Shown here in pieces: positions 1 to 64,000 of a stretch of DNA of 64,000 nt (positions are counted from its first letter, which is position 1; each line of letters opens with the position of its first letter). The notes below the pieces were generated by a model. That model did no database searches, was not told the origin of the DNA, and saw only the letters and a list, made by a program, of their open reading frames with translations. The translations under genes were made by a program, and so were the position numbers. The stretch lies in the sequence record LC819006.1; one strand, given 5' to 3'.

Positions 1-31
1 AGTTCCTCGTGCAAGCACAGGCGACTCCGTA

Positions 32-667
32 ATGGCAACTGAACTCCTACCTGGCATTGGAGCTTCGGGGGATTGGACCCTCAAGCCTCCTTACGATTCC
101 AAGTACACCGCTGGTCTCGCTTACAGCTGTCGGGCGATCAACAAGATCAGTTCCATGGTGGCCACGGGTATTGACGTTCTGAATACCCTGTTCATCCCGG
201 CTGGCTTGGCGCAAGCCGATTACGATGCGGCTGTGGTGGCGGACCTTTCGATGGTTACGCTGCAATCCGCAGCGGGTCAGTTGATCATCCTGCCTTCGAC
301 GTATCTGGCAGGCTGGCCCAGTGGGGACTCCGTACCTTATGCTGTCGTGGGTATGGTGATCAACCTCGGTCCGATTCCGAACACGATCGATCCGACCTTC
401 CTCACGGCAAAGGTTGAGCCTGTCATCAAGAACGCTCTGGGTTTGGACCCCGAGATCCATTACGTTACGTTGTCGGAGACGACCAACAAGACGTGGGACG
501 ATCACGTGGCTCAGGAGAACACACGCACTGCTGCAATCACGGATGGCAATTCGGATTACATCAAGCGTCTGAATGCCGAGGCTGCTTTGACGGCAGCACA
601 AGCCCAGATCGCAGCACTACAGCAAGTCATCATCGATGCTGGTTTGACCATCCCGACAAGCTCATAA
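32..667 (+). CDS. hypothetical protein, probably virion-associated
   Basis: 211-aa ORF with the same codon style as the core genes, followed by a UUCG hairpin; no motif recognised. Confidence 0.6.
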   Translation: MATELLPGIGASGDWTLKPPYDSKYTAGLAYSCRAINKISSMVATGIDVLNTLFIPAGLAQADYDAAVVADLSMVTLQSAAGQLIILPSTYLAGWPSGDSVPYAVVGMVINLGPIPNTIDPTFLTAKVEPVIKNALGLDPEIHYVTLSETTNKTWDDHVAQENTRTAAITDGNSDYIKRLNAEAALTAAQAQIAALQQVIIDAGLTIPTSS

Positions 668-679
668 ACGAAAAAGACT

Positions 680-705
680 CTACTGCTGGCTTCGGCCAGC
701 AGTAG
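680..705. terminator. stem-loop terminator
   Basis: CTACTGCTGGC-TTCG-GCCAGCAGTAG immediately after the stop at 667. Confidence 0.7.
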
Positions 706-735
706 TGATCTTGTGAATTTAGAATAGAGGCGTAT

Positions 736-1395
736 ATGCAAACCGCGATGCTTTTAAAAAAGAAAGCAGCTATAGGGGTGCTGACCAATCTGTTAATGCC
801 GTTTGACGGAAATTTCACAGATCTGGCAGGTAATACTGGCATCACCCAAGCCAACTATAGTTTCTTGACAAACCAGAAGTTCGGACAACAGGCAGTCAAG
901 TTCGGATCGAATGGTGGCGTGACTGTTCCGCTAACATCGAAAATCACTTATGCTGGCGATTTCACAATCGAGACATGGGTATCGATGGGATCGCTAACCG
1001 GCGAGCAGATGCTGATTACTGCTGGGGCTGGGTGTTACATTGACTGCTATACGGGCGGCGCCTATAACGGAGGCGCTCCATGTTTTATTGTTTCGATCAA
1101 TCCGACGAATAGTCATGCGTCAATGATTGTCGTTGGCAATAACTGGACGGTTGGGACACTCCATCACCTGGCACTTTGTCGCTCGGGTTCAACAGTAACT
1201 TTGTACGGCGACGGAGCGGTGAAGGGAACAGTGACCAATACCAATGTATGGGCGAATTCAAACTGGACGATCGGCAACTACACGTCGTCTCCGCTCTACG
1301 GTTTCTCTGGCGGTGTTCAGCAAGTTCGAGCATCGAATGTCTGCCGCTATACCGGACCATTCACGCCGCCGTCTAGCCCGTTCGTTCTCGATTAA
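736..1395 (+). CDS. LamG/concanavalin A-like lectin-domain protein, putative tail/receptor-binding accessory protein
   Basis: GDFTIETWV...LHHLALCRSGSTVTLYGDG...NWTIGNY...FSGGVQQVRASNVCRY fits the LamG-3 pattern; N-terminal MQTAMLLKKK tag. Confidence 0.75.
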   Translation: MQTAMLLKKKAAIGVLTNLLMPFDGNFTDLAGNTGITQANYSFLTNQKFGQQAVKFGSNGGVTVPLTSKITYAGDFTIETWVSMGSLTGEQMLITAGAGCYIDCYTGGAYNGGAPCFIVSINPTNSHASMIVVGNNWTVGTLHHLALCRSGSTVTLYGDGAVKGTVTNTNVWANSNWTIGNYTSSPLYGFSGGVQQVRASNVCRYTGPFTPPSSPFVLD

Positions 1396-1408
1396 GTGAA
1401 GACAGAAT

Positions 1409-1939
1409 ATGCAAGCACTCGCAAAGATATCCGGCACCTGGAAAATTGTTAGGCAGATCTTCGTCAAACAAGGCGGAGTCTGGAAAACGGTTAAGCAGGG
1501 CTACATCAAAAGTGGAGGAGTCTGGAAACTCTTCTTCACACTGGGTTTTACCGCTCAGCCACAAACCTTCGTTCTCAGTAGTCATGCGGCTAGTACCGAT
1601 CTTGCTGAAATTAGTTTAACCGGCATGGGGGTTACGGATCACGGAGCGCTTCTCTCCGATCTGTTCATGTCGCAAAATTACGATAGTGGCGATGAGAACA
1701 GTGTAACGTCGTGGACATATCGAATGATGTACGATTCTTCGTCTGCGCCGCCTAGTTGGAGTGGGAATCTGAAAGTAACCAACCTGAGCTCAGGTATTTC
1801 TGTAACGCTGTCGCCCACAGCGGACCCCAGAACGTGGTTGCTTCAAATTCCCAGCGATGGTAGTCAGACGTATCCGGTTAGTCCTTACGACAAATGGATA
1901 CGTGATTCGATGGATACCTATTCAATCAGTGAAGCATAA
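1409..1939 (+). CDS. putative tail-fibre-associated protein with KxGGxWK repeats
   Basis: N-terminus KISGTWK..VKQGGVWK..IKSGGVWK, a repeat type seen in phage tail proteins. Confidence 0.55.
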   Translation: MQALAKISGTWKIVRQIFVKQGGVWKTVKQGYIKSGGVWKLFFTLGFTAQPQTFVLSSHAASTDLAEISLTGMGVTDHGALLSDLFMSQNYDSGDENSVTSWTYRMMYDSSSAPPSWSGNLKVTNLSSGISVTLSPTADPRTWLLQIPSDGSQTYPVSPYDKWIRDSMDTYSISEA

Positions 1940-1941
1940 AG

Positions 1942-1980
1942 ACATAGACTACTCTCCCGTAAGGGAGAGTAGTCGTATGT
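1942..1980. terminator. bidirectional hairpin between convergent genes
   Basis: ACATA-GACTACTCTCCC-GTAA-GGGAGAGTAGTC-GTATGT. Confidence 0.7.
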
Positions 1981-4491
1981 TTAACTGATTACCACATGTT
2001 CGTTGTAAACGATATTCGTCGGCAACAACACGTTGTCCTTACTCAGCACGCAGGTCTGAGCGAGGTTCGACAAAGCACCGTGGTTAGATTCATAGTGAGA
2101 CACCATGTAGATCTGACCAAAGGCTTGTTCGTCCAACAACTTCTTAACGAAGTAGATAGCTGCTTGACGATGAGTATCGTCGAACGCTGCTTCGAACTCG
2201 TCCAAGAAGAGGGGCAAGTGTCCAAGCCCAAGTTGCCTCAGCGCACACATCCGGAAAGCGAAATTGAAAATCGCTAGCATCGAAGCAGAGCCCTCCGCTA
2301 CATCCTTGTTGGGCTTCCCAGTGCGTTCCTTCCAGAAAGGGAACTTGTAGTCCATCTCCGCCGTACCATCTTCCATTGTGAAAGGCAGGAGTTCGAGGGG
2401 ATAGGACCATACGGAACCGACGACCTTGTTCATCCGCGTCACGAAGACGTTGATAAACCGATGCAGCCCTTCGGCTATGGCGCCATTCGTTGGAGACAGA
2501 GCGATGTGGGCCGCTTTCGCGATCCGCTCGTTCATATGTGCTTCCTCCAGCTGATGGGTGATTTCGTCGACCACATACTGCTGCTGAGTAGCAACGTTCA
2601 ATGCGTCTTCTTTTCTCGCCAGCTGGGTCTGCAAGGACATGATGAGATACCACAGCAACTCCTGATATCTGGAATAGATGTAATCCCTGGCATACTTGGA
2701 CTGCATCTGTGTGTTGTTGAGTAGTTGTTCATTCAGTTTGGCATTCCGATCGTAAGCCGCGATCAGATTCTCAAACGTCGTTACTTCGTCCTGAAGAGTA
2801 CGGAGCTTCTGGGTTTGAATACCCATGGTCTCCTCGATGTGGCGCAGTTCTTTCTCGATAGATTCGAGCGAGTCTGCATCCATGTTCTTCTTCAGAGCGA
2901 TTTGCTCCAGCGCATGAGTTATGACCTTAGCCGCGCGTTGCATGTCGATCTGGTGATCGAGGTCACTGCCGACAGAATGCAAGTCATGAACGATCGTCTG
3001 CGGATACAGCTTGAGACGATTGTTTTGAGTGATCTCGTTGAAGTACGCCGACAGAACAGGAGCCGAGCGCATCAACATGACTACAGCACGGAAGTTCGTG
3101 AAGTACTCATTGGCTTCAGTCAGATGTTTGGCGCGATTCTCACGAATACGCCAGATCGCGTCGAGCCTTTCCTGCAAACTCTTAACGATCCCTTCAGCCT
3201 TAACGAGATCTTCTTCGGATGCCTGATTGAGCCATTTATGATGACACGACGGACATTCGATCGAATCCTGCTGAACATGAGAGCGACGATGCGCTATATC
3301 CTCCGTTAGACGGGCTATACGGGCCCTCAGAGGCCCTGCTTCGGCATCGATCTCACGGATGGACTCTTCGTACTTCTGAACGCGCTCAGGCGTGAATACG
3401 CCGTCGTTAGCGACCAGACGATTCAGGGCTTCGACCAGATCCGACTGCAATTCAAGGAAAGCTTCCTTGGCTTGTTGAGCATCTGACGGAGGCGTGATTT
3501 TGTTGAATACCAGATAGTTGGCCTTGAACGCGATTTCGTCCTGTGCGTCCTTGACCTTCTTTTCCAGTTCAGCAATCGATTCAGTCCCTGCCTTGATCAT
3601 CAAGTCGTACTTCTTCTTGATGCGGGTATGATCCGTAAACAAGTGCTGGGACAGTTGCTGGGTCGAATGGATCTGAAGCTTGGCGGCATCCCGTGCTTCC
3701 ACAAGTTCGTCACGAGTCTCGTAGCCACAGTTCTCCAGCATCGAGTTGTTCAGACGATCGACTTCATTACAAGCCGTCTGAAGCATCTGATCGAGACCAG
3801 CCATCTGCGTCATGATTGCATCAGGCTTCTCTGCCTGAGCATTGCGCATACCGTAGATTTCCTGGATCAGCTTCTTGATCTCATCGGTCTCTTCTTTCAT
3901 CTGCGCAACGACGGTTTTGTCGATGAGTTTGTTGGTCTCATCGACTTGTCGTTTTTGCAAACGCTTGATCATGCCCTGAGCATCGCGGTGTTGATCCTGA
4001 AGCTTCTTGTACGCACTCATGGCATACGTGAAGTCTGTGTCGGCCAGACGGATCATCCAGTAGCGACGACGGCTAGGACTCATCTCCGTTAGCTTCTCAT
4101 AACCGAGAGCGAGACTACGGATCTCTTCTGTTACGCCGAAATGCTCCAGACACAGAGCGCGGCACATTTCGATCTTGTAACCATCGTTCAGTTCAATACC
4201 GTCGACGATAAATTCGTGCTTCGGTTTATTGTTCTCGAACGTGGAGATGATCTGGTATTGCTTTCCGTTGTAAGTACACTGGAAGTCGAAACGACCACCT
4301 ACACCGAAATCGTCTTTATTGGCAGGCAGCGGCCAGAGCATGTGCATGAAGGAGCTCTTGCCAGCACCATTGGTGCCGAGAATTGTTTGGAGAGCATAAG
4401 CGGAGTCAGGAGTAAACAGAATCCGACTTCCGGTTAGGCTCATGCGGATATAGTTCACGAGTTCTACGCTCGTGATAATCATCTTGCTCAT
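1981..4491 (-). CDS. sbcC: SbcC/Rad50-like SMC ATPase
   Basis: Walker A GTNGAGKSS, long coiled coil, central zinc-hook CPSC, Walker B LFLDEF, H-loop SH. Confidence 0.85.
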   Translation of the reverse strand: MSKMIITSVELVNYIRMSLTGSRILFTPDSAYALQTILGTNGAGKSSFMHMLWPLPANKDDFGVGGRFDFQCTYNGKQYQIISTFENNKPKHEFIVDGIELNDGYKIEMCRALCLEHFGVTEEIRSLALGYEKLTEMSPSRRRYWMIRLADTDFTYAMSAYKKLQDQHRDAQGMIKRLQKRQVDETNKLIDKTVVAQMKEETDEIKKLIQEIYGMRNAQAEKPDAIMTQMAGLDQMLQTACNEVDRLNNSMLENCGYETRDELVEARDAAKLQIHSTQQLSQHLFTDHTRIKKKYDLMIKAGTESIAELEKKVKDAQDEIAFKANYLVFNKITPPSDAQQAKEAFLELQSDLVEALNRLVANDGVFTPERVQKYEESIREIDAEAGPLRARIARLTEDIAHRRSHVQQDSIECPSCHHKWLNQASEEDLVKAEGIVKSLQERLDAIWRIRENRAKHLTEANEYFTNFRAVVMLMRSAPVLSAYFNEITQNNRLKLYPQTIVHDLHSVGSDLDHQIDMQRAAKVITHALEQIALKKNMDADSLESIEKELRHIEETMGIQTQKLRTLQDEVTTFENLIAAYDRNAKLNEQLLNNTQMQSKYARDYIYSRYQELLWYLIMSLQTQLARKEDALNVATQQQYVVDEITHQLEEAHMNERIAKAAHIALSPTNGAIAEGLHRFINVFVTRMNKVVGSVWSYPLELLPFTMEDGTAEMDYKFPFWKERTGKPNKDVAEGSASMLAIFNFAFRMCALRQLGLGHLPLFLDEFEAAFDDTHRQAAIYFVKKLLDEQAFGQIYMVSHYESNHGALSNLAQTCVLSKDNVLLPTNIVYNEHVVIS

Positions 4492-4557
4492 TCACGTCCT
4501 CTTGTTGGACAGCGGGTACAGATAATACGATCAACTGATAAATTTTTAGGAACCAAT

Positions 4558-5559
4558 ATGGCTGCGGATACTCCGGCAAATTCGACGCCCGGAACACCTG
4601 ACCCCACTGGGTCCAAGTTTCATTTCTATTCTTTCGGGATCGTTGGTGCCAATAAGCCTCGTCATGAGGGCGACGGTCCTTGCATGATGATCGAAGTCTT
4701 CCCGCAAGAGAAGTTCACTATGTCGGCTGGTGAAATCACCGACAACGTGGAGAAGATCGATGTTAAAGGTCAAGACGCTAGTGGCCAGGATTATCAAGGC
4801 AAGATCGAGTCGAAGCCGACCATCACTGCCATGTGGCTGCCTATCGGAGAGCCAAATCGAGTTACTCCTCCAGACGTACGGCGTAACGAGATGGTCATCA
4901 TCTATCGATACGCCGACACTCAGTACTACTTCTGGTCAACCGCTTTCAACAATACCCTACGGAAACTGGAAACGGTAACCCACTGGTATTCGGGTACACC
5001 TGACGATGGTCCGAATGCAGATACGGAACGAACTGCTGACAACGGCTACATCGTTGAAGTGTCCACACATGACGGCCACATCCTGATCTCGACTTCCAAG
5101 AAAAACGGTGAGAAGTGTCGTTACACCTGTGCTTTCGATACCAAGAACGGCAAGTTCAATCTGGAAGACGATCTGGGTAACGAGATCGAACTCGATTCGG
5201 TTGCAGGCGTCATGACTGCTACGACGGAAAACCAGATCATTCACAACACGAAGAAGTTCACCTCGAACTGTGAAGAGTTTGAAGTGAATGCTTCCAAGAG
5301 CGTTCAGTTCAACACGCCTAAGACCGGTATGTCTCAAGACATGCAAGTGGATGGCAATTCTCTTCAGAAGGGTTTCGCCAACTTCACGACCGGTATTGGC
5401 GGCGGTGGATCTGGCGACACTGGCGCAGACCTGGAGTTTAAGGGCAACGTTCAACAGACGGGCTCCTGGACAACCAATGGCAAACAGACCATCAATGGCG
5501 AAATCGTCGTTCATGGCCAGGGTACTTTCGACGGCAACGTCAACGCACCGAACGTGTAA
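4558..5559 (+). CDS. putative baseplate central spike/hub protein (Gp5/VgrG-like)
   Basis: OB-fold-like N-terminus (PPDVRRNEMVIIYRYAD) and a C-terminal beta-helix-like region with periodic Gly; strong RBS AGGA. Confidence 0.55.
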   Translation: MAADTPANSTPGTPDPTGSKFHFYSFGIVGANKPRHEGDGPCMMIEVFPQEKFTMSAGEITDNVEKIDVKGQDASGQDYQGKIESKPTITAMWLPIGEPNRVTPPDVRRNEMVIIYRYADTQYYFWSTAFNNTLRKLETVTHWYSGTPDDGPNADTERTADNGYIVEVSTHDGHILISTSKKNGEKCRYTCAFDTKNGKFNLEDDLGNEIELDSVAGVMTATTENQIIHNTKKFTSNCEEFEVNASKSVQFNTPKTGMSQDMQVDGNSLQKGFANFTTGIGGGGSGDTGADLEFKGNVQQTGSWTTNGKQTINGEIVVHGQGTFDGNVNAPNV

Positions 5560-5599
5560 ACATAGACTACAGAGAGGGCTTGCGCCCTCTCTGTATGTC
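5560..5599. terminator. bidirectional hairpin between convergent genes
   Basis: TACAGAGAGGGC-TTGC-GCCCTCTCTGTA with ACATAGAC and TGTC flanks. Confidence 0.7.
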
Positions 5600-5602
5600 C
5601 GG

Positions 5603-6880
5603 TTATGCCACCTGGATCTGAATCTCTTCTTCGATGAGCTTCACGAACATGGCATCTCCCAATGTTCCTGCTTTACCCATCCACATCTGGTTATCCACTG
5701 CTACCCGATCGTCCGAGCCAACAGTGTTAAACAGATAGTTTCGTTTGAATGTGTCGTGACAACGCAGCATCCAGCCACCAGCCTCGTATTGCGACCAGTA
5801 GACTTCGTGCTTGCCTTCCCCCGTGACCAGCGGCCACTTGGGTTCTTCCCACGACATAAACGTGTGGGGAACGGTTTGCTTTTCCGGATAGGTACGCTCG
5901 ACCACCAGATTCGACGTATCGAGCAACACCATGAAAGACTGGCTCATGGTGAAGTAGTTCTGGAGGTAAGCCTGCGACTTGAATTGCTGCGCGATCACCC
6001 AGTTCGGATTGTCGACCTGATGCTGGATGTTGAACGCCGAGAAGTCCAGATACGGCTCGCTCTCGAAGTAACGTTCCAGGAACGGGTACTTGAACGTCTT
6101 GAATGTCAGCACGTTCGTATTGGTGAGCAACACCTGATCGTTATCCGGCAAGAGCATGTAGCCGCCGAGAATCAGGATGGGCGTCTTTACGCACAGATCG
6201 CATTCGGTGAATTCGATGTGGACCTTATCGACCAGACCCGTATCCGGGTTCAGATCGAACGACAGCATGTCAGGCGTGATCGCATGGATGTCAAACGTAC
6301 CGAAAGTAGCGAACGACAGAAGACCCAGTTGATTCGCACCTGACTTCATCCGCGACTTGTTACCGTCGATGATGTAATAGCCTTTCGAGTCAGCTGCCGA
6401 GTTATGGTAGAAACCATTCACGTTGGGCAGGATCTTCGAGCGCATCGACACATAGTCGAAACCCTGCTGATCGCCGGGATTGTCGGGCTTCACAACCACG
6501 TGCGGTTTCTGTTCCTGAGTCAACTCCACACCTGCTCCGACCATGTAGTCGATGGAGTCTGCCCAGAAGTCAGCTTCCCACAAATCACTGAAGATTGCGT
6601 TGTTTCGAACGATGACCGGACTACCTACAACCGTAGGTAAAGTTTTATTGCCATTCGCGGTCAGATAGTCTGAAATCGTCCCCACATTGGCCTGGATGCC
6701 AGCAGCAACGTTTTCCAGATCCAACGTCAATTCCGTGTCGGTGATTCCGTCCGTCAGGACGACGTAGATCTGGCGGTATTTGGTCAGGAGAGTGCTCGTC
6801 AGTGCAGTCGAGATATCGACAACGGACCAGCGTTTATTTGTGCCGGGTTGAACGGCGAGAGCACGAACGAAGGTGTACAT
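5603..6880 (-). CDS. putative virion structural protein
   Basis: 425-aa ORF among tail genes with core-gene codon style; no catalytic motif. Confidence 0.55.
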   Translation of the reverse strand: MYTFVRALAVQPGTNKRWSVVDISTALTSTLLTKYRQIYVVLTDGITDTELTLDLENVAAGIQANVGTISDYLTANGNKTLPTVVGSPVIVRNNAIFSDLWEADFWADSIDYMVGAGVELTQEQKPHVVVKPDNPGDQQGFDYVSMRSKILPNVNGFYHNSAADSKGYYIIDGNKSRMKSGANQLGLLSFATFGTFDIHAITPDMLSFDLNPDTGLVDKVHIEFTECDLCVKTPILILGGYMLLPDNDQVLLTNTNVLTFKTFKYPFLERYFESEPYLDFSAFNIQHQVDNPNWVIAQQFKSQAYLQNYFTMSQSFMVLLDTSNLVVERTYPEKQTVPHTFMSWEEPKWPLVTGEGKHEVYWSQYEAGGWMLRCHDTFKRNYLFNTVGSDDRVAVDNQMWMGKAGTLGDAMFVKLIEEEIQIQVA

Positions 6881-6966
6881 AAATTCCTCTCTCTTGACCC
6901 TGGGGGGTCAAGAATAATATGACCTCAAAATTAAAGTTTTATCTTATTTAACCGGAGAAAGCAGTT

Positions 6967-9042
6967 ATGTCCGATCCCGTGACCAGCTATCCGTTTGACC
7001 CCACAGGGCAGGCGGCTAGCAACCGAATCGTGGATGAACAGATCGTCGTCCTCCCTCCGGGTGACCGACTGTTCCAGTTCGCCATGCCAGTCTTCTGTCC
7101 TTTCTTCGAAGAAGGACACTCGCTGAAGCTGCGTGATATCAATAACAACGTCACACCATTAGTAATGGGTGTCGACTATTACCTCAGTCACAAGTTCATG
7201 GATGCCTCCTTGGCTACCATGCATCCGATCTGGGGTTCGGTCAGCTTTCTGAAGCCGATCAGCGGTGTTCTGCTGATGACGTACAACACCCTCGGTGGTG
7301 ATTGGACGATCGATCAGGCGACGATTACCGAAATCCTGATGAACACGAGCCAGAACCCGCGTATCACCACGTGGGAACAGGTCGTGGAACGTCCGGTGGA
7401 TTTCCCGGTGATCGATCACCCGTGGGATCTGGCCGATATGGTCGGCATGTCGGAAATCTACGGCGTGCTGGAGAACTTCTACACCGCTTACCTCGCGTCT
7501 CTGGACCCGAATGGCGGTGGTGGCGGTTCCTCGATCATCATCGATCACATCAACAACAAGAACAACCCTCACCAGGTGACGGCTGCTCAGGCCGGCGCTT
7601 ACAGCACGCTTCAGATCGACACGATGCTGGGCGGCTATGTCAAGACGACCGGCACTGCTGCGAACTCGACCCAGTTCAACGGGAAGACGTACGCTCAGAT
7701 GCTCACTGACGTGGCTGGGGTGAAGGTCGCAAACGCTGCCGCCGCAGACAATGCGACGCATGCTGTCACGGCTGATACGGCAACGAACGCCAACGCGCTC
7801 GGCAACAAGAGTCTGTCGCAGCTGATGACTGACGTGGCCGCTACGAAAGTCGCAAACGCTGCTCATGCAGACAATGCCGACCATGCAACAAATGCTGACC
7901 TGGCGACCAACTCCAACCAGTTGGGTGGTCAGTCGCTGACCCAGGTACTCGCCGCGGCTCAGGCTCAAACGGCTGCAGACTCCGCCAAATTCAACGGCAA
8001 GAACTATGCTGATGCAAAGGCAGACATTCTTTCCGGACAGGCAGCAGACTCGGCTCTGTTCAACGGTCAAACGTTGGCAGAGATCATGGCAACACTCCAG
8101 CAAGCTACAGGCGACGCCAGCACGCTGAATGGCAAGTCGTATACCGACATCATGGCGGCAGTGAAGACCACCAAGGTCGACAATGCTACCAATGCAGATA
8201 CGGCAGCCAACGCAACGGCACTCGGTGGCCAGACTCTCTCGCAGATTCTGACGTCGGTGGCAGGTGTGGTTCCTGACCTGGCACACAACTCGGAAGCTGT
8301 GTACGGCTACACGTTCGACCAGCTGGTCACCGCTATCGGACAAAGCACGACCTGGGTGAACGGCCTCGACTACCTGTGTGTTGATCTCGATCTGGAACAC
8401 GCCACGTTGCAGTCGCCGGCGAATGGCGGTACGGTTGACAATTCGTACCACTACCTGTATGTCGGTTCGTTCCCGATTCCGACGACGGGTTCCAGCAACC
8501 AGTACTACGACCCGACTCAAGAGCTTTATAGCTCATCGATGGACTTCTTCATCTACGGTCAGTCGAAGACTCAGCGTCTGCGTGCAAACTTGCAGGTAAA
8601 CGCCGACAACAAGACGATGGGCATCACGTACTACAATGATACCGGACTGGATGTATCGGTTGCGGGTCTGGGCTTCCGCACGGTTGCCAGTACGCTGAAG
8701 TCTTCGGATAACTCGCAGACGGCAAACGTCAACGAAGTTTATCTGAAAGTCAAGACGAGCGAAAACGTCCGTCGTGTTGGTATCTTCCAATTCACGAAGA
8801 ACAGCTTCGTCATCGACGAATCTGAATCGCTGAGTCTCTACGACTCGACGTTCGTGAATCTGAATGGCGTGACCTGGGTCAACCCGAGTCAAACCGCTCA
8901 GGAAGCCGCAAACGCTGCTGCTGTTACGGCAGAAGCTTCGGCACGTGGAACTGCTGATGCGGCAATCCGCACGGACACTCAGGCAGCGCTGGACGCACTG
9001 GCTGATCAGATCAACTCTCTCACCAGCACTCCGGCTGCTTAA
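6967..9042 (+). CDS. tail-fibre-like virion protein
   Basis: N-terminal YPFDPTG..N.I..E virion-type domain; central Ala/Thr/Asn-rich shaft with about 8 (N/D)(S/A)xx(F/L)(N/G)G(K/Q)(T/S) repeats; distinct C-terminal domain. Confidence 0.7.
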   Translation: MSDPVTSYPFDPTGQAASNRIVDEQIVVLPPGDRLFQFAMPVFCPFFEEGHSLKLRDINNNVTPLVMGVDYYLSHKFMDASLATMHPIWGSVSFLKPISGVLLMTYNTLGGDWTIDQATITEILMNTSQNPRITTWEQVVERPVDFPVIDHPWDLADMVGMSEIYGVLENFYTAYLASLDPNGGGGGSSIIIDHINNKNNPHQVTAAQAGAYSTLQIDTMLGGYVKTTGTAANSTQFNGKTYAQMLTDVAGVKVANAAAADNATHAVTADTATNANALGNKSLSQLMTDVAATKVANAAHADNADHATNADLATNSNQLGGQSLTQVLAAAQAQTAADSAKFNGKNYADAKADILSGQAADSALFNGQTLAEIMATLQQATGDASTLNGKSYTDIMAAVKTTKVDNATNADTAANATALGGQTLSQILTSVAGVVPDLAHNSEAVYGYTFDQLVTAIGQSTTWVNGLDYLCVDLDLEHATLQSPANGGTVDNSYHYLYVGSFPIPTTGSSNQYYDPTQELYSSSMDFFIYGQSKTQRLRANLQVNADNKTMGITYYNDTGLDVSVAGLGFRTVASTLKSSDNSQTANVNEVYLKVKTSENVRRVGIFQFTKNSFVIDESESLSLYDSTFVNLNGVTWVNPSQTAQEAANAAAVTAEASARGTADAAIRTDTQAALDALADQINSLTSTPAA

Positions 9043-9053
9043 TCTGAGGAATC

Positions 9054-10175
9054 ATGAGCGACGTCAACATCACTCCCGTCTCACATGTTTTCGACGAGAC
9101 CGGCACCCTTGCCGAGAACTACGTCGAGAACGAACAACGAGATCTGGCACAGCGCAACATCCGCGCTGCTTGCACGCGATACGGTGCTTTCTTCATCGAA
9201 TCGTTCAAGATCCGGGACGCCAATGGCAATCCGCTTGCGGCGAACCAATACCAGTTTGGCCTGTTCGCAGAAGAACTGTCCGAAAAGACTGGTAAGGAAA
9301 TCGCAGGTGCGGTGATCATCACCGACCCGGCAGTGATTTCGCCTGTCTTCATGGACTACCAGTGTGTCGGTGGTCCGTGGGGCGCAACAAACGAGCAGAT
9401 CATCGATCTGTTCACGGCGTTGATGTCTGACGACCGTCCTGTGACGTGGCCGAACATTCTGGGTAAACCGGATGGCTTCAAGCCTGCTCACCACTTCCAG
9501 GATATCGGTGACCTCTTCGGTGCCGAGTACTTCGTCAATGCGCTGGAGCGTCTGACTAACGCGTACCTCATGGGCGACAATGCGTCGCACGATGAGATTC
9601 TGCGTAACATCGATCAGCTGCGTCAGGACATGAATCAGGGCTTGACTGACCTGAGCAATGCTCTGAAGGCATACGCGGATGCAGGTGATGCACGTGTTCA
9701 GGCTAACCTGGATAACGAAGCACAAATCCGCGCTCAGGCTGATACGACGCTCCAGGGCAACATCAACACGGAAGCGACGACTCGCGGCAATGCCGACACG
9801 ACTCTGCAGAACAACATCAACGCCGCGATCACGCATGCGGATAACGGCGATGCTGCACTTCAGCAGAACATTAACTCGGAAGCCACGGCCCGTCAGAACG
9901 CCGACACGGCACTCAATACGAGTATCAATTCGGTGAACACGGCTCTCGCCACTCACGTGGCCGCAAAGGGCAACGTGCACAGCCTGACACCTGCGCAGCT
10001 GGGCGTCTATACGACTGCTCAGGTGGACGCACTGATTGCTCAGATCAACAACCAGCTGACCGGCTATGTCAAGAAGAATGCCGGCGAAGACACCTCGCTT
10101 ACCGTGAGCGGTGGCGTGTTGTATGGCTGGGTGGGTGGTAACTGGCGTGCAGTTTGGCCGCCCCAGTGGCAGTGA
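9054..10175 (+). CDS. tail-fibre-like virion protein with coiled-coil repeats
   Basis: N-terminus resembles that of 6967..9042 (FDETGTLAENYVENE); EAxxRxxADxxLQxNI repeats; C-terminal GWVGGNWRAVWP. Confidence 0.65.
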   Translation: MSDVNITPVSHVFDETGTLAENYVENEQRDLAQRNIRAACTRYGAFFIESFKIRDANGNPLAANQYQFGLFAEELSEKTGKEIAGAVIITDPAVISPVFMDYQCVGGPWGATNEQIIDLFTALMSDDRPVTWPNILGKPDGFKPAHHFQDIGDLFGAEYFVNALERLTNAYLMGDNASHDEILRNIDQLRQDMNQGLTDLSNALKAYADAGDARVQANLDNEAQIRAQADTTLQGNINTEATTRGNADTTLQNNINAAITHADNGDAALQQNINSEATARQNADTALNTSINSVNTALATHVAAKGNVHSLTPAQLGVYTTAQVDALIAQINNQLTGYVKKNAGEDTSLTVSGGVLYGWVGGNWRAVWPPQWQ

Positions 10176-10202
10176 TAATTTCATAAGATTTACCCTTATG
10201 GT

Positions 10203-11132
10203 ATGGAAGAATTCCATATCGAGGGTAGAATGCTTAGTGTAGATAAAACTGCAAATCTGAAGTTGTGGGACGCAGCCGGTTTTTTCCGGCTGCTTTCCTG
10301 CTGGTTAGAAGATGAAGAAGACGAGTATCGTAACTATAACGATTCTCTGATGGGAACGAGATTCACGTTCCATGAACCGACATATGCCCGAGATCTTTCG
10401 GGAGTGTATATTCTTTACTTCAGTCAAAATGGCAGATTTTACATTGGAAGTAGTCGCGTCTTACGTGACCGCGTCGGTGTCCATATCTCATATCTGAAGA
10501 AAGGTAATCACTATAACCCGAAAATTCAAAAAGCTTACGATGATGGAAAACAGTTTCCAAAAGTTTTCTACATCACTACTCACGGTGAACAGCATGCTCG
10601 TGAAGTGGAGCAGCGTCTTATTGATCTCGTTTTTATGGACGCATGCTGTTTGAATCAGCGAATGCAGGTAGAAGAATATCGTCCTTCTACAGAAGAAACG
10701 CGCGGCAGGCTTTCTGCTGCTGCCAAGAAACAATGGACTGACGAATTCCGAGAAAGAATTCAGGCCATCAATAAGAAGCCTGAGAACCTGGCGAAGCGTA
10801 TCGCCAATGGCAAGAAACTCGCAGCCGACCCCAAATACATCAAGAAGCTTTCTGAGGCTTCTAAAGGCATCTGGCAGGACCAGCATTACGTCGCTAAACA
10901 GCGTGAGTCTGGTGCAGCTGTCTGGAAAGACGAAGGCTTCAAAGAGCGTCATAAGGCCGCCATGAAGGCTAAGTGGGCCGATCCTGAATACAAAGCTCGC
11001 GTGGTTGGTAAACGTGCTGAGGCTCAACGTAAACCAGTTACGATTAATGGAGTCCAGTATTCTCATGCAAAAGCAGCTGCACAAGCGCTAGGCATGAGTG
11101 AGACTTCGGTGCGCAGAAAATGCGACAAATAA
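10203..11132 (+). mobile_element. free-standing GIY-YIG homing endonuclease
   Basis: SGVYILYFSQNGRFYIGSS...R catalytic motif, basic helical repeats, C-terminal HTH-like KPVTINGVQYSHAKAAAQALG; start could be the ATG at 10350. Confidence 0.85.
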
Positions 11133-11178
11133 AAAGCAATAAGCCGTCGGGATATAGTGACTCTATAGGGGATTGATC

Positions 11179-11667
11179 ATGACCACAGTCTTGAGACATA
11201 TCTCGTTGGATGATCTACATCTCGACGAGCTGCTGTTTTCGCCGTATCCGTACGAACAACAGATGGTGAAGTACATCACTGCTGACGGACGGCAACTTAC
11301 ACCGATCGATGCTTCTGAAGTTGGTACCATGAAGCAGTTCGGTACGATCAAAATCGAAGGCATGGAAAAGATCTCGAAGAAGGTCTTTGATGCTATCCGG
11401 AAGTTTTCACACGACGGTCCTTTGACCTGTCATGTCTTTATCGCAGCTGAAGGTGCCCCCAGTTTTCCGGATCACACCGATCCGGACGACGTCATGCTTT
11501 ATGTCGTCGATGGAATAAAAACGGTAATCATTGATGGTACGGTCCATGTTCTGAACGCCGGGCAGTCCATCTATATTCCCGCTGGCGTGGTACACCGTGC
11601 AATCAACACTTCCTCCTCAGTGATGATGAGCATCGGCTTTGAATCTTACATTGTGGAGAAACTTTAA
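11179..11667 (+). CDS. JmjC-like cupin (Fe/2OG oxygenase fold)
   Basis: SFPDHTD (HxD) ... GQSIYIPAGVVH (distal His); ATG at 11179 preferred over TTG at 11173. Confidence 0.75.
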   Translation: MTTVLRHISLDDLHLDELLFSPYPYEQQMVKYITADGRQLTPIDASEVGTMKQFGTIKIEGMEKISKKVFDAIRKFSHDGPLTCHVFIAAEGAPSFPDHTDPDDVMLYVVDGIKTVIIDGTVHVLNAGQSIYIPAGVVHRAINTSSSVMMSIGFESYIVEKL

Positions 11668-11669
11668 AA

Positions 11670-12734
11670 ATGCATCGCACGGTATATATCAAAACAACGG
11701 AAGCGTGCAATCTGAACTGCAAGCATTGCTTTACCGGGGGCAGTCAACCGAAGCGTGAATTCCTCGACGTGGAAAGAACGATCGACTGGGTTCGACGTCT
11801 GTTTGAACACTTGAGTTTCGAGGACCACACGCATTTCGAACTCCACGGTGGTGAGCCGTTCCTCCTGCCCGTCAAGCAGTTGAAGGAACTGACTAAAGGT
11901 ATTCGTACCTGGGGTCCGGTCAAGCACTCGATTGGTGCGACCACGAATCTGGTTTACAAGTTGACGGATGAACTCCTCTGGTTCATTCGCAACGATCTGG
12001 AGAGCATCGGCACGTCCTGGGATCCGGATATCCGATTCAAGAACGACAAGCAGTACCAGCTGTGGTGGGAGAACATGAAGACCATCACGAATCACTGTGA
12101 TGTCACACTGAACGTGAGTGTCTCCCGCAAGCTGACGGAAATGAACGTCAGCGACCTGCTGATGTATCTGCGCGACACCGGTGCTTCCAAGGTGCAATTC
12201 GAACGCATCACCCAGAACGGGAACGCGAAGAAGAATCTGGCCCTTTTCCCCACGAATGCAGAAATCAACGACTGGTATCTGCGCCTGCACAACGCGTCCG
12301 AGAAGCTGAATGCTCGCGACTGGTTTTACAACGCAGCACTGGAAGACGTGTATGCAAAATTCGAAAATGGCAATGCTTGCTCTGGCACGTTCTGTCGGAA
12401 TTGCGAAGAGACCATCTTTACGCTCAACGCGGACGGCAGCATTGGGGGTTGCGCCAATTCGGCGCCAGAGGAATCCTTTGGACACATCGACATGGACATC
12501 GGAGAACTCTTCGACGCCACTGGACGAATCGATAACATTGTTAAAGAGCGCATGCGCAACGAGCAGTGTTACGTTTGCCCTGTGGCCGCTCATTGCGGTG
12601 GTGATTGCCACCGACTGGCTTGGGAAGGCGATGTGTGTGCAGCACCCCGGCAGCTGATGAAGAAGCTCGCTGGTTTGCCGCTCGACGCACCCGAAGTCCA
12701 ACCGAAACGTATCATTCCCATCATGGCGGTTTAA
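11670..12734 (+). CDS. radical SAM/SPASM-domain protein
   Basis: CNLNCKHC (CxxxCxxC), HGGEP motif, SPASM-like Cys set CSGTFCRNC..GC..CYVCPVAAHCGGDC..C. Confidence 0.9.
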   Translation: MHRTVYIKTTEACNLNCKHCFTGGSQPKREFLDVERTIDWVRRLFEHLSFEDHTHFELHGGEPFLLPVKQLKELTKGIRTWGPVKHSIGATTNLVYKLTDELLWFIRNDLESIGTSWDPDIRFKNDKQYQLWWENMKTITNHCDVTLNVSVSRKLTEMNVSDLLMYLRDTGASKVQFERITQNGNAKKNLALFPTNAEINDWYLRLHNASEKLNARDWFYNAALEDVYAKFENGNACSGTFCRNCEETIFTLNADGSIGGCANSAPEESFGHIDMDIGELFDATGRIDNIVKERMRNEQCYVCPVAAHCGGDCHRLAWEGDVCAAPRQLMKKLAGLPLDAPEVQPKRIIPIMAV

Positions 12735-12740
12735 GGAAAT

Positions 12741-13301
12741 ATGAGTACATATCGCACAGACGTCGACGCCGTAGCCCAGGCGTACGTACGTAACCAGGTG
12801 AACGGGAGTATCAATCCGTTCCGCTCGGACTGGGCACCGGGCTACACGAACACCGGCTTGCTGGGCTGGATCTCGCAAGATCCCCCGGCATCACATCCGT
12901 CGTCCAATGGCGAACTCAGCACTGCCGGTAACACGATGGTGACCAACCAGGTTCGCAATGCGATGATCGACCTGGGCAACTACTACGGCTGGATCGCCAA
13001 GGGCCACTACGGTCTGCAGTCGACCAACCAGAGCGGCGCGAACTATCTGCAATACGAGGGCTATGGCTACTTCGTGTTCAACGGTGCAGCGCCTGGTGCT
13101 CAGGATCATGCGAACCGCGTGGCGGCAGATCTGAACACTGCTGGGACGATGAGCGGCACGATTCGTTATCAGTCGCTCATCGACTTCTACAACTTTGCGT
13201 GGAGCATCATCTGGAATCGTAAGGACGACCTGCAAGTCGAACTCACGGTTTGCCATTCGTCGTGCCACACCTCATGCCACGGCTCCCGCGGTCGTCGTTA
13301 A
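12741..13301 (+). CDS. candidate radical SAM substrate with C-terminal (CHxS)3-RGRR tail
   Basis: 186 aa ending VCHSSCHTSCHGSRGRR; RBS AAGGA overlaps the upstream rSAM stop. Confidence 0.7.
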   Translation: MSTYRTDVDAVAQAYVRNQVNGSINPFRSDWAPGYTNTGLLGWISQDPPASHPSSNGELSTAGNTMVTNQVRNAMIDLGNYYGWIAKGHYGLQSTNQSGANYLQYEGYGYFVFNGAAPGAQDHANRVAADLNTAGTMSGTIRYQSLIDFYNFAWSIIWNRKDDLQVELTVCHSSCHTSCHGSRGRR

Positions 13302-13311
13302 GGAGAAGACC

Positions 13312-14379
13312 ATGATCAATCTGTTCGATCGTGTCTATCTGCGACACGACAACGTTCTCGCTCGTGGTGAAGGTCAGAAGAAGCTGATCATCAGCCCGAA
13401 AGTCAAAGAAATCGCGTACGTCACCGATGCACTTCAGCAACAACAGGCTGGCATCCTCGGCACGTACGAGACGCTCGCTGATGCCATCCATTACGCTGGT
13501 GACATCAATGCGTTCTGGGGCCAGCTGCGCACCAAGGCGAAGATCGTCATCATCGCTGACCGTGTGACCGTCGCTACGCTGCTCGTGCAGTACTGGAAGG
13601 CAATCTTCCAGAGCCCGTCGAAAGAAAGCCTGTATCTGCTGTACGAGATCATGGTGAACAACGAGAACCTGCATTCGCACCGTCCGACGGAAAAGCGCAC
13701 GCATCTGTTCTCGCCCAATTCGACGCCGGGCGATGTCGAAAAGCTCACGGAAGAAGAGTTCCAGGAAATCTTCGACAAGAACGAAGCGGCTCTGATCGAC
13801 TTCTCGTCGGATGCTCAGCTGTCGAGCATTCCGTTTGAATATCTGCTGATGTCATATCTGGCAGATCCGAAGGACGAGTTGGTGAAGCGAGTGCTCTTCC
13901 AGAAGCTCGACGGCATCATGCGCAGCAACATCGTCGCGAAGCTGATCGGCGGTCGTGAAGAACTCATGTTCGAATCGCACAACTACTATCTGCTCACTTC
14001 GGATGGGCCGGAAGAACTGATCGTCGACCCGATCGGTTACATGAAGAAGAGCGGTCATCTGGCGTGGGTCATGGACGAAGCATTCGTCTACGGCAACGAA
14101 GACGAGATCCTCGCGAAGTATTCGCTGGATCAGATCAAGTTCTTCTTCGAACAGATCAAGCGTCTGGTGCTGGAAGATGAATCGATCTTCGTGGCGATCG
14201 ACTGCGTGAAGAAGAAACAATTCGCGCGCCTGATCGAATACGACATCGACGATCATCAGGGCAACTTCTTCGGCACGGGTGCATTCGTGAACAAGATCAA
14301 CGGTCTGTTGGTTTCGTTCGCGTATCAGCTCAAGCGCATGGGGAACGTCAATCTCCTGAAGCAGTACGAACTGAAGTAA
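13312..14379 (+). CDS. hypothetical protein in the rSAM cluster
   Basis: RBS AGGAG overlapping the previous stop gives start MINLFDRV at 13312. Confidence 0.7.
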   Translation: MINLFDRVYLRHDNVLARGEGQKKLIISPKVKEIAYVTDALQQQQAGILGTYETLADAIHYAGDINAFWGQLRTKAKIVIIADRVTVATLLVQYWKAIFQSPSKESLYLLYEIMVNNENLHSHRPTEKRTHLFSPNSTPGDVEKLTEEEFQEIFDKNEAALIDFSSDAQLSSIPFEYLLMSYLADPKDELVKRVLFQKLDGIMRSNIVAKLIGGREELMFESHNYYLLTSDGPEELIVDPIGYMKKSGHLAWVMDEAFVYGNEDEILAKYSLDQIKFFFEQIKRLVLEDESIFVAIDCVKKKQFARLIEYDIDDHQGNFFGTGAFVNKINGLLVSFAYQLKRMGNVNLLKQYELK

Positions 14380-14386
14380 TTCCAAG

Positions 14387-14428
14387 TGCTGCCTGACTCC
14401 TTCGGGAGTCGGGTAGTATCTTTTTTTC
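14387..14428 (+). terminator. Rho-independent terminator
   Basis: TGCTGCCTGACTCC-TTCG-GGAGTCGGGTAGTA followed by a T-run. Confidence 0.8.
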
Positions 14429-14474
14429 TATTGGTAGGTATTCTTTTTTGACCTATCCCACTGAGGAATACGAA

Positions 14475-15653
14475 ATGAGTGAAGAGAAGAAAGACCCGAA
14501 GCGAATCAATTCCGAATTCATCAAAAGAACACCGAACATCGTTGATCGTGAAATCAAGCGGCGCGTTCTCGGAGATGTTATTCTCGAAATCGATCGGCGC
14601 GTTCTCGGAGATGTCGTTCTTGAACGGCCGGCAGATGGTACGGACGCAGTTCGTGACGATGCGTTCGTGAAACCGCAGTCAGAAGAAGAAGCCCTGAAGC
14701 AAGGTTATTCGTGGACCGCGCAGATGGAAGTCAAAGACGGTGAAGTGAAAGTCACGGCAACCAACCCCGTCGTACAAGCAGAAAACGTCGGCGATGGCTG
14801 GGGTGCAGAACTCCCGCCGCAAGAACAAACGCCTGAAGTCCAGACCGGTATTCCGGAAGACAAGCTGCGTGAAGTCACCGTGCCGTTCCCCGCCGACAAG
14901 ATCCGCGAGTACTTCCAGGACAAGTCGCTCTTCTTCATCGCGAACTACAGCGAATCGAAGCTGAAGGGCGGTGCGTTCCTCACGTACCTGTCGAACATCA
15001 ACATCCCGTCGGATGTGAAGTTCAATACGCCGATCGGCTACGACGAGTACGCCGAGATCATGAAGGCGTACATGGAGCAGCCGGGCGTCATCAATTGCGC
15101 GGGCCTCCACGTCATGGCGGCTGAAATGCTGCTGGTCGCCAAGGGCCTGCCGTATGAGCGTTCGCCCTACGCTCTGCCGATCGACGAGAAGACCATCCTG
15201 ATGTTCATCGAAGAACATTACGAGATGGTCCAGAAGTGGCTGCACTTCATCGACTCGACGCAAGTGTTCGCCCTGCGTTCGATCAAGGCACTGAACGACT
15301 TCTACAATCCGGATACGCGTTTCCCGGTCGTGGAAGATCGCAGCTACGTGGGCTGGAACATCGCCCAGCTGTTCCGTATTCCGGAATTCATTGCCGTGTA
15401 CTTCTCGATTCCCAACGTCGAGTACAAGCTGTCATACTTCAAGGACCAGTACGAAGAGTACATGTTCAAGAACGAGACGCTCGCCAAGTACTTCCAGTCG
15501 CAGAACAACTTCGCCGCGTTGTACTTCATGCACTATGCGTCGGGCTTGTTCAAGCCGGAAGACATCAACCACGGTCTGTTCCGTATCGGCGTGTTCGATC
15601 CGGAAAGCGAGTTCTTCGAGAAGACTCCGTATGACTTTAGCATTCAAGAGTGA
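14475..15653 (+). CDS. hypothetical protein in the rSAM cluster
   Basis: RBS GAGGA before ATG 14475; acidic low-complexity N-terminus, globular C-terminal part. Confidence 0.7.
   Translation: MSEEKKDPKRINSEFIKRTPNIVDREIKRRVLGDVILEIDRRVLGDVVLERPADGTDAVRDDAFVKPQSEEEALKQGYSWTAQMEVKDGEVKVTATNPVVQAENVGDGWGAELPPQEQTPEVQTGIPEDKLREVTVPFPADKIREYFQDKSLFFIANYSESKLKGGAFLTYLSNINIPSDVKFNTPIGYDEYAEIMKAYMEQPGVINCAGLHVMAAEMLLVAKGLPYERSPYALPIDEKTILMFIEEHYEMVQKWLHFIDSTQVFALRSIKALNDFYNPDTRFPVVEDRSYVGWNIAQLFRIPEFIAVYFSIPNVEYKLSYFKDQYEEYMFKNETLAKYFQSQNNFAALYFMHYASGLFKPEDINHGLFRIGVFDPESEFFEKTPYDFSIQE
14550..14621 (+). repeat. 36-nt in-frame tandem duplication
   Basis: GAAATCAAGCGGCGCGTTCTCGGAGATGTTATTCTC followed by GAAATCGATCGGCGCGTTCTCGGAGATGTCGTTCTT (EIKRRVLGDVIL / EIDRRVLGDVVL). 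Confidence 0.85.
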
Positions 15654-16731
15654 TTCCAACTCTTCGATGACGTTGAAGGACGCATCCCAATACCACCTGA
15701 GCTTGAGTTTGGAGTGGCTAAAGGGATGCCAGTTCAACTGTAAAGGATGCCACGTCAATAAAAAGGCAGGGCTTCCCTTTACAGGCGACGATCTCGGTAA
15801 TCTGAACCGATGGCTTGACAGCATGCGGTGGAAAGGCAATTACCTGCCGACCATCGTGTTCCTGCAGCCCACTGACTTCCTGACTGCCGAGAATACCGCC
15901 GACATCCTGAAGAGTCCGTACACATACCCGACTCTGTCTGTGTTCAAACGTCTGTCGCTGCAATCGACGTTCCTGAACATGGACAACGCCACTGAGATCG
16001 CTTCGATCCTGAAGGCACGGTTCTTTCACATGGAGTTGGAACTCAACTTCATCATTGAACCTGAGAAAGTAAACAACGAAAAGTATCTCGACACGATCAA
16101 GGCTAACCGCGATCGTTTCATCGAGATGCTCGATTGGAAGAAGCACGTCGCATCCTTCGCCATCATGAACGTCTATGAATACGATCGGGTGAAGAAGAAC
16201 GACGTGAAGAAGATCCTGGCTGATTACCAGGCGCTTCATGACAAGATCGGGGAGAAGTTTGGTTCCACGATCGACTTCAACTTCTCCATGACCCGCAATC
16301 CGTGGTGGAGTAACGAAGACATCGCAGAAGCTGTACGTGGCGTCAGTCGAATCTTCGACGGAGGCGTGGACAATGTTTTTAACCAGACGATCCGCTTCTC
16401 GTTTGGTAAGCTGGAAGACTCGTCCATCGAAAAGCATTACAACTGGCATCAAGGGCACTTGTATGTGTCGCCGATGATCTACGAGCGTATCGCGTCGTTT
16501 CATCGGAAACTTCAGATTCCACTCACGCTGTATTCCGTGTGGGAGACTGAAGACTTCGAACGCCGGTTGCTGATTGATCAGTACCACAATTCCGAAACCA
16601 AGACCGAGTGCAATTCGTGTCGATATCAAGCCTCTTGTATTGAGCGCAATGTCCTGACGTTTATGGACATGCACGAAATCAAGGACTGCATCATCGCCCG
16701 CAAAGCTCTCGATGCCATTAACGTCATCTGA
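15631..16731 (+). CDS. divergent radical SAM-like protein
   Basis: CQFNCKGC motif and C-terminal CNSCRYQASC..C; no GGE motif; start 15631 or 15667. Confidence 0.7.
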   Translation: MTLAFKSDSNSSMTLKDASQYHLSLSLEWLKGCQFNCKGCHVNKKAGLPFTGDDLGNLNRWLDSMRWKGNYLPTIVFLQPTDFLTAENTADILKSPYTYPTLSVFKRLSLQSTFLNMDNATEIASILKARFFHMELELNFIIEPEKVNNEKYLDTIKANRDRFIEMLDWKKHVASFAIMNVYEYDRVKKNDVKKILADYQALHDKIGEKFGSTIDFNFSMTRNPWWSNEDIAEAVRGVSRIFDGGVDNVFNQTIRFSFGKLEDSSIEKHYNWHQGHLYVSPMIYERIASFHRKLQIPLTLYSVWETEDFERRLLIDQYHNSETKTECNSCRYQASCIERNVLTFMDMHEIKDCIIARKALDAINVI

Positions 16732-16735
16732 GACG

Positions 16736-16765
16736 CATATGGAGTGGCCTAGGCCACTCCATATG
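16736..16765. repeat. perfect 30-bp palindrome (possible terminator or processing hairpin)
   Basis: CATATGGAGTGGCCT-AGGCCACTCCATATG between two co-oriented rSAM genes. Confidence 0.8.
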
Positions 16766-16780
16766 TCCTGTGAGGAATGT

Positions 16781-17803
16781 ATGAACAACGATATCCTGAA
16801 TGAAATGCTGTCATCCAAAGTGCAAGACAGCACCGAGATCGAACATCACCTGTTCGAGTACTGCAACCTGAACTGCTCGTTCTGCGGTCAGGACCATGAC
16901 TCGAAGGTCGGTATGGAATCGATCATCGAAAAAGCCCACAAGACTGTGGACTTCATCTTCCATTCGAAGAAGAAGAAACACACCATCAACGTGATGGGTG
17001 GTGAGATTTTCAACGACAAGATTGAAACGAATGTTTTCCTGGACTACTACAAGTTCTATGAGATCATCGAAAAGGTCTGTCGCGATCTCGGAGTGGAATT
17101 CCAGATCAACTGGGTCACCAATCTCATCTTCACGGAAAACCGTGAGATGGTTCAGTGGCTCATGAACAAAACGAAGGCACATGCCAGGATCTCGACGTCA
17201 TATGACTTCGCTGGGCGTGGTCTGGACATCAATCGTTCACTGGTGTTCAAGCACAACCTGAATCTGTTCAAGGAGCATATCGGGGTCGTTGGTTTCGTTC
17301 TCACGAAGCCTGCTATCCGTAAACTCCTCAATAGCACGGACATGTTCTTCCAGACTGTCCTGTATCCGAATTTTCCGTTGTATTTCGACTGGTACGTACC
17401 GGAGAAGTCCTCGAACAAGATGATGCCATCCGAACAGGAAATGCTCGATGCGCTTCTCTTTGTCGCGGATAAGTATCCGAACATCGAACCGGTTAAGTCC
17501 ATGCTGGAGAACGAGCACAACAAGATGACGTGCTTCAGCTTGAACAAGACCACTATCCTGCCTGATGGCAAGGAAGTAACTTGTCGGTACCTCGAATACG
17601 ACAAAGAAAAATTTAACAACGACATTGATTATTCGAGCAATGCCAACATCATCCAGGCTCACCTTGATAGAAACGAATGCTATTCGTGTAATTTTTACGA
17701 CCGCTGTCAATTTCGGTGTTTCGTTCAAGCCGATTGGGCTGAACTCGAACGACTCCCCACATGCTTCATCAAAACCTTTTTCGAGCGAACAGTCGGATCA
17801 TGA
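16781..17803 (+). CDS. radical SAM protein
   Basis: CNLNCSFC, MGGEIF, C-terminal TC..CYSCNFYDRCQFRC; RBS GAGGA before 16781. Confidence 0.85.
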   Translation: MNNDILNEMLSSKVQDSTEIEHHLFEYCNLNCSFCGQDHDSKVGMESIIEKAHKTVDFIFHSKKKKHTINVMGGEIFNDKIETNVFLDYYKFYEIIEKVCRDLGVEFQINWVTNLIFTENREMVQWLMNKTKAHARISTSYDFAGRGLDINRSLVFKHNLNLFKEHIGVVGFVLTKPAIRKLLNSTDMFFQTVLYPNFPLYFDWYVPEKSSNKMMPSEQEMLDALLFVADKYPNIEPVKSMLENEHNKMTCFSLNKTTILPDGKEVTCRYLEYDKEKFNNDIDYSSNANIIQAHLDRNECYSCNFYDRCQFRCFVQADWAELERLPTCFIKTFFERTVGS

Positions 17804-18372
17804 AACTCATTCTCATCGCAGCTGAAGCAGCAAACAAGGTCATTGGCAATGACGGCAAGATGCCGTGGCATATCCCGGAAGACCTGTGGCACTTCAAGGA
17901 AGTGACGTCCGGCCAAGCTGTTATCATGGGTCGCAAGACCTGGGAATCGCTTGGCAACAAGCCTCTTCCCAATCGCACCAACGTAGTCGTATCGAAAACG
18001 CTCGGTCCTTTGGAAGCTGCCCATTCTGTTCGCAACTTCAGAACGGCTGTCAAGACGCTGATTGCGGCTGGTTATGATCGCGCTTACGTTATTGGTGGCG
18101 AGTCGCTTTATCGCGCCGCTCTTCCGTGGGCGTCGAAGATCATCCTTACAAAGCTCTACAAGTCGTACAAGGGCGATACGCATTTCCCGGACATCGATCC
18201 TTTACAATGGACAGAATACGATAAAGTTGACGTACTCACTGAGGAAGGATACGGATATCTTCAGTTACGCCAAAATACTCACGACACGCTTTCCCAGCCG
18301 TTCACGATTTACAAGTACATGAACGTCAACCAACCCGACGTCGCCAAATGGGCCGACCTCATCAAGGATTAA
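17800..18372 (+). CDS. folA: dihydrofolate reductase
   Basis: VIGNDGKMPWHIPEDLWHFKEVT..VIMGRKTWESL..PLPNRTNVVVS..VIGGESLY..GDTHFP; ATGA overlap with the upstream gene. Confidence 0.9.
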   Translation: MKLILIAAEAANKVIGNDGKMPWHIPEDLWHFKEVTSGQAVIMGRKTWESLGNKPLPNRTNVVVSKTLGPLEAAHSVRNFRTAVKTLIAAGYDRAYVIGGESLYRAALPWASKIILTKLYKSYKGDTHFPDIDPLQWTEYDKVDVLTEEGYGYLQLRQNTHDTLSQPFTIYKYMNVNQPDVAKWADLIKD

Positions 18373-18374
18373 CA

Positions 18375-19013
18375 ATGGACATCACGCTCGTCGCCGTCAT
18401 GGGTGCCAATGGGGTCATCGGTTCTGGTAGCAACAAGCCGATGTTCGTCGCCCAACACGCCGCGTTCGTTAAGCAATACGCGCAGGGCAAACCGGTCATC
18501 ATGGGTCGTAAGACTTACGAAGCTCTGGGCGGCGGTATCCCTGGCGCCGACAACTACGTCCTCACGCGCAACTTCGCTCTCAGTATTGCGGCGTTCGACA
18601 ATGTGACGACTGCACTGGCTCTGGACGGTGCTTTCATTTCGGCATTCGAGCGGAAGATGGCGAATGAATTGGTGGTGCTCGGCGGCGCTGCGACGTTCCA
18701 TGCGTTCTATCCGTGGGCGAACCGCATGCACATCACGCATATTCGCGAGAACATCGAAGGAGATCGTTTCTTCCCGAGCTATCCAGGATGGCGCCCCGGT
18801 CTCATCAACGATCGTTACGAACAAGGCGAAACCCAGTTCGAACGCATCGACTACCGGCGTGATGACTGGCACTACTATCCGAACGAGACCCCGGAAGACG
18901 TGAATACGCTTATCATCCTGAATGCTATTCGCACGCAACGAGGTTATCGTCCTCTGAAGACGGAACAACATGAACCACCCATCGCTGATCATCAAGCCGA
19001 CGGAAGCGTGTAA
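18375..19013 (+). CDS. divergent DHFR-fold protein
   Basis: VIG..VIMGRKTYEAL..VLGGA..GDRFFP retained, but the PW..D motif is replaced by PMFVAQH. Confidence 0.8.
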   Translation: MDITLVAVMGANGVIGSGSNKPMFVAQHAAFVKQYAQGKPVIMGRKTYEALGGGIPGADNYVLTRNFALSIAAFDNVTTALALDGAFISAFERKMANELVVLGGAATFHAFYPWANRMHITHIRENIEGDRFFPSYPGWRPGLINDRYEQGETQFERIDYRRDDWHYYPNETPEDVNTLIILNAIRTQRGYRPLKTEQHEPPIADHQADGSV

Positions 19014-20046
19014 CTTCAAGTGCACTTTCTGTTCGTCCACCGATATCCAGGGCGAATCTCCTAACCTGGATATCGAGTACATCAAGCTTTACCTGGAGCG
19101 TTTTCCTCAGACTCCGACTATCATCGTAAATGGTGGTGATCCACTGATGATGAAGCCTGAGTACTACTGGGCGATCTTGAAGATCATCGAGGACATGGGT
19201 CTTAAAACCACGCTCTCGTTTACAAGCAATCTGTGGGCTTTCTATAAAAAGCCTAGCATGTGGGTGGACTTGTTCCGCCATCCGCTTGTAGGGGTCTCTA
19301 CGAGCTTCCAATACGGTAATTCACGGCTTAAGGGCGACCTCACTCCGTTTACCGAGGAAGAGTTCTGGGAAATTTCCAACATGATGCTCGAAATGGTTGG
19401 ATATCGTCCTTCCTTCATCGCAGTCATCACGAAAGAAAATGAACATACCGCGATCAAGACTGTCGAGCTTGCTAAACAGATGGGTGTTGTCTGCAAGCTT
19501 AACTATGCAATGGCGTCGGGACCTAAGACGTGGTTCAAGGGGATCCAGATCGGCAGTGCCGACAGCACCTACGTCCTTGCCGACATCTATGAAAAGTATA
19601 TCGAGATCGCCCAAGCGGGTCTCGCGCCGTGGGAACATAACACGACGGTCATGATTAACAGGCTCAAGGGCCTGCAAAATCAGATGTGTCCTCAGGCTCG
19701 TCAGTGCGATGAAGGTATTCGTGCTCTCCAGCCTGGTGGCAAGTATTACAGCTGCGGTGCGTTCGGGGACGATGGATTATATCCTATCGACTTCGCCAAT
19801 GAAATGAAGGGTGGTTTTGAAACCCCTCTTCGTCATCAGCCTGAGCTTCAATCGCTCAAGGACAGCTGCTACGAGTGCCCGTTGTTTGAAATCTGCAACG
19901 GGTGCCGTAAGACCACGCACGATCTAAAACGTCTTGACCTGGTGGAAGCCCACTGCTCCAAGATGAAGACGCTTGCTCCGAAAATCATTGAACTCAATGG
20001 GTTAACAGGAAAGCTTATTCCGACGCCCTATGTCAAGGAGACATGA
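18970..20046 (+). CDS. radical SAM/SPASM-domain protein
   Basis: CNFKCTFC, NGGDPL, CPQARQC..YYSCG..CYECPLFEICNGC..HC. Confidence 0.9.
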   Translation: MNHPSLIIKPTEACNFKCTFCSSTDIQGESPNLDIEYIKLYLERFPQTPTIIVNGGDPLMMKPEYYWAILKIIEDMGLKTTLSFTSNLWAFYKKPSMWVDLFRHPLVGVSTSFQYGNSRLKGDLTPFTEEEFWEISNMMLEMVGYRPSFIAVITKENEHTAIKTVELAKQMGVVCKLNYAMASGPKTWFKGIQIGSADSTYVLADIYEKYIEIAQAGLAPWEHNTTVMINRLKGLQNQMCPQARQCDEGIRALQPGGKYYSCGAFGDDGLYPIDFANEMKGGFETPLRHQPELQSLKDSCYECPLFEICNGCRKTTHDLKRLDLVEAHCSKMKTLAPKIIELNGLTGKLIPTPYVKET

Positions 20047-20591
20047 TGGAACTGCTTCAGCCTTGGAAAACCAGCATCGGCAAAATGTCTGTCCTCGAAT
20101 TCGTGGATATCGACGCGATGCTAAACGAAGTCATGCAGCACCCGATGGTGATGGACAATCCGCGCAACGGCGCGCTTCGGGTGAAGTATGAGGAGTTTCC
20201 GATCTGTTCGGATGTGCTGGAACACAAGCTCAAGCCGGAAGTCGAGAAGTACATCGAGATGATCGGTGGACGCGCTCCTCGCAGCCTCGCCTGGAGTAGC
20301 TGGTTTCACATCTGCATGCATGGTAACGGACTCATCCCTCATTACCATGACGAGGCACTGAATTCCGTTCTGTATTTTACAACGTCGAAGGCTAATCTGG
20401 TGCTACGCGACCCTCTGTCTTCTCAAGCGAGACAATGGCCGCAGGACATGCGCAAGACGATGCACGCCGACCAACAGTTCCACCCAGTCAAGGGCGATTT
20501 CCTGATGTTCCCTGGATACGTCGACCACTACGTTATGGCAGATGAGCCGGACTTCCGGATCTCCATGGCAACTGACTGGATCTTTAGATAA
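20043..20591 (+). CDS. 2OG-Fe(II)-type oxygenase (HxH variant)
   Basis: PHYH..SVLY..RDP..GDFLMFPGYVDHYV..RISMA. Confidence 0.75.
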   Translation: MMELLQPWKTSIGKMSVLEFVDIDAMLNEVMQHPMVMDNPRNGALRVKYEEFPICSDVLEHKLKPEVEKYIEMIGGRAPRSLAWSSWFHICMHGNGLIPHYHDEALNSVLYFTTSKANLVLRDPLSSQARQWPQDMRKTMHADQQFHPVKGDFLMFPGYVDHYVMADEPDFRISMATDWIFR

Positions 20592-20599
20592 GGTAAGTC

Positions 20600-21544
20600 A
20601 TGCTGGCTAACGAATCCGGGATTATTAATATCTCGTTGAACCCAACCTACTACTGTAACTTCCGCTGTGACTTCTGTTACCTCACGAAGAAGCAGCTGAA
20701 CACTCAGGACTACCTGCCTGTGTCGGGTATCCGTAAGAAGCTTCAGGAGATCCTGGATTCGGGACACCAGATCGGTCACGTGGATTTCTATGGCGGTGAG
20801 GTCATGCTCCTGCCGATTCCCTATCTGCAGGAAGTGGAAAGTCTCCTCTTCGACGAGTTTCAGATCGAAGATGTCGAGATCATCACGAACCTCTCGGCCT
20901 ACAAAAAACCGATCGTGGAAGACACGCGATTTGGTCTTTCTGTGAGCTACGATTTCGAGCATCGAGCCCAGCACGAACACGTGTGGCAAAACATGCTAAA
21001 AGTCCCGAAACCCTTTACTGTATTGACTTTGGGGGTGGGGGGCGTGCTTGAGAGTGACCCTGCTGAACTGGTCGAAAAGATCAATTTGCTGGAGAATTGC
21101 AAGGCTTGGGAAATCAAGCCGTACAGCAAGAACCAGGCGAATCAGCTGGACGTCACAGACAAGCAATTCGAAGAGTTTGTCAAGAAAATCATCGAGTATC
21201 CGAACAAGCAGTTCGAGTTCTTGAATGAGACGAAACTTCGAACCATCAAGTTCCGCGACTACAACGCATTCTCCGACAACCATGTCTACATCACGCCCAA
21301 GGGTAACTTCGGCGTGTTGGAGTTCGACGAGAATGATCGTGAGTTCTTCCAGGAACTGAAGACCTTCGACGCTTATGTCATGTGGACTCAAGGCGAGAAG
21401 GCTCGCGTCATGTCGAACGCAACCTGTGGTAGCTGTCAGTACATGGGCAAGTGTGCATCCGAGCATCTGCGCGATGTCCAGTCCATGGAGAACAGCTGCA
21501 ACGGCTTTTACAACCTGATTCAATGGTACGAGGCACGACCATGA
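20600..21544 (+). CDS. radical SAM protein
   Basis: CNFRCDFC, YGGEV, C-terminal CGSCQYMGKCASEH..CNG. Confidence 0.85.
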   Translation: MLANESGIINISLNPTYYCNFRCDFCYLTKKQLNTQDYLPVSGIRKKLQEILDSGHQIGHVDFYGGEVMLLPIPYLQEVESLLFDEFQIEDVEIITNLSAYKKPIVEDTRFGLSVSYDFEHRAQHEHVWQNMLKVPKPFTVLTLGVGGVLESDPAELVEKINLLENCKAWEIKPYSKNQANQLDVTDKQFEEFVKKIIEYPNKQFEFLNETKLRTIKFRDYNAFSDNHVYITPKGNFGVLEFDENDREFFQELKTFDAYVMWTQGEKARVMSNATCGSCQYMGKCASEHLRDVQSMENSCNGFYNLIQWYEARP

Positions 21545-22098
21545 GCGTAAGTCGCATGTGGGAAACTCCCATCGGCGAACGTAATCTGGAACCGAAGGTT
21601 ACGTTCTACAAATTGCTGGATGAGGTAATGAGTCATCCAGCAATTATGCAAGACATCAAAGTCGGCTCGCTTCGTATCTCCGATCGAAAAGACGAATTCC
21701 CTGAGTGCACGCGTTTCATCGAGCACCATCTCATGGACGAGATGAAAGGGTACGTCTATCAGGAATTCGGCGCTCGCGTCAAAGACGTGAAGTGGTCGGC
21801 CTGGGTTCATACGTGCTTCGGTGGTACGGGACTCGTTCCGCACTACCACATGGGGCCTGAGCATTTCGCCTCCATTCTGTATCTGACTGACTCGAAAGCA
21901 AGTCTGATCATTCGAGATCCGCGTGCCAACATGGTCCGTAATTTCCCTCAGGAGTTGAAACATAACTTCGCGGACTACAAGGTCGATCCTCGGGTAGGTG
22001 ACTTCGTGATTTTCCCTACTTACCTCGATCATTACGTGATGGCGGCTGAGCCCGACATGCGCGTCTCGATCGCAATCGACTGGTGCCTTGATGATTAA
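21541..22098 (+). CDS. 2OG-Fe(II)-type oxygenase (HxH variant), paralog of 20043..20591
   Basis: PHYH..SILY..RDPR..GDFVIFPTYLDHYV..RVSIA; ATGA overlap. Confidence 0.75.
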   Translation: MSVSRMWETPIGERNLEPKVTFYKLLDEVMSHPAIMQDIKVGSLRISDRKDEFPECTRFIEHHLMDEMKGYVYQEFGARVKDVKWSAWVHTCFGGTGLVPHYHMGPEHFASILYLTDSKASLIIRDPRANMVRNFPQELKHNFADYKVDPRVGDFVIFPTYLDHYVMAAEPDMRVSIAIDWCLDD

Positions 22099-22759
22099 CC
22101 CTTTGAAACAAGAAGACATCGACCGTCTGAAGGAAACGATGAAGACTTCTCCCATCATTCTCGAACGCAAGCCGTTCAATTCGACCGACTTTCTGGGCGA
22201 TTACCTGACGAAGGGGTTCTACTCCTTTAGTGCGAAGCATCTCATGGTGCCTATCGAAATCCAGCGTTTCGAAGTCGTCAAGGTGAAACACGAAGACAAC
22301 TGCTTTCATGCAGAAGGTCACGAGTTCCACAACGACTACATGCGTCTGTCAATCGAACAACTCGGCCGCGATCTGCGCCGCTGGCTCTATGAAGTGCCGG
22401 TTGAACTCACGTTCGACTTCTTCACAGACTCGGTCAACGATCACGTGCAGCACTGGCATAGCGATGCGCAGTACGCAATGCCCGAACAAAACGCAACCAT
22501 CAACTGTTTCTTCGACAACACGTCGGAAGCAATCGGCGGGCGTTTCGACATGGCTCCGTATAGCGCGGATATCATCGGTACGAAAAAGCTCCCGGGCTAT
22601 TTCACGTCGATCTACCCGCAAGCCTACGACGTGATCATCTTCAACCAGAACCGGAACTTCCTGCATAAGGCAATTCCATCGCACATGAAGCGTCGCATGG
22701 TTTCATTCGCGGCAACCTTCGCAGACATCAACCCACTTCTTCCGAATTGGCAGCCATGA
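22091..22759 (+). CDS. 2OG-Fe(II) oxygenase (HxD...H)
   Basis: HWHSD..GGRF..FLHKA..RRMVSF. Confidence 0.75.
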   Translation: MINPLKQEDIDRLKETMKTSPIILERKPFNSTDFLGDYLTKGFYSFSAKHLMVPIEIQRFEVVKVKHEDNCFHAEGHEFHNDYMRLSIEQLGRDLRRWLYEVPVELTFDFFTDSVNDHVQHWHSDAQYAMPEQNATINCFFDNTSEAIGGRFDMAPYSADIIGTKKLPGYFTSIYPQAYDVIIFNQNRNFLHKAIPSHMKRRMVSFAATFADINPLLPNWQP

Positions 22760-23337
22760 TTGACACCGGCGAATTCATCAGCGAGTATTTGACCAAAGGC
22801 TTTTATCGTTTCGATGCATCGGAGGTTCTTTCCAGATTCGATATCAAGGCTTTTGGGACGATCAAGAAAACGGACGCAACATTCGACACGGAAGATCCGG
22901 CAGAGCGCTACAAGGCTTATACGCCAGCGCAAACGGTACTCCTGCGTCAATTGTTGAAGGATATCTCTGAAGTCTACTTCAGCGACCTCAACCACGAGCT
23001 CCGTTTCAACGATATGTGGGCGTCGGCGAACCCGTACACCTACTCCTGGCACAACGACACACTGCGCTGCTGGCCTGGTTTCAACAGCAATGTGAACTGC
23101 TATTTCGATAGCATGGATGAAGGAATCGGTGGGGCGTTGCAGATGCACCCGATGGTGGAAGATTACGATTCGATCGCAGACGACAGTCCGCTGATTGCCG
23201 AAGTCTTCCCCCAGAAGTTCGACATCATCGTCATCAACCAGAACAGCACGTTCCTGCACCGCGTCCGTCATACGGAAGAGAAGCGCACGATGCTCTCGTT
23301 CGCAGCAGGCTTCTTCGACTTCAATCCGGTCTTCTGA
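22756..23337 (+). CDS. 2OG-Fe(II) oxygenase, paralog of 22091..22759
   Basis: SWHND..GGAL..FLHRV..KRTMLSF; ATGA overlap. Confidence 0.75.
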   Translation: MIDTGEFISEYLTKGFYRFDASEVLSRFDIKAFGTIKKTDATFDTEDPAERYKAYTPAQTVLLRQLLKDISEVYFSDLNHELRFNDMWASANPYTYSWHNDTLRCWPGFNSNVNCYFDSMDEGIGGALQMHPMVEDYDSIADDSPLIAEVFPQKFDIIVINQNSTFLHRVRHTEEKRTMLSFAAGFFDFNPVF

Positions 23338-23339
23338 TC

Positions 23340-23759
23340 ATGCAAGAATGGAAGATGTGGAGAGAGGTCTACAACAACCTCGTTACGGATCACACCGATG
23401 CAAGACACAAGCACGCCTTCGTCGTCAGTGACACAGTCGTCGACGACGCAATCGAATACATCACGAATCGCAGTGAACTGGGCCGCTATCCAGGCAAAAG
23501 TCGAATCGTGGCTATCATCTATGCGACGTGCATTTCGCGTACTTACGGAGAGGATCTACTCGAAGTTCTCGACGATCCTGACCTCTTCCATAGCCCGGAC
23601 GAATTCTTTGTCCCGTATTCGCAAGACAAAGACACCTACGATGCGATCCTTGCCCGTCTCAAAGACATCCCTGGTTGGATTGAAGGGGGCTGGGCACCGA
23701 AGACGGTTGAATACTTCAACCTGGAGTGTACTGAAGCGGGCGTAGCATCGATCAGCTGA
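23340..23759 (+). CDS. hypothetical protein, last gene of the rSAM cluster
   Basis: 139-aa ORF starting 2 nt after the previous stop. Confidence 0.65.
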   Translation: MQEWKMWREVYNNLVTDHTDARHKHAFVVSDTVVDDAIEYITNRSELGRYPGKSRIVAIIYATCISRTYGEDLLEVLDDPDLFHSPDEFFVPYSQDKDTYDAILARLKDIPGWIEGGWAPKTVEYFNLECTEAGVASIS

Positions 23760-23791
23760 TCCTATAGTGTCCGACTAACTAGGGGATTATT

Positions 23792-24178
23792 GTGGGCTTC
23801 GATCTCACCAAACTCGGCAACGCTTTTCAGACTTTGACCACGTGGGTAACCGCTGGTCTGGCAAAGAAAGCAGACGCCACAGCAACATCCAATGCTCTGG
23901 CCACTAAGGCAGATGCTACTGCGACGACCAATGCACTGGCTGCCAAAGCCAATGCTACAGATCTCGCAACCACCAACACAAATCTGTCGAACCTCACGAC
24001 TACCGTGGGAACGAAGGCAGATGCGACGGCAACGTCGAATGCATTGGCAACGAAAGCTGATGCAACCGCCACCACCAATGCCTTGGCAGGCAAGCAGAGT
24101 ACGGTTCTGACAGGAACGGCTGCTCCTGCTGCTGGTGTGGGTAATAACGGTGACGTGTTCCTCGTAACCGATACCTGA
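23792..24178 (+). CDS. short tail-fibre-like repeat protein
   Basis: KADATAT(S/T)NALA repeats and a C-terminal GNNGDVFL motif; N-terminus shared with 49463..50218. Confidence 0.6.
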   Translation: MGFDLTKLGNAFQTLTTWVTAGLAKKADATATSNALATKADATATTNALAAKANATDLATTNTNLSNLTTTVGTKADATATSNALATKADATATTNALAGKQSTVLTGTAAPAAGVGNNGDVFLVTDT

Positions 24179-24185
24179 TGTACGA

Positions 24186-24219
24186 CATATACTCCTGGGC
24201 TTGCGCCCAGGAGTATATG
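24186..24219. terminator. bidirectional hairpin between convergent genes
   Basis: CATATACTCCTGGGC-TTGC-GCCCAGGAGTATATG. Confidence 0.75.
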
Positions 24220-24230
24220 CTCTATGTCTG

Positions 24231-24920
24231 TCAACCACCGCCGCTATACCAGTTGTTTTCCCAGATGAAACAAGGAACTGCGATTGCTGCATTCGGGTCA
24301 CCCGTACCAGTTCCAGGATCCCCTGCCGGATAAGTGACCCCGTTGTTGGCTTCAACGAATGGAGCCGAACCAACTTTACCAAGCAGCATATAGGCTGAAC
24401 GATACGCGAAGTTAGCATTGCCATAAATACCAGCAGTGCCGCCAACACGATAGACAGCTGCTGGCAGGCTGTTTCTCAGACGACCACCATACGGTTCATC
24501 GAAGCTCACCAGTGCAAACAACTGGCCGGTGGGCATTGCGTTGAGGTCGTTGGTCAACGCATCGATCTGACCGCTAACGGGAGGTTGCGTATTGTCCTTC
24601 AGGTACGCGTCTTCACCGAATACGTCGTACTGTCTGGAAAACGTCATATTGCCGTACTTGTCGAACTGAATCAGGTTATAGCTTCGGCCCGCCGATTCGA
24701 TTTGTACGCCGTCTCTCCAGATGCCTTTGTTGGCCGACGGATAGAGTGTCTGTGAAAGACCGAGCGCAAAGATCGAAAAGTTGTGACGACCAAACGTTTG
24801 CTTCCAGACTCCGCCTTGTTTGACATAGACCGAGTTTACCCGTTTCCAGGCCCCGGCCGCCTTGTAGTAGATTTGAGCAACGTGATGCCAGGCACTCGCT
24901 GCTTTAGAATAAATGGTCAT
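24231..24920 (-). CDS. tail-associated protein with KxGGxWK repeats and an ILEI/PANDER-like domain
   Basis: MTIYSKAASAW..YKAAGAWK..VKQGGVWK, then GRSYNLIQFD..YDVFG..LVSFDEP..FAYRSAYMLLGKVG. Confidence 0.6.
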   Translation of the reverse strand: MTIYSKAASAWHHVAQIYYKAAGAWKRVNSVYVKQGGVWKQTFGRHNFSIFALGLSQTLYPSANKGIWRDGVQIESAGRSYNLIQFDKYGNMTFSRQYDVFGEDAYLKDNTQPPVSGQIDALTNDLNAMPTGQLFALVSFDEPYGGRLRNSLPAAVYRVGGTAGIYGNANFAYRSAYMLLGKVGSAPFVEANNGVTYPAGDPGTGTGDPNAAIAVPCFIWENNWYSGGG

Positions 24921-24921
24921 G

Positions 24922-25644
24922 TTAATTAGGATAAAGTCCGGTACTGGGGGTGAATGCGGAAGTATACAGACAATAATTGTAAATACGAACACGATCCAGA
25001 TAACCGTTAAATCCAGCGTAGGTTGAGCCGGAGAGTCGGTTATCGTAATACCCAGCGATATTCAGATTGCCGCCGAAACCAACAGTACCCAAGGCTGATG
25101 TACTTGATCCCGCCACTGCACCATTCACAAACAGGTAAGTAGTCGATCCAGCACGCCCTAAGGCAAAATGATTCCACGAGTTGTTGGTAACGGCGATATT
25201 GCCGGTGAGGAAAGCTGTATCGCCCGTTCCACTCGGCGTACGTAGAGCCAGTTTCAGGTTATCAAGATGCCAGCGCCATACGCCGCCAGTAGCGCTATAG
25301 GCACCATACGAAAGGATGGTGTTATAGCCGCCTGTGTAAAGGGTATTACCTTGTCCGAGACAATAACCCCAGGCTTCCATCCAGAAGTCACCAGAAAACT
25401 TCAGATCGGAGGTAAGCGGAGTTGCAAGATAAACACTTCCTCCCGCGGCCACTTGGCTTTGGTTAAGACTTTTTGTACCGTTCTTCGATTGCGCAGTAGA
25501 TAGAGTGAGTCCGCCGCCTCCACCCGCGGTTGAAAAACTTCGACTGGTAAGAACAGAGTCCTTAACAACTGCATCTTCGAAGTCCAGTGCCATGCTGAGT
25601 CCGGGCACTGAAGCTTTCTTGCTTAAAAGCATCGCGTCTAACAT
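24922..25644 (-). CDS. LamG/concanavalin A-like lectin-domain protein
   Basis: MLDAMLLSKK tag; GDFWMEAW..WNHFALGRAGSTTYLFVNG..LNIAG..FNGYLDRVRI. Confidence 0.75.
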   Translation of the reverse strand: MLDAMLLSKKASVPGLSMALDFEDAVVKDSVLTSRSFSTAGGGGGLTLSTAQSKNGTKSLNQSQVAAGGSVYLATPLTSDLKFSGDFWMEAWGYCLGQGNTLYTGGYNTILSYGAYSATGGVWRWHLDNLKLALRTPSGTGDTAFLTGNIAVTNNSWNHFALGRAGSTTYLFVNGAVAGSSTSALGTVGFGGNLNIAGYYDNRLSGSTYAGFNGYLDRVRIYNYCLYTSAFTPSTGLYPN

Positions 25645-25703
25645 AACTGTTCTCAGTAAATGATCATAAAATCTTGTGACAATGCTGCTTTTTAGGAAAC
25701 AAT

Positions 25704-26180
25704 ATGTTGACGCCAATAATGATGTCGAAGAAGAAAGCATCGAATATAGGCGGAACTTACAGATACCTTCGCCTAAACAACATCCTGCCACCGTCTGGAA
25801 CCAGTTATGCAATGATAGTTGAAATCGAAGTTTTCGATTCATCTGTCGGGACTAATTGGTGCTGGCAACCTGGAGTAGTGGCTTCAGCTTCGAGTTCATA
25901 TACTGGTCAGCCTCCTTCGGCCGCTATCGATGGCGTCATCGGTACGAATGCAGGAAATCGCTGGACGTCAAATGGCGGTACTGGCCAATGGTTTATGGTC
26001 GACTTCGGTCAAGCCCGATACTTTGATTCGATTCAGTTGGCGGTATGGACTGGATTTAACCAGGATCCGACCAGTTTCACCATTCAGGGCAGTAATAACG
26101 GTAGTACTTTTACCGACTTGAAATCCGTGAATCGTGGACTCTATCCCAATCTCACACTTACTGAGGTATACAAGACATGA
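25704..26180 (+). CDS. F5/8 type C (discoidin-like) carbohydrate-binding protein
   Basis: ASASSSY..PSAAIDG..RWTS..QWFMVDFGQARYFDSIQL..FTIQGSNNGSTFT; MLTPIMMSKKK tag. Confidence 0.75.
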   Translation: MLTPIMMSKKKASNIGGTYRYLRLNNILPPSGTSYAMIVEIEVFDSSVGTNWCWQPGVVASASSSYTGQPPSAAIDGVIGTNAGNRWTSNGGTGQWFMVDFGQARYFDSIQLAVWTGFNQDPTSFTIQGSNNGSTFTDLKSVNRGLYPNLTLTEVYKT

Positions 26181-26974
26181 ATTACGATCCGGTTTACACC
26201 GCGGGGATCCAGAAGGCGATCAACGAGAAGGCTGGTCAGAATCTCAAACCCGACGGTGCGTTTGGTCCGATGTCAGTCGCAGCACTGCGTACCTGTCAGG
26301 CAAAGCTGGGTTGTCCGGTTACCGGCGTTTACGATGCGGCAACTTCGGCAATCCTCGATCCGTTCATCCGTCAGAAGTACTTGACGATGGCGTCGTTCCA
26401 GGCTGCTGCCCAGGCACTGGGCGTCACTCCCGCTCACGTTCGTACCGTGTGTGCTGTGGAATCGAATGGCGCAGGCTTCCTGCCCGATGGTCGCGTGAAG
26501 ATTCTCTTCGAACGCCACTGGTTCTCGGCATCCCTGATTGATCGCAAGATTCCGAACTACCAGACGCTTGCTGCTGCTAACAGCGACATCATCAACCATA
26601 CGCCTGGTGGTTACATCGGCGGAACGGGCGAGTATCCACGTCTGGCACGTGCGATCAAGATCGATCCGTACTCGGCTTACTACGCGGCTTCCTATGGTCT
26701 TTTTCAGATCATGGGCTTCAACGCATCGTTCGCGGGTTACGGTACGCCTGAAGCGCTTTACAATGCCTGCCAGCAATCGGAAACGAATCAGCTGCTCGCA
26801 TTCGTGAGTTTCATCAAGAACTACCGCGCTGGTGTTCTGTGGACGGCACTCAAAGCGCAGGACTGGGTGAAGTTTGCTCTGAACTACAACGGTTCGAACT
26901 ACAAGGCGAACCAGTACGATACGAAGCTGGCTACCAACTTCGCGACGTACACCAACAACATCAACGCGGCATAA
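26177..26974 (+). CDS. modular endolysin (PG-binding domain plus DUF3380-type muramidase)
   Basis: PDGAFGPMS..TGVYDAAT PG-binding repeats; AVESNGAGF..KILFERHWF..ASYGLFQIMGFN..YNG..Y..NQYDTKL. Confidence 0.85.
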   Translation: MNYDPVYTAGIQKAINEKAGQNLKPDGAFGPMSVAALRTCQAKLGCPVTGVYDAATSAILDPFIRQKYLTMASFQAAAQALGVTPAHVRTVCAVESNGAGFLPDGRVKILFERHWFSASLIDRKIPNYQTLAAANSDIINHTPGGYIGGTGEYPRLARAIKIDPYSAYYAASYGLFQIMGFNASFAGYGTPEALYNACQQSETNQLLAFVSFIKNYRAGVLWTALKAQDWVKFALNYNGSNYKANQYDTKLATNFATYTNNINAA

Positions 26975-26982
26975 AGCGACTA

Positions 26983-27012
26983 TCCTACTCCTGCCTTACG
27001 GCAGGAGTAGGA
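26983..27012. terminator. bidirectional hairpin between convergent genes
   Basis: TCCTACTCCTGCC-TTAC-GGCAGGAGTAGGA. Confidence 0.75.
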
Positions 27013-27021
27013 GTCTTTCGT

Positions 27022-27300
27022 TTAATACGGCATTGTGCTAGACAGACGAACCATCACGCCACTGGTTTCGTCAAAGCGAAGATCGCCTTTGCGCATCACG
27101 CCAGCGTTAGGCTGGCAGAACTCGATGATCTGACCGTCGGTTGTTTTCACGTCGTAGTACGACTTGATGTAACCATTGCCGTCGAAGGGACGCCAATCGA
27201 AGTAGTCGTATCGGTGTTTAAACCGACCACCACTTTCGAACGATTTGATCTTCTCATCGTCAAAAGCTTTCTTCGCCTTATCCGCCTTCAAAAACGACAT
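27022..27300 (-). CDS. hypothetical protein
   Basis: 92-aa ORF whose start overlaps the upstream stop. Confidence 0.55.
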   Translation of the reverse strand: MSFLKADKAKKAFDDEKIKSFESGGRFKHRYDYFDWRPFDGNGYIKSYYDVKTTDGQIIEFCQPNAGVMRKGDLRFDETSGVMVRLSSTMPY

Positions 27301-28910
27301 TAGTCGTCGAAGTTGAATTCGGTGATGTCGAAACCCTTGCCGCTCGGGATCGTCTGGTATTCCAGCTTACGCAGCTGACCAACGTCGAACTCGACGATCT
27401 GTCCGTTGAACGGGCACTGGATAGTGCGGCCGTTGAACTTGAACTTCTTGACATCGTCGCCGATCAGGATGATCTTGCGCTTGCCTGCCAGGCTTAGATC
27501 GAACCACTTGAGCTTGCCCGGGTTGTTCTCGACGAACAGACGCGTTTCGCCGTTGCGGTCGGTCTTGATGTTCAGCATGCCATGGCGACCATCCTTCTGC
27601 GGCCACAACGTCATGTCGATACGCTCGACGTTCTTCTGGTTGCGCGAGACTTCATGCACAGCACCTTCGATCATACCGATGTAGTCCTTCGCATCAGCCA
27701 GATCTGCCAGCGAGAAGCTTCCCGTTTCCTGCTTGTGGGACGACTTGTGGCCGTCCGAGCCGATATGGGAAGTGGTCTTCGTCGTATGCTGGCGCGTGGT
27801 GAAGAGACCGAAGTCCTTACCGCGGTTGCCGTGGATGATCGTGAGTAGCGGGCCGAGAATCGGAATCAGCGGCACGAGCACCTGACCTGCCGACGAGAAC
27901 TCTTCGTTCGAGCTCATGTACGGCTTGAAGTTTTCGGTCGTGGCCTTAGCCAGATCGTCGGTGTCTTGCTTGACTTCCTTTTGCAGGTCGTCCTTGCCGT
28001 CACCTTGATCGTCGTCGCCACTGGCGTTGTCGTCCGAACCAGCAGCGTTATCGCCACCACCCGAATCATCGCCACCTGCGTTCTGATCATCACCACCAGC
28101 GCCGTCACCGCCGCCGTTATCGCCAGAACCGTCGTCTGCCGCAGGTGTGCCGCCATCGGGGTTGTCGTTCTGCTTCTGCTCACCGTCTTCGTCAGTCGCA
28201 CCGCCTGCAGGAGGCGCATCCGAATTGCCGTAGTCGGCGAGCGGTTGGTTCGTGTTCGGCGTGAGGAACATCGTTTCGTACATCTGCTTGATCTTCTCTT
28301 CCGATTCCGGAGATTGAAGACCTTCGGAACCATCGAGCATCTCGGTGAATTCCATCGGCAGTGCGGGGAGTTCCTTGCCACGCGGCCAGCTTTCCAGATC
28401 GATCTTGACCCAGTCGTGGTACTGCGCACCGGGTTTCGGGAAGCAATCGACTTCCCAGTTCAGGTCGCTGCCTTCGATCGGGAACGTATAACGATCCTTG
28501 ATCATGCCGGCGTCGCCGAAGTACTTGAAGATGTTGAACTGGTCGAGCGAGGATTGTTCCGGCGTTTCCGCACAGCTGCCACGCTCACCGATGTCCAGCT
28601 TCGACGTGAGAACGTACGAAACAGCAGCGCCCGGTTCACGCAGATTGATCGACTTGCGAACACGGATCGAGCCGGACCCAGCGTTCTTGTCGGTCTTCGC
28701 GATCTTGACAGACCATTGCTCCTGGCGCTCAGCACCAGTTGCACGTTCGAGCCAGGCGAAGTCCTTGACACGAACATAGATCACGCGCTCGATCTCAGCC
28801 GAGGTACGGCCGGAAACATCTTCCGCCTCGTTGGAAGCCAAGCCCTTGAGGGACTTGACCTCGACTTCCTGAAACGACTCTGCGATCAGGGTTCTGGGTC
28901 CGAAACTCAT
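27300..28910 (-). CDS. CYTH-like domain protein with an acidic linker, possibly head-packaged
   Basis: EIER..IRVRK..KDRYTF..WEVDCF..VKIDLE resembles a CYTH/TTM tunnel; long D/G-rich linker; second C-terminal domain. Confidence 0.55.
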   Translation of the reverse strand: MSFGPRTLIAESFQEVEVKSLKGLASNEAEDVSGRTSAEIERVIYVRVKDFAWLERATGAERQEQWSVKIAKTDKNAGSGSIRVRKSINLREPGAAVSYVLTSKLDIGERGSCAETPEQSSLDQFNIFKYFGDAGMIKDRYTFPIEGSDLNWEVDCFPKPGAQYHDWVKIDLESWPRGKELPALPMEFTEMLDGSEGLQSPESEEKIKQMYETMFLTPNTNQPLADYGNSDAPPAGGATDEDGEQKQNDNPDGGTPAADDGSGDNGGGDGAGGDDQNAGGDDSGGGDNAAGSDDNASGDDDQGDGKDDLQKEVKQDTDDLAKATTENFKPYMSSNEEFSSAGQVLVPLIPILGPLLTIIHGNRGKDFGLFTTRQHTTKTTSHIGSDGHKSSHKQETGSFSLADLADAKDYIGMIEGAVHEVSRNQKNVERIDMTLWPQKDGRHGMLNIKTDRNGETRLFVENNPGKLKWFDLSLAGKRKIILIGDDVKKFKFNGRTIQCPFNGQIVEFDVGQLRKLEYQTIPSGKGFDITEFNFDD

Positions 28911-28925
28911 AAGTTTGCTCCTTGC

Positions 28926-29246
28926 TTAGCCAGGCAAGAAGATCTTCATCAACTCGATGATGCTGTCGATAAATTTCTCCACCAGCTTGGCCTCAGGTAA
29001 AGGTTTTTCGAGAATGAAAGAAAGGAAATAGGTGAGGAAGATGAGAAAGAGCAGAACGATCAAAGCCGTGACGATTCTCCGTACAAACGGGTTCTTCAAA
29101 CGTTCCTTCATTTCTTCATCCTCCCGGTCGATGTCGAGAGCCTTCTCGACCTGATCCAGAAGATCATCGGTGGAGTTGTGCTCCTTGTCCTTGGTTTCTT
29201 CCGGTTTGGCAGTCATAACTGCCGACTCAGTTGCTGGAGTTGCCAT
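28926..29246 (-). CDS. small membrane protein, possible holin or antiholin
   Basis: one strong TM segment (RRIVTALIVLLFLIFLTYFLSFIL) plus a hydrophobic C-terminus; next to the spanin genes. Confidence 0.45.
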   Translation of the reverse strand: MATPATESAVMTAKPEETKDKEHNSTDDLLDQVEKALDIDREDEEMKERLKNPFVRRIVTALIVLLFLIFLTYFLSFILEKPLPEAKLVEKFIDSIIELMKIFLPG

Positions 29247-29568
29247 CGCTCTGCGCCTTCTTGTTCAGCTCGTCGACCTTCTTGCCGACTTGGGCTTTCC
29301 ATTCGCGCAGACCTGCTTTGTCGGCGTGTTCCTTACCGATTACGTTCAGGAGGTCAGTGGAATACTGCGTCCACATCGCTTCCTTGGCGTCGCAGGACAG
29401 CTTGCTGTACTCCACCGACGTATAGGGTGGAGGCGGAGCCGCGTTGTCCTGAAGCAGGTTATCGTTGGGGGTCATGATCGCATATTTGTCGCGGTACTGA
29501 ATCTGTGTCCCGCAACCGCTCAGGCTGACTGCTGCGATCATCGCAGCCAGCAAAATCTTCTTCTTCAT
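29227..29568 (-). CDS. outer-membrane lipoprotein, probable o-spanin
   Basis: lipobox MKKKILLAAMIAAVSLSG-C; PPPP stretch; overlaps the i-spanin stop. Confidence 0.7.
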   Translation of the reverse strand: MKKKILLAAMIAAVSLSGCGTQIQYRDKYAIMTPNDNLLQDNAAPPPPYTSVEYSKLSCDAKEAMWTQYSTDLLNVIGKEHADKAGLREWKAQVGKKVDELNKKAQSDGNSSN

Positions 29569-30062
29569 TTTTGAGGTCCCTCGCCTTGTACTTCGCTAGC
29601 AGTCGACGCCGGGAGAGCGGCTGCTGCTCGTGCTTTGCACTGGTCATTGGAAGGCTCCACGTTACAGAACGTATCCCACACGCTATCCATGCGGGCCACC
29701 GAGATTTGCTCCGTTTGTTGCACCGGATCTTTCACGGTCTGTTTGATTGTGGCTTCCTTCTTCTGAAGCGTATTGCGGACGACCACAGCCGAAGCTGCCA
29801 GGTCTTCCTTTTGTTGTGTGGTGACGGTCTGTGCCGCGTCGTTGGCTTTGGCGCCAGTGTCAGCGACCACGAGGTTCTGCTTTTCCTCATGGACCTGTTC
29901 TTGCGAGACGGCGATTTTCTGCACGTCCTTGATGTGTTGCTTGTAGAGGAAGTACGCCCCGATGCACATGGCGAGGAGAACCCCGCCAATCGCACAGTAC
30001 AGCCCCATCTTGATGCCTTTCACCGCCGGAACGGCATCTTCAACAACTTCTTCAATTCCCAT
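29565..30062 (-). CDS. probable i-spanin
   Basis: N-terminal TM helix, coiled-coil periplasmic region, C-terminal Cys pair; directly upstream of the lipoprotein. Confidence 0.65.
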   Translation of the reverse strand: MGIEEVVEDAVPAVKGIKMGLYCAIGGVLLAMCIGAYFLYKQHIKDVQKIAVSQEQVHEEKQNLVVADTGAKANDAAQTVTTQQKEDLAASAVVVRNTLQKKEATIKQTVKDPVQQTEQISVARMDSVWDTFCNVEPSNDQCKARAAAALPASTASEVQGEGPQK

Positions 30063-30633
30063 GATTGAGCTCTCTTTTTAAGGAACAATAGGCGACAGCA
30101 AGTGAGTCGACCGCATTGTTATCCATGGAGTCTATATCACCTACCAGAACATCCATGATCTCAGGTATTTTTTTAATTGCTTCAGTCATGGCGTGTTTTT
30201 CACCACTATTACCCTTGACGCCGACAGCATTCTTGATGCTAGAAGGATCAATGCGCTCCAGGCACATGTAAGGGTTATAGGCGTGAACTTCCTGCTCCGT
30301 CATGTACAAACACTCAGCCAAAGGAATGACTGCACCAGGCATTCTCGGGTTGATATACGGATGCTCAGAAGCGATGGCCATTGGGCGTTCTTTCTTGAAC
30401 AAAGCCCGCTGGTACATCCGAAACGCCTGAAGCTTCAGATAGCGCAGGTTCTGGTATTGGAAGTGAGGGCTGCGCTTAGCCATCTTCTCCAGATTCAGAG
30501 CGACAGCAGTAGCACGAACGATTTGCCTCGCTTCGACGTCATAGTGGAGTAGGCCAACCCCGGGAAACGATGTCCCGGGGTCGAAGCCTACAAACTTGAC
30601 AATACCATCCCCATCGTGCGGGATGTGAAGCAT
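30052..30633 (-). CDS. ruvC: RuvC-like Holliday junction resolvase
   Basis: FVGFDPGT..IASEHPY..PSSIKNAVG..K..DNNAVDSLAVA. Confidence 0.8.
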   Translation of the reverse strand: MLHIPHDGDGIVKFVGFDPGTSFPGVGLLHYDVEARQIVRATAVALNLEKMAKRSPHFQYQNLRYLKLQAFRMYQRALFKKERPMAIASEHPYINPRMPGAVIPLAECLYMTEQEVHAYNPYMCLERIDPSSIKNAVGVKGNSGEKHAMTEAIKKIPEIMDVLVGDIDSMDNNAVDSLAVAYCSLKRELNHGN

Positions 30634-30636
30634 GGG

Positions 30637-31491
30637 TTAGGCGTTCACGCCTTCCAGTTGGAAGAGCGGTTCGCTGATACCCAGTTCCAGGTTGTCCGTG
30701 AGCGACTCGTTGATGTAGTCGAGCGGATACATTGCCTGGACGAACGTGGCGACTTGCACGCCGATTGCTTCCGTGAACGGGAAGGTGCCCGTTTGCGACT
30801 GCGCCTGGATGACGGAATCTGCTCCCGTACACAGTGCCAGTTCCGAAACGATCGCACGGCCCGACTGCTGGGTGATGATCTGCGAAGCGTTGCGGATTTC
30901 GTTGATGTCGAACGAATCGAGTGGCAGACCGATGATGGTGGATGCCAGCACCGAATAACCAGCCAGCAGGTTGGTGCCCGATTCCGTCAGGTCCGTCGGA
31001 GTCGGATTCAGCGTCGATTCATCCGGCACTACGTCCGAGACAGTGGACGTACCATCGTCGAGCGTTTGCTTCAGGAACAGGTCGGTGTCGGCCTGCGAGA
31101 AGTCCACGCGCTTGATCCAGTACGCCCAGTACGGCGTACCGTTGTACTCGACTTGCTGGCGCAGTGCGTAACGAGCACGATACTGAGCCGGCAGGTCGTT
31201 GTCGAGCAGACGCAGCGAGAACGGCATGTGGTTGAAGAGCGCGCCGTCGTTGGATTTGTGCTGGAGAATCTTCGGATAGGTCGAACCATCAGCGCCGGTT
31301 GCCATACCGAGACCACCACGACCCAGTGCGATATAGCCGAGCTTCGGATAGACGCCAGAGCCCGGGTACTGCTGAGCCAGGGTGTTGAACTTTTCGTTCA
31401 GCGTGGTGTATTTCAACCACTTGTAAGCTGCGCCTCGAACCATTGCGGATTGCAGTGCCGAGAACCACAGCGTGCGGGTTACGTGTTCCAT
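30637..31491 (-). CDS. putative virion structural protein
   Basis: 284-aa ORF in the structural operon with core-gene codon style. Confidence 0.55.
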   Translation of the reverse strand: MEHVTRTLWFSALQSAMVRGAAYKWLKYTTLNEKFNTLAQQYPGSGVYPKLGYIALGRGGLGMATGADGSTYPKILQHKSNDGALFNHMPFSLRLLDNDLPAQYRARYALRQQVEYNGTPYWAYWIKRVDFSQADTDLFLKQTLDDGTSTVSDVVPDESTLNPTPTDLTESGTNLLAGYSVLASTIIGLPLDSFDINEIRNASQIITQQSGRAIVSELALCTGADSVIQAQSQTGTFPFTEAIGVQVATFVQAMYPLDYINESLTDNLELGISEPLFQLEGVNA

Positions 31492-31514
31492 GAGTGACCT
31501 GTCAAAGGGTGAGG

Positions 31515-33716
31515 TTACGATTCAAACAATGAGGTTTTTTGATCGTCGGTCAGGGCCATGTAACGGTCCATGCCAAGGATCGGTTGAAGCGGAGTACCAG
31601 ACGTATCCGGCGGATTGACCAGGCCAATCTCCACACGACTCAGACTGAAGTAGTGCTGATGGATCTGACCACGATCGGGTTCATGCGGACCGTTTCTCAA
31701 GTCCACGTAGATCTTGCCCTGACCGTACACCTTATGCGACAGGATCGTCGAGAAGATGTCGAGGCTAAAGCTTTCGTTATTGACGACGTCGGTGTTTTGA
31801 CTGATCACATCGACTGCGCCAAGACGCATGTACTCGTGACCCTCGCCATCGATTTTCTGATCGCCAACACGAACGCTAGGCAAATCGGTCATGATGGTTT
31901 CATCGTCCGCCATTTGCGTGACCACCTGAATGGTGTAGCTCGACAGATCAATGAGTGCGTTAGCCATCGCCTTCTGGATGTTACGCAGGCTCGGAGCAGT
32001 CACAAGTGCTTTACCCAGAGCCGCGCTTACCAAAGACGTATAGAGCAAACCGAATTCGTCTTGAGAAAGCGTATCGAAGTTCAGGTTCAGGCCCAGGAGC
32101 CATTCGCTGTACGTCGTACCTTCAGGTTCCAGTCGTACGTAAGCGTCACCGTAGAAACGCTCGACATACTTGAAGACTTCACCGCGGTCTTGCATGCCTT
32201 CCTGATACGCAACCAGATTGCGCTGGAAGTTAGCAGATTTGAAGATCCCATCAGTGGCTGCATAGAACGCATCGATCGAAATCATCGGGAATGCTTCGAC
32301 CACATATTTCTTAGCCGTGTTCCATGCGAAGTCATCGACGTACGTCATGTCAATGCCTTTCTTGAGATCAGCATCCGAGGGAATCGGATAACGTTGAACC
32401 CGCTGAGCGCCGAGCAGAGGAATCACAGGCTGGTTGAAGCCGTACTGTTTGTACATGCAATAAGTCGCCAGAATGTAGGCATCCTTCACAGACAGAACAA
32501 TACGCTCGCTCGTCTTCGGATTTTGTACATTGACGATCGCCGAATACAAACCGTTGGAAGCGTAATACAACCAGTGCGCCACCTGAATGTCTTCGAGCTT
32601 GTAGGTCTGAGCGCCAGAGTAATCGACCATCGCCGATTCCAGGAGCTTCGTCTGAACCACATTGGACGGGCTGTCCTTGAGGAACTGTGTAATGTCGTCC
32701 TGACCGTACGTAATCTCGTCGAGGTTATCCGGAGCAAGATTGTCCTCCTTAGCCAGGAAGGTCGGCAAGTCGATATATTCGGGCGCACCAGAAGACGGAA
32801 TGACCGTCATATCTGTACGCTTCATGGTGATATCGGCGTAGACGTTTTCGGTCACATTGGTCGTATCGTGACGCATCGTGTAATCAGCGAGCGGAATGTT
32901 CCGCTTGGTCATCAGAGCGTCGACGAGTTTGTCCAGTGTGTCGTTGGCACCCGGATGGCGCTGGTAATACAGGATGTTCCTGTAGAAGTGCATCGCCTGT
33001 TCCAGATTCATAAACTGGTAATACTGACCCAGATTCGAATTGGATGCCAGATAGTTGCTGACGTAGAAGCTGTGAGCTTCGATTGTCTTGTGGCGTTTCA
33101 AGCGCTCGGTCAGGATCAACGGCACGAGCATCATGTAGTAAATCGACATGACCACGCCGTAATACAAACTGTCCGAAATGTTATACTGCTCGTTATAATA
33201 GCGCTTGAAATAAATGGTCGTCCAGTCCTGCAGCGAGTTAACGAGTGTGTACTCATTGGACTCGATTGCGTTAACCGGGTAGCCCAGTATTGTATGGTCA
33301 GGGGCGGCTATAGCAGTCGCCTTATCAACCGGATATAGTACCCCCAGAATGACATCTTCCTGAGTAGGATACTTGGCGAGAAGCTCGCCATATTGCCGCG
33401 TACCGAACTGGTAATCGCGCGCAGTGTTCTTGTGAATGCGGAGATTTGCCGTGGTGAAGTCAATCACATCCAGATTGTCGGATGAAACGACTTGCATCAT
33501 GGTGTCTGTCGGATGGTACTCGCCTGCCAGATTCATGTAGTACTTCCATGTTTCTGGCTTATCCGCGTCTGTTTCGTATTCTTGGAATTGGAGAAGTCTG
33601 TCATTCACGCGTTGTGCCACGTACTCGGACTTGATAATCAAAGTCTGAGCCAATGTCAGCACGCTATTGAGATAGACCTGAAATGAATTATCGCTCACGG
33701 TAGGTATCCATGTCAT
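31515..33716 (-). CDS. putative virion (baseplate-type) structural protein
   Basis: 733-aa ORF divergent from the portal-like gene; WKYYMNLAGEYH motif recalled from phiKZ-like virion proteins. Confidence 0.55.
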   Translation of the reverse strand: MTWIPTVSDNSFQVYLNSVLTLAQTLIIKSEYVAQRVNDRLLQFQEYETDADKPETWKYYMNLAGEYHPTDTMMQVVSSDNLDVIDFTTANLRIHKNTARDYQFGTRQYGELLAKYPTQEDVILGVLYPVDKATAIAAPDHTILGYPVNAIESNEYTLVNSLQDWTTIYFKRYYNEQYNISDSLYYGVVMSIYYMMLVPLILTERLKRHKTIEAHSFYVSNYLASNSNLGQYYQFMNLEQAMHFYRNILYYQRHPGANDTLDKLVDALMTKRNIPLADYTMRHDTTNVTENVYADITMKRTDMTVIPSSGAPEYIDLPTFLAKEDNLAPDNLDEITYGQDDITQFLKDSPSNVVQTKLLESAMVDYSGAQTYKLEDIQVAHWLYYASNGLYSAIVNVQNPKTSERIVLSVKDAYILATYCMYKQYGFNQPVIPLLGAQRVQRYPIPSDADLKKGIDMTYVDDFAWNTAKKYVVEAFPMISIDAFYAATDGIFKSANFQRNLVAYQEGMQDRGEVFKYVERFYGDAYVRLEPEGTTYSEWLLGLNLNFDTLSQDEFGLLYTSLVSAALGKALVTAPSLRNIQKAMANALIDLSSYTIQVVTQMADDETIMTDLPSVRVGDQKIDGEGHEYMRLGAVDVISQNTDVVNNESFSLDIFSTILSHKVYGQGKIYVDLRNGPHEPDRGQIHQHYFSLSRVEIGLVNPPDTSGTPLQPILGMDRYMALTDDQKTSLFES

Positions 33717-36700
33717 CCAGCGTTAAAATCGTCGAAAACGTCACGAACGTTTCCAATGGCAAGAAGCTGCCTGTCTTGGAATTCGTTCGAACTCATAAGC
33801 CACTCGCGGCTGCGATCAGTAAGGCTACGCCTGGTACGGATCGAGTAACGCGCGACGGTCAGGGCAACCGTAAGGTTAGCTCGCCTGACTATGCTTCGAT
33901 GATCAGCGTTCACCGCACGATCAGTCGTCGTAACAAAGATGCGAAAATGACTTTCCAGATGTTGCCGGATTTGAAGCTGGCAATGGAAATGGTCATCTCG
34001 CTTATCATGTCGCCCAAAGACATGTTCAGTGATGAGGTTCTCATCCTGTCGGATTCGTCTGAACTCCTGCCCGCATCGCTGATGTCTTCGATGCTGCAAG
34101 TGACGACGGACTACTTCAAGAAGAACCACAACCTGACGGAATTCATTCAGCACATGCTTGAAGAGACTCTCGGCCTGCAGGGGGCTCTCCCCGTCGCCGT
34201 GATTCCTGAGAACGCGCTGGATGACCTCATCAACAACTACAATGCGAACCTGTCGCTGGAACGGTTCAGCACTGAATTTGACGTTGAGAGAAATATCCCC
34301 CATCCCCTGGGCATGCTTGGTGTACCAGACTATCTGACACCACGAACAAATAATACACGGCCTGTTACGGGTCGTATGAAGTTTGGCTCGAAGGTGTCGT
34401 TTGACCTGCAGTCGTACGAGACGTATCGGTCGATGAATTCGAGCAAGCCTTCTTCGGCTACCTCGGGTATCGCCTTCTCGAAACTCTTCAGCGACAAGGT
34501 CAAAGAAGAAGACAAGAGCAAGCCTTGGACCTTCAAGGTGCCTGAAGGCATGTCGGCTAAACCCGGCTCCGAAGGCAATGGAAATGAAATCGACGCAGAC
34601 AATCTGTGCTTTGTGACCGATAACATTTCCATCCTGAAGCTGCCTGTGCTGAAGGAACGCGCTCGTGGTCAGCGCGTGCATGAAGTCTTGAAGAAGCGCG
34701 GCTATAACAAGTTGCAGGCTTCTCTCGAATCGATGACGCTTGCGCTGTCGAACAAGCAAAAAGAAATCATCAAGAAAGATGCGCAAGACAAAGGCCGCAC
34801 ACTCGCTGATAGCGAAGTGGAAAGCCTGCTCTTTAAGAACCGTCGGTTTGCACATACGCCGGTTGCTGCCTTGCGCACGAACGGTAACCTCAAACGCAAC
34901 TCGATCGGCGAAGCCATGATCAAGGAGTTCGATACGGCGTGTTTCATCCCCGTGTCGATTGAGGGCGACCCCACTCGCAAGCTTGGTGGTTTCATCATGC
35001 TGGATGAGGATGGTTATCCTCTTACCACGCATAACGCAGATCCGGAAGAGATCGTCGACCTCTCCACCTACGCTGGTGGTTCGGGTAACTTCGTCTCCAG
35101 CATGAACGATCGAAGCAATTCGATCATGAACGGCAAGACGACTGAAGGCGTGTCGCAATACATGCTCAAGAAGTTCTTCACGAAGACGTTTGGCGAGATG
35201 GTTGAAAAAGACCTGATTGATCGCGTGAAGAATGGTCAGTACGACAACGGCGTTCAGCTGGCTTCGAATGAAGACTTCTACTGGCTGATGTTCACCCGCT
35301 GCATGAAGGGTCAGCGCACCCATCTGCTGTGGCTGCCCAACGAGTTCCTGGTGTACTTCGCACTGGACTACGACGAGATGGGCTTTGGTAAGAGCCTCCT
35401 GGACGACATCCGCAACATCACCAGCATGCGTATCATGCTGATGGTCTCGGGTATCGCCGCCTCGCTTCGTAACTCGATTGGCCGCACCAAAGTGACCGTC
35501 AAGCTGGATGAAGACGATCCCGATGCTGAAAAGTCCATCGAAGACATCCAGGATGAAATCCTGAAGAGCCGGATGAACCCCATCCCGTTCGGTATCAATA
35601 ACGTAGCGGATATTTCCAAGTATCTGCAACGTTCGTGCTATGAATTCGAGATCTCGGGTTCGAGCGCAATTCCGGACATGCAGGTTCAGTTCGAGCAATA
35701 CAACTCGCAGTATCCGAAGCCCGATGAAGATCTGATCAACCAGTTGAAAGAACTGTCGATCCATCACTTCGGTCTGACCAAAGACATGATCGATGCGGCT
35801 GAAGGTGTGGACTTCGCGATTCAAGCGGCGACCAACAACCTGATGACCATGAAGCGCGTGCAGCGCTGGCAGCGTAAGGTTGAACCTCTCGCATCGGAAT
35901 ACGTTCGCAAAGTCGCATTGGCTAGCGAATCGCAAATCGACGACCTGCGTCAGCTCGTCAGCAACAACTTCAAGCAACTGCAAGTCGAAAAGGTCAAGCG
36001 TTATTTCGACCTCAAAGACGATTCATTGCTCAATGACGAAGACTTCAAGAAGCTCGTCACGGAACAATGTTTGAACGTCTTCCTGAATAACCTGAAAGTC
36101 GAACTGCCTTCTCCGGCTGCGACGACTCTGGAAGCTCAGAAGCAACAGTTCACCGATGCTGCCGAGTTCTACAAGGAAGCAATCGATTACATCATCAACG
36201 AGTCCTTCTTCGACACGTCCGTTATGGGCGAAGACATGAACGGTCACGTCGATATGATCAAAAACATTATCCTGTCGCATTACATGCGCGAATACATGGC
36301 GAAGAACGCTATTCTGCCCGAACTGTCGGATCTCACTACGATCGGCGAAGATGGCAAGATCGCAGTCAACGTTATGGATAGCCTGGAGCAGCACATCAAG
36401 GCTCTCGGTATGTCGACGGGTAACTTCTTCAAGCGCTTCAAACACTTCGCACAACTCCAGACGGCACTCATGCAGGGCGTGGGTGAAAGCAGCACGACTG
36501 GTGAAACCGACACTGGTGGTGGTAGTTCTGGTGGCGGAGATGACTGGGGCGGCGGTGGCGGTGGTGACGACGATCTGCCTGGTCTGGATGATATTCCGAC
36601 CGATGATGGTTCGGGTACCAGCGACGAAACGTCTGATGAAGACACGGGATCTTCGGACGAAGATACGGGTGATGGTGGAAACGCCAACCCGGATGAAAAC

Positions 36701-36721
36701 AACGACGAAGAAGAATCGTAA
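33710..36721 (+). CDS. probable portal protein (phiKZ gp129-like)
   Basis: about 1000 aa, largely helical, with an acidic Gly/Asp tail; size and position match the phiKZ-like portal; assignment from recall, not alignment. Confidence 0.55.
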   Translation: MSSSVKIVENVTNVSNGKKLPVLEFVRTHKPLAAAISKATPGTDRVTRDGQGNRKVSSPDYASMISVHRTISRRNKDAKMTFQMLPDLKLAMEMVISLIMSPKDMFSDEVLILSDSSELLPASLMSSMLQVTTDYFKKNHNLTEFIQHMLEETLGLQGALPVAVIPENALDDLINNYNANLSLERFSTEFDVERNIPHPLGMLGVPDYLTPRTNNTRPVTGRMKFGSKVSFDLQSYETYRSMNSSKPSSATSGIAFSKLFSDKVKEEDKSKPWTFKVPEGMSAKPGSEGNGNEIDADNLCFVTDNISILKLPVLKERARGQRVHEVLKKRGYNKLQASLESMTLALSNKQKEIIKKDAQDKGRTLADSEVESLLFKNRRFAHTPVAALRTNGNLKRNSIGEAMIKEFDTACFIPVSIEGDPTRKLGGFIMLDEDGYPLTTHNADPEEIVDLSTYAGGSGNFVSSMNDRSNSIMNGKTTEGVSQYMLKKFFTKTFGEMVEKDLIDRVKNGQYDNGVQLASNEDFYWLMFTRCMKGQRTHLLWLPNEFLVYFALDYDEMGFGKSLLDDIRNITSMRIMLMVSGIAASLRNSIGRTKVTVKLDEDDPDAEKSIEDIQDEILKSRMNPIPFGINNVADISKYLQRSCYEFEISGSSAIPDMQVQFEQYNSQYPKPDEDLINQLKELSIHHFGLTKDMIDAAEGVDFAIQAATNNLMTMKRVQRWQRKVEPLASEYVRKVALASESQIDDLRQLVSNNFKQLQVEKVKRYFDLKDDSLLNDEDFKKLVTEQCLNVFLNNLKVELPSPAATTLEAQKQQFTDAAEFYKEAIDYIINESFFDTSVMGEDMNGHVDMIKNIILSHYMREYMAKNAILPELSDLTTIGEDGKIAVNVMDSLEQHIKALGMSTGNFFKRFKHFAQLQTALMQGVGESSTTGETDTGGGSSGGGDDWGGGGGGDDDLPGLDDIPTDDGSGTSDETSDEDTGSSDEDTGDGGNANPDENNDEEES

Positions 36722-36735
36722 AAACGAAAGCATTT

Positions 36736-36761
36736 CCACTGGGGGCCGAAGCCCCCAGTGG
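36736..36761 (+). terminator. stem-loop terminator
   Basis: CCACTGGGGGC-CGAA-GCCCCCAGTGG followed by TTTT. Confidence 0.75.
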
Positions 36762-36809
36762 TTTTATGCCGCGATCTTGTGATAAACGATAAAATTGCAA
36801 GGGATCATT

Positions 36810-37640
36810 ATGTTAGCAGCTTTTCTAATGAGGAAGCCGGTCTTATCGAGAGGCAGTGCAATCTTCACTACTCCAGGCACCTATGACTTCATCGTCCCGG
36901 CAGGAGTCACATTGCTGTGTGGTGTGGGCATCGGTGCCGGTGGAGGTGGTTGGCAAAACACAATCGGTGGAACGAGTACCTGGGGTTCTTCTGGTGGGGG
37001 TGGTGGACTTGGCTGGAAAAACGCAATTCCAGTTACTCCTGGGGAACATCTGATTGTCGTTGTTGGAGCTTTGGGCATTACCGCGGTCGGTAATGCAATC
37101 GGTACCAACGGCGGTGATAGTTATCTCGCTCGTGGATCTACCAAGCTATTTGCTGGGTACGGTGGTTTATGCGGCGGTGCTACTGGCTCAAACACGTCTT
37201 ATGGAAAGGGCGGTGGTTATCTAGGTGACGGCGGCGGTAATGGCGGGGCTGGTGTCAACTTTGATTATGCTGCAGCTGGCGGTGGTGGGGCTGGCGGGTA
37301 TACAGGTAACGGTGGGCAAGGCACAGATATCTCGCAGGGCGCAGCTGGGTTAGGAGGCGGTGCTTCTGGCGGACGAGGAGGTACTAACTATACCGACAAC
37401 GGTTCCGCAGGCCGTGGGGGCGGTACTGGACTATTTGGTCTTGGCAATAGTGCTGCCGCGCAGACGACCAGATGGGGTAACGGTTTACCTGGATCCCAGA
37501 TCGCAGGCGGTGGAGAATTCGGCGGCGGTTCTTCTTCTTCGCGTGTGATCACTCCGAATACACCAGGTCTTGATGGAGGCTTGCGTTTGATTTGGGGTAA
37601 GAACCGAGCGTACCCGTCGACTGATTGCGGTGCAGATTAA
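36810..37640 (+). CDS. glycine-rich tail-associated protein
   Basis: FTTPGTYDFIVPAGVT..GAGGGG..GGGGGLGWKNAIPVTPGE, typical of glycine-rich phage tail domains; MLAAFLMRK tag. Confidence 0.7.
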   Translation: MLAAFLMRKPVLSRGSAIFTTPGTYDFIVPAGVTLLCGVGIGAGGGGWQNTIGGTSTWGSSGGGGGLGWKNAIPVTPGEHLIVVVGALGITAVGNAIGTNGGDSYLARGSTKLFAGYGGLCGGATGSNTSYGKGGGYLGDGGGNGGAGVNFDYAAAGGGGAGGYTGNGGQGTDISQGAAGLGGGASGGRGGTNYTDNGSAGRGGGTGLFGLGNSAAAQTTRWGNGLPGSQIAGGGEFGGGSSSSRVITPNTPGLDGGLRLIWGKNRAYPSTDCGAD

Positions 37641-37641
37641 G

Positions 37642-37675
37642 CATACACTACCTGGCTTTCGCCAGGTAGTGTATG
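37642..37675. terminator. bidirectional hairpin between convergent genes
   Basis: CATACACTACCTGGC-TTTC-GCCAGGTAGTGTATG. Confidence 0.75.
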
Positions 37676-37700
37676 GTCTAACAGCAACGAGTCATGCATT

Positions 37701-38447
37701 TTAATAACCCGTAATAAACGGATTGAAGTTGCCTGTTGTGTAACGAGCGATATTGCTGACGCGCGTTCCGTAGAAATTACCAGAAGCGTACCAGCTAACC
37801 GCTCCGCCACTACCTCCTAACATTCGACCAACCAGAAGAGCCGTCGAATAATTCAGGACGTAGTTATAGGCGTCAGCTGCTGGGGCAGCCAAGGCAGTGC
37901 CGTCATAGAACATCTGCCATTGCCCACTCATGCGTTGGTACGCGATGTGGTGCCATGCGCCTCTGACGATCTTACCAATCGACGGGTTTGCGATCTGCTT
38001 TTGCGACGACGCATTAGCGTACGTCCAGGCCCACAAGGACGTATAGCCGTACGAGCTTTCCGTATAAGCCAGATCGAAGTTGTATGGCGATGTCCCGTTA
38101 TGCCACGAACCCCATGAAATGAACGGCCACCAATACGAATTATCCGCGCTCTGGAAAAGAATGTTCTTGACCCAGAAATACGTTTCGACAGTGAAGTCGT
38201 TCGTACCAGCGAGCAGGTAAGTCGGATTAGGTATCGACAGATAAGCGCCGCCTGCATCCGGAGTTTTTATCGTGGGATAACCAAACAACTTATTCGTTGA
38301 ATCGACAGTCATCCCACTGTTGGTGACTACTGCGTTTTTGCTGGAAAAATCTTTGATCGTTCCGCCGTAGGCGTTCAGAAGAAGCAGTGTATTGGAGTCC
38401 ACAGCAGGACCCACTTGCTTCTTATACAACAGCATTGAATCTAACAT
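37701..38447 (-). CDS. LamG/concanavalin A-like lectin-domain protein
   Basis: MLDSMLLYKK tag; NDFTVETYF..WHHIAYQRMSGQWQMFYDG..LLVGR..GTRVSNIARY. Confidence 0.75.
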   Translation of the reverse strand: MLDSMLLYKKQVGPAVDSNTLLLLNAYGGTIKDFSSKNAVVTNSGMTVDSTNKLFGYPTIKTPDAGGAYLSIPNPTYLLAGTNDFTVETYFWVKNILFQSADNSYWWPFISWGSWHNGTSPYNFDLAYTESSYGYTSLWAWTYANASSQKQIANPSIGKIVRGAWHHIAYQRMSGQWQMFYDGTALAAPAADAYNYVLNYSTALLVGRMLGGSGGAVSWYASGNFYGTRVSNIARYTTGNFNPFITGY

Positions 38448-39076
38448 CAGACAGTCGTCCCGTGGGTAATTGAAAGGGAATTGATCTTCCAGTTTCCCAT
38501 AGTGGCAAACTGAGTTCCTACGATCGTGCCCGAAGACGTAAGGTAAGAACCCAAGACCCAATCGACATTACACTTGCGTTGAGTTGCGAAAGTGTTGCTG
38601 TAGATGGTATTGCCATTGAGTTTGCAAAGGAAAGCACTTCCTTTACGCTGCCAGAAGAAATCAAATGGAGTATTGAGAGCGATGTTGTTCGAACCACTCG
38701 TCGACTGATAAACGCTTTCTGAAATAGAACCGATCGACAACCGAACCGTTCCGTCGTTATACCGTTGGAAACAGAATTCTCCCTGACCTGCTACTTGCAA
38801 CCATTTGCCGATGAGGTAAAGCGAGTTTCCATTCCCGGTGTTTTGGCTATATACGACGGCATTCATTCGGATTTCCATATCTTCGCCGATAGGGTAAGGC
38901 GAAGTTCCATAGGGAATCCGAATATAGTCAATCTGAGCGCCGCCCGCAAATGTGTAAGAGCCGTCGCTGCCCTGTGTGACACCAGAGGACTTAGTCCAGG
39001 TGTTGGTCGCGCCACCACCTTCAATGTTGATCACATTTGCAACAGCTTTCTTCTTTAATAAAATTGATTCCAGCAT
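38447..39076 (-). CDS. lectin-like beta-sandwich protein
   Basis: MLESILLKKK tag; beta-rich ConA-like pattern; stop overlaps the downstream ATG. Confidence 0.6.
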   Translation of the reverse strand: MLESILLKKKAVANVINIEGGGATNTWTKSSGVTQGSDGSYTFAGGAQIDYIRIPYGTSPYPIGEDMEIRMNAVVYSQNTGNGNSLYLIGKWLQVAGQGEFCFQRYNDGTVRLSIGSISESVYQSTSGSNNIALNTPFDFFWQRKGSAFLCKLNGNTIYSNTFATQRKCNVDWVLGSYLTSSGTIVGTQFATMGNWKINSLSITHGTTV

Positions 39077-39107
39077 AGCAAGCCCTGTTTGTCGAATGTC
39101 ACAGGAT

Positions 39108-39506
39108 TTACTCTCTTGTCATTGCTTCCCTTAAGACCTGGATATCTTTCTCGTCTTTCTTGCGATTCAATGGTAACTTCAGTTCCAGAAGACTCTTAAG
39201 CGACTGGACATGATAGCCATTGATAATCCGATCGCATTCATGTTTCGTGTCACGTGCATCGATTACGCCACCCACTACCCACATGACATCAGGCTTGCCT
39301 TTGACAGGCAATTTGTAGTAGACGCCAGTTGTCACCATACGACGACAAACTTCAGTCGGTACGTACAGATCGATATCCGCTGTTAAATCTCTCAGTCCTC
39401 GCATGACCATGGCTGAACCACCCAGTACTTGGATCTGATTTCGTTCGAGTTTCATGTGCCAACAGAACTCACTAAGTTTATCCAGTACCTGCTGTTTGTG
39501 TAGCAT
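39108..39506 (-). CDS. small nucleotidyltransferase-like protein (paralog B)
   Basis: VLGGSAMVMRGLRDLTADIDLYV (G-G/S..DxD) and C-terminal RKKDEKD. Confidence 0.6.
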   Translation of the reverse strand: MLHKQQVLDKLSEFCWHMKLERNQIQVLGGSAMVMRGLRDLTADIDLYVPTEVCRRMVTTGVYYKLPVKGKPDVMWVVGGVIDARDTKHECDRIINGYHVQSLKSLLELKLPLNRKKDEKDIQVLREAMTRE

Positions 39507-39522
39507 TTCGGCTCCAAAAAGC

Positions 39523-39571
39523 AAAAAAAATAAGAGTAGACAGAGTGGGCACGAGCCCACTCTGTTACTTA
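39523..39571 (-). terminator. Rho-independent terminator, copy 1 of a direct repeat
   Basis: stem CAGAGTGGGC/GCCCACTCTG with an A-run on the plus strand (U-tract on minus); matches 40027..40074 except for the loop. Confidence 0.85.
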
Positions 39572-39967
39572 AATCTGCGTCAAAGCTTGACGAAGACTTT
39601 GGATATCTTTCTGATCCTTCGGTCGATTCATATTCAACTTCAATTGAAGAAGACTATCCAACGATTGAACATTGTATCCTTCACAAATCCAATCACAGAA
39701 GAATCTCGTATCCCCAATATCCAACACATCCGTTTCAAACCTCAGAAACTGAGGACCTCTCCTCGCTTCACTGATTTTAAAATCACCAGTATCGATTAAC
39801 CTTTGACAAGTTTCTCGATGAACATACATATCCACATCTGCTGCATAATCCCTCAAACCTCTTAACACCAAAGCCGCACCACTGAACACTTCCACTTCAC
39901 TTTTCTCAACACCATACTTCTCACAGAACTTATTCAATTCTTGGATAATTTGTTCTTTGTTCAACAT
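39569..39967 (-). CDS. small nucleotidyltransferase-like protein (paralog A)
   Basis: VFSGAALVLRGLRDYAADVDMYV and C-terminal RPKDQKD; RBS GAAGGA. Confidence 0.6.
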   Translation of the reverse strand: MLNKEQIIQELNKFCEKYGVEKSEVEVFSGAALVLRGLRDYAADVDMYVHRETCQRLIDTGDFKISEARRGPQFLRFETDVLDIGDTRFFCDWICEGYNVQSLDSLLQLKLNMNRPKDQKDIQSLRQALTQI

Positions 39968-39998
39968 TTTAGTTCCTTCATTGTGGAATGTCACCCGA

Positions 39999-40006
39999 GT
40001 TATATA
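39999..40006 (-). promoter_or_regulatory. putative early promoter element (TATATAAC)
   Basis: one mismatch to the phiKZ early motif TATATTAC, 32 nt upstream of ATG 39967; shares the ATATAT(A/T)ACTC context with 42156. Confidence 0.45.
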
Positions 40007-40026
40007 TGGATGAGTTATTCTGCAAC

Positions 40027-40074
40027 AAAAAAATAAGAGTAGACAGAGTGGGCTCACGCCCACTCTGTTACTTA
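40027..40074 (-). terminator. Rho-independent terminator of the ligase gene, copy 2 of a direct repeat
   Basis: same stem and flanks as 39523..39571. Confidence 0.85.
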
Positions 40075-42132
40075 GAAGTTCTCGATGATTTCAGGAACGA
40101 AGTCGATAAACTTCAGCCCCAGCTTCATCGCCTTCTCGACCTTACCAGCACTGGGCTCTTTCCCAAGCAACAGGAACTCAGCTTTCTTACTGATCGATGG
40201 CAGGAGATTACCGCCACGCGCTTCGATGAAAGCCTTGATGTCATCTCGGCTCATTCCCTCGAACGACCCAGTGATCGAGAAGTTCCGACCCTTGAGTGTC
40301 TGAGGTACTGTGAGTGCATCGTCCTTCTTGGGAAACCGCAGATGCTTCAGCAGCTTCTCGATGCTATCCCAGTTCTCACGGAAGTACGTGTAGATCGATT
40401 TCGCCGTCTCTTCACCAATGCCTTCAATGCGCATCAGTTCATCGACAGTCAGTTCACGGATGAGATCCATGTTGAATGTGTGACGGCACAGATCCTTAGC
40501 CGTTTCCTCACCCACATGACGAATACCCAACGCGTAGACGAATCGCTGAGGTGTCGTATCCCTTGCCGCTTCGATTGCATCCAGCAGATTACGAATCGAC
40601 TTCTCACCCATGCCTTCCAGTTCATGCAAATGGTCGGCTGTGAGTTCGAACAAATCTGCCAGTTCATAGATGAAACGATGCTCGATCAATTCCTCGATCG
40701 TCTTTTCACCCATGCCAACGATGTTCAGTGCTTTACGGCTCACAGCATGGCAGAACATACCAAACTTCTGAGCCGGGCACTTCAGACCGCCAGTACACCG
40801 ATAGATCTTACCTTCTTCGTCTTCCTTCTGGATCGTGCTGCCACAATCTGGACAATGAACGGGCATGTGGAAGAACGTTTCGTTACCGGTACGTTCCTTT
40901 TCGAGCGGACCTACAATCTCAGGAACCACATCACCAGCACGACGAACGATCACCTTATCGCCAATTCGAAGACCTTTACGATGGATTTCGTCTTCGTTAT
41001 GCAGTGTTGCGTTGGAAACCCATACACCACCCACGAAAACGGGCTTCAGACGCCCCACGGGAGTAATGGCTCCCGTTCTACCTACCTGAACGTCGATCGC
41101 CTCCAGAGTCGTTACAGCCTCTTCAGCAGGGAACTTCCACGCAATTGAAAAACGTGGAGCACGAGAAACAAAACCAACGATTGCTTGAGCCGCACGATAG
41201 TTCAGCTTGACGACAAAGCCGTCGATACCGAATTCGAGCTTTTCGCGCATTGCCTTGACGTCGTTGTGGATCTTGATAACTTCGTTTACGTCGTTGGCCA
41301 CCCAGCAGTAATCAGAGTTCGTGTTGAAACCCCATTCGCTGAAGAGTTCCAGGATGCCATAATGCGTATCGGGCATCCAGTTGATGATGTTCTCCTCGAA
41401 GTGACCATAGCCGTAGCACATGAACTCCAGACCACGCCCTTTGGCTTTGGACGAATCCAGAGTACGCAGAGCACCAGCCGCAGCATTACGAGGATTGCCG
41501 TATTCCTTTTCGCCCTTTGCATGCAGCTCAGCATTGGTCTTCAAGAACGCAGCATTAGGCATGATAACTTCACCACGCACTTCCAGTTCATCCAGACCGT
41601 TTGCATCTGGAATGATCAACGGAATGTTTTTGACATGCCGGATGTTGTGTGTTACATCTTCACCTGTGGTTCCATCGCCACGAGTGACTGCCTTATCCAG
41701 CATGAGCTTATTGCCCTGGCGTTTATACTGCAAGTCCAGAGACAGGCCATCGAACTTCAACTCGCAGACATAGAACGGCACCATCCGATCGAAGTTTTTA
41801 CCTCTCGAAGTCGGATTGGCTTTCAAAGTCAGATGCAGCTTGGAATCCCATTCACGGAATTCCTGTTCACTGAACACATTGTTCAGTGAGAGCATCGGAG
41901 CTTTGTGATCCACCTTTTCAAACTTGACATTCGGCTTAAAGCCTACCCGCAACGTCGGACTCTCCGGGTCCACGTGATCGGGATGTTTCTTTTCCAACTC
42001 TTGCAACTCCCGTACAAGAGCGTCGTACTCGTGATCCGTGATTCCAGGCTGATCGTCGTCATGATACTTACGATCGTATTCCAGAATCAAAGAGACGAGT
42101 TGTTTCATTCTATCGTGATCGTCCATTTTCAT
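40072..42132 (-). CDS. ligA: NAD-dependent DNA ligase
   Basis: YH..D.P.I.D.EYD; ELKFDG (KxDG); TRGDG..GEDVT; zinc finger CPDC..C..C; HhH repeats; BRCT ITGSF. Confidence 0.97.
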   Translation of the reverse strand: MKMDDHDRMKQLVSLILEYDRKYHDDDQPGITDHEYDALVRELQELEKKHPDHVDPESPTLRVGFKPNVKFEKVDHKAPMLSLNNVFSEQEFREWDSKLHLTLKANPTSRGKNFDRMVPFYVCELKFDGLSLDLQYKRQGNKLMLDKAVTRGDGTTGEDVTHNIRHVKNIPLIIPDANGLDELEVRGEVIMPNAAFLKTNAELHAKGEKEYGNPRNAAAGALRTLDSSKAKGRGLEFMCYGYGHFEENIINWMPDTHYGILELFSEWGFNTNSDYCWVANDVNEVIKIHNDVKAMREKLEFGIDGFVVKLNYRAAQAIVGFVSRAPRFSIAWKFPAEEAVTTLEAIDVQVGRTGAITPVGRLKPVFVGGVWVSNATLHNEDEIHRKGLRIGDKVIVRRAGDVVPEIVGPLEKERTGNETFFHMPVHCPDCGSTIQKEDEEGKIYRCTGGLKCPAQKFGMFCHAVSRKALNIVGMGEKTIEELIEHRFIYELADLFELTADHLHELEGMGEKSIRNLLDAIEAARDTTPQRFVYALGIRHVGEETAKDLCRHTFNMDLIRELTVDELMRIEGIGEETAKSIYTYFRENWDSIEKLLKHLRFPKKDDALTVPQTLKGRNFSITGSFEGMSRDDIKAFIEARGGNLLPSISKKAEFLLLGKEPSAGKVEKAMKLGLKFIDFVPEIIENF

Positions 42133-42155
42133 CTCTCTGTGGGATGGTCAGAAGA

Positions 42156-42163
42156 GTAATATA
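42156..42163 (-). promoter_or_regulatory. putative phiKZ-type early promoter (TATATTAC)
   Basis: exact TATATTAC on the minus strand 24 nt upstream of the ligA start, in an AT-rich intergenic region. Confidence 0.55.
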
Positions 42164-42195
42164 TCGGTGAAAAAATAACAGACATAAAAGCACTG

Positions 42196-42225
42196 GATAC
42201 TCCTAGCCCGAAGGCTAGGAGTATC
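42196..42225. terminator. stem-loop terminator
   Basis: GATACTCCTAGCC-CGAA-GGCTAGGAGTATC just downstream of the 42234 stop. Confidence 0.75.
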
Positions 42226-42233
42226 GGATGCGT

Positions 42234-42683
42234 TTACGGCTGAAGCATGAGCGTCTGCGAGACTTCGTACAGATTAGCCCAGACACGAAGTGTGACGTAA
42301 GCCGATTCGTTCTTATCCAGCTGACTTGCGCCCTTACCTACGCCCGACAGTATCGCTTCCACGGCAGGAGCAACCAGCAGTTGCATCTGAGGAAGTTGGA
42401 CACCGGTATACTGACCGTCGATCCACTTGATCAGAGCAAAGCCTGCCTTGATGTACGTATCCAGATTGTCGAGGAGGTTTCCGCCAGCACGGATCAGCTG
42501 TTGCAGGTCGATGATGCTACGATCGATCTGAACACGGCTCAAGCCCTGTTCCTGCTGAACGCGCGAGCCTGAAAAATGGTTATACTTAACCACATAACCA
42601 GCCCGCTCATTCATGATCACCACCAGGTCCTCTTTATAGGAATTGATGGCGTCACGAAGCAGATCACTGTTCGTCAGTTGCAT
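42234..42683 (-). CDS. hypothetical protein
   Basis: 149-aa ORF with an RBS. Confidence 0.6.
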   Translation of the reverse strand: MQLTNSDLLRDAINSYKEDLVVIMNERAGYVVKYNHFSGSRVQQEQGLSRVQIDRSIIDLQQLIRAGGNLLDNLDTYIKAGFALIKWIDGQYTGVQLPQMQLLVAPAVEAILSGVGKGASQLDKNESAYVTLRVWANLYEVSQTLMLQP

Positions 42684-42692
42684 TACGTCCCC

Positions 42693-43313
42693 TTAAGAGA
42701 GAATGATGCCGGCCGATTCAGCGTTACGACGCGCTTCACGTTCAGCGTGCACACGGTCGAATTCTTCCTTCGTCACTTCCTTTCCGTCGACAATGTACTT
42801 CGCCGGTTCCGGTTGCCCGCCGTTCACTTCATTGCGCTGTGCGCGCAGGAACGATGCCTGTTCGAACACGTTGGTGTCCGGATACAGACGGCCGAGGTTT
42901 TGAGCGAAGTCGGCCAGGATCGTGCACGCGAAGACTTCTTCGATCGTCGACTTCTGCAGATCCTTGTTTAGATCGATGATCGTCGCATGCGCCAGCTTGA
43001 CCTGATCTTTCACGTTTTTCACGCCATCGAACAGGTGCGGAATTTCGTTGTAGGCGAGCAGAACCGACGCCGCACCGATCAGATCGGTCAGGCGTTTGAT
43101 TTCCAGATCGCACGACTGGACCTTCTGGACCTGGCCTTGAATTTCCATCGGATTCGGCTTGACGATGACGCTGGCCTGCATCTTCATGAACTTCAGCAGT
43201 TCTTCAGCGCGACGGTTGACCCAGTCACGTGCACGATGCGTGTACAGCTGACGCGCTTCTTCGAGCTTCTTGATTTCTTCGTCGGTGAAAGGACGCTTGT
43301 TATTTTCGGACAT
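42693..43313 (-). CDS. hypothetical protein
   Basis: 206-aa helical ORF with core-gene codon style. Confidence 0.65.
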   Translation of the reverse strand: MSENNKRPFTDEEIKKLEEARQLYTHRARDWVNRRAEELLKFMKMQASVIVKPNPMEIQGQVQKVQSCDLEIKRLTDLIGAASVLLAYNEIPHLFDGVKNVKDQVKLAHATIIDLNKDLQKSTIEEVFACTILADFAQNLGRLYPDTNVFEQASFLRAQRNEVNGGQPEPAKYIVDGKEVTKEEFDRVHAEREARRNAESAGIILS

Positions 43314-43572
43314 TTGCTTGAGATTCCAGTTGTTTGTAACGTTTTACAAGTTTACGAGAGAAACGTCCCATCACAGCAGCCCAGTGCTCTTCAGGAACAA
43401 TTTCGAACATGTACTGCACGGCATAACGATACTGCGTCAGCGCCGCAGGCCGAGTCATTGCTTCATGAAACGGAAAGCGGCGCAGGACTGCATCTTCATG
43501 GGTGCCGTTGTGAAGCTGCGTCATCGTGACGTCATGGTCGGCGATCCCGCCGATGAGCCCGCGCCCCATCAT
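43300..43572 (-). CDS. hypothetical protein
   Basis: 90-aa ORF packed between neighbours. Confidence 0.5.
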   Translation of the reverse strand: MMGRGLIGGIADHDVTMTQLHNGTHEDAVLRRFPFHEAMTRPAALTQYRYAVQYMFEIVPEEHWAAVMGRFSRKLVKRYKQLESQANVRK

Positions 43573-43578
43573 GCCTCC

Positions 43579-44307
43579 TTAATGCAAAACAGGCTTGGCT
43601 TCGCCTTCTTCCGCCGGCTTGGCGACGAGTTCGTCCTTCTTCTTCAGACGGTCGTTGCTGAAAGGCAGACCATTCAACAGGAACTCGATCAGCCGATCGC
43701 GAATCGAATGGACGACGAAATCCCAGCCATAGCCACGCAGGTTGTCCTGATTGCCGAAGTAGATAGCCAGTTCGTTGATCTGCTTTTCGAGTTCGGCCGG
43801 CGACTTTGCTTGAAGCTTCTTCTGAGGAATGACGAAGTTGATCTGGTCGTATGCTTCGCTCACGTACTTAGTGGTGTACGGATACAGATTGAAGTAGACC
43901 AGGTCCTTCGTCCAGTCAGCCAGACTGTCCGGCATCATGGTATCGAACTGCTCCATGTATTGCGACACGTTCAGGATGATCACCGAACGGATACGACGCA
44001 GTTCCGTGTTGATCATCTTGTCCGTCGGATACTTCGGATCGGTCGTTTCGCCGTCTTCTGTCAGATATGCCTGGCTGAGGAAGTTCTTGAAACCAACTTC
44101 AGCGTGATTGGCCATCGCACGCGCCGAATTCGGGCCGAACGCCAGCAAAGTTGCCGTATGACGCGGACCACCTTCGCGCTGCTGGAGGTAGTTCTTCTTC
44201 TCCCACCAGAAGCGAGTGCGCATCTGTTCCAGACTGTGTACTGCTTTTTCTTCGAGGGTTCCGTTGTGCGGATAAACCTCTTCGTTATCCATGTCGTGAA
44301 AGAACAT
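43579..44307 (-). CDS. hypothetical protein
   Basis: 242-aa ORF, RBS GGAAGG. Confidence 0.65.
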   Translation of the reverse strand: MFFHDMDNEEVYPHNGTLEEKAVHSLEQMRTRFWWEKKNYLQQREGGPRHTATLLAFGPNSARAMANHAEVGFKNFLSQAYLTEDGETTDPKYPTDKMINTELRRIRSVIILNVSQYMEQFDTMMPDSLADWTKDLVYFNLYPYTTKYVSEAYDQINFVIPQKKLQAKSPAELEKQINELAIYFGNQDNLRGYGWDFVVHSIRDRLIEFLLNGLPFSNDRLKKKDELVAKPAEEGEAKPVLH

Positions 44308-44315
44308 CGGCCTTC

Positions 44316-44780
44316 CTAGATATAGTTTTCAAAAGGAAACTCATGAATTTCGTGAGATTCCACCAATGTGGCCTTGTCTTTAACAATAGCGACTTGGCCA
44401 TCAGGATACACAATGTGTTCCTCAGAGTCGTAGATAGCGATGTGAAAGCCCAGTTCACGAAGTAAGACCAGGCTATTCACCGCACTCCACAACTTTAAAG
44501 CATCTTCAAAAGCGAAGATGTGCTGGCCGTACGTCGTGGCCGGAGCATTGAAGTCCCCCGGCTCAGCCAAGCACACCATCGCATCCGAGGCAAACCGCCC
44601 ACGACCACTTTCGTGGGTGAACGGTCCTCTGCGGCTCTCCGGATGTTCTATCCGGAATACGCGCCGGGTTGCGTACTCGGTTTCAATGCGGGCAGGGCCG
44701 GCGGCTCTGCGGGCATCGGTTCTTGAGTACGTGCCGCGAATTCTTCCAGCTGCTCGACGCGCAGCGCGGTTCTGATCCAT
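44316..44780 (-). CDS. hypothetical protein (start uncertain)
   Basis: fills the gap 44316-44647; the only upstream ATG overlaps the previous gene by about 130 nt. Confidence 0.45.
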   Translation of the reverse strand: MDQNRAARRAAGRIRGTYSRTDARRAAGPARIETEYATRRVFRIEHPESRRGPFTHESGRGRFASDAMVCLAEPGDFNAPATTYGQHIFAFEDALKLWSAVNSLVLLRELGFHIAIYDSEEHIVYPDGQVAIVKDKATLVESHEIHEFPFENYI

Positions 44781-45178
44781 GTATGGTTATCCTCGCCCAC
44801 AATGAATACAATGCCGGGCTGTTTGTAACGGGCGGTGCCATCATCTACGTCGACGGCGATGTCCGTTTGCAAAAGTTGAAATTTCACCCCGCTTTCGCCT
44901 TCAAGCAAAGGCGTCAGCTGATTTAGCACATGCACATCCTCGGGTTTGCGCATGAGTTGCCGGGTGAGTGCGTACGTGTTTTGCACCATCAGTTCGTAAC
45001 GAGATTGCAGGACATAGAGGATTTCATCCTTGTCGTCCGGGTGATGGTAACGAGCCACGTAATTGAGCAGCTTGCGAAGAAACTCGTTGCCCTCGGAGTA
45101 CAGCCCGAAAGGCAGACCCGTCAACTCACGTTGGGTCGGGTGCAGATCACGGATATTAACGTACCGTGTTTGATTCAT
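44648..45178 (-). CDS. hypothetical protein
   Basis: 176-aa ORF, RBS AGGAG. Confidence 0.6.
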   Translation of the reverse strand: MNQTRYVNIRDLHPTQRELTGLPFGLYSEGNEFLRKLLNYVARYHHPDDKDEILYVLQSRYELMVQNTYALTRQLMRKPEDVHVLNQLTPLLEGESGVKFQLLQTDIAVDVDDGTARYKQPGIVFIVGEDNHTWIRTALRVEQLEEFAARTQEPMPAEPPALPALKPSTQPGAYSG

Positions 45179-45205
45179 GACTAGCTCCTGAGTGAGACCA
45201 CACCA

Positions 45206-45412
45206 TCAGGCATGAATCGCGGTATCCAGCAGAATCAGGTCCGACAGATGGTTGAGCTCGACGAGCGTGATCTTCGTATTGCGATCGCGACCCTTAATAG
45301 CGTCGAGACAAAGGTTGTTACCCCCGGCTTTTACTCTGGCTGCATCCACGGCGTCTTGAATCGTGTACTTCTTAACTACTTGCTCGAAGATCGTCCAGAT
45401 TTGCTGTGCCAT
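45206..45412 (-). CDS. small hypothetical protein
   Basis: 68-aa ORF, RBS AGGAG. Confidence 0.55.
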   Translation of the reverse strand: MAQQIWTIFEQVVKKYTIQDAVDAARVKAGGNNLCLDAIKGRDRNTKITLVELNHLSDLILLDTAIHA

Positions 45413-45497
45413 TGTCTAACTCCTATTTTGAAAGAAGACAGTGAGGCGACGGCCAGCCTCCTCACTATCGCTACGACTGTTTTAAAATTACAGCTTC

Positions 45498-46727
45498 TTA
45501 CTTCTTGGGCGCATGTTTCAATGCACCCTTGATCAAGCCTTCGACCAAAGGCGGGATCTTCTGCTTTGCAGGTTTGACATCTTCCTGCGCCGCTTGAGCT
45601 TGCAATGCCTGCTTACCGAGTTCGTCGATCACTTTGTACGAAAAGTAACCGAGGTGATACCAGATAGCCAGGGCGTCCCACGCCGCATTGTGTTGAACAG
45701 CATCTTTCAAATCCGTCGGGTAAGCGTCGACGTATTCGATCTTGAAAGTGAAATTGCGCATCTGTCCGATACGCTTTCCTTCTCCCAAGTGAAGAAGTTC
45801 TGCGACATAAGCTACGTCAGTCGGGAAATCGACATGGATCACGACGTCTTGGGTCAGAAGACCGTCGGTATGACCCGTCTCGATGTTCAGAACCTGTTCG
45901 AGCCAATCGCTGAACTTGATCTTGTTGCGAACCAGATCCGTCACGAGTGTGCCCTTCGGCACGTCGAGCAGAACCGGAATCACATGCTCTTTCAGCCAGT
46001 CGCGTTCGACTTCGCCTGCTGCTTTCGAATCGAATGCGTAATACGTCCGGCCGAACTTGTTGGTGATGCCGACAGACAACAGCGTCTTGGTCGTGTCGTC
46101 GAATTCACAATCGACGAACAGATCCATCGGCTGCAACCAGCGGCCCGGGATGCGGAACATCTGACCATCTTCGGTCAAGTAGGCCCAAGCATACACGTTC
46201 TTGAAATCGACCGGGACAAACAGCTTGTCCTGGATCGCACCATCCGTGCCGTACTTTACGGGTGCCGGGCACGAGAATTCGAACTCACCTTCACGGAGCA
46301 ATTCCATGAAGACGTATTCAGTACTGATGACACCGTCGTTCACCATTTCGTGGCGAACCATCATGCCTTCGGTGTACGTCCGGCGACCAGCAATCTGCAC
46401 AACGATCGGTGTTTCGAGAGGAGGCCATTCGTCGAGAATGTTCTCCTTCATGCTCGCAGTCGTCTTGATCACAGCCCATTCGCGCTGCAACTGATCGATC
46501 TCGAACTTGTTGGCCGGAACCTTGCCCGGGAAGTACAGACCGTGGGTAATACCCGTCGGTTCGTTCTTCGGAAAGACCACCGCATTCTTCAGTTCCAGCT
46601 TCGGAATCGGCTTGTCTTCGTGTTCCTTGCCGTCAGCCGGGTCCTTGAAAGCCACGAACCGCAACACAGCCTCGCAACGCTGCTGGGCGTTGATCTGTTT
46701 TTGTGAAAACTTAGCGTCTTTAATCAT
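45498..46727 (-). CDS. hypothetical protein
   Basis: 409-aa ORF with core-gene codon style. Confidence 0.65.
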   Translation of the reverse strand: MIKDAKFSQKQINAQQRCEAVLRFVAFKDPADGKEHEDKPIPKLELKNAVVFPKNEPTGITHGLYFPGKVPANKFEIDQLQREWAVIKTTASMKENILDEWPPLETPIVVQIAGRRTYTEGMMVRHEMVNDGVISTEYVFMELLREGEFEFSCPAPVKYGTDGAIQDKLFVPVDFKNVYAWAYLTEDGQMFRIPGRWLQPMDLFVDCEFDDTTKTLLSVGITNKFGRTYYAFDSKAAGEVERDWLKEHVIPVLLDVPKGTLVTDLVRNKIKFSDWLEQVLNIETGHTDGLLTQDVVIHVDFPTDVAYVAELLHLGEGKRIGQMRNFTFKIEYVDAYPTDLKDAVQHNAAWDALAIWYHLGYFSYKVIDELGKQALQAQAAQEDVKPAKQKIPPLVEGLIKGALKHAPKK

Positions 46728-46787
46728 TGTAAAAAAAGATCCAGGTTAGAGACGTAGGTGGGTTTCCCCACCTACGCTCGGTTACGA

Positions 46788-48245
46788 TTACAGCTGGGAA
46801 GCCTTTTCTTGCAGGACGTTCTGGATGCGCTCGACATCCTCGTCGGTGATGTAGCCTTCGTTACGAAGCTGATCGACCAGAGGAGTCCAGAACAGCGTTG
46901 CAGGACCCTTGCCGGAGATCTTCACCATTTCCGCGCCGAAGAACTTGTGATCGATGAAGTAGTCGATTGCCATACCTTCAGGCGAATCGAGCCATTCTTC
47001 GATTTCCGTCGGAACACCAGCACACGTTTCAGCTTCTTCACGCGTGATGACGTCGTCCGGCAGAAGACGATTGACGGTGCCCGTCGGAACGAAGTCCGAG
47101 TTCTTCAGGAAGTCGAGCATCGCGTAACGATCGTCGCCCGTGCGGCCGGTGAAGATGAAGATGTGATGGCCGTTGCGCTTCAGTGCCTTCAGCGTTTCGA
47201 TTGCGAAGGGCGATTCCGGTCCGATGGTGGACGGACGCTGATCTTCGACGATGGTGCCGTCGAACGACACGACGAAAACCGCCGGTTCGTCTTCGATGCC
47301 GCGGTCGTCTTCGACATCGGTATCGATTGCCATCATGTCGATTTCCGCCTGTGCGTCCTTGCGGCCGACATGCTGGAATTCTTCACCGAAGTTCTGCAGA
47401 CACCAGTCGAACAGGTGCAGGTCCGTTTCCTTCTTTTCGATCGCGACGTTGTGGTAGCCGGTGACTTCCGCCTGCTTGAACTTCACCATCGCGTCGACGT
47501 ACTGGTCGTCCGGCAGTTTGTCGATGCCTTCCATTTGCTGGAGAGCGACGATGTTCACATGCTGGTTCTGCACCATCCATTCGTCGAACGACAGTTGCGA
47601 GCCGCTGCGAACATGAGCTTGTTCGAGCGTTTCACGGTGATCTTCGATCGCCTGACGAACCATGCGCCGCGAAGCACGGCTGTTCAGCGGAATGTCCTTC
47701 AGGTGGATCTTCGGCTTCTGGGCTTCCGGTTCAGCTTCGACCGGATCGGTGTTGGCTTCCCAGTGGTCGTTGCTCCACTTCCACATCGGATGCGTCTGCC
47801 CGTATTCCTGAACGTCGATCTTGACGATGCGTTCTTCGATCGCGGTTTCAGCCAGTTCGAATTCGTTGGCCAGAATCACGAAACGCAGCCACGGCATGTT
47901 ACCTTCATTGACCCAGGCCGCATCGTTGCCGGCGAAGATTGCCGACAGCACCGTGCCGTTCAGCGCGATTGCCGTGCAGAAACGCTCGTCGCCTTCGAGA
48001 CCGGTTTCGGTGTTCAGGGCGATGTAGGTGAGAAAACCATTCGCCGAGATGTAGAACTCTTGCGGATGGTTCGGGCCGAACAGGCGGGTGAGGTCGCGCT
48101 TGGCGATGACGACACCGACCTTCTTGTTCTTGAAATCGGGCTCTTGCACCAGCACGCCGATGTGTTGCTGGATTTTCGAATGCTCGGGAAGTCCGAAGCC
48201 CGGACGGAAGACTTGAGCCTTTGCGTAAGTAATCGGAGTTTTCAT
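46788..48245 (-). CDS. multidomain protein with a C-terminal HAD-like domain
   Basis: VVSFDGTIVE..IGPESPFAIETLKALKRNGHHIFIFTGRTG..DYFID HAD pattern; first Asp replaced by Ser. Confidence 0.65.
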   Translation of the reverse strand: MKTPITYAKAQVFRPGFGLPEHSKIQQHIGVLVQEPDFKNKKVGVVIAKRDLTRLFGPNHPQEFYISANGFLTYIALNTETGLEGDERFCTAIALNGTVLSAIFAGNDAAWVNEGNMPWLRFVILANEFELAETAIEERIVKIDVQEYGQTHPMWKWSNDHWEANTDPVEAEPEAQKPKIHLKDIPLNSRASRRMVRQAIEDHRETLEQAHVRSGSQLSFDEWMVQNQHVNIVALQQMEGIDKLPDDQYVDAMVKFKQAEVTGYHNVAIEKKETDLHLFDWCLQNFGEEFQHVGRKDAQAEIDMMAIDTDVEDDRGIEDEPAVFVVSFDGTIVEDQRPSTIGPESPFAIETLKALKRNGHHIFIFTGRTGDDRYAMLDFLKNSDFVPTGTVNRLLPDDVITREEAETCAGVPTEIEEWLDSPEGMAIDYFIDHKFFGAEMVKISGKGPATLFWTPLVDQLRNEGYITDEDVERIQNVLQEKASQL

Positions 48246-48248
48246 AAA

Positions 48249-48914
48249 TTACTCGTCGTTGTTGTATTGAGCGAAATTGACGCGGATCGGATTGGAGTGG
48301 TTCTTCGAATGGTGGTAATGCTCGATCACCGTACCCGCGAAGTCCAGGCGTTCAACTGCGTTCTTATCGAAGCGCATGAACGTCATCTGGTAATACTGCT
48401 TTTCGGGGATGTCCTCGAACCCATAGCTCCGCTTGCTGATGTCTTCGACATCGGTTTTCGAAAAGAGAAGCAATCCCATCACGTTCTGGAACATGACGAT
48501 GTAGCAAGACTGCTCCTCACTGATTTCCAACAGAGGATGTCCCGACATTTCCGCCGAGACAACATCTTTAACCTCCGCAAAGCATGGGGAGTAGAAATAA
48601 GGATAAACCTGTTTCTCATCCTCCTTCAATTCGTGATTCAGATACCGCATGAAGAATGCGACATCGTCCACGACGATATGCTTCAGAATCTGGAAATCGA
48701 CGAACAAGTCGTCCTGGTGTTTCCAGAGAATCGGATCTCCATATCCCTCCCCAAGAAACGTTTCCGGCTGGGGAATATCCGCCAGCTGGTGATACAGACC
48801 GCAAGCCAACTGATCAGCAGTGCGTTCGTCTTGCAAAATCTTGATGCGTGCCACTGCATCGCCGGCAGGTGTGCCGCGCATACGGTCTAGCAATCTCTTA
48901 AGTCCTGCGATCAT
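48249..48914 (-). CDS. hypothetical protein
   Basis: 221-aa ORF. Confidence 0.55.
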   Translation of the reverse strand: MIAGLKRLLDRMRGTPAGDAVARIKILQDERTADQLACGLYHQLADIPQPETFLGEGYGDPILWKHQDDLFVDFQILKHIVVDDVAFFMRYLNHELKEDEKQVYPYFYSPCFAEVKDVVSAEMSGHPLLEISEEQSCYIVMFQNVMGLLLFSKTDVEDISKRSYGFEDIPEKQYYQMTFMRFDKNAVERLDFAGTVIEHYHHSKNHSNPIRVNFAQYNNDE

Positions 48915-48918
48915 GTCA

Positions 48919-49329
48919 TTAGCCCTTGTATTGTTCCAGCTGCTGCGGCAGCCGATATTGGAAGAAACCGTTATGCGACCCAGTGATTTCGATTTTCGAA
49001 TCAGCCATGGCGCAATAGAACAGCCCGAAGTTGTGATTCAGCCATTCGTAAAACACTTCTTCTGCGATCCGCTGAGCGACCATCATTCCGGTCATGTTCC
49101 CCGTCACGTCCGGATTTTCCATACGGTAAGAATCCAGTTTGTGGCGCAGAGTCTTGTTCAATTCACGAATCGCATCACGACGCTTTCGTTCGCCGGTGTC
49201 CGCCACAACGACGAACTTATAGTCCTTGAACCGGGCACGTTTATTATTCTGTTTATGCCGGTAAGCCATGATGCCAGACACAACTGCTGCAATTGCTCCG
49301 CTCATCCCGACATACATCATCGCGTCCAT
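48919..49329 (-). CDS. hypothetical membrane-anchored protein
   Basis: N-terminal hydrophobic helix followed by basic residues; RBS GAGGA. Confidence 0.55.
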   Translation of the reverse strand: MDAMMYVGMSGAIAAVVSGIMAYRHKQNNKRARFKDYKFVVVADTGERKRRDAIRELNKTLRHKLDSYRMENPDVTGNMTGMMVAQRIAEEVFYEWLNHNFGLFYCAMADSKIEITGSHNGFFQYRLPQQLEQYKG

Positions 49330-49462
49330 CTTTTCCTCATTTTAAAAAAGTTGTTATTGACCATTGGTGCTGGGGGTCAAACTGATGATATATTTATGTA
49401 ATAAATTACAAACTTAACGGCTGATTTTATGCTAACACCATCTTTCTGCACATAGGTTAAAA

Positions 49463-50218
49463 ATGAACTTTGATCTCACTAAGCTCGGTAATGCCTTGTC
49501 GGGTTTGACCGACTGGGTCAAAGCGGGCTTCACCACCCATGCGAGCAGGCTCGCTGCACTCGAAGGTAACAAGATTACCGTCGCGACGTTTGCTACGCTG
49601 CCGACAACAAACGTCGGTCCCGTGTTGGTCGCCGATCTCAATGAGATCTGGACCTGGTCAGCAAGCGCTTACTATACGGGTTATCGCGCATTCGATTGCG
49701 GCGAACCTATTTTGTCAGCGAAAGCAACGCATTCGCCACGACATCTTGACCTCAATGGTCAAGGCGCAATCTCCAAGACGACTTATGCAAGTCTCTGGGG
49801 TTTCGCTAAAGAACAAGGTCTGGTGGTTGCTGCTGGTAGTTGGGCAGCGGGCCTCTACGCCTTCGTCGATCTGGGCGGAGACAACTTCCAACTGCCCGAT
49901 CTGCGTAATACGTTTTTCCGTGCAACCGGTACGAACAAGGATACGTCTACCACACGAGCCATCGGTAGTTCTCAGGCAGATGCATTCGCTGCACACAACC
50001 ACAATTACTTGACTGAAGCTGGAACGCCGACGTCGAATGACATTCTGGTGTTTAAGGATGGTGGTGTGTCTGGCGACAGTTCTCCATGGACTCCGACGAG
50101 CGTGAATCAGACGAACACGATTCCGTCCAACAGCTATCCTGCTCCGGCTACCACAAGTACGGGCGGCACGGAAACGCGACCGTATAACACGGCATTTGCG
50201 CCACGAATCCATATTTAA
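49463..50218 (+). CDS. tail fibre protein with a tail-collar-like domain
   Basis: LNGQGAISKTTYASLWG..FQLPDLRNTFFRATG..RAIGSSQADAFAAHNH..GGTETRPYNTAF, a typical collar/short-fibre pattern. Confidence 0.75.
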   Translation: MNFDLTKLGNALSGLTDWVKAGFTTHASRLAALEGNKITVATFATLPTTNVGPVLVADLNEIWTWSASAYYTGYRAFDCGEPILSAKATHSPRHLDLNGQGAISKTTYASLWGFAKEQGLVVAAGSWAAGLYAFVDLGGDNFQLPDLRNTFFRATGTNKDTSTTRAIGSSQADAFAAHNHNYLTEAGTPTSNDILVFKDGGVSGDSSPWTPTSVNQTNTIPSNSYPAPATTSTGGTETRPYNTAFAPRIHI

Positions 50219-50228
50219 CGGCATAAGT

Positions 50229-50264
50229 CATAATCCACTCTCCCGCAAGGGAGAGTGGATTATG
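50229..50264. terminator. bidirectional hairpin between convergent genes
   Basis: CATAATCCACTCTCCC-GCAA-GGGAGAGTGGATTATG. Confidence 0.75.
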
Positions 50265-50269
50265 TTCGC

Positions 50270-51409
50270 TTAGTCGTCGAGATCGAATTCGAAGACTTTG
50301 CCGGAGTCGTCGCGGGTCACGGCATTCACCATGTACGCGACAGGAGGTGCTTCTTGCGGCGAAGCTTGCGTCTTGCGCAGATTGACGCGGCTGTTCATGT
50401 ACGGCAGCGGATTATCCATCACCATCGGGAAGTTCACATCCTTCTCGATGCCAAGGAAGTACGCAACGTCCGTACCGCCGAAGTAGTTGAAGCGCTTGAG
50501 TGACGAAGGCGACATGCCGGTATGCTCATGACCGTCTTCATGCATCACATCCACCCAGCGGTCTTCGCCGGCGATTGCCTCGTTGAGCATCGCGACGATG
50601 ACGTGCCGGTTGTTCTTGAACGCTTCACGACCACGATCGGTCGACAGGAGCGATTCGATGTTCGCCTTGCCAAACGGCACGTGGATTTCCACTTCGTCTT
50701 GTGCGATACGCTGCACTGCGTCGCCGATCGGCTGGAACAGGTTCATTGCACAGATGCCGAACGTAACAGCAAACGACGGCATGAACTGGCAACGTTCCAT
50801 GATCAGGAGTGCCACGATGTACAGGAAGATCGCATCGTAGATCTCGTAACGCTCACGATCGGTCAGCGGATACGTTTTCGGATCGAACTGGTACAGAGCC
50901 CAGCGGTGCGATGCGCAGTACGCATTGCCGAACACTTCGGCGACGACCTTAAGACGCAAGTGAGCATCCGAATCGTTCTTGAACTGAGCCATGGCAGCAA
51001 CCGGATCGTCGAACGATTGACGAACGATTTCTGCGTAGGTGCGAGCGTGGATCGACTCGTTATCCGAGATGCGCTGATAGCCGGTCCAGACTTCCGAGGA
51101 CGAACAGACACCCGACATGATGCCTGAGATCGTCGAGGAGGCCACAGAATCCGTTTCCCACTGCCAGGCGAGGGTACGGATCATGTCCTTCGCGATGAGC
51201 GGATCTACAGTCTTGAATTCCACGCGACAGAGCTCGAATACGAACTCTTTTTCAGTCCAGTCTTGCCCGCGCAGCTTTTCGTAAAGCTCGTTCTGCTTGG
51301 GGTACTGGCGGTTGATAGTGTCCAGCAGACCACGCGGCTGGCCAAGAATGATCGGAGTCTTTTCATAGTCCGTCTTTGCGGCATTGAAAATGGCTTGGTT
51401 AATGGTCAT
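50270..51409 (-). CDS. nrdB: ribonucleotide reductase class Ia beta subunit
   Basis: di-iron ligands ETD, NESIHARTY (with radical Tyr), ME..F..SF, QDEVEIH; start MTINQAIFN at 51409. Confidence 0.9.
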   Translation of the reverse strand: MTINQAIFNAAKTDYEKTPIILGQPRGLLDTINRQYPKQNELYEKLRGQDWTEKEFVFELCRVEFKTVDPLIAKDMIRTLAWQWETDSVASSTISGIMSGVCSSSEVWTGYQRISDNESIHARTYAEIVRQSFDDPVAAMAQFKNDSDAHLRLKVVAEVFGNAYCASHRWALYQFDPKTYPLTDRERYEIYDAIFLYIVALLIMERCQFMPSFAVTFGICAMNLFQPIGDAVQRIAQDEVEIHVPFGKANIESLLSTDRGREAFKNNRHVIVAMLNEAIAGEDRWVDVMHEDGHEHTGMSPSSLKRFNYFGGTDVAYFLGIEKDVNFPMVMDNPLPYMNSRVNLRKTQASPQEAPPVAYMVNAVTRDDSGKVFEFDLDD

Positions 51410-51476
51410 TTTGAAATTCGAGCCTATAAGGGGTGTTGAAACTGGGACTACAGAATAGTCCCAGTTTCTTACTTTT

Positions 51477-54400
51477 TTACAGCGAACAACCTTCGCATTC
51501 CATGTGGCCATCGCCACCCGTCTGTTCAGTTTGGAACGTAATGCCTTCCAAGCCATCCAGCGCTTCGTTCGTGTGGGCGGTGTACGGATCCGGCGTATGA
51601 GCCAGCCATTCTTCCGGCGTGCCCTTGAAGCCGTTTGCTACGGCATTCTCGTACATCGCATGGTTGACGACAGGCGCTGCGCCGTGGACAGACTTCGAGA
51701 TCTTCATCGAGTCTTCCGAACCGGGCATGAGCGTGTTGATGTAGTAGCGTGTCTTCACGCCCTTTTCCACACGGTCCATTTCCGCTTCCACGATTTCCGT
51801 CGAACTCACTTCCAGGCGATTCGTGAAGTCCAGATACCAGTCGGCCGAAATCGACTGATCGCAGAACTTTTGCGGAATCGCATAGATGGTGTTCTGTTCC
51901 GGCAGGGTGAGTTCCCACATGCGCTGATACAGATACGCAGGATCGTCACCGTAAGGTGCGGCCCAACGCAGCATGTTGTTCGCATCGCCCTTGAGCAACA
52001 CGAGTTCACGAATGCCGTAGATGCTGTTCGTAGCACCCAGAGCCTTCGAGGAGCTTTCACCCGGCATGAAGTTGATCAGACAGCTGTGTGCCAGACCACC
52101 GTTTGCCTTGATCTGCTCGGAGACTTCGTCCCAGTCGTACTGGTATTCGAAGTTGGCCAGTGTGTCGACCTTCTTGCGATACGTCTTGAGCGGTGTCCAG
52201 CCATCCGGCCATTTCGTACGCGCAATCCAGGGAGCCAGACCGCGTTCCTTGGAGATGGCGATCGAAGCCTGAATCGCGAAGTACAGGTGACGCTCGTACA
52301 CGCGATGCAGTTCGTGCAGACCTTCCGTACTGTTGAACTTCAGACGGCGACGAGCCATGTGGGTGGCCACGCCCATCATACCGACGCCAGCGTTCATGCG
52401 AGCCTTCGCAGTCACGCCCATGTGCGGCAGGATGTATTCGTTTTCGAGAATGCAGTAGTCGATCATCTTGTACGCGTAGTACATGACGTCGGCATACTCG
52501 GCGTCCGTCATCTCTTCCGTGATGTTGGTCGCGGCCAACGAACACAGAGCGACTTCCGGTTCCTTCTTGACGGAGAGGACTTGCTTGACCGTCAAAACGC
52601 CGTAGTCCTTGGAGTTGTGCTGCATGCCGACCTTGACCGACTGAGCAACCCAACGACCCGAGGGACCTGTGACGACTTCCGAAGCCTTGGTGTGGACATG
52701 GTGTTCCATGCCGTTTTCGGCGACCGCGACCCACGATGCATGACCCACTTCGACTTCCGAGAAGAGATCCTTCATCGCGTCTTTGCCGTCGTACGGCTGA
52801 GTCGGCTCCGAGACTTCCAGACACTGACCAGTCACGACGCCATTGAACATGGCCTTATGACGCTTCGGTTCGCTGAAACAGTACACCGAGTTTTCGACGC
52901 CGAGGTTTTCGATGTCGAGAATCGTCACATCGTCGTGTTCGCCAACATTGCGCGGATCCTTGAACGATGCGAGCTTGTCGCCACGTTTGAGGTCCTTGGT
53001 GCGAACTTCGGTCTCGACACCATCACGCATCACATACCACTTGTGATACGAAGTGCAATCGAGGAAGCCCTTACCACCCTTCACGTAAACGCGCAGGAGC
53101 TTCTCCAGCGGGCTGGTTTGGCGAACAGTCACACGACTCCATTCGAAGCCGTTCCAGACCTCTACGGAACGATCTCGGTACTCGGAGATAGCACGCTCAC
53201 CGTACTCCTTGGTGAGGATGATCGTGCCAGGCGCAACACACAGGTTCGACGAATGGATCGGATCCAGGAACGGCGTATTGCGGTTCATCTCGTCGATGGA
53301 GGCCGCATAGATCGTGCCGGTCTGAATACCTTGCTGAACTGCATGCACGACGATGTCGCGAGCAGGAGCATAGTTCTTCTTGAAGTTCGGATCGTCTTCG
53401 TACTTCTTGTAGATCTTCGCGAACAGCTGGATATCCGGGCCGTAGAAGGCTTCGTGAAGATCCGGCGCATTCTTGATGTTCCACGTGAAGATATCCTCGC
53501 CCTTGGCCATCTTCATGGTCAGGAAACGATTCGTCATGTACGCGTAGTGCGCATCACGGTTACGAGCCGTGTCGGACGCGCGCGTATCACGCAAGCCTGC
53601 GATGACCTGAGCTTCCGGATCGAACAGGTTGAAGTACAACGTACCCGCACCACCACGACCACCCTGCAGATTCGCACGGATGTTCTTGCCGAAGGTGGCG
53701 ATATACGGCAACTTGCCGCGGTGAAGGAAACGACCCTTTTGAACCGGGTCACCGATGGAACGCGTCATCAGGTTCGTGCCGATACCTGCGGACTGCGTCG
53801 TCATCATGTATGTGATGTGGTCTCCGGCTGCCAAGCTCCAGCGGCTGTCACCAACCGCGATCAGGCAGCAGCTTGCATACCCCTTGTGGTACGTACCCAG
53901 ATTGTTGTAGTTGGGCGTCGGTGCCGACAAACGTTTGTTCGAGAAGTGACGATAGATGCGAATCACATGTTCCAGACGCGAACGCTTGGCGTATTCCGCA
54001 TTTTCGAGCGGATAGCCGGGCATCGTTTCGGGATGCGACTCGAACAATGCCATCGCCATGCGCATGTAGATGAACTGCGGCGTCTCGTACTCCGTCTTGG
54101 TCGAGAAGTCCTGCAGCGCATACTTGAAGCGCAGCTGTTCGATTGCGAAGTGCGGATACGTCAGATCCTGGTCATGATTGACCGTGGCTTCGATGACGCT
54201 CCACTCGTATTCCGAGTAGTCCAGCTTGCGAGCCAGACCTGCCGAATGCAGTCGGTCTTGCACTGCACGAACGAGAGGCAGTTCTTTCGTACCGAAGATT
54301 TCGATACGATCGAGTACAGCACGCAGTCGTCCTGCCATCAGGTAGTGCGACCACGTATCACGTGCGAGCAGCGTGTCGATGAGTTTCTGCATCAGACGCT

Positions 54401-54557
54401 GAACGGTTACCTTCTTGGGAAGGTCGCGGACCGTTTCGAGAGCGATGCTGCTCCACTCGTCTTCAGCGACGCCGACGGCGTCCTGTACCCAGTGGTTCAG
54501 CTTCTTGGCGTCGAACTTTTCTTCTTCGCCCTTGAGGTTGATGACGGTTTCAATCAT
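51477..54557 (-). CDS. nrdA: ribonucleotide reductase class Ia alpha subunit with an intein
   Basis: ATP-cone-like N-terminus, SAPTP, ASCCL, GGRGGA, SSNL|C-LE active site, ALCSLA, MPGESSS, TRYY, C-terminal CEGCSL. Confidence 0.95.
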   Translation of the reverse strand: MIETVINLKGEEEKFDAKKLNHWVQDAVGVAEDEWSSIALETVRDLPKKVTVQRLMQKLIDTLLARDTWSHYLMAGRLRAVLDRIEIFGTKELPLVRAVQDRLHSAGLARKLDYSEYEWSVIEATVNHDQDLTYPHFAIEQLRFKYALQDFSTKTEYETPQFIYMRMAMALFESHPETMPGYPLENAEYAKRSRLEHVIRIYRHFSNKRLSAPTPNYNNLGTYHKGYASCCLIAVGDSRWSLAAGDHITYMMTTQSAGIGTNLMTRSIGDPVQKGRFLHRGKLPYIATFGKNIRANLQGGRGGAGTLYFNLFDPEAQVIAGLRDTRASDTARNRDAHYAYMTNRFLTMKMAKGEDIFTWNIKNAPDLHEAFYGPDIQLFAKIYKKYEDDPNFKKNYAPARDIVVHAVQQGIQTGTIYAASIDEMNRNTPFLDPIHSSNLCVAPGTIILTKEYGERAISEYRDRSVEVWNGFEWSRVTVRQTSPLEKLLRVYVKGGKGFLDCTSYHKWYVMRDGVETEVRTKDLKRGDKLASFKDPRNVGEHDDVTILDIENLGVENSVYCFSEPKRHKAMFNGVVTGQCLEVSEPTQPYDGKDAMKDLFSEVEVGHASWVAVAENGMEHHVHTKASEVVTGPSGRWVAQSVKVGMQHNSKDYGVLTVKQVLSVKKEPEVALCSLAATNITEEMTDAEYADVMYYAYKMIDYCILENEYILPHMGVTAKARMNAGVGMMGVATHMARRRLKFNSTEGLHELHRVYERHLYFAIQASIAISKERGLAPWIARTKWPDGWTPLKTYRKKVDTLANFEYQYDWDEVSEQIKANGGLAHSCLINFMPGESSSKALGATNSIYGIRELVLLKGDANNMLRWAAPYGDDPAYLYQRMWELTLPEQNTIYAIPQKFCDQSISADWYLDFTNRLEVSSTEIVEAEMDRVEKGVKTRYYINTLMPGSEDSMKISKSVHGAAPVVNHAMYENAVANGFKGTPEEWLAHTPDPYTAHTNEALDGLEGITFQTEQTGGDGHMECEGCSL
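52824..53240 (-). mobile_element. 139-aa mini-intein in nrdA ending in Gln
   Basis: starts CVAPGT after SSNL; block B LDCTSYHKW; ends VYCFSEPKRHKAMFNGVVTGQ before the +1 Cys (CLE); no LAGLIDADG domain. Confidence 0.9.
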
Positions 54558-54572
54558 GTCAGGTCCGATTGG

Positions 54573-54818
54573 TTAAGCGGTTGCTGAGTGTGCCCGGACA
54601 ATCTTGGTGAAGTTCTGCGGCGTGAAGCCCGACATCCATTCACCATTGTCCTCGATCACCGGCAGCTGACGAAACCCCTTCTCGCGCAACATCTGAGCTT
54701 GATCCGGCTGCTCGGCGATGTTGATTTCCTGATATTCGATGGCTTTGATGGCCAATGCCTTCTTCAGGTTCTCACAATTGGGGCACGAATTGCTGCTGTA
54801 GACGATAACGGGGGCCAT
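54573..54818 (-). CDS. nrdH: glutaredoxin-like (NrdH-type) redoxin
   Basis: YSSNSCPNC (CxxC), GFRQLPVI..WMSGF; directly upstream of nrdA. Confidence 0.85.
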   Translation of the reverse strand: MAPVIVYSSNSCPNCENLKKALAIKAIEYQEINIAEQPDQAQMLREKGFRQLPVIEDNGEWMSGFTPQNFTKIVRAHSATA

Positions 54819-54984
54819 TTTCAAATACTCCAGGGTACTACTTCAGTTAATCGAAGGTGGTGCTAAAAATTAACGCATTTCGAAAATTGCGAACATAGGT
54901 CCTTGCCCTCCAGACGACTCAAAGTCCGTCTGGAGTACGCATTTTTTGAAATGTGTTTTCTCTCTGTCCAGAGTATAAAAGACC

Positions 54985-55030
54985 AAAAAAAATAAAATTA
55001 TCAGAGTGGGGAAACCCACTCTGATACTAT
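54985..55030 (-). terminator. Rho-independent terminator
   Basis: ATCAGAGTGGG-GAAA-CCCACTCTGAT preceded by an A-run (U-tract on minus), after the 55042 stop. Confidence 0.75.
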
Positions 55031-55041
55031 ATTTCCGGTCC

Positions 55042-55629
55042 TTACAGATGCCTGAAATAGTCGTAATTCTTCGACGTGAGAGGCGTCACAATGGAAATGA
55101 CGATCTTGAGTCGACAACCTTCGCCATGTTGCTTTTTGTTGTAGCTGGCTACAGCTTCTGCGGTAGTCAGTTCGTCACCAGATGTCGTGAGTAGTTTTAT
55201 TTTGATGTGATTGCGCAGCTTGCTCTTTTTGATGTTGATGAACGTACCATGCATGTAGTAGAACTTCTGCGTGATGACGTCGATCGCTGCGTAGAGCTTC
55301 AGGTCATCGGGAGGAGTCAGCAGCCAGATTTGAGCTTGATACAGTACTGCGAAATGCTGTATTGCATGAGCGATCATCCATTTGCGCTGGTATTTGAGAC
55401 CTTGACACATCTGGACATAGATCTGTTCTACGATATCTTCGATCTCCTCATCATAAATCACCTTGTCGCGCGGTGAAATATGTTCGTTAACCAACACAGC
55501 TGCATCGAACTGTGACTTGATGGCACGGCGTGCAATCCAATACCTGAAGGTAAGTGAGGTGACCCGTATTGCGATCAGCGTCGTGTACAAACCAACGCAA
55601 AACAGAAAGAATTGTCCAATAGTTTCCAT
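55042..55629 (-). CDS. hypothetical membrane-anchored protein
   Basis: N-terminal TM-like segment; AT-richer codons. Confidence 0.55.
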   Translation of the reverse strand: METIGQFFLFCVGLYTTLIAIRVTSLTFRYWIARRAIKSQFDAAVLVNEHISPRDKVIYDEEIEDIVEQIYVQMCQGLKYQRKWMIAHAIQHFAVLYQAQIWLLTPPDDLKLYAAIDVITQKFYYMHGTFINIKKSKLRNHIKIKLLTTSGDELTTAEAVASYNKKQHGEGCRLKIVISIVTPLTSKNYDYFRHL

Positions 55630-55664
55630 TGTTCTTAGCCTTCATTGCAAAAAAAGATGACATA

Positions 55665-55691
55665 ACTACCATGGGGTCTCCCCCATGGTAG
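55665..55691 (-). terminator. stem-loop terminator
   Basis: ACTACCATGGG/CCCATGGTAGT stem with an upstream A-run, after the 55703 stop. Confidence 0.65.
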
Positions 55692-55702
55692 TCAGTCGAT
55701 CG

Positions 55703-57793
55703 TTACTGGATCATGCGCAGCAGGATCGCCTTGTCGTTCATGTACGAACGGCTAGCTTCGATCACGCGCATGTCAGCGGTCTGGATGTAGAAGCGACCAT
55801 ACGCGTCGCCGTCCTTCGTGAGCAGATCTTGAGCCAGATCATGGAAGAACGGATTCGTTTCGGCCAGAATCTGCGATGCGACTTCAGGCACCATGTCGAT
55901 GTCGAGGTTGTAGCCGACTTCGTTCAGGTAAATGAACTTGGTCGGCATCGACACGACGAACGGCTTCACGCCGCCGTTACCTTCAGGCAGCTGGGTCAGC
56001 ACATAGATTTCCGCTTCCTGGTCGTAATGGAACAGGTTGCGGATTTCGCGCTCTTGATGCGTTTGAATTGCATCGCGATAGCCATCGCCGAACTTCTCGG
56101 TGATGTATGCGAACAGTTCCAGCCAGTCGCTCGTGAACGACGTGATCTTCAGCGAGTTGATTGACAGATGTTGACGCAGGATGCGATTCACCGCCTTCGT
56201 CAGATACCGGTCGAGTTGCAGCCAGAGTTCCGGCGTGAGCTTCTTCGACAGGTTCTTCATCTTTTCGGCCAACTTCGTGAACGACGACACTTGACGCAGT
56301 TCTTCGATCAGGCCCGACTCGTCTTCATTTGCGATAAACGAATCGATGATCAATGCACGGCCGACGGCGATTTCCACCGGATGGTAGGTATCGCCATTGG
56401 GTTGCTTGCGTTCTTGCGTGAAACGACGATAGTTCAGACGCACGAGCACGTCCTTCAAGCCATACGACATGAAGGTGTGATCCGTGAAGTCCAGCCGGTT
56501 GTGATACGTGACCGTTTCTTCCGAACCTTCCACATTGAACTCTTCCGTCGGATTGAGGAGAGCTTCATGCATCTTGTTCAGTCGAGCGTTCACGCCCTGG
56601 CTGCTGTCGTCGAAACGTGCGAAGTCTTTCGGCGAGGTGCCAAAGGACATCGACGCGTGTGCGTAGTAGTCCACGATCTGATCCTTGTCGATGGTGCGCG
56701 GGATCACCACACCATGATTGATGTCCATTTCGTACATCAATTCCTGATTGTGGTTGAACACCAGCGGATGCGGATACTTCTGGCTCGGCACCCACGCATC
56801 CAGATTCTCATACGCCGAGAGCAGCGGGCCACTGTTTCGAGCGCCTGCTACTTCTTCGCCGCGACCCAATTCGTTGGTCTGCATGTTCTTCCCTTCTTGT
56901 TGTGCTTCACGAGCCAATGCGTCCTCGATGTCGCTTTCATCTTGCATGCGACCCGGCAGACGCTGAACGCGGCTACCGCCCGACGACTCACGACGCAGCG
57001 GCGCTGCATCCTGATAACGATCGTCTTCACGACGGCTAACGCGCCGATCATCACGGTCGTCATCCCGACGATCGTCACGGCGCGTGGACGTGCTGGAATC
57101 GTCTTCGAAGCGATCGTCCTGGTCCGTATTACCAAACCGGTTTTCACGCGTTTCGAGACGACGGCGCGGAGAACCGCTTACGCCACCACGAACTGCACCG
57201 CGATCCCAACGATCACGACGATTGCTACGGCTGCGGCCGCCGCGATCATCACGACGATCGTCACGATCATAATCGCGGTCCCGTCCGCGACCACGATCAC
57301 GACCACCCGGAATGCGATTGCCGTTGCGACGATACGCTTCGATCGCGTCCAGATACTTCTTGAACGTAGCGATGCCACGATCGATGTCGCGCTCGCTGCG
57401 ACGTTCGACATATTCCATCAGTTCCGGATATTCGTCGCACGTGTAAGCGATATGCAACATGATGACGTCTTCGACACATGCCGGCACCGCTTCACGCGTA
57501 TCGCGGAACTTGCCTTCTTGCATCGCAATGTCGATCACATCGCCGATCGTGCCCACGAGGTCTTCGAAGTCACGATTGCGATAGTCGTTGTCCGACATCA
57601 TGTTGAAGTAATGAATGCGCAACTCGTTGTCACGAGCACGCTCCTGAATTACGTCGATGGCGTTATAGATGATGTCATCCATAATTTCATCGATGTCGCG
57701 CACCGGATGGCTGAGTCGGACGGGGACATCACCACGACGAAGGTTGATTTCCTGACCTTCGATACGCGTCGGAGAGAATTTGAGTCTAGCCAT
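55703..57793 (-). CDS. hypothetical protein with an R/D/G-rich disordered region
   Basis: 696 aa; central RDRGRGRDRDYDRDDRRDDRGG low-complexity tract. Confidence 0.75.
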   Translation of the reverse strand: MARLKFSPTRIEGQEINLRRGDVPVRLSHPVRDIDEIMDDIIYNAIDVIQERARDNELRIHYFNMMSDNDYRNRDFEDLVGTIGDVIDIAMQEGKFRDTREAVPACVEDVIMLHIAYTCDEYPELMEYVERRSERDIDRGIATFKKYLDAIEAYRRNGNRIPGGRDRGRGRDRDYDRDDRRDDRGGRSRSNRRDRWDRGAVRGGVSGSPRRRLETRENRFGNTDQDDRFEDDSSTSTRRDDRRDDDRDDRRVSRREDDRYQDAAPLRRESSGGSRVQRLPGRMQDESDIEDALAREAQQEGKNMQTNELGRGEEVAGARNSGPLLSAYENLDAWVPSQKYPHPLVFNHNQELMYEMDINHGVVIPRTIDKDQIVDYYAHASMSFGTSPKDFARFDDSSQGVNARLNKMHEALLNPTEEFNVEGSEETVTYHNRLDFTDHTFMSYGLKDVLVRLNYRRFTQERKQPNGDTYHPVEIAVGRALIIDSFIANEDESGLIEELRQVSSFTKLAEKMKNLSKKLTPELWLQLDRYLTKAVNRILRQHLSINSLKITSFTSDWLELFAYITEKFGDGYRDAIQTHQEREIRNLFHYDQEAEIYVLTQLPEGNGGVKPFVVSMPTKFIYLNEVGYNLDIDMVPEVASQILAETNPFFHDLAQDLLTKDGDAYGRFYIQTADMRVIEASRSYMNDKAILLRMIQ

Positions 57794-57800
57794 TTTCTAA

Positions 57801-59480
57801 TTACCGCCCTTTGATTTTGTCTTGAGTACGTTTTCGGATTGCAGCAAACACGGGGTTCGGATTTTCCACGGTAATGAAACCCGGAGAGAGCGTCGCCCAC
57901 ATGCCGATACGAGTCCGGCCGGTTGGTGTCTTCTTCTGAATGTTCAGATAGCCACCAATTTCCGCGATAGATTCATCCAGGATCTTGGAGGACCCTTGCG
58001 AGGAACTATCTCTTCTTGCGCCTTTCTTACTACTGCTAGTCTGCGGAACCAGCAGCGAAGTCAGCTTCGTGGCCATGTTATCGCCGGGAATTGCAATCGA
58101 CGATACGCCAGGCCGCCCGTTAGTGATCTTGAAAATCGGTCCGGGCTTCAACTTCTTTTTGAAAATCTCCTCGATGGTCTTCTGAGTCAGAGGACGCTTC
58201 GGATCGGTCAAGGAGCGACGATAAGCCGTATGGATTGCAAAGTTCGTTTCGACGATCGCATGCGTGATGTCGTACAGAACGTAATTCAGAACACTGAGTT
58301 CCTTGCCAAACATACTGCTGATCTTGTTCGAGTCCTGCAAGATCCATGCATTGCAATTTTTCATCACATGCATGAAGAAGTCGTAGGTGCTCGATACTTC
58401 GATCCCAATGGACTTGAGCTTTTGCTGCGTGATCAGGTCCATGTACTGGTCAATCGACTTGAAGTGGTCGCGCACCTTGTCATGGAGCAGACCTTCATTC
58501 ATGTCACCAGTCCAGAGAATGTGGCCCATCAGAACACGCCACAACCAGAGGTTGTCGATGTCCTTCAGGATCATTCGCTTGGGGAAATGGTCGATCAGGT
58601 AGAACAGAGCACCGACCAGGTTCTCTGCATCCATCGTGAATTGATTGCGACGAATCGCCACGCGAATCTTGCTGCGAACGAAATCCATACGAGGATTACC
58701 GTCGGGTTGCTTACCGCGTGTTTCACAGATGACCCAATCTTCCGTCGGGAAGCGTTCAGGATCGATATCGTCCGCTGTGCCAAAGAACGGCTCGATACCG
58801 AGATAATTCCTGAACGTATCCGTCACGCCGTACTTACAAAACAGATAGTGCGCAAGGCACGTTTCCATCTTGATAGTCGGCTGGAGTTTTAGCATGTCCT
58901 TGGTCTTGTTATAGATATTGGACCACACGACCTGGACACTTCTTGTTCTGCCATCGACCAGATATGCATAGTCGAGGCGCCGGAAGATCAACTTGATACA
59001 CAGCAGCTGTGCAAACACGTTGTCGTCATCCGGCGAGATCACGATGTCTTGCAAGACAGGACTGATTGCGAATCGCGAACCAGCAATCGTGATCAAACCG
59101 CCCTTCGTCACAAAGGGCAGATACAGGAAACGCGGCGGAAGATCGACTCCCTGGAATCGGAAGAAGAACTTCACGAGAAAGACATCAGAGCGCGCCACAT
59201 CAAACGCGGTCTTCGGTGCTTTCTTCAACTTGGTCTCGACACGCTTGGAGGTTTTTGTCGGCGAACGTTTCTTTGCGCCTTCCCGATATTCATCAGGCGG
59301 CAGACAACGTTCATACCCGGCATACACCAGACCTTCCGGAAACTCCCGGCTGATCGATTGCCAAACCTGGTCGATGAACTTCAACGCACGCGGGATGTGC
59401 GTGGTTGCAATCCCGCTAGCGATCGCATGATTGAATTTTGGAATGATGCGATCTCGGAGTTCAACGAATGTTGGGTCCAT
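57801..59480 (-). CDS. non-virion RNA polymerase beta-like subunit (phiKZ gp123-like)
   Basis: YLPFVTKGGLITIAGSRFAISPVLQD resembles the beta N-terminal region; position just downstream of the capsid gene as in phiKZ. Confidence 0.7.
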   Translation of the reverse strand: MDPTFVELRDRIIPKFNHAIASGIATTHIPRALKFIDQVWQSISREFPEGLVYAGYERCLPPDEYREGAKKRSPTKTSKRVETKLKKAPKTAFDVARSDVFLVKFFFRFQGVDLPPRFLYLPFVTKGGLITIAGSRFAISPVLQDIVISPDDDNVFAQLLCIKLIFRRLDYAYLVDGRTRSVQVVWSNIYNKTKDMLKLQPTIKMETCLAHYLFCKYGVTDTFRNYLGIEPFFGTADDIDPERFPTEDWVICETRGKQPDGNPRMDFVRSKIRVAIRRNQFTMDAENLVGALFYLIDHFPKRMILKDIDNLWLWRVLMGHILWTGDMNEGLLHDKVRDHFKSIDQYMDLITQQKLKSIGIEVSSTYDFFMHVMKNCNAWILQDSNKISSMFGKELSVLNYVLYDITHAIVETNFAIHTAYRRSLTDPKRPLTQKTIEEIFKKKLKPGPIFKITNGRPGVSSIAIPGDNMATKLTSLLVPQTSSSKKGARRDSSSQGSSKILDESIAEIGGYLNIQKKTPTGRTRIGMWATLSPGFITVENPNPVFAAIRKRTQDKIKGR

Positions 59481-59498
59481 GCATTCTCCGAAAGTTAT

Positions 59499-60647
59499 TC
59501 AATTTGAAAACAGACTCTTTAACGCAACAATGGCTGCCCCCGCACCCATTACGACAGTGGGAATGAACTTCCACATCTCGGACGAATCCTTTCGTTCAAT
59601 ACTTCTTTCCTCGTAATAATCCTTCGTTCTTAGTTGGTCGAGCTTCGTCACATGGTCCTCTCGGGCATAGCGACGATTCAACTCATTTTCAAAGTGTCTG
59701 GTTCTCCGTTCTTCTTCCTCCAGTTGTGCTTGGAGTTTCTGATTACGGTGTTCCAGTTCCAATTTTTCCTTGTCTTGCTCAGCTTTCAGATTGCTGGTTT
59801 CAGCAGCCGTCTTCTTGCCTTGCAGATCCAGGTGCTTTAATTCCAAACCGAGCTCAACTTCATGCTCAGGAGCGGTACGGGCCTCGGCGTAAGACCTATA
59901 CAACCACTTTGCTTCGGGCATTTGCTCGGGCGGGATATACTCGACAACATCTTCCACAGGACCTTGTGCAGACGTCATCATCCCCCGATACTTCAGATAT
60001 ACGCCATCTCTCTTAAGCGCATTCTTGACAGCATCGATCCGCATGACCTTCCCAAGTAGCCGCATATACCTGGGTCCAATCCTTTCTTGATTATCGATTA
60101 TCTCGACAGACAGACCATTTTCGCCCAGGGTCCTCGTTCCCTTAGGTGCTCTGGTCATCGCCTCGTAACTGAACGGATGCAACGGTATATCATTGTGTCT
60201 GGTCGATAGAATAATATCTTGCTCGACCAGATAAATGCATCCACCGTTGTCGTTTATCGTTCTCGGCGTTACTTCATAGTCATACCGCATAGCAACGCTA
60301 TGCGTCTGATCACGATAAGCCTTGAGAAACAGATCCTCGAAATTCTTCAGATCGTCACTCTTCGGTCCTTCATGACTTATTAGTCTGTCTCGCACAGAGT
60401 GTTTGATGTTGTCGGAGAAATACAACTCCTGACGAACGATGAACGCTTGACTAATGCGAGACTGTCGACTAGGCACGTCGACAACCACTCCACTTCTGAA
60501 CCCCAACGAAATCGGTCGCCCGGAATAATTGAGGAACTTGGTATAGAGGGTTACATCGCAGCTTTCGTTAACCGAATGCTGATGGGACGTTGATTCTTTA
60601 AGTGGAACCGACCAATACGCCGGTTCCATTCCCCGGTCAGAATCCAT
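59499..60647 (-). CDS. hypothetical protein with a C-terminal coiled coil and hydrophobic tail
   Basis: 382-aa ORF between the capsid and RNAP subunit genes. Confidence 0.65.
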   Translation of the reverse strand: MDSDRGMEPAYWSVPLKESTSHQHSVNESCDVTLYTKFLNYSGRPISLGFRSGVVVDVPSRQSRISQAFIVRQELYFSDNIKHSVRDRLISHEGPKSDDLKNFEDLFLKAYRDQTHSVAMRYDYEVTPRTINDNGGCIYLVEQDIILSTRHNDIPLHPFSYEAMTRAPKGTRTLGENGLSVEIIDNQERIGPRYMRLLGKVMRIDAVKNALKRDGVYLKYRGMMTSAQGPVEDVVEYIPPEQMPEAKWLYRSYAEARTAPEHEVELGLELKHLDLQGKKTAAETSNLKAEQDKEKLELEHRNQKLQAQLEEEERRTRHFENELNRRYAREDHVTKLDQLRTKDYYEERSIERKDSSEMWKFIPTVVMGAGAAIVALKSLFSN

Positions 60648-60775
60648 CTTTTTAACGGTCCTACGTGAATTGGCACATCATCTTAAAATCGTATAAGCAA
60701 TTATCTAAAGACGTTGCTTATTCTTCTCAACTTCGATTTAATGATATATTTCTGATTTTTAATAGACAGCATAAG

Positions 60776-60811
60776 CTCCTACTCTCCTAGCTTGCGCTAG
60801 GAGAGTAGGAG
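60776..60811. terminator. stem-loop terminator downstream of the capsid gene
   Basis: CTCCTACTCTCCTAGC-TTGC-GCTAGGAGAGTAGGAG. Confidence 0.75.
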
Positions 60812-60898
60812 ATGTGCTTCTAGTTGGCTACGACAGATCAGTTAATGAACCTGTAGGTACCAGGTTCACTAACACGATCGTAACGCACCGTGATCCCG

Positions 60899-63136
60899 TT
60901 AGGGAGTGGTGGTGTCGTTGTCGAGAAAGGCCGTTGCGTTGGTGACCTCGACACCGAGGACAGCCTGCTGCGACAGCGCTTCTTGCAGGTTCGTCACGGT
61001 CAGCACGCCGAGGATCGGGCACAGGGGGATGTGACGGAACGACGGGTGAACGATCAGTTCACGCGAGTGGCTGGTACGCGACAGGTTCAGCGCCGCCACG
61101 ACTTCCGGCTTGTTCAACATCATGCCGTGGTCGAGCGGGTGCGGAACGCCCGGGTTGTTGCTCGGGTAGCCCAGCGCGATGAAGATCTTGCCACGCACGC
61201 GGCTGTCCGGCGTCCATGCCTTCTCGTACGAGAAGTCGGGACCCATCGTACGCGTATCGCCTTCGACCATGAGGTACTGCGTGAGCACCATGTCCGTACC
61301 GAGCTTGACGACCGGCAGCTGAGCTTCCGTGCCTTCGAGCAGGTTGGCCGCGGCTTGCCAGTTCGACAGCTGCCACAGCTTGTAGGCCATGATCTTGCAG
61401 GTGTCGGTCAGGATTGCCGTGATGTCCGAGTAACGCTCGTGCTGAGCGGTCGTCGTGACGGCCTTCAGCAGGTCGATCGAGACTTCTTGCAGGACCGGCT
61501 CGATCAGGTACGACGAGATGCCCATGATTTCCGGCTGACGGCCGATGACATCCGAGCGCTTCGCGTACTGACGCAGCGTGTCGACTTCCGACAGCAGTTG
61601 CGTCACAGCCAGGTTCGACTGACGGACCTTGCACAGGTACGACAGAGCGGCTGCGTGCAGTGCGTCTTGCGCATCGCCGTTCGTGATCGGACGTTGCACC
61701 GACAGCGGGCTGCCGAGCGAAACGCCGTAGATCTGGCGATACGTGTTGAAGTCAGCCAGCTGGCCGAGTTCACGCAAGTTGCTGTTCACGCGGCGAACGT
61801 CGATGTCCACGCCGATGATCTTGCCGCCTTCGAGCAGCGTGACCATTGCAGCCTGGCCAGCGTCGGTCACGTCGAGCGACACGCCGTTGATGTTCTTGAT
61901 CGTGTTGACGACGATCGAACCCGTGATGATTTCGTAGGACGAATCTTGCAGGTTGATGTCACCACGGACCGAGAACGACAGCCATGCGGTGTTCGCCGAT
62001 GCGCCTTGGAACGCGCCCAGCAACGTCGATGCTGCGTTGTTGAACAGCGTCGTGTTCGGGCCGATCATTGCCGAGTCCGTCGTGAACTGGAGGTCCATAC
62101 GACGGGTTTGGCCTTGCAGGGCTTCCGTGAACTGGTTCAGCGGGCTGTTCGACGTGTCGAAACGGACCACTTCCTTCTTGCTGCCGTCGGCGTTCGAGAA
62201 CACGACGTACACGCCCTTCAGGACGGCACCCGGGTCCAGCGCATCGGTCTGGTCCAGCACGCCCTTCGCGAGTTGCGTGTCGGTCAGAGCCAGGCGGAAC
62301 AGCGACGTGCGGTAGTTCGTCTTCAGCGGAGCCGTCTGGATCGCTTCGCCTTCGTCGGTCGTTGCCGCGTACGGTGCGACCAGCGCCGGATCGACGAACG
62401 CATCTGCCGTCTGAGCGCGCACGACCGGGATGATCTTCAGCGTGTCGTTCTTCAGGATCGTCGCGTCGATTTCAGCGTTGACGATGTTGCGACGGTTGTA
62501 GTCGGTCAGACGCTTTTCGAGTTCGTAGCGAACTTGATCGTACACGGAAATCAGCGGGATTTCCATTTCGATCGCGTACTGGTCCGGCGACAGGTTCACC
62601 GTCTTGTAGAACATTTCGCCGAAGCGGTTCTGCGTTGCGGTCGCGAGCGCGAAAGCTGCCGTGAAGTTCAGCGTTTCGTCGTTCGGCTTCGTGTCATACG
62701 CTTCCATCGAGCGCTGACCGAGCTTGGCCGGATCCAGGCCGCTGTTGTCGGGAATGAACACTTCGAAAGCGTTCGAACCCTTCATGCCCTTCATCGCCAC
62801 GCGGCGCGCGAGCGAATCCTTCGGGGCCATGGCCGACGCCAGAGCGAACGACACAGCTTCTTGTTGCTGCGGGGTAACCTTCACGCCGAGCTTGGCGCCG
62901 TCCATCTTGAAGAACGATTCGACGCTGGCTTGCACGTCGCCGAGCATCTTGAACGCGGCTTGTTCGATGTCAGCCGAGAACGACTCGTTCGAGACGAGTG
63001 CTTTGCCGATTGCGGGGTCGTTGCGGAGCGAGCCTTCACGGCTCAGGTGTTCGACCATCTTGAACGCAGCACCAGCAACATTGACATGTTCCTGGTCCGC
63101 GCGCTTGGCGAACTTCGAAGTGGTCACGAAAGACAT
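60899..63136 (-). CDS. major capsid protein (phiKZ gp120-like)
   Basis: 745 aa, very strong codon bias, QNRFGEMFYKTVNLSPD motif, S-x-E maturation-type sites (SNE, SME) in the propeptide region, RBS GAGG. Confidence 0.85.
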   Translation of the reverse strand: MSFVTTSKFAKRADQEHVNVAGAAFKMVEHLSREGSLRNDPAIGKALVSNESFSADIEQAAFKMLGDVQASVESFFKMDGAKLGVKVTPQQQEAVSFALASAMAPKDSLARRVAMKGMKGSNAFEVFIPDNSGLDPAKLGQRSMEAYDTKPNDETLNFTAAFALATATQNRFGEMFYKTVNLSPDQYAIEMEIPLISVYDQVRYELEKRLTDYNRRNIVNAEIDATILKNDTLKIIPVVRAQTADAFVDPALVAPYAATTDEGEAIQTAPLKTNYRTSLFRLALTDTQLAKGVLDQTDALDPGAVLKGVYVVFSNADGSKKEVVRFDTSNSPLNQFTEALQGQTRRMDLQFTTDSAMIGPNTTLFNNAASTLLGAFQGASANTAWLSFSVRGDINLQDSSYEIITGSIVVNTIKNINGVSLDVTDAGQAAMVTLLEGGKIIGVDIDVRRVNSNLRELGQLADFNTYRQIYGVSLGSPLSVQRPITNGDAQDALHAAALSYLCKVRQSNLAVTQLLSEVDTLRQYAKRSDVIGRQPEIMGISSYLIEPVLQEVSIDLLKAVTTTAQHERYSDITAILTDTCKIMAYKLWQLSNWQAAANLLEGTEAQLPVVKLGTDMVLTQYLMVEGDTRTMGPDFSYEKAWTPDSRVRGKIFIALGYPSNNPGVPHPLDHGMMLNKPEVVAALNLSRTSHSRELIVHPSFRHIPLCPILGVLTVTNLQEALSQQAVLGVEVTNATAFLDNDTTTP

Positions 63137-63245
63137 GTTGTATTACCTCTTATTCCTAGGAAAAAGGTTTTCTGGGAAAACGAAAACTACGATTCTGTAC
63201 AAAACCGGTTTTGGCAGTGATTACCACCAAACTATTGAGACTGTT

Positions 63246-63887
63246 TTATTTCAAGAGATCCAGTTCGGTGAGATACCATTCGAACCAGTTCGTCTTATGT
63301 ACCACGTTCAGGTCGTAGTACTGCTGCAGCTTTTCGACCACGGACCGCAGGATCGACAGGCGCAGCTCTTCTTTGCGGTTGAAAATCACCGGCGACAGAA
63401 TTCCCTGATTGAGGGCCACAACAATCAGTTTGCTCGATGCCGAATAAACGCTATAAGATTGATGAAGATCAACCTTGTTAGCCGCCTCTTGCTTGAGGTG
63501 ATCCAGAACATACTGGTTCACCAGCTTGAGGCTGTATTCTTTTTTGTCTGCGAGTTCCGAGATCTGGTTCCTCGCATATTTATCTGCTTCAGTTCCGTTG
63601 ACGGACTGCCCGGCTTCTTCCGGGAAGAACCACAGGTAACCGAGACTCTTCGTGTACTTCTGGCGACGGTCCGACACATGCGGGATCGTACCATTAGTCC
63701 AGAAAATGGAAAGGCCGTCACCGGAGAATGCGTCCAGTGCCACCAGCTGCTCCTGAGTGAACCATTGGCGCATCAGGGAGAAGTTGAGGACATCCTCGAT
63801 CTTGCCTTTCTTGGCAAGCTGCCGGTAAGCCCAGTCCGGAATCACCACGACCTGGTCACCAGGATTCACGTTCATGAACAAACTCAT
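63246..63887 (-). CDS. hypothetical protein
   Basis: 213-aa ORF upstream of the capsid gene. Confidence 0.6.
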   Translation of the reverse strand: MSLFMNVNPGDQVVVIPDWAYRQLAKKGKIEDVLNFSLMRQWFTQEQLVALDAFSGDGLSIFWTNGTIPHVSDRRQKYTKSLGYLWFFPEEAGQSVNGTEADKYARNQISELADKKEYSLKLVNQYVLDHLKQEAANKVDLHQSYSVYSASSKLIVVALNQGILSPVIFNRKEELRLSILRSVVEKLQQYYDLNVVHKTNWFEWYLTELDLLK

Positions 63888-64000
63888 GCTCTTCGCCTTT
63901 ATCCGGTATGAAAATAAAATAAAAAACTTGCCCGTTCTTATTTGAACGCTGCAACAGAAATCCTACCAATCCAGCAGGTCTAGACAATGACCCCAAGACT

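Follow-up and report, generated by a model that had tools for sequence, protein, structure and literature searches.

A transferable N-terminal leader ahead of unrelated binding folds in Ralstonia jumbo phage FLC4-11C, a candidate address for the virus particle

In phages with branched systems of receptor-binding proteins (RBPs), tailspikes are docked to adapters by conserved N-terminal peptides of 7-11 residues: a heptapeptide and an undecapeptide in K1-5, K1E and SP6, and a "conserved peptide" in Klebsiella phages of the KP32, KP34, Menlow and PhiK64-1 groups (Leiman 2007, cited by Latka 2019, PMC6872550). These tailspike-docking peptides and the capsid-targeting sequence of T4 are the closest analogues of the leader that is the subject of this paper. 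The internal proteins of T4 have a common leader of about 10 residues, unrelated bodies and a hypervariable locus. Two further systems bear comparison. The cargo-loading peptides of encapsulins resemble the leader as short addresses that direct diverse cargo to an HK97-fold shell; unlike it, they are found mostly at the C-terminus, and their binding site is within the shell. Capsid decoration proteins of the Hoc type are non-essential binding modules on the capsid, but Hoc binds through its whole domain, unlike the leader.

The stretch of DNA analyzed here (the window; 64,000 nucleotides, genome positions 62001-126000) is from Ralstonia phage FLC4-11C, a phiKZ-related, 225-kb jumbo phage of the genus Chiangmaivirus, in a group infecting Ralstonia and Burkholderia. 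An earlier note on the window had picked out six dispersed genes with a common N-terminal tag. All six N-termini are confirmed in position and strand; they belong to gp62, gp88, gp89, gp100, gp101 and gp102, and every one of these genes is intact (Table 1). The set is larger than had been noted: extending the motif search to the whole genome and to relatives, as the note had proposed, adds five leader genes outside the window (gp1, gp2, gp198, gp199 and gp238), for a genome total of at least 11 copies dispersed over five loci, most with a promoter-like element of their own, and yields 40 leaders in five Chiangmaivirus genomes. The consensus of about 10 residues reads M; L, Q or H; usually E or D; a small residue; a hydrophobic residue; L; L; any residue; K; K. 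Position 9 is K and position 6 is L or M in all 40 leaders, and position 7 is L or M in 38 of them. The degenerate pattern ATG-N9-HTN-HTN-HTN-NNN-AAR-AAR is matched five times in the window where 0.01 matches would be expected; none of 100 shuffles reaches five. The weakest leader of the six is that of gp100 (..FLMRKP); its orthologues in SURPRISE13 and RsoM3USA have better ones. A scan of 2.9 million IMG/VR contigs for the strict leader at the start of long open reading frames returned the RSF1 and RSL2 records only. One gene, gp197 (698 aa, DUF4326, DNA-polymerase-like), gave a weak profile match and was left out of the member count. The contention that several of the tagged genes look AT-richer than core genes is only weakly true: leader genes have a mean GC content of 48.9%, the value over all genes being 51.7% (p=0.008).

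Table 1. Leader genes of the window and their putative control elements (window coordinates)
Feature	Position	Strand	Description
Terminator-like hairpin (680-705), then promoter-like TCTTGTGA (709-716)	680..716	+	Upstream of gp62
gp62	736..1395	+	Leader 736-765 and Laminin_G_3 beta-sandwich, 219 aa; deposited start at 778 omits the leader
gp88	24922..25644	-	Leader 25644-25615 and Laminin_G_3, 240 aa
Divergent control region gp88/gp89	25645..25703	.	59 bp
Elements TTTTATGA (25671-25664, -) and TCTTGTGA (25672-25679, +)			Within gp88/gp89 control region
gp89	25704..26180	+	Leader 25704-25733 and F5/8 type C (discoidin) domain, 158 aa
Strong terminator hairpin (36736-36761), then promoter-like TCTTGTGA (36775-36782)	36736..36782	+	3' of portal gene
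gp100	36810..37640	+	Degenerate leader 36810-36839 and glycine-rich domain, 276 aa
gp101	37701..38447	-	Leader 38447-38418 and LamG-like domain, 248 aa
gp102	38447..39076	-	Leader 39076-39047 and divergent ConA/LamG-like body, 209 aa
Promoter-like TCCTGTGA	39099..39106	-	Upstream of gp102; element conserved in RSF1 and RSL2

The deposited annotation gives five of the six window genes non-leader starts. Four kinds of evidence all favor the leader start. The leader ATG is the first in frame in five of the six window genes and, over the whole genome, in 10 of 11 copies (that of gp88 is preceded by two other in-frame ATGs); 29 of 32 genes have a purine-rich, Shine-Dalgarno-like motif 7-14 nt upstream; metagenome gene calls, made independently, begin at the leader; and its codons vary, the Leu positions using six different codons and the Lys positions both. 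The deposited starts of the five genes are considered to be mis-set. Among orthologues of gp88 and gp102 the leader is retained down to approximately 50% identity of the bodies. The leader exists, is translated, and is conserved at the level of amino acids, since its codons vary; a DNA-level repeat or regulatory element is rejected as the source of the similarity because the codons differ. Export signals of the Sec, Tat and lipoprotein types have a basic n-region, a hydrophobic core that is seven or more residues long, and then a cleavage site or lipobox. The leader has a hydrophobic run of only 3-4 residues with its basic residues downstream, and neither twin-Arg nor Cys; all three types are ruled out on this anatomy, and the earlier judgment that the tag is not a Sec signal is upheld.

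The bodies that follow the leader are diverse. The 40 leaders front at least seven groups of bodies that are unrelated by BLAST and span at least four folds; LamG, SPRY, discoidin (F5/8C), Gly-rich and gp83-like types are represented, among others. Within the window, the domain labels originally attached to gp62, gp88 and gp89 stand above Pfam cut-offs (Laminin_G_3 at 56.4 bits for gp62 and 49.1 bits for gp88, cut-off 27.6; F5_F8_type_C at 56.3 for gp89, cut-off 28.2), but those of gp101 (Laminin_G_3, 22.1 bits, under the same 27.6) and gp100 (Gly_rich_2, 21.5 bits against 24.3) fall below. Pfam assigns nothing to gp102, which hhalign profile-profile comparison relates to the LamG group with a probability of 90.5%. 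Carbohydrate binding by these modules is a prediction from their folds; SPRY and Kelch domains classically bind proteins and not sugars, a point against the docking model preferred below. AlphaFold gives gp88 a mean pLDDT of 87.5; residues 1-9 of the model score below 50 and have no secondary structure while the rest is a confident beta-sandwich, so that the leader, as modeled, is not part of the body fold. In one instance the place where the leader ends is also where bodies have been exchanged: FLC gp89 and RSL2 ORF083 are nearly identical from the promoter to leader codon 11, beyond which one has a discoidin and the other a LamG body, a comparison that marks the end of the leader as the recombination junction of this module swap.

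The exact placement of this junction at the end of the leader, the conserved promoter-like and Shine-Dalgarno-like elements upstream, and the near-identity of leader DNA in several copies (gp2, gp62 and gp88) are what would be seen if there were no docking at all, the leader being a legacy of a gp83-like ancestor that is kept for the good expression afforded by the promoter, the ribosome site and A-rich lysine codons at the gene start, and as a short patch of homology for cassette exchange. This we consider distinctly unlikely. Identity of the amino acids survives synonymous codon changes, and the leader persists across genera whose DNA cannot be aligned; it is hard to see what its hydrophobic positions would do for translation; and in gp456 of phage 201phi2-1, a protein with tandem domains, the leader is found at the true N-terminus only. 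The analysis supports the leader as a protein-level, N-terminus-specific and transferable element that is placed ahead of unrelated folds.

In these respects it is much like the branched-RBP peptides, which are also short and conserved and begin several otherwise unrelated proteins within a phage group, which also have conserved hydrophobic positions and differ from one phage group to another, and which embody the same idea of standardised, exchangeable units. The differences are several. The leader occurs in 11 copies scattered over five loci of a 225-kb chimallivirus. There is no sequence similarity between those peptides and the leader. Their cargo consists of trimeric beta-helix depolymerases, whereas that of the leader consists of small single beta-sandwich domains: the leader-bearing bodies, 156-280 aa in length, comprise LamG, SPRY, F5/8C and Gly-rich domains, and none is a trimeric beta-helix tailspike or depolymerase. 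A 10-residue contact made by presumably monomeric domains would give an avidity below that of the trimeric tailspike precedents, which is a consideration against docking. The branched-RBP peptides are located in the tail, whereas the sole hint of location for the leader, provided by its relative phiKZ gp83, is the head. The T4 capsid-targeting sequence (IPI-III, Alt) is likewise an N-terminal leader of about 10 residues on unrelated proteins encoded at hypervariable loci, and its association with the head matches that of the one localised relative of the leader. The T4 internal proteins have small basic bodies, however, whereas the leader precedes lectin-like domains.

The relationship to gp83 is new. 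The first 6-7 residues of the leader also open the phiKZ gp83 family of virion proteins in phiKZ, PhiPA3, EL, 201phi2-1 and Psa21, where the N-terminal motif, with which the leader complies, is M, hydrophobic, E/D, x, hydrophobic, L (members compared: phiKZ gp83; PhiPA3 gp080-083; EL gp153 and gp155; 201phi2-1 gp452 and gp456). The same starting residues precede unrelated bodies in EL gp153 and gp155 and in Psa21 genes 89 and 90 (the "virion structural" labels in Psa21 being by homology only). The basic pair is not found in the phiKZ, EL and PhiPA3 versions; its absence from phiKZ and EL implies that the KK half of the leader may have another role, which counts against docking. The gp83-like genes of Chiangmaivirus have the full leader and retain synteny with the DNA-polymerase gene; relative to the gp83 family, Chiangmaivirus has added a basic half, K-K(-K), and in it the leader has spread to a far wider range of bodies. 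The leader is all that the six window genes have in common with the gp83 family: the gp83 N-domain (approximately 200 aa, ending in a conserved G-W-R-P), with or without a Kelch propeller, is absent from all six proteins; RsoM3USA gene 00154 and an unannotated ORF of SURPRISE13 do have it.

The record for 201phi2-1 gp456 states that it was "identified as virion protein by mass spectrometry", and that for phiKZ gp83 reads "structural head protein", the only localisation note for any relative (the head assignment of gp83, like its N-terminal processing, is taken from record notes alone). The existence of relatives with the same first 6-7 residues that are annotated as virion proteins lends support by homology to a plug-in virion address. 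On the same grounds, the leader is most likely an address label by which interchangeable binding modules are built into the virus particle. The plug-in targeting peptide proposed at the outset survives as regards transferability, unrelated folds and homology to virion proteins; neither attachment to a baseplate or fibre nor a role in host range finds support. The only relative with a localisation note is a head protein, and a search with Pfam and PHROGs among 20 structural neighbours found no T4gp10-like docking or adapter domain. Sequence searches of the PDB with LamG, SPRY, Gly-rich, gp102 and gp83-type queries matched no virion chain. Virion proteomics is absent from the FLC6 and SURPRISE13 papers, and FLC4-11C is mentioned in no paper found; RP12 and RP31, the latter a related Ralstonia phage with a virion proteome (PMC5468394), are not among the tblastn matches of gp88, gp102 and gp199.

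The head note is compatible with a location on the outside or on the inside of the head, and the gp83 cluster is made up mostly of internal head proteins; both points count against docking on the exterior. In phiKZ, gp83 sits among the vRNAP and internal-head-protein genes gp79-gp97, and the arrangement is alike in Psa21 and PhiPA3. This location raises the possibility, somewhat doubtful in our estimation, that the leader is a capsid-loading signal, sending modules into the assembling prohead much as the capsid-targeting sequence does in T4 and cargo peptides do in encapsulins, so that variable binders would be packaged with the DNA, ejected, and bound to host proteins before the phage nucleus forms. 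Three window leader genes do follow the portal gene, bodies such as SPRY and Kelch typically bind other proteins, and the divergence of gp199, whose positional orthologues are only 38-55% identical among FLC phages with 97-98% DNA identity (in the window stretch compared), is as expected of cargo in an arms race. The solved chimallivirus virion structures (entries in the PDB copy searched, among them 9xpe, 9xqd, 9xqs, 11ed, 11lx and 36za) contain no ordered gp83-like or leader-bearing chain, which also fits and which speaks against the docking model. Against loading, neither the six proteins nor the set of 40 leaders shows a conserved Glu-containing protease site after the leader, and S/A/G-x-E, the phiKZ-type protease site, is missing from residues 1-40 of all six. 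Moreover, gp62 adjoins homologues of proteins deposited under the name inner baseplate protein, and phage LamG_3 and discoidin domains are usually within external virion proteins (PMC7824862). The broader conjecture, that a head-loading signal is common to the Chimalliviridae and that the ejected, fast-evolving binders (LamG, SPRY, discoidin, Kelch) neutralise or capture host factors within minutes of infection, before the phage nucleus is in place, is unlikely; if true, it would make head loading the jumbo-phage counterpart of the T4 internal-protein system, with eukaryote-like binding folds.

The expression signals of the leader genes and their neighbors, which are virion genes (portal, and homologues of phiKZ gp128, gp157 and gp161), both favor the docking model set out below. 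An element T[AG]TGA, identified by inspection and pattern matching, lies 25-35 nt upstream of leader genes and after terminator hairpins, a placement that matches the one at the terminase gene and at the gene of an internal head protein. It resembles the late TATG promoter of phiKZ (PMC4666361), and by this analogy the leader genes would be expressed late. Enrichment of k-mers upstream of genes yielded AT-rich (early-type) words only and no clear late motif; sigma-70 promoters are not enriched (13 found, 13.3 expected). The start of gp101 overlaps the gp102 stop (TGATG), and gp101 lacks a promoter motif of its own.

The position of gp89 and its orthologues, always directly upstream of and overlapping the endolysin gene (in the window by 4 nt, gp90 starting at 26177), suggests something else: a role outside the virion, with the leader as a peripheral membrane anchor or as a binder of some cellular or phage factor, for example near the lysis machinery, and with modules that act in the infected cell or are released at lysis. 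A hydrophobic stretch with two or three lysines after it would suit an interfacial helix, and the leader is disordered in isolation in the gp88 model. This reading is nevertheless distinctly unlikely: the relatives with the same starting residues are annotated as virion proteins, the versions in phiKZ, EL and PhiPA3 lack the basic pair, a hydrophobic run of 3-4 residues is short, and Sec, Tat and lipobox features are absent.

The explanation that we prefer, and that we advance tentatively and with somewhat less than even confidence, is that the leader is a flexible address peptide that docks interchangeable binding modules on a common site of the virion, where they are displayed on the outside. 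During late assembly, the leader would dock each small module (LamG, SPRY, discoidin, Gly-rich or gp83-like) onto one conserved virion site, and the exterior of the particle would thereby come to carry a changeable set of accessory binding modules. With every module using the same leader, modules could be gained, lost or replaced behind it while the particle itself stays unchanged. That lectin-like modules should be virion components is readily accommodated, lectin folds of this kind occurring in virion proteins of other phages (PMC7824862). The docking model would further imply that the six window proteins are in the virion and exposed on the particle, that docking is determined by the leader itself, and that its receptor is presumably the conserved site.

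The leader provides a concrete and searchable candidate for a sorting signal of particle proteins in the nucleus-forming jumbo phages. The leader genes are the most changeable set of genes in phages that are otherwise nearly identical, and recognizing them corrects many deposited genes in both start codon and product name. The phages concerned are under study for biocontrol against Ralstonia and Burkholderia glumae, and the question that the leader modules pose for their biology is whether they are surface adhesins or injected cargo.

The short basic leader that the earlier note had read at the start of six dispersed adhesin-like genes lies at exactly the positions claimed for it, in gp62, gp88, gp89, gp100, gp101 and gp102 of Ralstonia phage FLC4-11C; all six genes are intact. 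Its degenerate back-translation finds five matches in the window where 0.01 are expected, and none of 100 shuffles yields five or more. The window corresponds to nucleotides 62001-126000 of the FLC4-11C genome (LC819006.1, 225,600 bp), with window 20000-42000 matching genome 82000-104000 at 100% identity. Extending the motif check to the whole genome by a six-frame profile scan brings in five more members, gp1, gp2, gp198, gp199 and gp238, all outside the window, and no additional member within it; gp197, a weak profile match, is left out of the count. Close relatives are FLC8, FLC6, FLC4-4C and FLC4-5C (97-99% DNA identity); RSL2, RSF1, RsoM3USA and Burkholderia phage SURPRISE13 are remoter (80-88%). 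Taxonomically, RSF1 and RSL2 belong to the genus Chiangmaivirus, to which FLC6 was assigned by its authors (PMC8066314), and the name is used here for the whole group of phiKZ-related jumbo phages around FLC4-11C.

Among 40 leaders, position 1 is invariably M, position 2 is L (24), Q (7), H (5), F (3) or I (1), and position 3 is E in 17 and D in 8. Position 4 is A, S or P in 33, and position 5 is M, L, F or I in 32. Position 6 is L (37) or M (3), position 7 is L in 33 and M in 5, and K occupies position 8 in 22, position 9 in all 40 and position 10 in 36. The impression that the tagged genes are AT-richer is correct, but the effect is modest (48.9% GC versus 51.7% in other genes, p=0.008).

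The deposited starts of five of the six window genes fall inside or downstream of the leader, a conflict that made its translation a matter for testing. Four lines of evidence favor translation of the leader. No in-frame ATG precedes that of the leader in five of the six window genes, or in 10 of the 11 copies across the genome; the exception is gp88, with two earlier ones. Of 32 genes from five genomes, 29 have a purine-rich motif resembling a ribosome site 7-14 nt 5' of the start. All six Leu codons occur at the conserved leucine positions, and both Lys codons at the lysine positions. Independent gene calls on metagenome contigs place the start at the leader in orthologues of gp88 (52-92% identity) and gp102 (47-78% identity). 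The gp101 start overlaps the gp102 stop as TGATG, an arrangement typical of translational coupling. We conclude from these sequence features that the leader is translated and the deposited starts are mis-set. Other annotation faults of the public record include the label 'putative thymidylate kinase' on gp198 and gp199, an RSF1 leader gene annotated only as a 36-aa fragment together with an ORF on the opposite strand, and a second RSF1 leader gene with a truncated N-terminus.

Coordinates of the features discussed (L005-L010 and L108 are further phage record stretches, each with its own numbering)
Feature	Window	Other stretches
Leader-bearing genes	736 (+, gp62); 25644 (-, gp88); 25704 (+, gp89); 36810 (+, gp100); 38447 (-, gp101); 39076 (-, gp102)	
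Deposited starts inside or downstream of the leader	778; 25719; 36828; 38435; 39034	
Public-record annotation faults	778; 25719; 36828; 38435; 39034	L005 23642-24829; L007 39853-41242; L108 5001-5690
Start codon of gp238, end		L006 14600 (genome 225600)
Virion genes gp99, gp98, gp61	30637-36721 and 32-667	
Endolysin gene gp90	26177-26974	
Second N-terminal module (gp63, gp87)	1409-1939 (+); 24231-24920 (-)	
Second N-terminal module, relatives		L007 2967-4028, 27548-28207; L008 26333-28290; L009 3561-4088; L010 3555-4106, 25284-25973
gp67 and gp68	6967-10175	
Metabolic gene block	11173-24178	
GIY-YIG/HNH nuclease genes	10203-11132	L007 12327-13244, 20329-20493

What follows the leader is diverse. 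Pfam assigns Laminin_G_3 to gp62 and gp88 (above cut-off), to gp101 and gp2 (below cut-off) and to gp238, F5/8 type C to gp89, SPRY to gp1, gp198 and gp199, and a sub-threshold Gly_rich_2 match to gp100; a Pfam search with gp102 gave no match, and its family aligns with the LamG group at 90.5% probability. Leader ORFs gathered from FLC4-11C, RSF1, RSL2, RsoM3USA and SURPRISE13 amount to 33 non-redundant proteins, to which 11 were added later; with the first 14 residues cut off, the 33 form at least seven groups unrelated to one another by BLAST. In the AlphaFold model of gp88 (19 sequences, mean pLDDT 87.5), residues 1-9 score below 50 and lack secondary structure, and a beta-sandwich begins directly behind them; the leader is thus predicted to be a free extension outside the fold.

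Exchange of bodies can be read at a single junction. The start regions of FLC4-11C gp89 and RSL2 ORF083, beginning with the promoter-like element, stay near-identical up to and including leader codon 11 and then diverge fully, into a discoidin body as in RsoM3USA gene 00050 and SURPRISE13 gp91 on the one side and a LamG body as in RsoM3USA gene 00049 on the other: a deletion or replacement junction exactly at the leader's end. At each of the five leader loci the complement of bodies differs from genome to genome, and in FLC phages with 97-98% DNA identity over the compared window stretch, positional orthologues of gp199 share only 38-55%. The discoidin gene gp89 translationally overlaps the endolysin gene gp90 (PG_binding_1 plus N-acetylmuramidase), a pairing kept in the relatives that have a discoidin gene (SURPRISE13, RsoM3USA).

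TC[TC]TGTGA lies 20-32 nt 5' of the ATG in four of the six window genes; the gp88 element is TTTTATGA. These promoter-like elements, which the relatives keep, often stand directly behind a terminator-like hairpin. T[AG]TGA occurs at similar distance 5' of the terminase gene and of a phiKZ-type internal head protein gene, and the phiKZ late promoter consensus is TATG, with G as start site (PMC4666361); late expression of the leader genes can therefore reasonably be inferred. The start codon of gp238 ends at the final base of the linear FLC4-11C record, so its upstream control region spans the record ends; RsoM3USA was deposited as a circular record.

The link to the virion comes through the phiKZ gp83 family, whose sole common part with the six window genes is the leader. 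M, hydrophobic, E/D, x, hydrophobic, L opens phiKZ gp83, PhiPA3 gp080, gp081 and gp083, EL gp155 and 201phi2-1 gp456 (in this tandem-domain protein at the true N-terminus only); EL gp153, which lacks the gp83 N-domain, has the same start directly before a Kelch propeller. Record notes describe 201phi2-1 gp456 as 'identified as virion protein by mass spectrometry', EL gp155 as 'virion structural protein' (it adjoins a gene named tail fiber protein) and phiKZ gp83 as 'structural head protein', in a cluster with vRNAP and internal head protein genes. The leader genes of the window also have virion genes as neighbors: gp99 (the portal), gp98, gp60 and gp61 are homologous to phiKZ gp129, gp128, gp157 and gp161, respectively, and gp65 has a match in a 'baseplate assembly protein' family. 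Two PDB entries name the gp161-type chain differently, 'Inner Baseplate Protein' and 'Vertex binding complex protein', depositor names that leave its location ambiguous; gp128-type and gp161-type chains co-occur in three entries.

The best-supported reading is that the leader serves as an address peptide, by which all modules would be incorporated into the particle via a single shared site. Its action would resemble that of the conserved peptides with which K1-5, SP6 and Klebsiella-phage tailspikes dock, or that of the T4 capsid-targeting sequence, yet it belongs to neither class. The cargo of the tailspike systems, a trimeric beta-helix tailspike or depolymerase, is not that of the leader genes, and no T4gp10-like adapter was found in 20 structural neighbors (Pfam, PHROGs). 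No conserved protease site like that behind the T4 leader follows the leader in the six proteins or the 40 leaders, which tells against the main rival, that the leader loads modules into the head interior as in T4. That alternative draws on the head annotation and gene neighborhood of phiKZ gp83 and on the fact that SPRY and Kelch domains bind proteins, and we consider it unlikely. Mounting for external display is tentatively favored, at somewhat less than an even chance, because phage LamG_3, discoidin and SPRY domains generally belong to external virion proteins (PMC7824862) and because exchangeable proteins are known to be mounted through short docking peptides at their N-terminus (PMC6872550). 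Searches of the PDB found no chain of the gp83 family or of any leader-bearing body, as fits a flexibly tethered surface module and disordered internal cargo alike; a literature search found no virion proteome for Chiangmaivirus and no description of this leader. Counted less likely are a localization role unrelated to the virion, which is improbable, and a purely historical or expression role, at least equally so.

Other N-termini are also shared. Directly downstream of gp62 and gp88, respectively, gp63 and gp87 carry a 43-residue N-terminal repeat of type G-x-W-K-x-V, 44% identical, ahead of unrelated bodies. The repeat family, kept in all relatives, has no Pfam model. Some members of the gp83 N-domain family have a repeat-type N-terminus in place of the leader, and in some metagenomic ones it is similar to the repeat of gp63 and gp87, which may be an alternative anchor. 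The N-terminal ~175 residues common to gp67 (691 aa) and gp68 (373 aa), whose C-terminal parts differ, match PHROGs annotated virion structural, tail and tail fiber protein. A long same-strand block of unusual metabolic genes, conserved genus-wide, encodes a cupin, four radical-SAM/Fe-S oxidoreductases, two 2OG-Fe(II) oxygenases, two dihydrofolate-reductase-like proteins and several proteins of unknown function; it could specify a nucleotide or DNA modification pathway. The GIY-YIG nuclease gene gp69 (present in FLC4-11C and RSF1, absent from the same place in RSL2, RsoM3USA and SURPRISE13) and an HNH endonuclease gene between the radical-SAM and DHFR genes of RSF1 look like mobile homing-endonuclease insertions.

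How far the leader extends depends on its form. When IMG/VR was scanned for the strict DNA form (M-L-x-x-M-L-L-K-K-K), 89 stretches matched; the five long ORFs that start with it are confined to RSF1 and RSL2 records, the other matches being out-of-frame, AT-rich DNA, and the basic form is thus specific to this lineage. Pseudomonas phage Psa21 has a gp102 homologue, and the first six or seven leader residues open both its gene 89, with a LamG-like body, and the adjoining gene 90, with an unrelated body. Gene 90 is a member of the phiKZ gp83 family, which occurs in 119 phage records. The full basic leader stands on Chiangmaivirus copies of the gp83 N-domain, RsoM3USA gene 00154 and a SURPRISE13 ORF (the latter lacks any annotation); both genes adjoin a DNA-polymerase-like gene, as phiKZ gp83 adjoins gp82, at the locus that gp198 and gp199 occupy in FLC4-11C. 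Its start in the gp83 family and its full form on these copies indicate that the leader is old in the Chimalliviridae; in Chiangmaivirus it has acquired its K-K(-K) half and spread onto many bodies.

What the first reader, a model, noticed from the sequence alone, without database searches (positions are those of the whole stretch)
12741..13301. Candidate precursor: a 170-aa domain ending in CHSS-CHTS-CHGS-RGRR
Seen: the protein's only three Cys lie in a period-4 C-H-x-S triple repeat at the extreme C-terminus (13251..13298), followed by RGRR. The gene sits directly behind the first rSAM/SPASM gene, with its RBS overlapping that gene's stop. Established: HxS repeats are the hallmark substrate of the bacterial HxsA/HxsB/HxsC rSAM system, His-x-Ser can form three-residue cyclophanes, and CxxxC repeats are substrates for thioether-forming rSAMs. 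This tail combines both motifs. Inference: the tail is the core peptide. The unusually long G/N/Y-rich N-terminal part may be a structural (virion-like) domain rather than a cleaved leader, which would make this a modified protein and not a free peptide. Three Cys plus three His could also bind metal.
Basis: partly seen in the sequence, partly recalled or inferred. Interest (0 to 1): 0.85.

Follow-up and report, generated by a model that had tools for sequence, protein, structure and literature searches.

The report
Phage protein with invariant CHxS tail
A small folded protein of a Ralstonia jumbo phage ends in a 16-residue Cys-His-x-Ser x3 + RGRR tail that stays almost unchanged in hundreds of otherwise dissimilar phage proteins. 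It always lies in a cassette of radical-SAM and oxygenase genes beside tail-fibre genes, so it is probably the target of an undescribed virus-encoded protein-modification system.

Summary
ORF 12741..13301 (gp72 of Ralstonia phage FLC4-11C) encodes 186 aa. Its only three Cys lie in CHSS-CHTS-CHGS, followed by RGRR and the stop codon, directly behind an rSAM/SPASM gene.

Homologues down to 35% identity keep the tail unchanged, and so do proteins whose N-domains show no detectable sequence similarity. A profile search found 585 clusters (50% identity). A DNA-pattern scan found the tail in 79 viral contigs.

The gene order cupin, rSAM/SPASM, tail protein, gp74-like, gp73-like, rSAM, then further rSAMs and 2OG oxygenases recurs throughout, usually just downstream of tail-fibre-like or giant virion genes. 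The N-domain folds confidently (pLDDT 86) into a fold with no PDB match. It is the fastest-evolving part of the cassette.

Rare variant tails lose Cys 2 and 3 but never the first C-H-x-S, the last H-x-S or R-x-R-R. This favours His/Ser-centred chemistry.

Best reading (about 0.55): a protein-borne, RiPP-like core modified by the cassette. It does not meet the tests for Hxs, triceptide, ranthipeptide or sulfatase-maturase membership. No modification has been shown. I found no published description.

The parts
12741..13301 (+). gp72, the tail-bearing protein (186 aa): folded N-domain 12741..13250 plus the 16-residue tail
   Evidence: AF2 pLDDT 86.4, pTM 0.79, residues 171-186 disordered; no Pfam or NCBIfam hit; phrog_35144, unknown function
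13251..13298 (+). C-terminal tail CHSS-CHTS-CHGS-RGRR, the proposed modification site
   Evidence: invariant in 12 homologues of 35-85% identity and in 7 proteins whose N-domains show no detectable sequence similarity; 152 of 166 representatives end in three CHxx units plus RxRR and stop
11206..11667 (+). gp70, small Cupin_2 metal-binding protein, the first gene of the cassette
   Evidence: Pfam Cupin_2 E=1e-14; H76, H90, D92 and H130 are invariant in 41 family members; precedes the rSAM gene in 54 loci
11670..12734 (+). gp71, radical SAM/SPASM enzyme directly upstream of gp72
   Evidence: CX3CX2C at residue 13 and CX2CX5CX3C at residue 300; all cluster Cys invariant in the family; SPASM TIGR04085 28.8 bits against cutoff 27; best named families reach only about 50 bits against cutoffs of 340-450
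13312..14379 (+). gp73, conserved cassette protein of unknown function, fast-evolving
   Evidence: found in 62 loci; no Pfam, NCBIfam or PDB-sequence hit; 24-51% identity where the enzymes are 54-76%
14386..14429 (+). terminator-like hairpin (15 bp stem) with a T-run between gp73 and gp74
14475..15653 (+). gp74, the most widely conserved non-enzyme partner (core about 238 aa; N-terminal extension in this lineage)
   Evidence: found in 86 loci; AF2 pLDDT 87.3, pTM 0.85; no PDB fold or sequence match; phrog_20767, unknown function
15667..16731 (+). gp75, divergent rSAM paralogue; the annotated start at 15823 omits the CX3CX2C motif
   Evidence: hhalign probability 99.9-100 to the gp79 and gp81 families
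16781..17803 (+). gp76, rSAM/SPASM enzyme
   Evidence: CX3CX2C and a 7-Cys SPASM pattern, invariant in the family; follows gp73/gp74 in most loci
18970..20046 (+). gp79, rSAM/SPASM enzyme, the most conserved enzyme of the cassette
   Evidence: Pfam Radical_SAM E=8e-12; 55-76% identical in distant cassettes
20043..20591 (+). gp80, 2OG-Fe(II) oxygenase (2OG-FeII_Oxy_5)
20600..21544 (+). gp81, rSAM enzyme
21541..22098 (+). gp82, 2OG-Fe(II) oxygenase
22091..23337 (+). gp83 and gp84, paralogous distant 2OG-oxygenase-like proteins
   Evidence: HxD...H plus R invariant in the gp84 family; hhalign probability 85-94 to the gp82 family
23340..23759 (+). gp85, conserved small cassette protein of unknown function
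   Evidence: found in 20 loci; 42-46% identical in distant cassettes
6967..10175 (+). gp67 and gp68, tail-fibre-like virion genes that precede the cassette (neighbours, not shown to be part of it)
   Evidence: PHROG 'virion structural protein', 'tail protein' and 'tail fiber protein' hits; homologues precede the cassette in L007, L105 and Pseudomonas phage DT01

Best explanation
gp72 is the substrate of a phage-encoded, RiPP-like protein-modification cassette. The ribosome makes a folded ~170-aa domain carrying a flexible 16-residue C-terminal tail. The adjacent SPASM-type radical SAM enzyme, probably together with its paralogues gp75, gp76, gp79 and gp81, abstracts hydrogen atoms in the tail and installs covalent intramolecular cross-links. 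The comparative data point to the H-x-S units. Possible chemistries are His-to-Ser-C-beta cyclophane-type links or an Hxs-like change, with the first Cys taking part or ligating an auxiliary cluster. The cupin and the 2OG oxygenases would add oxidative changes to the invariant His, Ser or Arg residues. The tail is not cut off, so the product is a modified protein.

The cassette sits beside tail-fibre genes and the N-domain diverges very fast. I therefore infer that the mature protein acts at the phage-host interface, as a fibre accessory or another host-interaction factor.

Shown: the sequence, its conservation, the synteny, the enzyme motifs and the predicted fold. Inferred: that the tail is modified, which chemistry is used, and the biological role.
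For: (1) Tail invariance. All 12 homologues found through the N-domain (35-85% identity) keep it. Seven proteins whose N-domains show no detectable sequence similarity keep it too. So do 152 of 166 cluster representatives, and the profile search found 585 clusters at E<=1e-3. The 77 DNA versions show that the selection acts on the protein.
(2) Synteny. The order cupin, rSAM/SPASM, tail, gp74, gp73, rSAM recurs in about 90 loci, including Pseudomonas phage DT01 and Agrobacterium phage Atu_ph07.
(3) The enzymes look active. The CX3CX2C and SPASM Cys are invariant in gp71, gp76 and gp79. The metal triads are invariant in the cupin and in gp84. Their best named relatives are peptide-modifying maturases such as DynA, PapB and YhhB.
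(4) gp71, gp72 and gp73 are translationally coupled, and a terminator-like hairpin follows gp73.
(5) The N-domain is a confident fold and the tail is disordered and accessible.
(6) Precedent: HxsA is a protein with HxS repeats that is matured by two rSAM enzymes (PMC13128918). His-C2 to X3-C-beta cyclophanes are known on HAA, HNR and HTK motifs (PMC11499958).
(7) In variant tails the first C-H-x-S and the last H-x-[S/A]-R-x-R-R are always kept, while Cys 2 and 3 can be lost.
(8) Fibre linkage. A tail-fibre-like gene lies upstream in 46 loci and a DUF4815 virion protein in 26. gp67/gp68-type fibre genes lie upstream in the window's lineage. PMC12390700 reports eight rSAM genes inside a tail-fibre cluster.
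Against: No mass, structure or expression data exist for any member, so modification is inferred from gene neighbourhood alone. The pattern of an invariant core with a hypervariable remainder is the reverse of most RiPPs. It would equally fit an unmodified functional motif. Five to eight rSAM paralogues are far more than a 16-residue tail obviously needs, so some may act on other substrates. Variant tails that lack two Cys still keep the full, intact enzyme set, so no enzyme-substrate co-variation was found. gp72 orthologues are annotated only as hypothetical proteins in RSL2 and RSF1, whereas the neighbouring ORF067 is called a virion structural protein. This is weak evidence against virion residence. 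rSAM enzymes are oxygen-sensitive and 2OG oxygenases need oxygen, so their co-operation on one tail is unexplained.
Confidence: 0.55

Rival explanations
1. The tail is an unmodified metal- or Fe-S-binding motif. Three Cys and three His at period 4 could line one face of a helix or combine across an oligomer. The protein would then be a metalloprotein, for example an electron donor or cluster carrier for the many rSAM enzymes, or a metal-stabilised structural element like the His-metal sites of phage fibres.
For: Cys and His are invariant in 152 of 166 representatives, with strict period 4 and almost always exactly three units (88 of 90 distinct loci proteins). The cassette is full of Fe-S and Fe(II) enzymes that need reductants and metal. 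From my own knowledge, phage fibre proteins often bind metal through repeated His.
Against: Natural variants replace the middle unit by Y-V-A-P and the third Cys by Pro, or keep only one or two Cys, yet keep Ser, the last His and R-x-R-R. Two prolines exclude a helix, and one Cys cannot hold a cluster. The invariance of Ser, Gly and the three Arg is not explained by metal binding. A redox carrier would not be expected to have the fastest-evolving domain of the cassette.
Confidence: 0.15
2. The tail is a docking or assembly tag and is not itself changed. It would hold gp72 on the enzyme complex or on the fibre. The rSAM enzymes and oxygenases would act on other substrates: the upstream fibre or giant virion proteins, gp73/gp74, or a small molecule.
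For: There are more enzymes than a 16-residue tail seems to need. gp73 and gp74 are equally conserved partners of unknown function. The cassette is tightly linked to fibre genes that end in a shared ~140-aa C-terminal domain. Variant tails do not change the enzyme set.
Against: SPASM enzymes next to a short Cys/His/Ser-rich C-terminal peptide are, from established knowledge of RiPP clusters, nearly always enzyme-substrate pairs. The shared fibre C-terminal domain has no conserved Cys or His. A mere binding tag would be expected to co-vary with its partner rather than stay invariant across 585 clusters.
Confidence: 0.12
3. The tail is a sacrificial scaffold. Its residues are cross-linked and then excised to give a small cofactor or metabolite, as in PQQ or mycofactocin, and the N-domain acts only as a carrier.
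For: An invariant core with a variable carrier is the pattern of cofactor precursors (own knowledge of PqqA and MftA). The core lies at the extreme C-terminus. The cassette holds multiple oxidative enzymes.
Against: No peptidase or other recognisable excision enzyme was detected in the cassette, though gp73, gp74 and gp85 remain unassigned. A 170-320 aa folded, fast-evolving carrier that is sometimes duplicated in tandem is hard to explain for a mere scaffold.
Confidence: 0.08

Closest known systems
HXS anti-phage system (HxsA with rSAM enzymes HxsB/HxsC and HxsD; PMC13128918)
   Same: A protein-sized substrate, not a leader-core peptide, carries repeated His-x-Ser units flanked by basic residues. 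It is matured by paralogous radical SAM enzymes and stays a protein effector. His and Ser of the modified unit are essential.
   Different: HXS is a four-gene locus found almost only in Pseudomonadota genomes, with a periplasmic effector that binds peptidoglycan. Here the cassette is phage-borne and has 5 or more rSAM enzymes, a cupin and up to four 2OG oxygenases. Each unit carries a Cys, the repeat lies at the extreme C-terminus, and no HxsA or HxsD match exists. HxsB and HxsC scores are 22-32 bits against cutoffs of 268-370.
Triceptides / three-residue cyclophane synthases (HaaB, YhhB, HtkB, XyeB; PMC11499958)
   Same: SPASM-type rSAM enzymes act on aromatic-X-X motifs. His-C2 to X3-C-beta links are known on HAA, HNR and HTK. 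H-x-S (and H-x-A or H-x-N in variants) fits the motif formally, and the Y-V-A of variant tails does too.
   Different: The substrate is not a short leader-core peptide but a folded 170-aa domain. The units contain Cys. The enzymes score 15-46 bits against cutoffs of 310-450. An H-x-S cyclophane has not been reported in what I could read.
Thioether-forming SPASM maturases (PapB ranthipeptides, SCIFF, CefB; QhpD acting on the QhpC protein subunit)
   Same: The core has regularly spaced Cys, the enzyme is rSAM/SPASM, and PapB is among gp71's best named hits. From my own knowledge, QhpD cross-links a protein subunit.
   Different: Scores are far below the cutoffs: 50 against 340, 23 against 425, 24 against 600. 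Cys 2 and 3 are dispensable in natural variants. No acidic acceptor residues are present.
Anaerobic sulfatase-maturing enzymes (anSME)
   Same: gp71 and gp79 align full-length with TIGR03942. The last unit reads C-x-x-x-R, like the sulfatase C/S-x-P/A-x-R motif (own knowledge).
   Different: The scores are 42 and 34 bits against a cutoff of 349. The +2 position is G, S or N and never P or A. There is no sulfatase domain.

Membership tests
HxsABCD (HXS) system | Substrate matches the HxsA family model | tested here: not met
   None of 20 tail proteins matches any relevant NCBIfam model, even at E<=1
HxsABCD (HXS) system | rSAM enzymes reach the HxsB (TIGR03978, 370 bits) and HxsC (TIGR03977, 267.9 bits) cutoffs | tested here: not met
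   gp76 25.1 bits and gp81 22.5 bits to HxsB; gp79 31.7 bits to HxsC, N-terminal core only
HxsABCD (HXS) system | Small partner protein HxsD present | tested here: not met
   No NCBIfam hit of that kind for gp70 or gp73-gp86
HxsABCD (HXS) system | Repeated His-x-Ser units in the substrate | tested here: met
   Three H-x-S units are present. The first and last are kept in every representative with a complete tail
Triceptide (3-residue cyclophane) RiPPs | Aromatic-X-X motif in the core | tested here: met
   H-x-[S/A/N] three times; a variant has Y-V-A in the middle
Triceptide (3-residue cyclophane) RiPPs | Enzyme reaches the cutoff of a cyclophane synthase model (YhhB, XyeB, GrrM/OscB, FxsB, AmcB) | tested here: not met
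   46.4 against 445, 15 against 450, 23-26 against 310, 33.7 against 370, 26.6 against 425 bits
Triceptide (3-residue cyclophane) RiPPs | Aromatic-C to C-beta cross-link (-2 Da per ring) | not testable with these tools
   Needs mass spectrometry or NMR of the native protein
Sacti-/ranthipeptides, SCIFF, Cys-every-fifth | Enzyme reaches the PapB, SCIFF or CefB cutoff | tested here: not met
   50.3 against 340, 22.8 against 425, 23.8 against 600 bits
Sacti-/ranthipeptides, SCIFF, Cys-every-fifth | All donor Cys conserved | tested here: not met
   The third Cys is lost in 7 representative clusters and the middle unit is replaced in 7, within cassettes that are otherwise intact where long enough contigs exist
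Radical SAM / SPASM superfamily (gp71) | CX3CX2C cluster motif and SPASM auxiliary-cluster Cys | tested here: met
   Both motifs are present and invariant in 41 family members; TIGR04085 scores 28.8 against cutoff 27
Anaerobic sulfatase maturase system | C/S-x-P/A-x-R substrate motif and the TIGR03942 cutoff (349 bits) | tested here: not met
   The +2 residue is G 96, S 35 or N 11 of 152, with Pro never seen there and Ala in only 4 of the 152 tails; the scores are 42.3 and 34.2 bits
Classical RiPP precursor (cleaved leader plus core) | Short unstructured leader, with the conserved leader recognised by the enzyme | tested here: not met
   The N-part is a confident globular fold (pLDDT 86). It is the least conserved part. 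No RRE/PqqD-like domain was detected

The most novel reading that the evidence does not exclude
The cassette makes the first known radical-SAM-matured host-interaction or virion protein of a virus. A fast-evolving fibre-associated domain would carry a tail that five or more rSAM enzymes and up to five Fe(II) oxygenases convert into a new, densely cross-linked and oxidised His/Cys/Ser/Arg knot. That knot might bind metal or act as an attachment device, and it would work in adsorption or entry. This would also explain why many large phages carry so many rSAM genes inside their tail-fibre clusters.
Probability: 0.2. Interest if true: 0.9.

Novelty: new variant of a known kind. Interest (0 to 1): 0.78.

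Why it matters
Peptide- and protein-modifying rSAM systems are known from bacteria. I found none described in phages in the held literature. Authors of jumbo-phage genome papers list these genes without explanation or call their number 'highly unusual'.

The family is large: 585 clusters at 50% identity and 79 IMG/VR contigs. It spans soil, plant-associated and aquatic phages, and its target motif is almost invariant. That gives a precise, testable handle, a 16-residue tail, on new radical chemistry acting on a folded protein.

It may also reveal a new layer of phage-host recognition biology. It is a mirror image of the HXS defence system, in which bacteria use an rSAM-matured HxS-repeat protein against phages.

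Tried and rejected
- **Family scans of gp72.** Pfam, NCBIfam and PADLOC gave nothing; PHROGs gave only an 'unknown function' family.
- **Fold search of the gp72 model.** No PDB hit had E<=0.001. BFVD returned only uncharacterised phage proteins.
- **gp73 and gp74.** Profile searches against PDB sequences and a fold search of a confident gp74 model gave no meaningful hit. hhalign shows they are not degenerate rSAM or oxygenase paralogues.
- **gp71 against PDB sequences.** No hit. The cupin matches only generic Cupin_2 structures, so I dropped the idea of a JmjC-type hydroxylase, which rested on a 35-residue match.
- **Enzyme-substrate co-variation.** I asked whether Cys-poor variant tails coincide with loss of an rSAM motif. 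The apparent loss in L105 was a truncated gene call, and the motif is intact.
- **N-domain homology between clusters.** With tails removed, hhalign found none for the window's family. The earlier 99% probability was driven by the tail alone.
- **Cultured aquatic phages carrying the cassette.** tblastn with an aquatic-type tail protein found nothing. gp74-type queries found only 15 phage records.
- **Virion proteomics.** The RSL2/RSF1 paper is not held. The RP12/RP31 phages have rSAM genes but no detectable gp72 homologue.
- **DNA- or RNA-level repeat element.** Rejected because of the codon variation.

Full report
**Where the window comes from.** The region is 100% identical to Ralstonia phage FLC4-11C (LC819006.1), a 225.6 kb jumbo phage of the RSL2/RSF1 group. 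Window position equals record position minus 62000. This is a bacteriophage. The host is a plant pathogen, but nothing done here concerns the host's virulence.

**Checking the observation.**
- The ORF at 12741..13301 is gp72, annotated as a hypothetical protein.
- It has 186 codons and its only Cys are residues 171, 175 and 179.
- It ends CHSS-CHTS-CHGS-RGRR followed by the stop.
- The gene upstream, gp71, is a genuine rSAM/SPASM enzyme.
- The ribosome-binding sites of gp72 and of gp73 each overlap the stop codon of the gene before.
- No other run of this kind exists in the six frames of the window.

**Is the tail conserved?** A search of 5.8 billion proteins returned 12 homologues of 35-85% identity. 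Every tail residue is invariant in them apart from the two x positions. The same search returned seven further proteins of 112-181 aa that share only the tail.

A degenerate DNA pattern for the tail hit 79 IMG/VR viral contigs and 12 MAG contigs. Fourteen of the viral contigs carry two tandem copies.

A profile search of 1.84 billion cluster representatives gave 585 clusters at E<=1e-3 and 227 at E<=1e-10. In almost all the listed hits the match ends at the protein's last residue.

I inspected 166 sequences. Of these, 152 end in exactly three C-H-x-x units followed by R-x-R-R and the stop. Among those 152:
- Cys, His and the three Arg are present in all.
- Ser closes unit 1 in 147, unit 2 in 128 (Asn in 17) and unit 3 in 139 (Ala in 9).
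- The x of unit 3 is Gly in 96, Ser in 35 and Asn in 11.
- The residue between the Arg is Gly in 127, Ser in 14 and Ile in 7.

The number of units is three in 88 of 90 distinct loci proteins and four in the other two. The 77 distinct DNA versions use both Ser codon families and both Arg codon families, so the constraint acts on the protein.

**Informative exceptions.**
- Five clusters within gp72's own N-domain family replace unit 2 by Y-V-A-P and the Cys of unit 3 by Pro.
- One cluster keeps three H-x-S/A units but loses the third Cys.
- Two clusters have a shorter or longer spacer between a first C-H-x-S and a last H-S-S.
- Three clusters insert a Gly before R-G/S-R-R.

In the 164 representatives with a complete tail region, three features are always kept: the first C-H-x-S, the last H-x-[S/A] and the terminal R-x-R-R. 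The last-unit Cys is lost in 7 clusters. One such variant sits in a full cassette whose rSAM motifs are intact (L105). Others show the same cupin, rSAM, tail order on shorter contigs.

From this I infer that His and Ser matter more than the full Cys triad. This argues against a three-Cys metal cluster as the universal function. It also weakens the thioether reading.

**The rest of the protein.** AlphaFold2 with the 13-sequence alignment gives a confident alpha/beta domain (pLDDT 86.4, pTM 0.79). Residues 171-186 are disordered and leave directly from the last strand. No PDB structure matches it.

In the viral structure library the best matches are uncharacterised phage proteins of 173-178 aa, with TM scores of 0.56-0.70. 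The 296-aa Agrobacterium phage Atu_ph07 protein also matches. That protein has the tail and lies in a cassette. So the fold seems to be shared even though sequence similarity has gone. With tails removed, the window's family is not detectably related to the main cluster.

Between cassettes the enzymes are 32-76% identical. The N-domain is 38% identical or undetectable, and gp73 is 24-51% identical. The tail is therefore the slowest-evolving part of the cassette, and the domain that carries it is the fastest.

**Neighbourhood.** I called ORFs in all fetched loci, assigned them to the window's genes by iterated profile searches, and read off the gene order. The recurrent order is: cupin, rSAM/SPASM (gp71 type), tail protein (one or two copies), gp74-like, gp73-like, rSAM (gp76 type), then further rSAM paralogues, 2OG oxygenases and gp83/84/85-like proteins.

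In the window the cassette runs from 11206 to about 23759. It contains:
- five rSAM-like genes (gp71, gp75, gp76, gp79, gp81), which are all paralogues;
- one cupin whose H, H-x-D and H residues are invariant;
- two clear 2OG oxygenases and two distant ones with an invariant H-x-D...H/R.

gp73, gp74 and gp85 have no assignable family or fold.

Cultured phages with the cassette are the RSL2, RSF1, FLC and SURPRISE13 group, Pseudomonas phage pPa_SNUABM_DT01, Agrobacterium phage Atu_ph07 and Sinorhizobium phage Phosso. DT01 has six annotated rSAM genes, and its tail ends C-H-S-A-R-G-R-R. The Atu_ph07 tail ends C-H-N-S-R-S-R-R.

**Linkage to fibre genes.** In the window's lineage and in DT01, the cassette follows gp67/gp68-type proteins. 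These hit PHROG families named virion structural, tail and tail-fibre protein. In the aquatic loci and in Atu_ph07, the gene just upstream ends in a shared ~140-aa C-terminal domain related to tail-fibre PHROGs. The proteins carrying it range from 194 to more than 3682 aa, and a giant DUF4815/phrog_358 virion protein often precedes them. That gives 46 loci with the fibre-like gene and 26 with the DUF4815 protein.

The shared domain has no conserved Cys or His. An independent paper reports eight rSAM genes inside the tail-fibre cluster of Aeromonas phage 332-Vera and calls this highly unusual (PMC12390700).

**What it most likely is.** The tail is the target of the cassette, and the product is a modified protein. 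The grounds are:
- strict synteny across very distant phages;
- translational coupling with a SPASM enzyme;
- intact catalytic motifs in the enzymes;
- an exposed, invariant, Cys/His/Ser-rich C-terminal peptide;
- the established rule that SPASM enzymes beside such peptides are maturases.

The chemistry is inferred only. H-x-S is formally an aromatic-X-X motif like the HAA, HNR and HTK motifs that cyclophane synthases cross-link (PMC11499958). HxS units are also the site of the +8 Da change in HxsA (PMC13128918). The biological role, at the fibre or host interface, rests on neighbourhood and on the rapid divergence of the N-domain. It is the weakest step.

**Comparison with known systems.** The cassette works like HXS, triceptide or ranthipeptide systems, but it fails their membership tests:
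- No tail protein matches any NCBIfam precursor model.
- There is no HxsD.
- Every named maturase model scores 15-50 bits against cutoffs of 268-650.
- The sulfatase-maturase idea fails on both the motif and the score.
- Only membership of gp71 in the rSAM/SPASM superfamily is met.

**Literature.** Ten full-text searches found no description of the tail or of the cassette as a modification system. Genome papers list the genes as accessory or attribute them to DNA repair or metabolism. Most subscription journals are not in the library, so prior work cannot be excluded.

- I used short motif patterns recalled from general knowledge: the rSAM CX3CX2C motif, the SPASM Cys spacing, the 2-His-1-carboxylate triad, and the sulfatase C/S-x-P/A-x-R motif. 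Two of these served as regular expressions.
- In my reasoning I also recalled short motifs of bacterial cofactor precursors.
- None of these is a virus or toxin sequence, but they were from memory.
- In one search my script held a per-column majority string of a phage fibre domain in memory in order to count conserved residue types. It was neither printed, saved nor used further.
- Consensus lines printed by the alignment tools were not used for any query.

Noticed in passing
window 15667..16731: The deposited annotation starts gp75 at 15823 and so omits its CX3CX2C motif. Read from 15667, it is a fifth rSAM-like gene of the cassette.
   Followed up: yes
window 14386..14429: A strong terminator-like hairpin (15 bp stem, then a T-run) lies between gp73 and gp74. 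It suggests that cupin, rSAM, gp72 and gp73 form a first transcription unit.
   Followed up: partly
window 10000..25000: There are no sigma-70-type promoter-like sites, against 11.8 +/- 3.4 expected from shuffles. This fits a phage that uses its own RNA polymerases.
   Followed up: no
window 10203..11132: A GIY-YIG nuclease gene (gp69) sits between the fibre-like genes and the cassette. Related cassettes (L007, L105) have no such gene at that spot, so it looks like a homing-endonuclease insertion.
   Followed up: partly
window 17800..19013: Two tandem dihydrofolate reductase genes are embedded in the middle of the rSAM cassette in this lineage. L007 has one, and most other cassettes have none.
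   Followed up: partly
window 11206..11667 vs L017 (RSF1): The cupin is only 43% identical between FLC4-11C and RSF1, while the adjacent gp71 is 97% identical. This points to a local gene replacement.
   Followed up: no
L024, L025, L031, L037, L056, L057, L060, L061, L080, L082, L086 and others: In a subtype, two tandem tail-bearing genes of about 127 aa follow directly after a giant ORF (up to more than 3682 aa) that ends in the shared fibre-like C-terminal domain. They are followed by gp74-like and several gp75-type rSAM genes, with no cupin/gp71 pair in front.
   Followed up: partly
L088-L099 (GTDB MAG contigs): Twelve contigs binned as Bdellovibrionota, Flavobacteriaceae, Rickettsiales and others carry the tail motif and cassette genes. 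Several are 220-230 kb, which is jumbo-phage size. I did not resolve whether they are prophages, mis-binned phages or cellular loci.
   Followed up: no
P0167, P0081, P0124: Three atypical family members. One is an N-domain homologue with no tail at all. One is a 453-aa protein with the family domain only in its C-terminal part. One has three CHxS units followed by a different, hydrophobic C-terminus.
   Followed up: no
window 6967..9042: gp67 carries a long run of Ala/Asn/Asp-rich short repeats typical of fibrous proteins, and it shares its N-terminal domain with gp68.
   Followed up: partly
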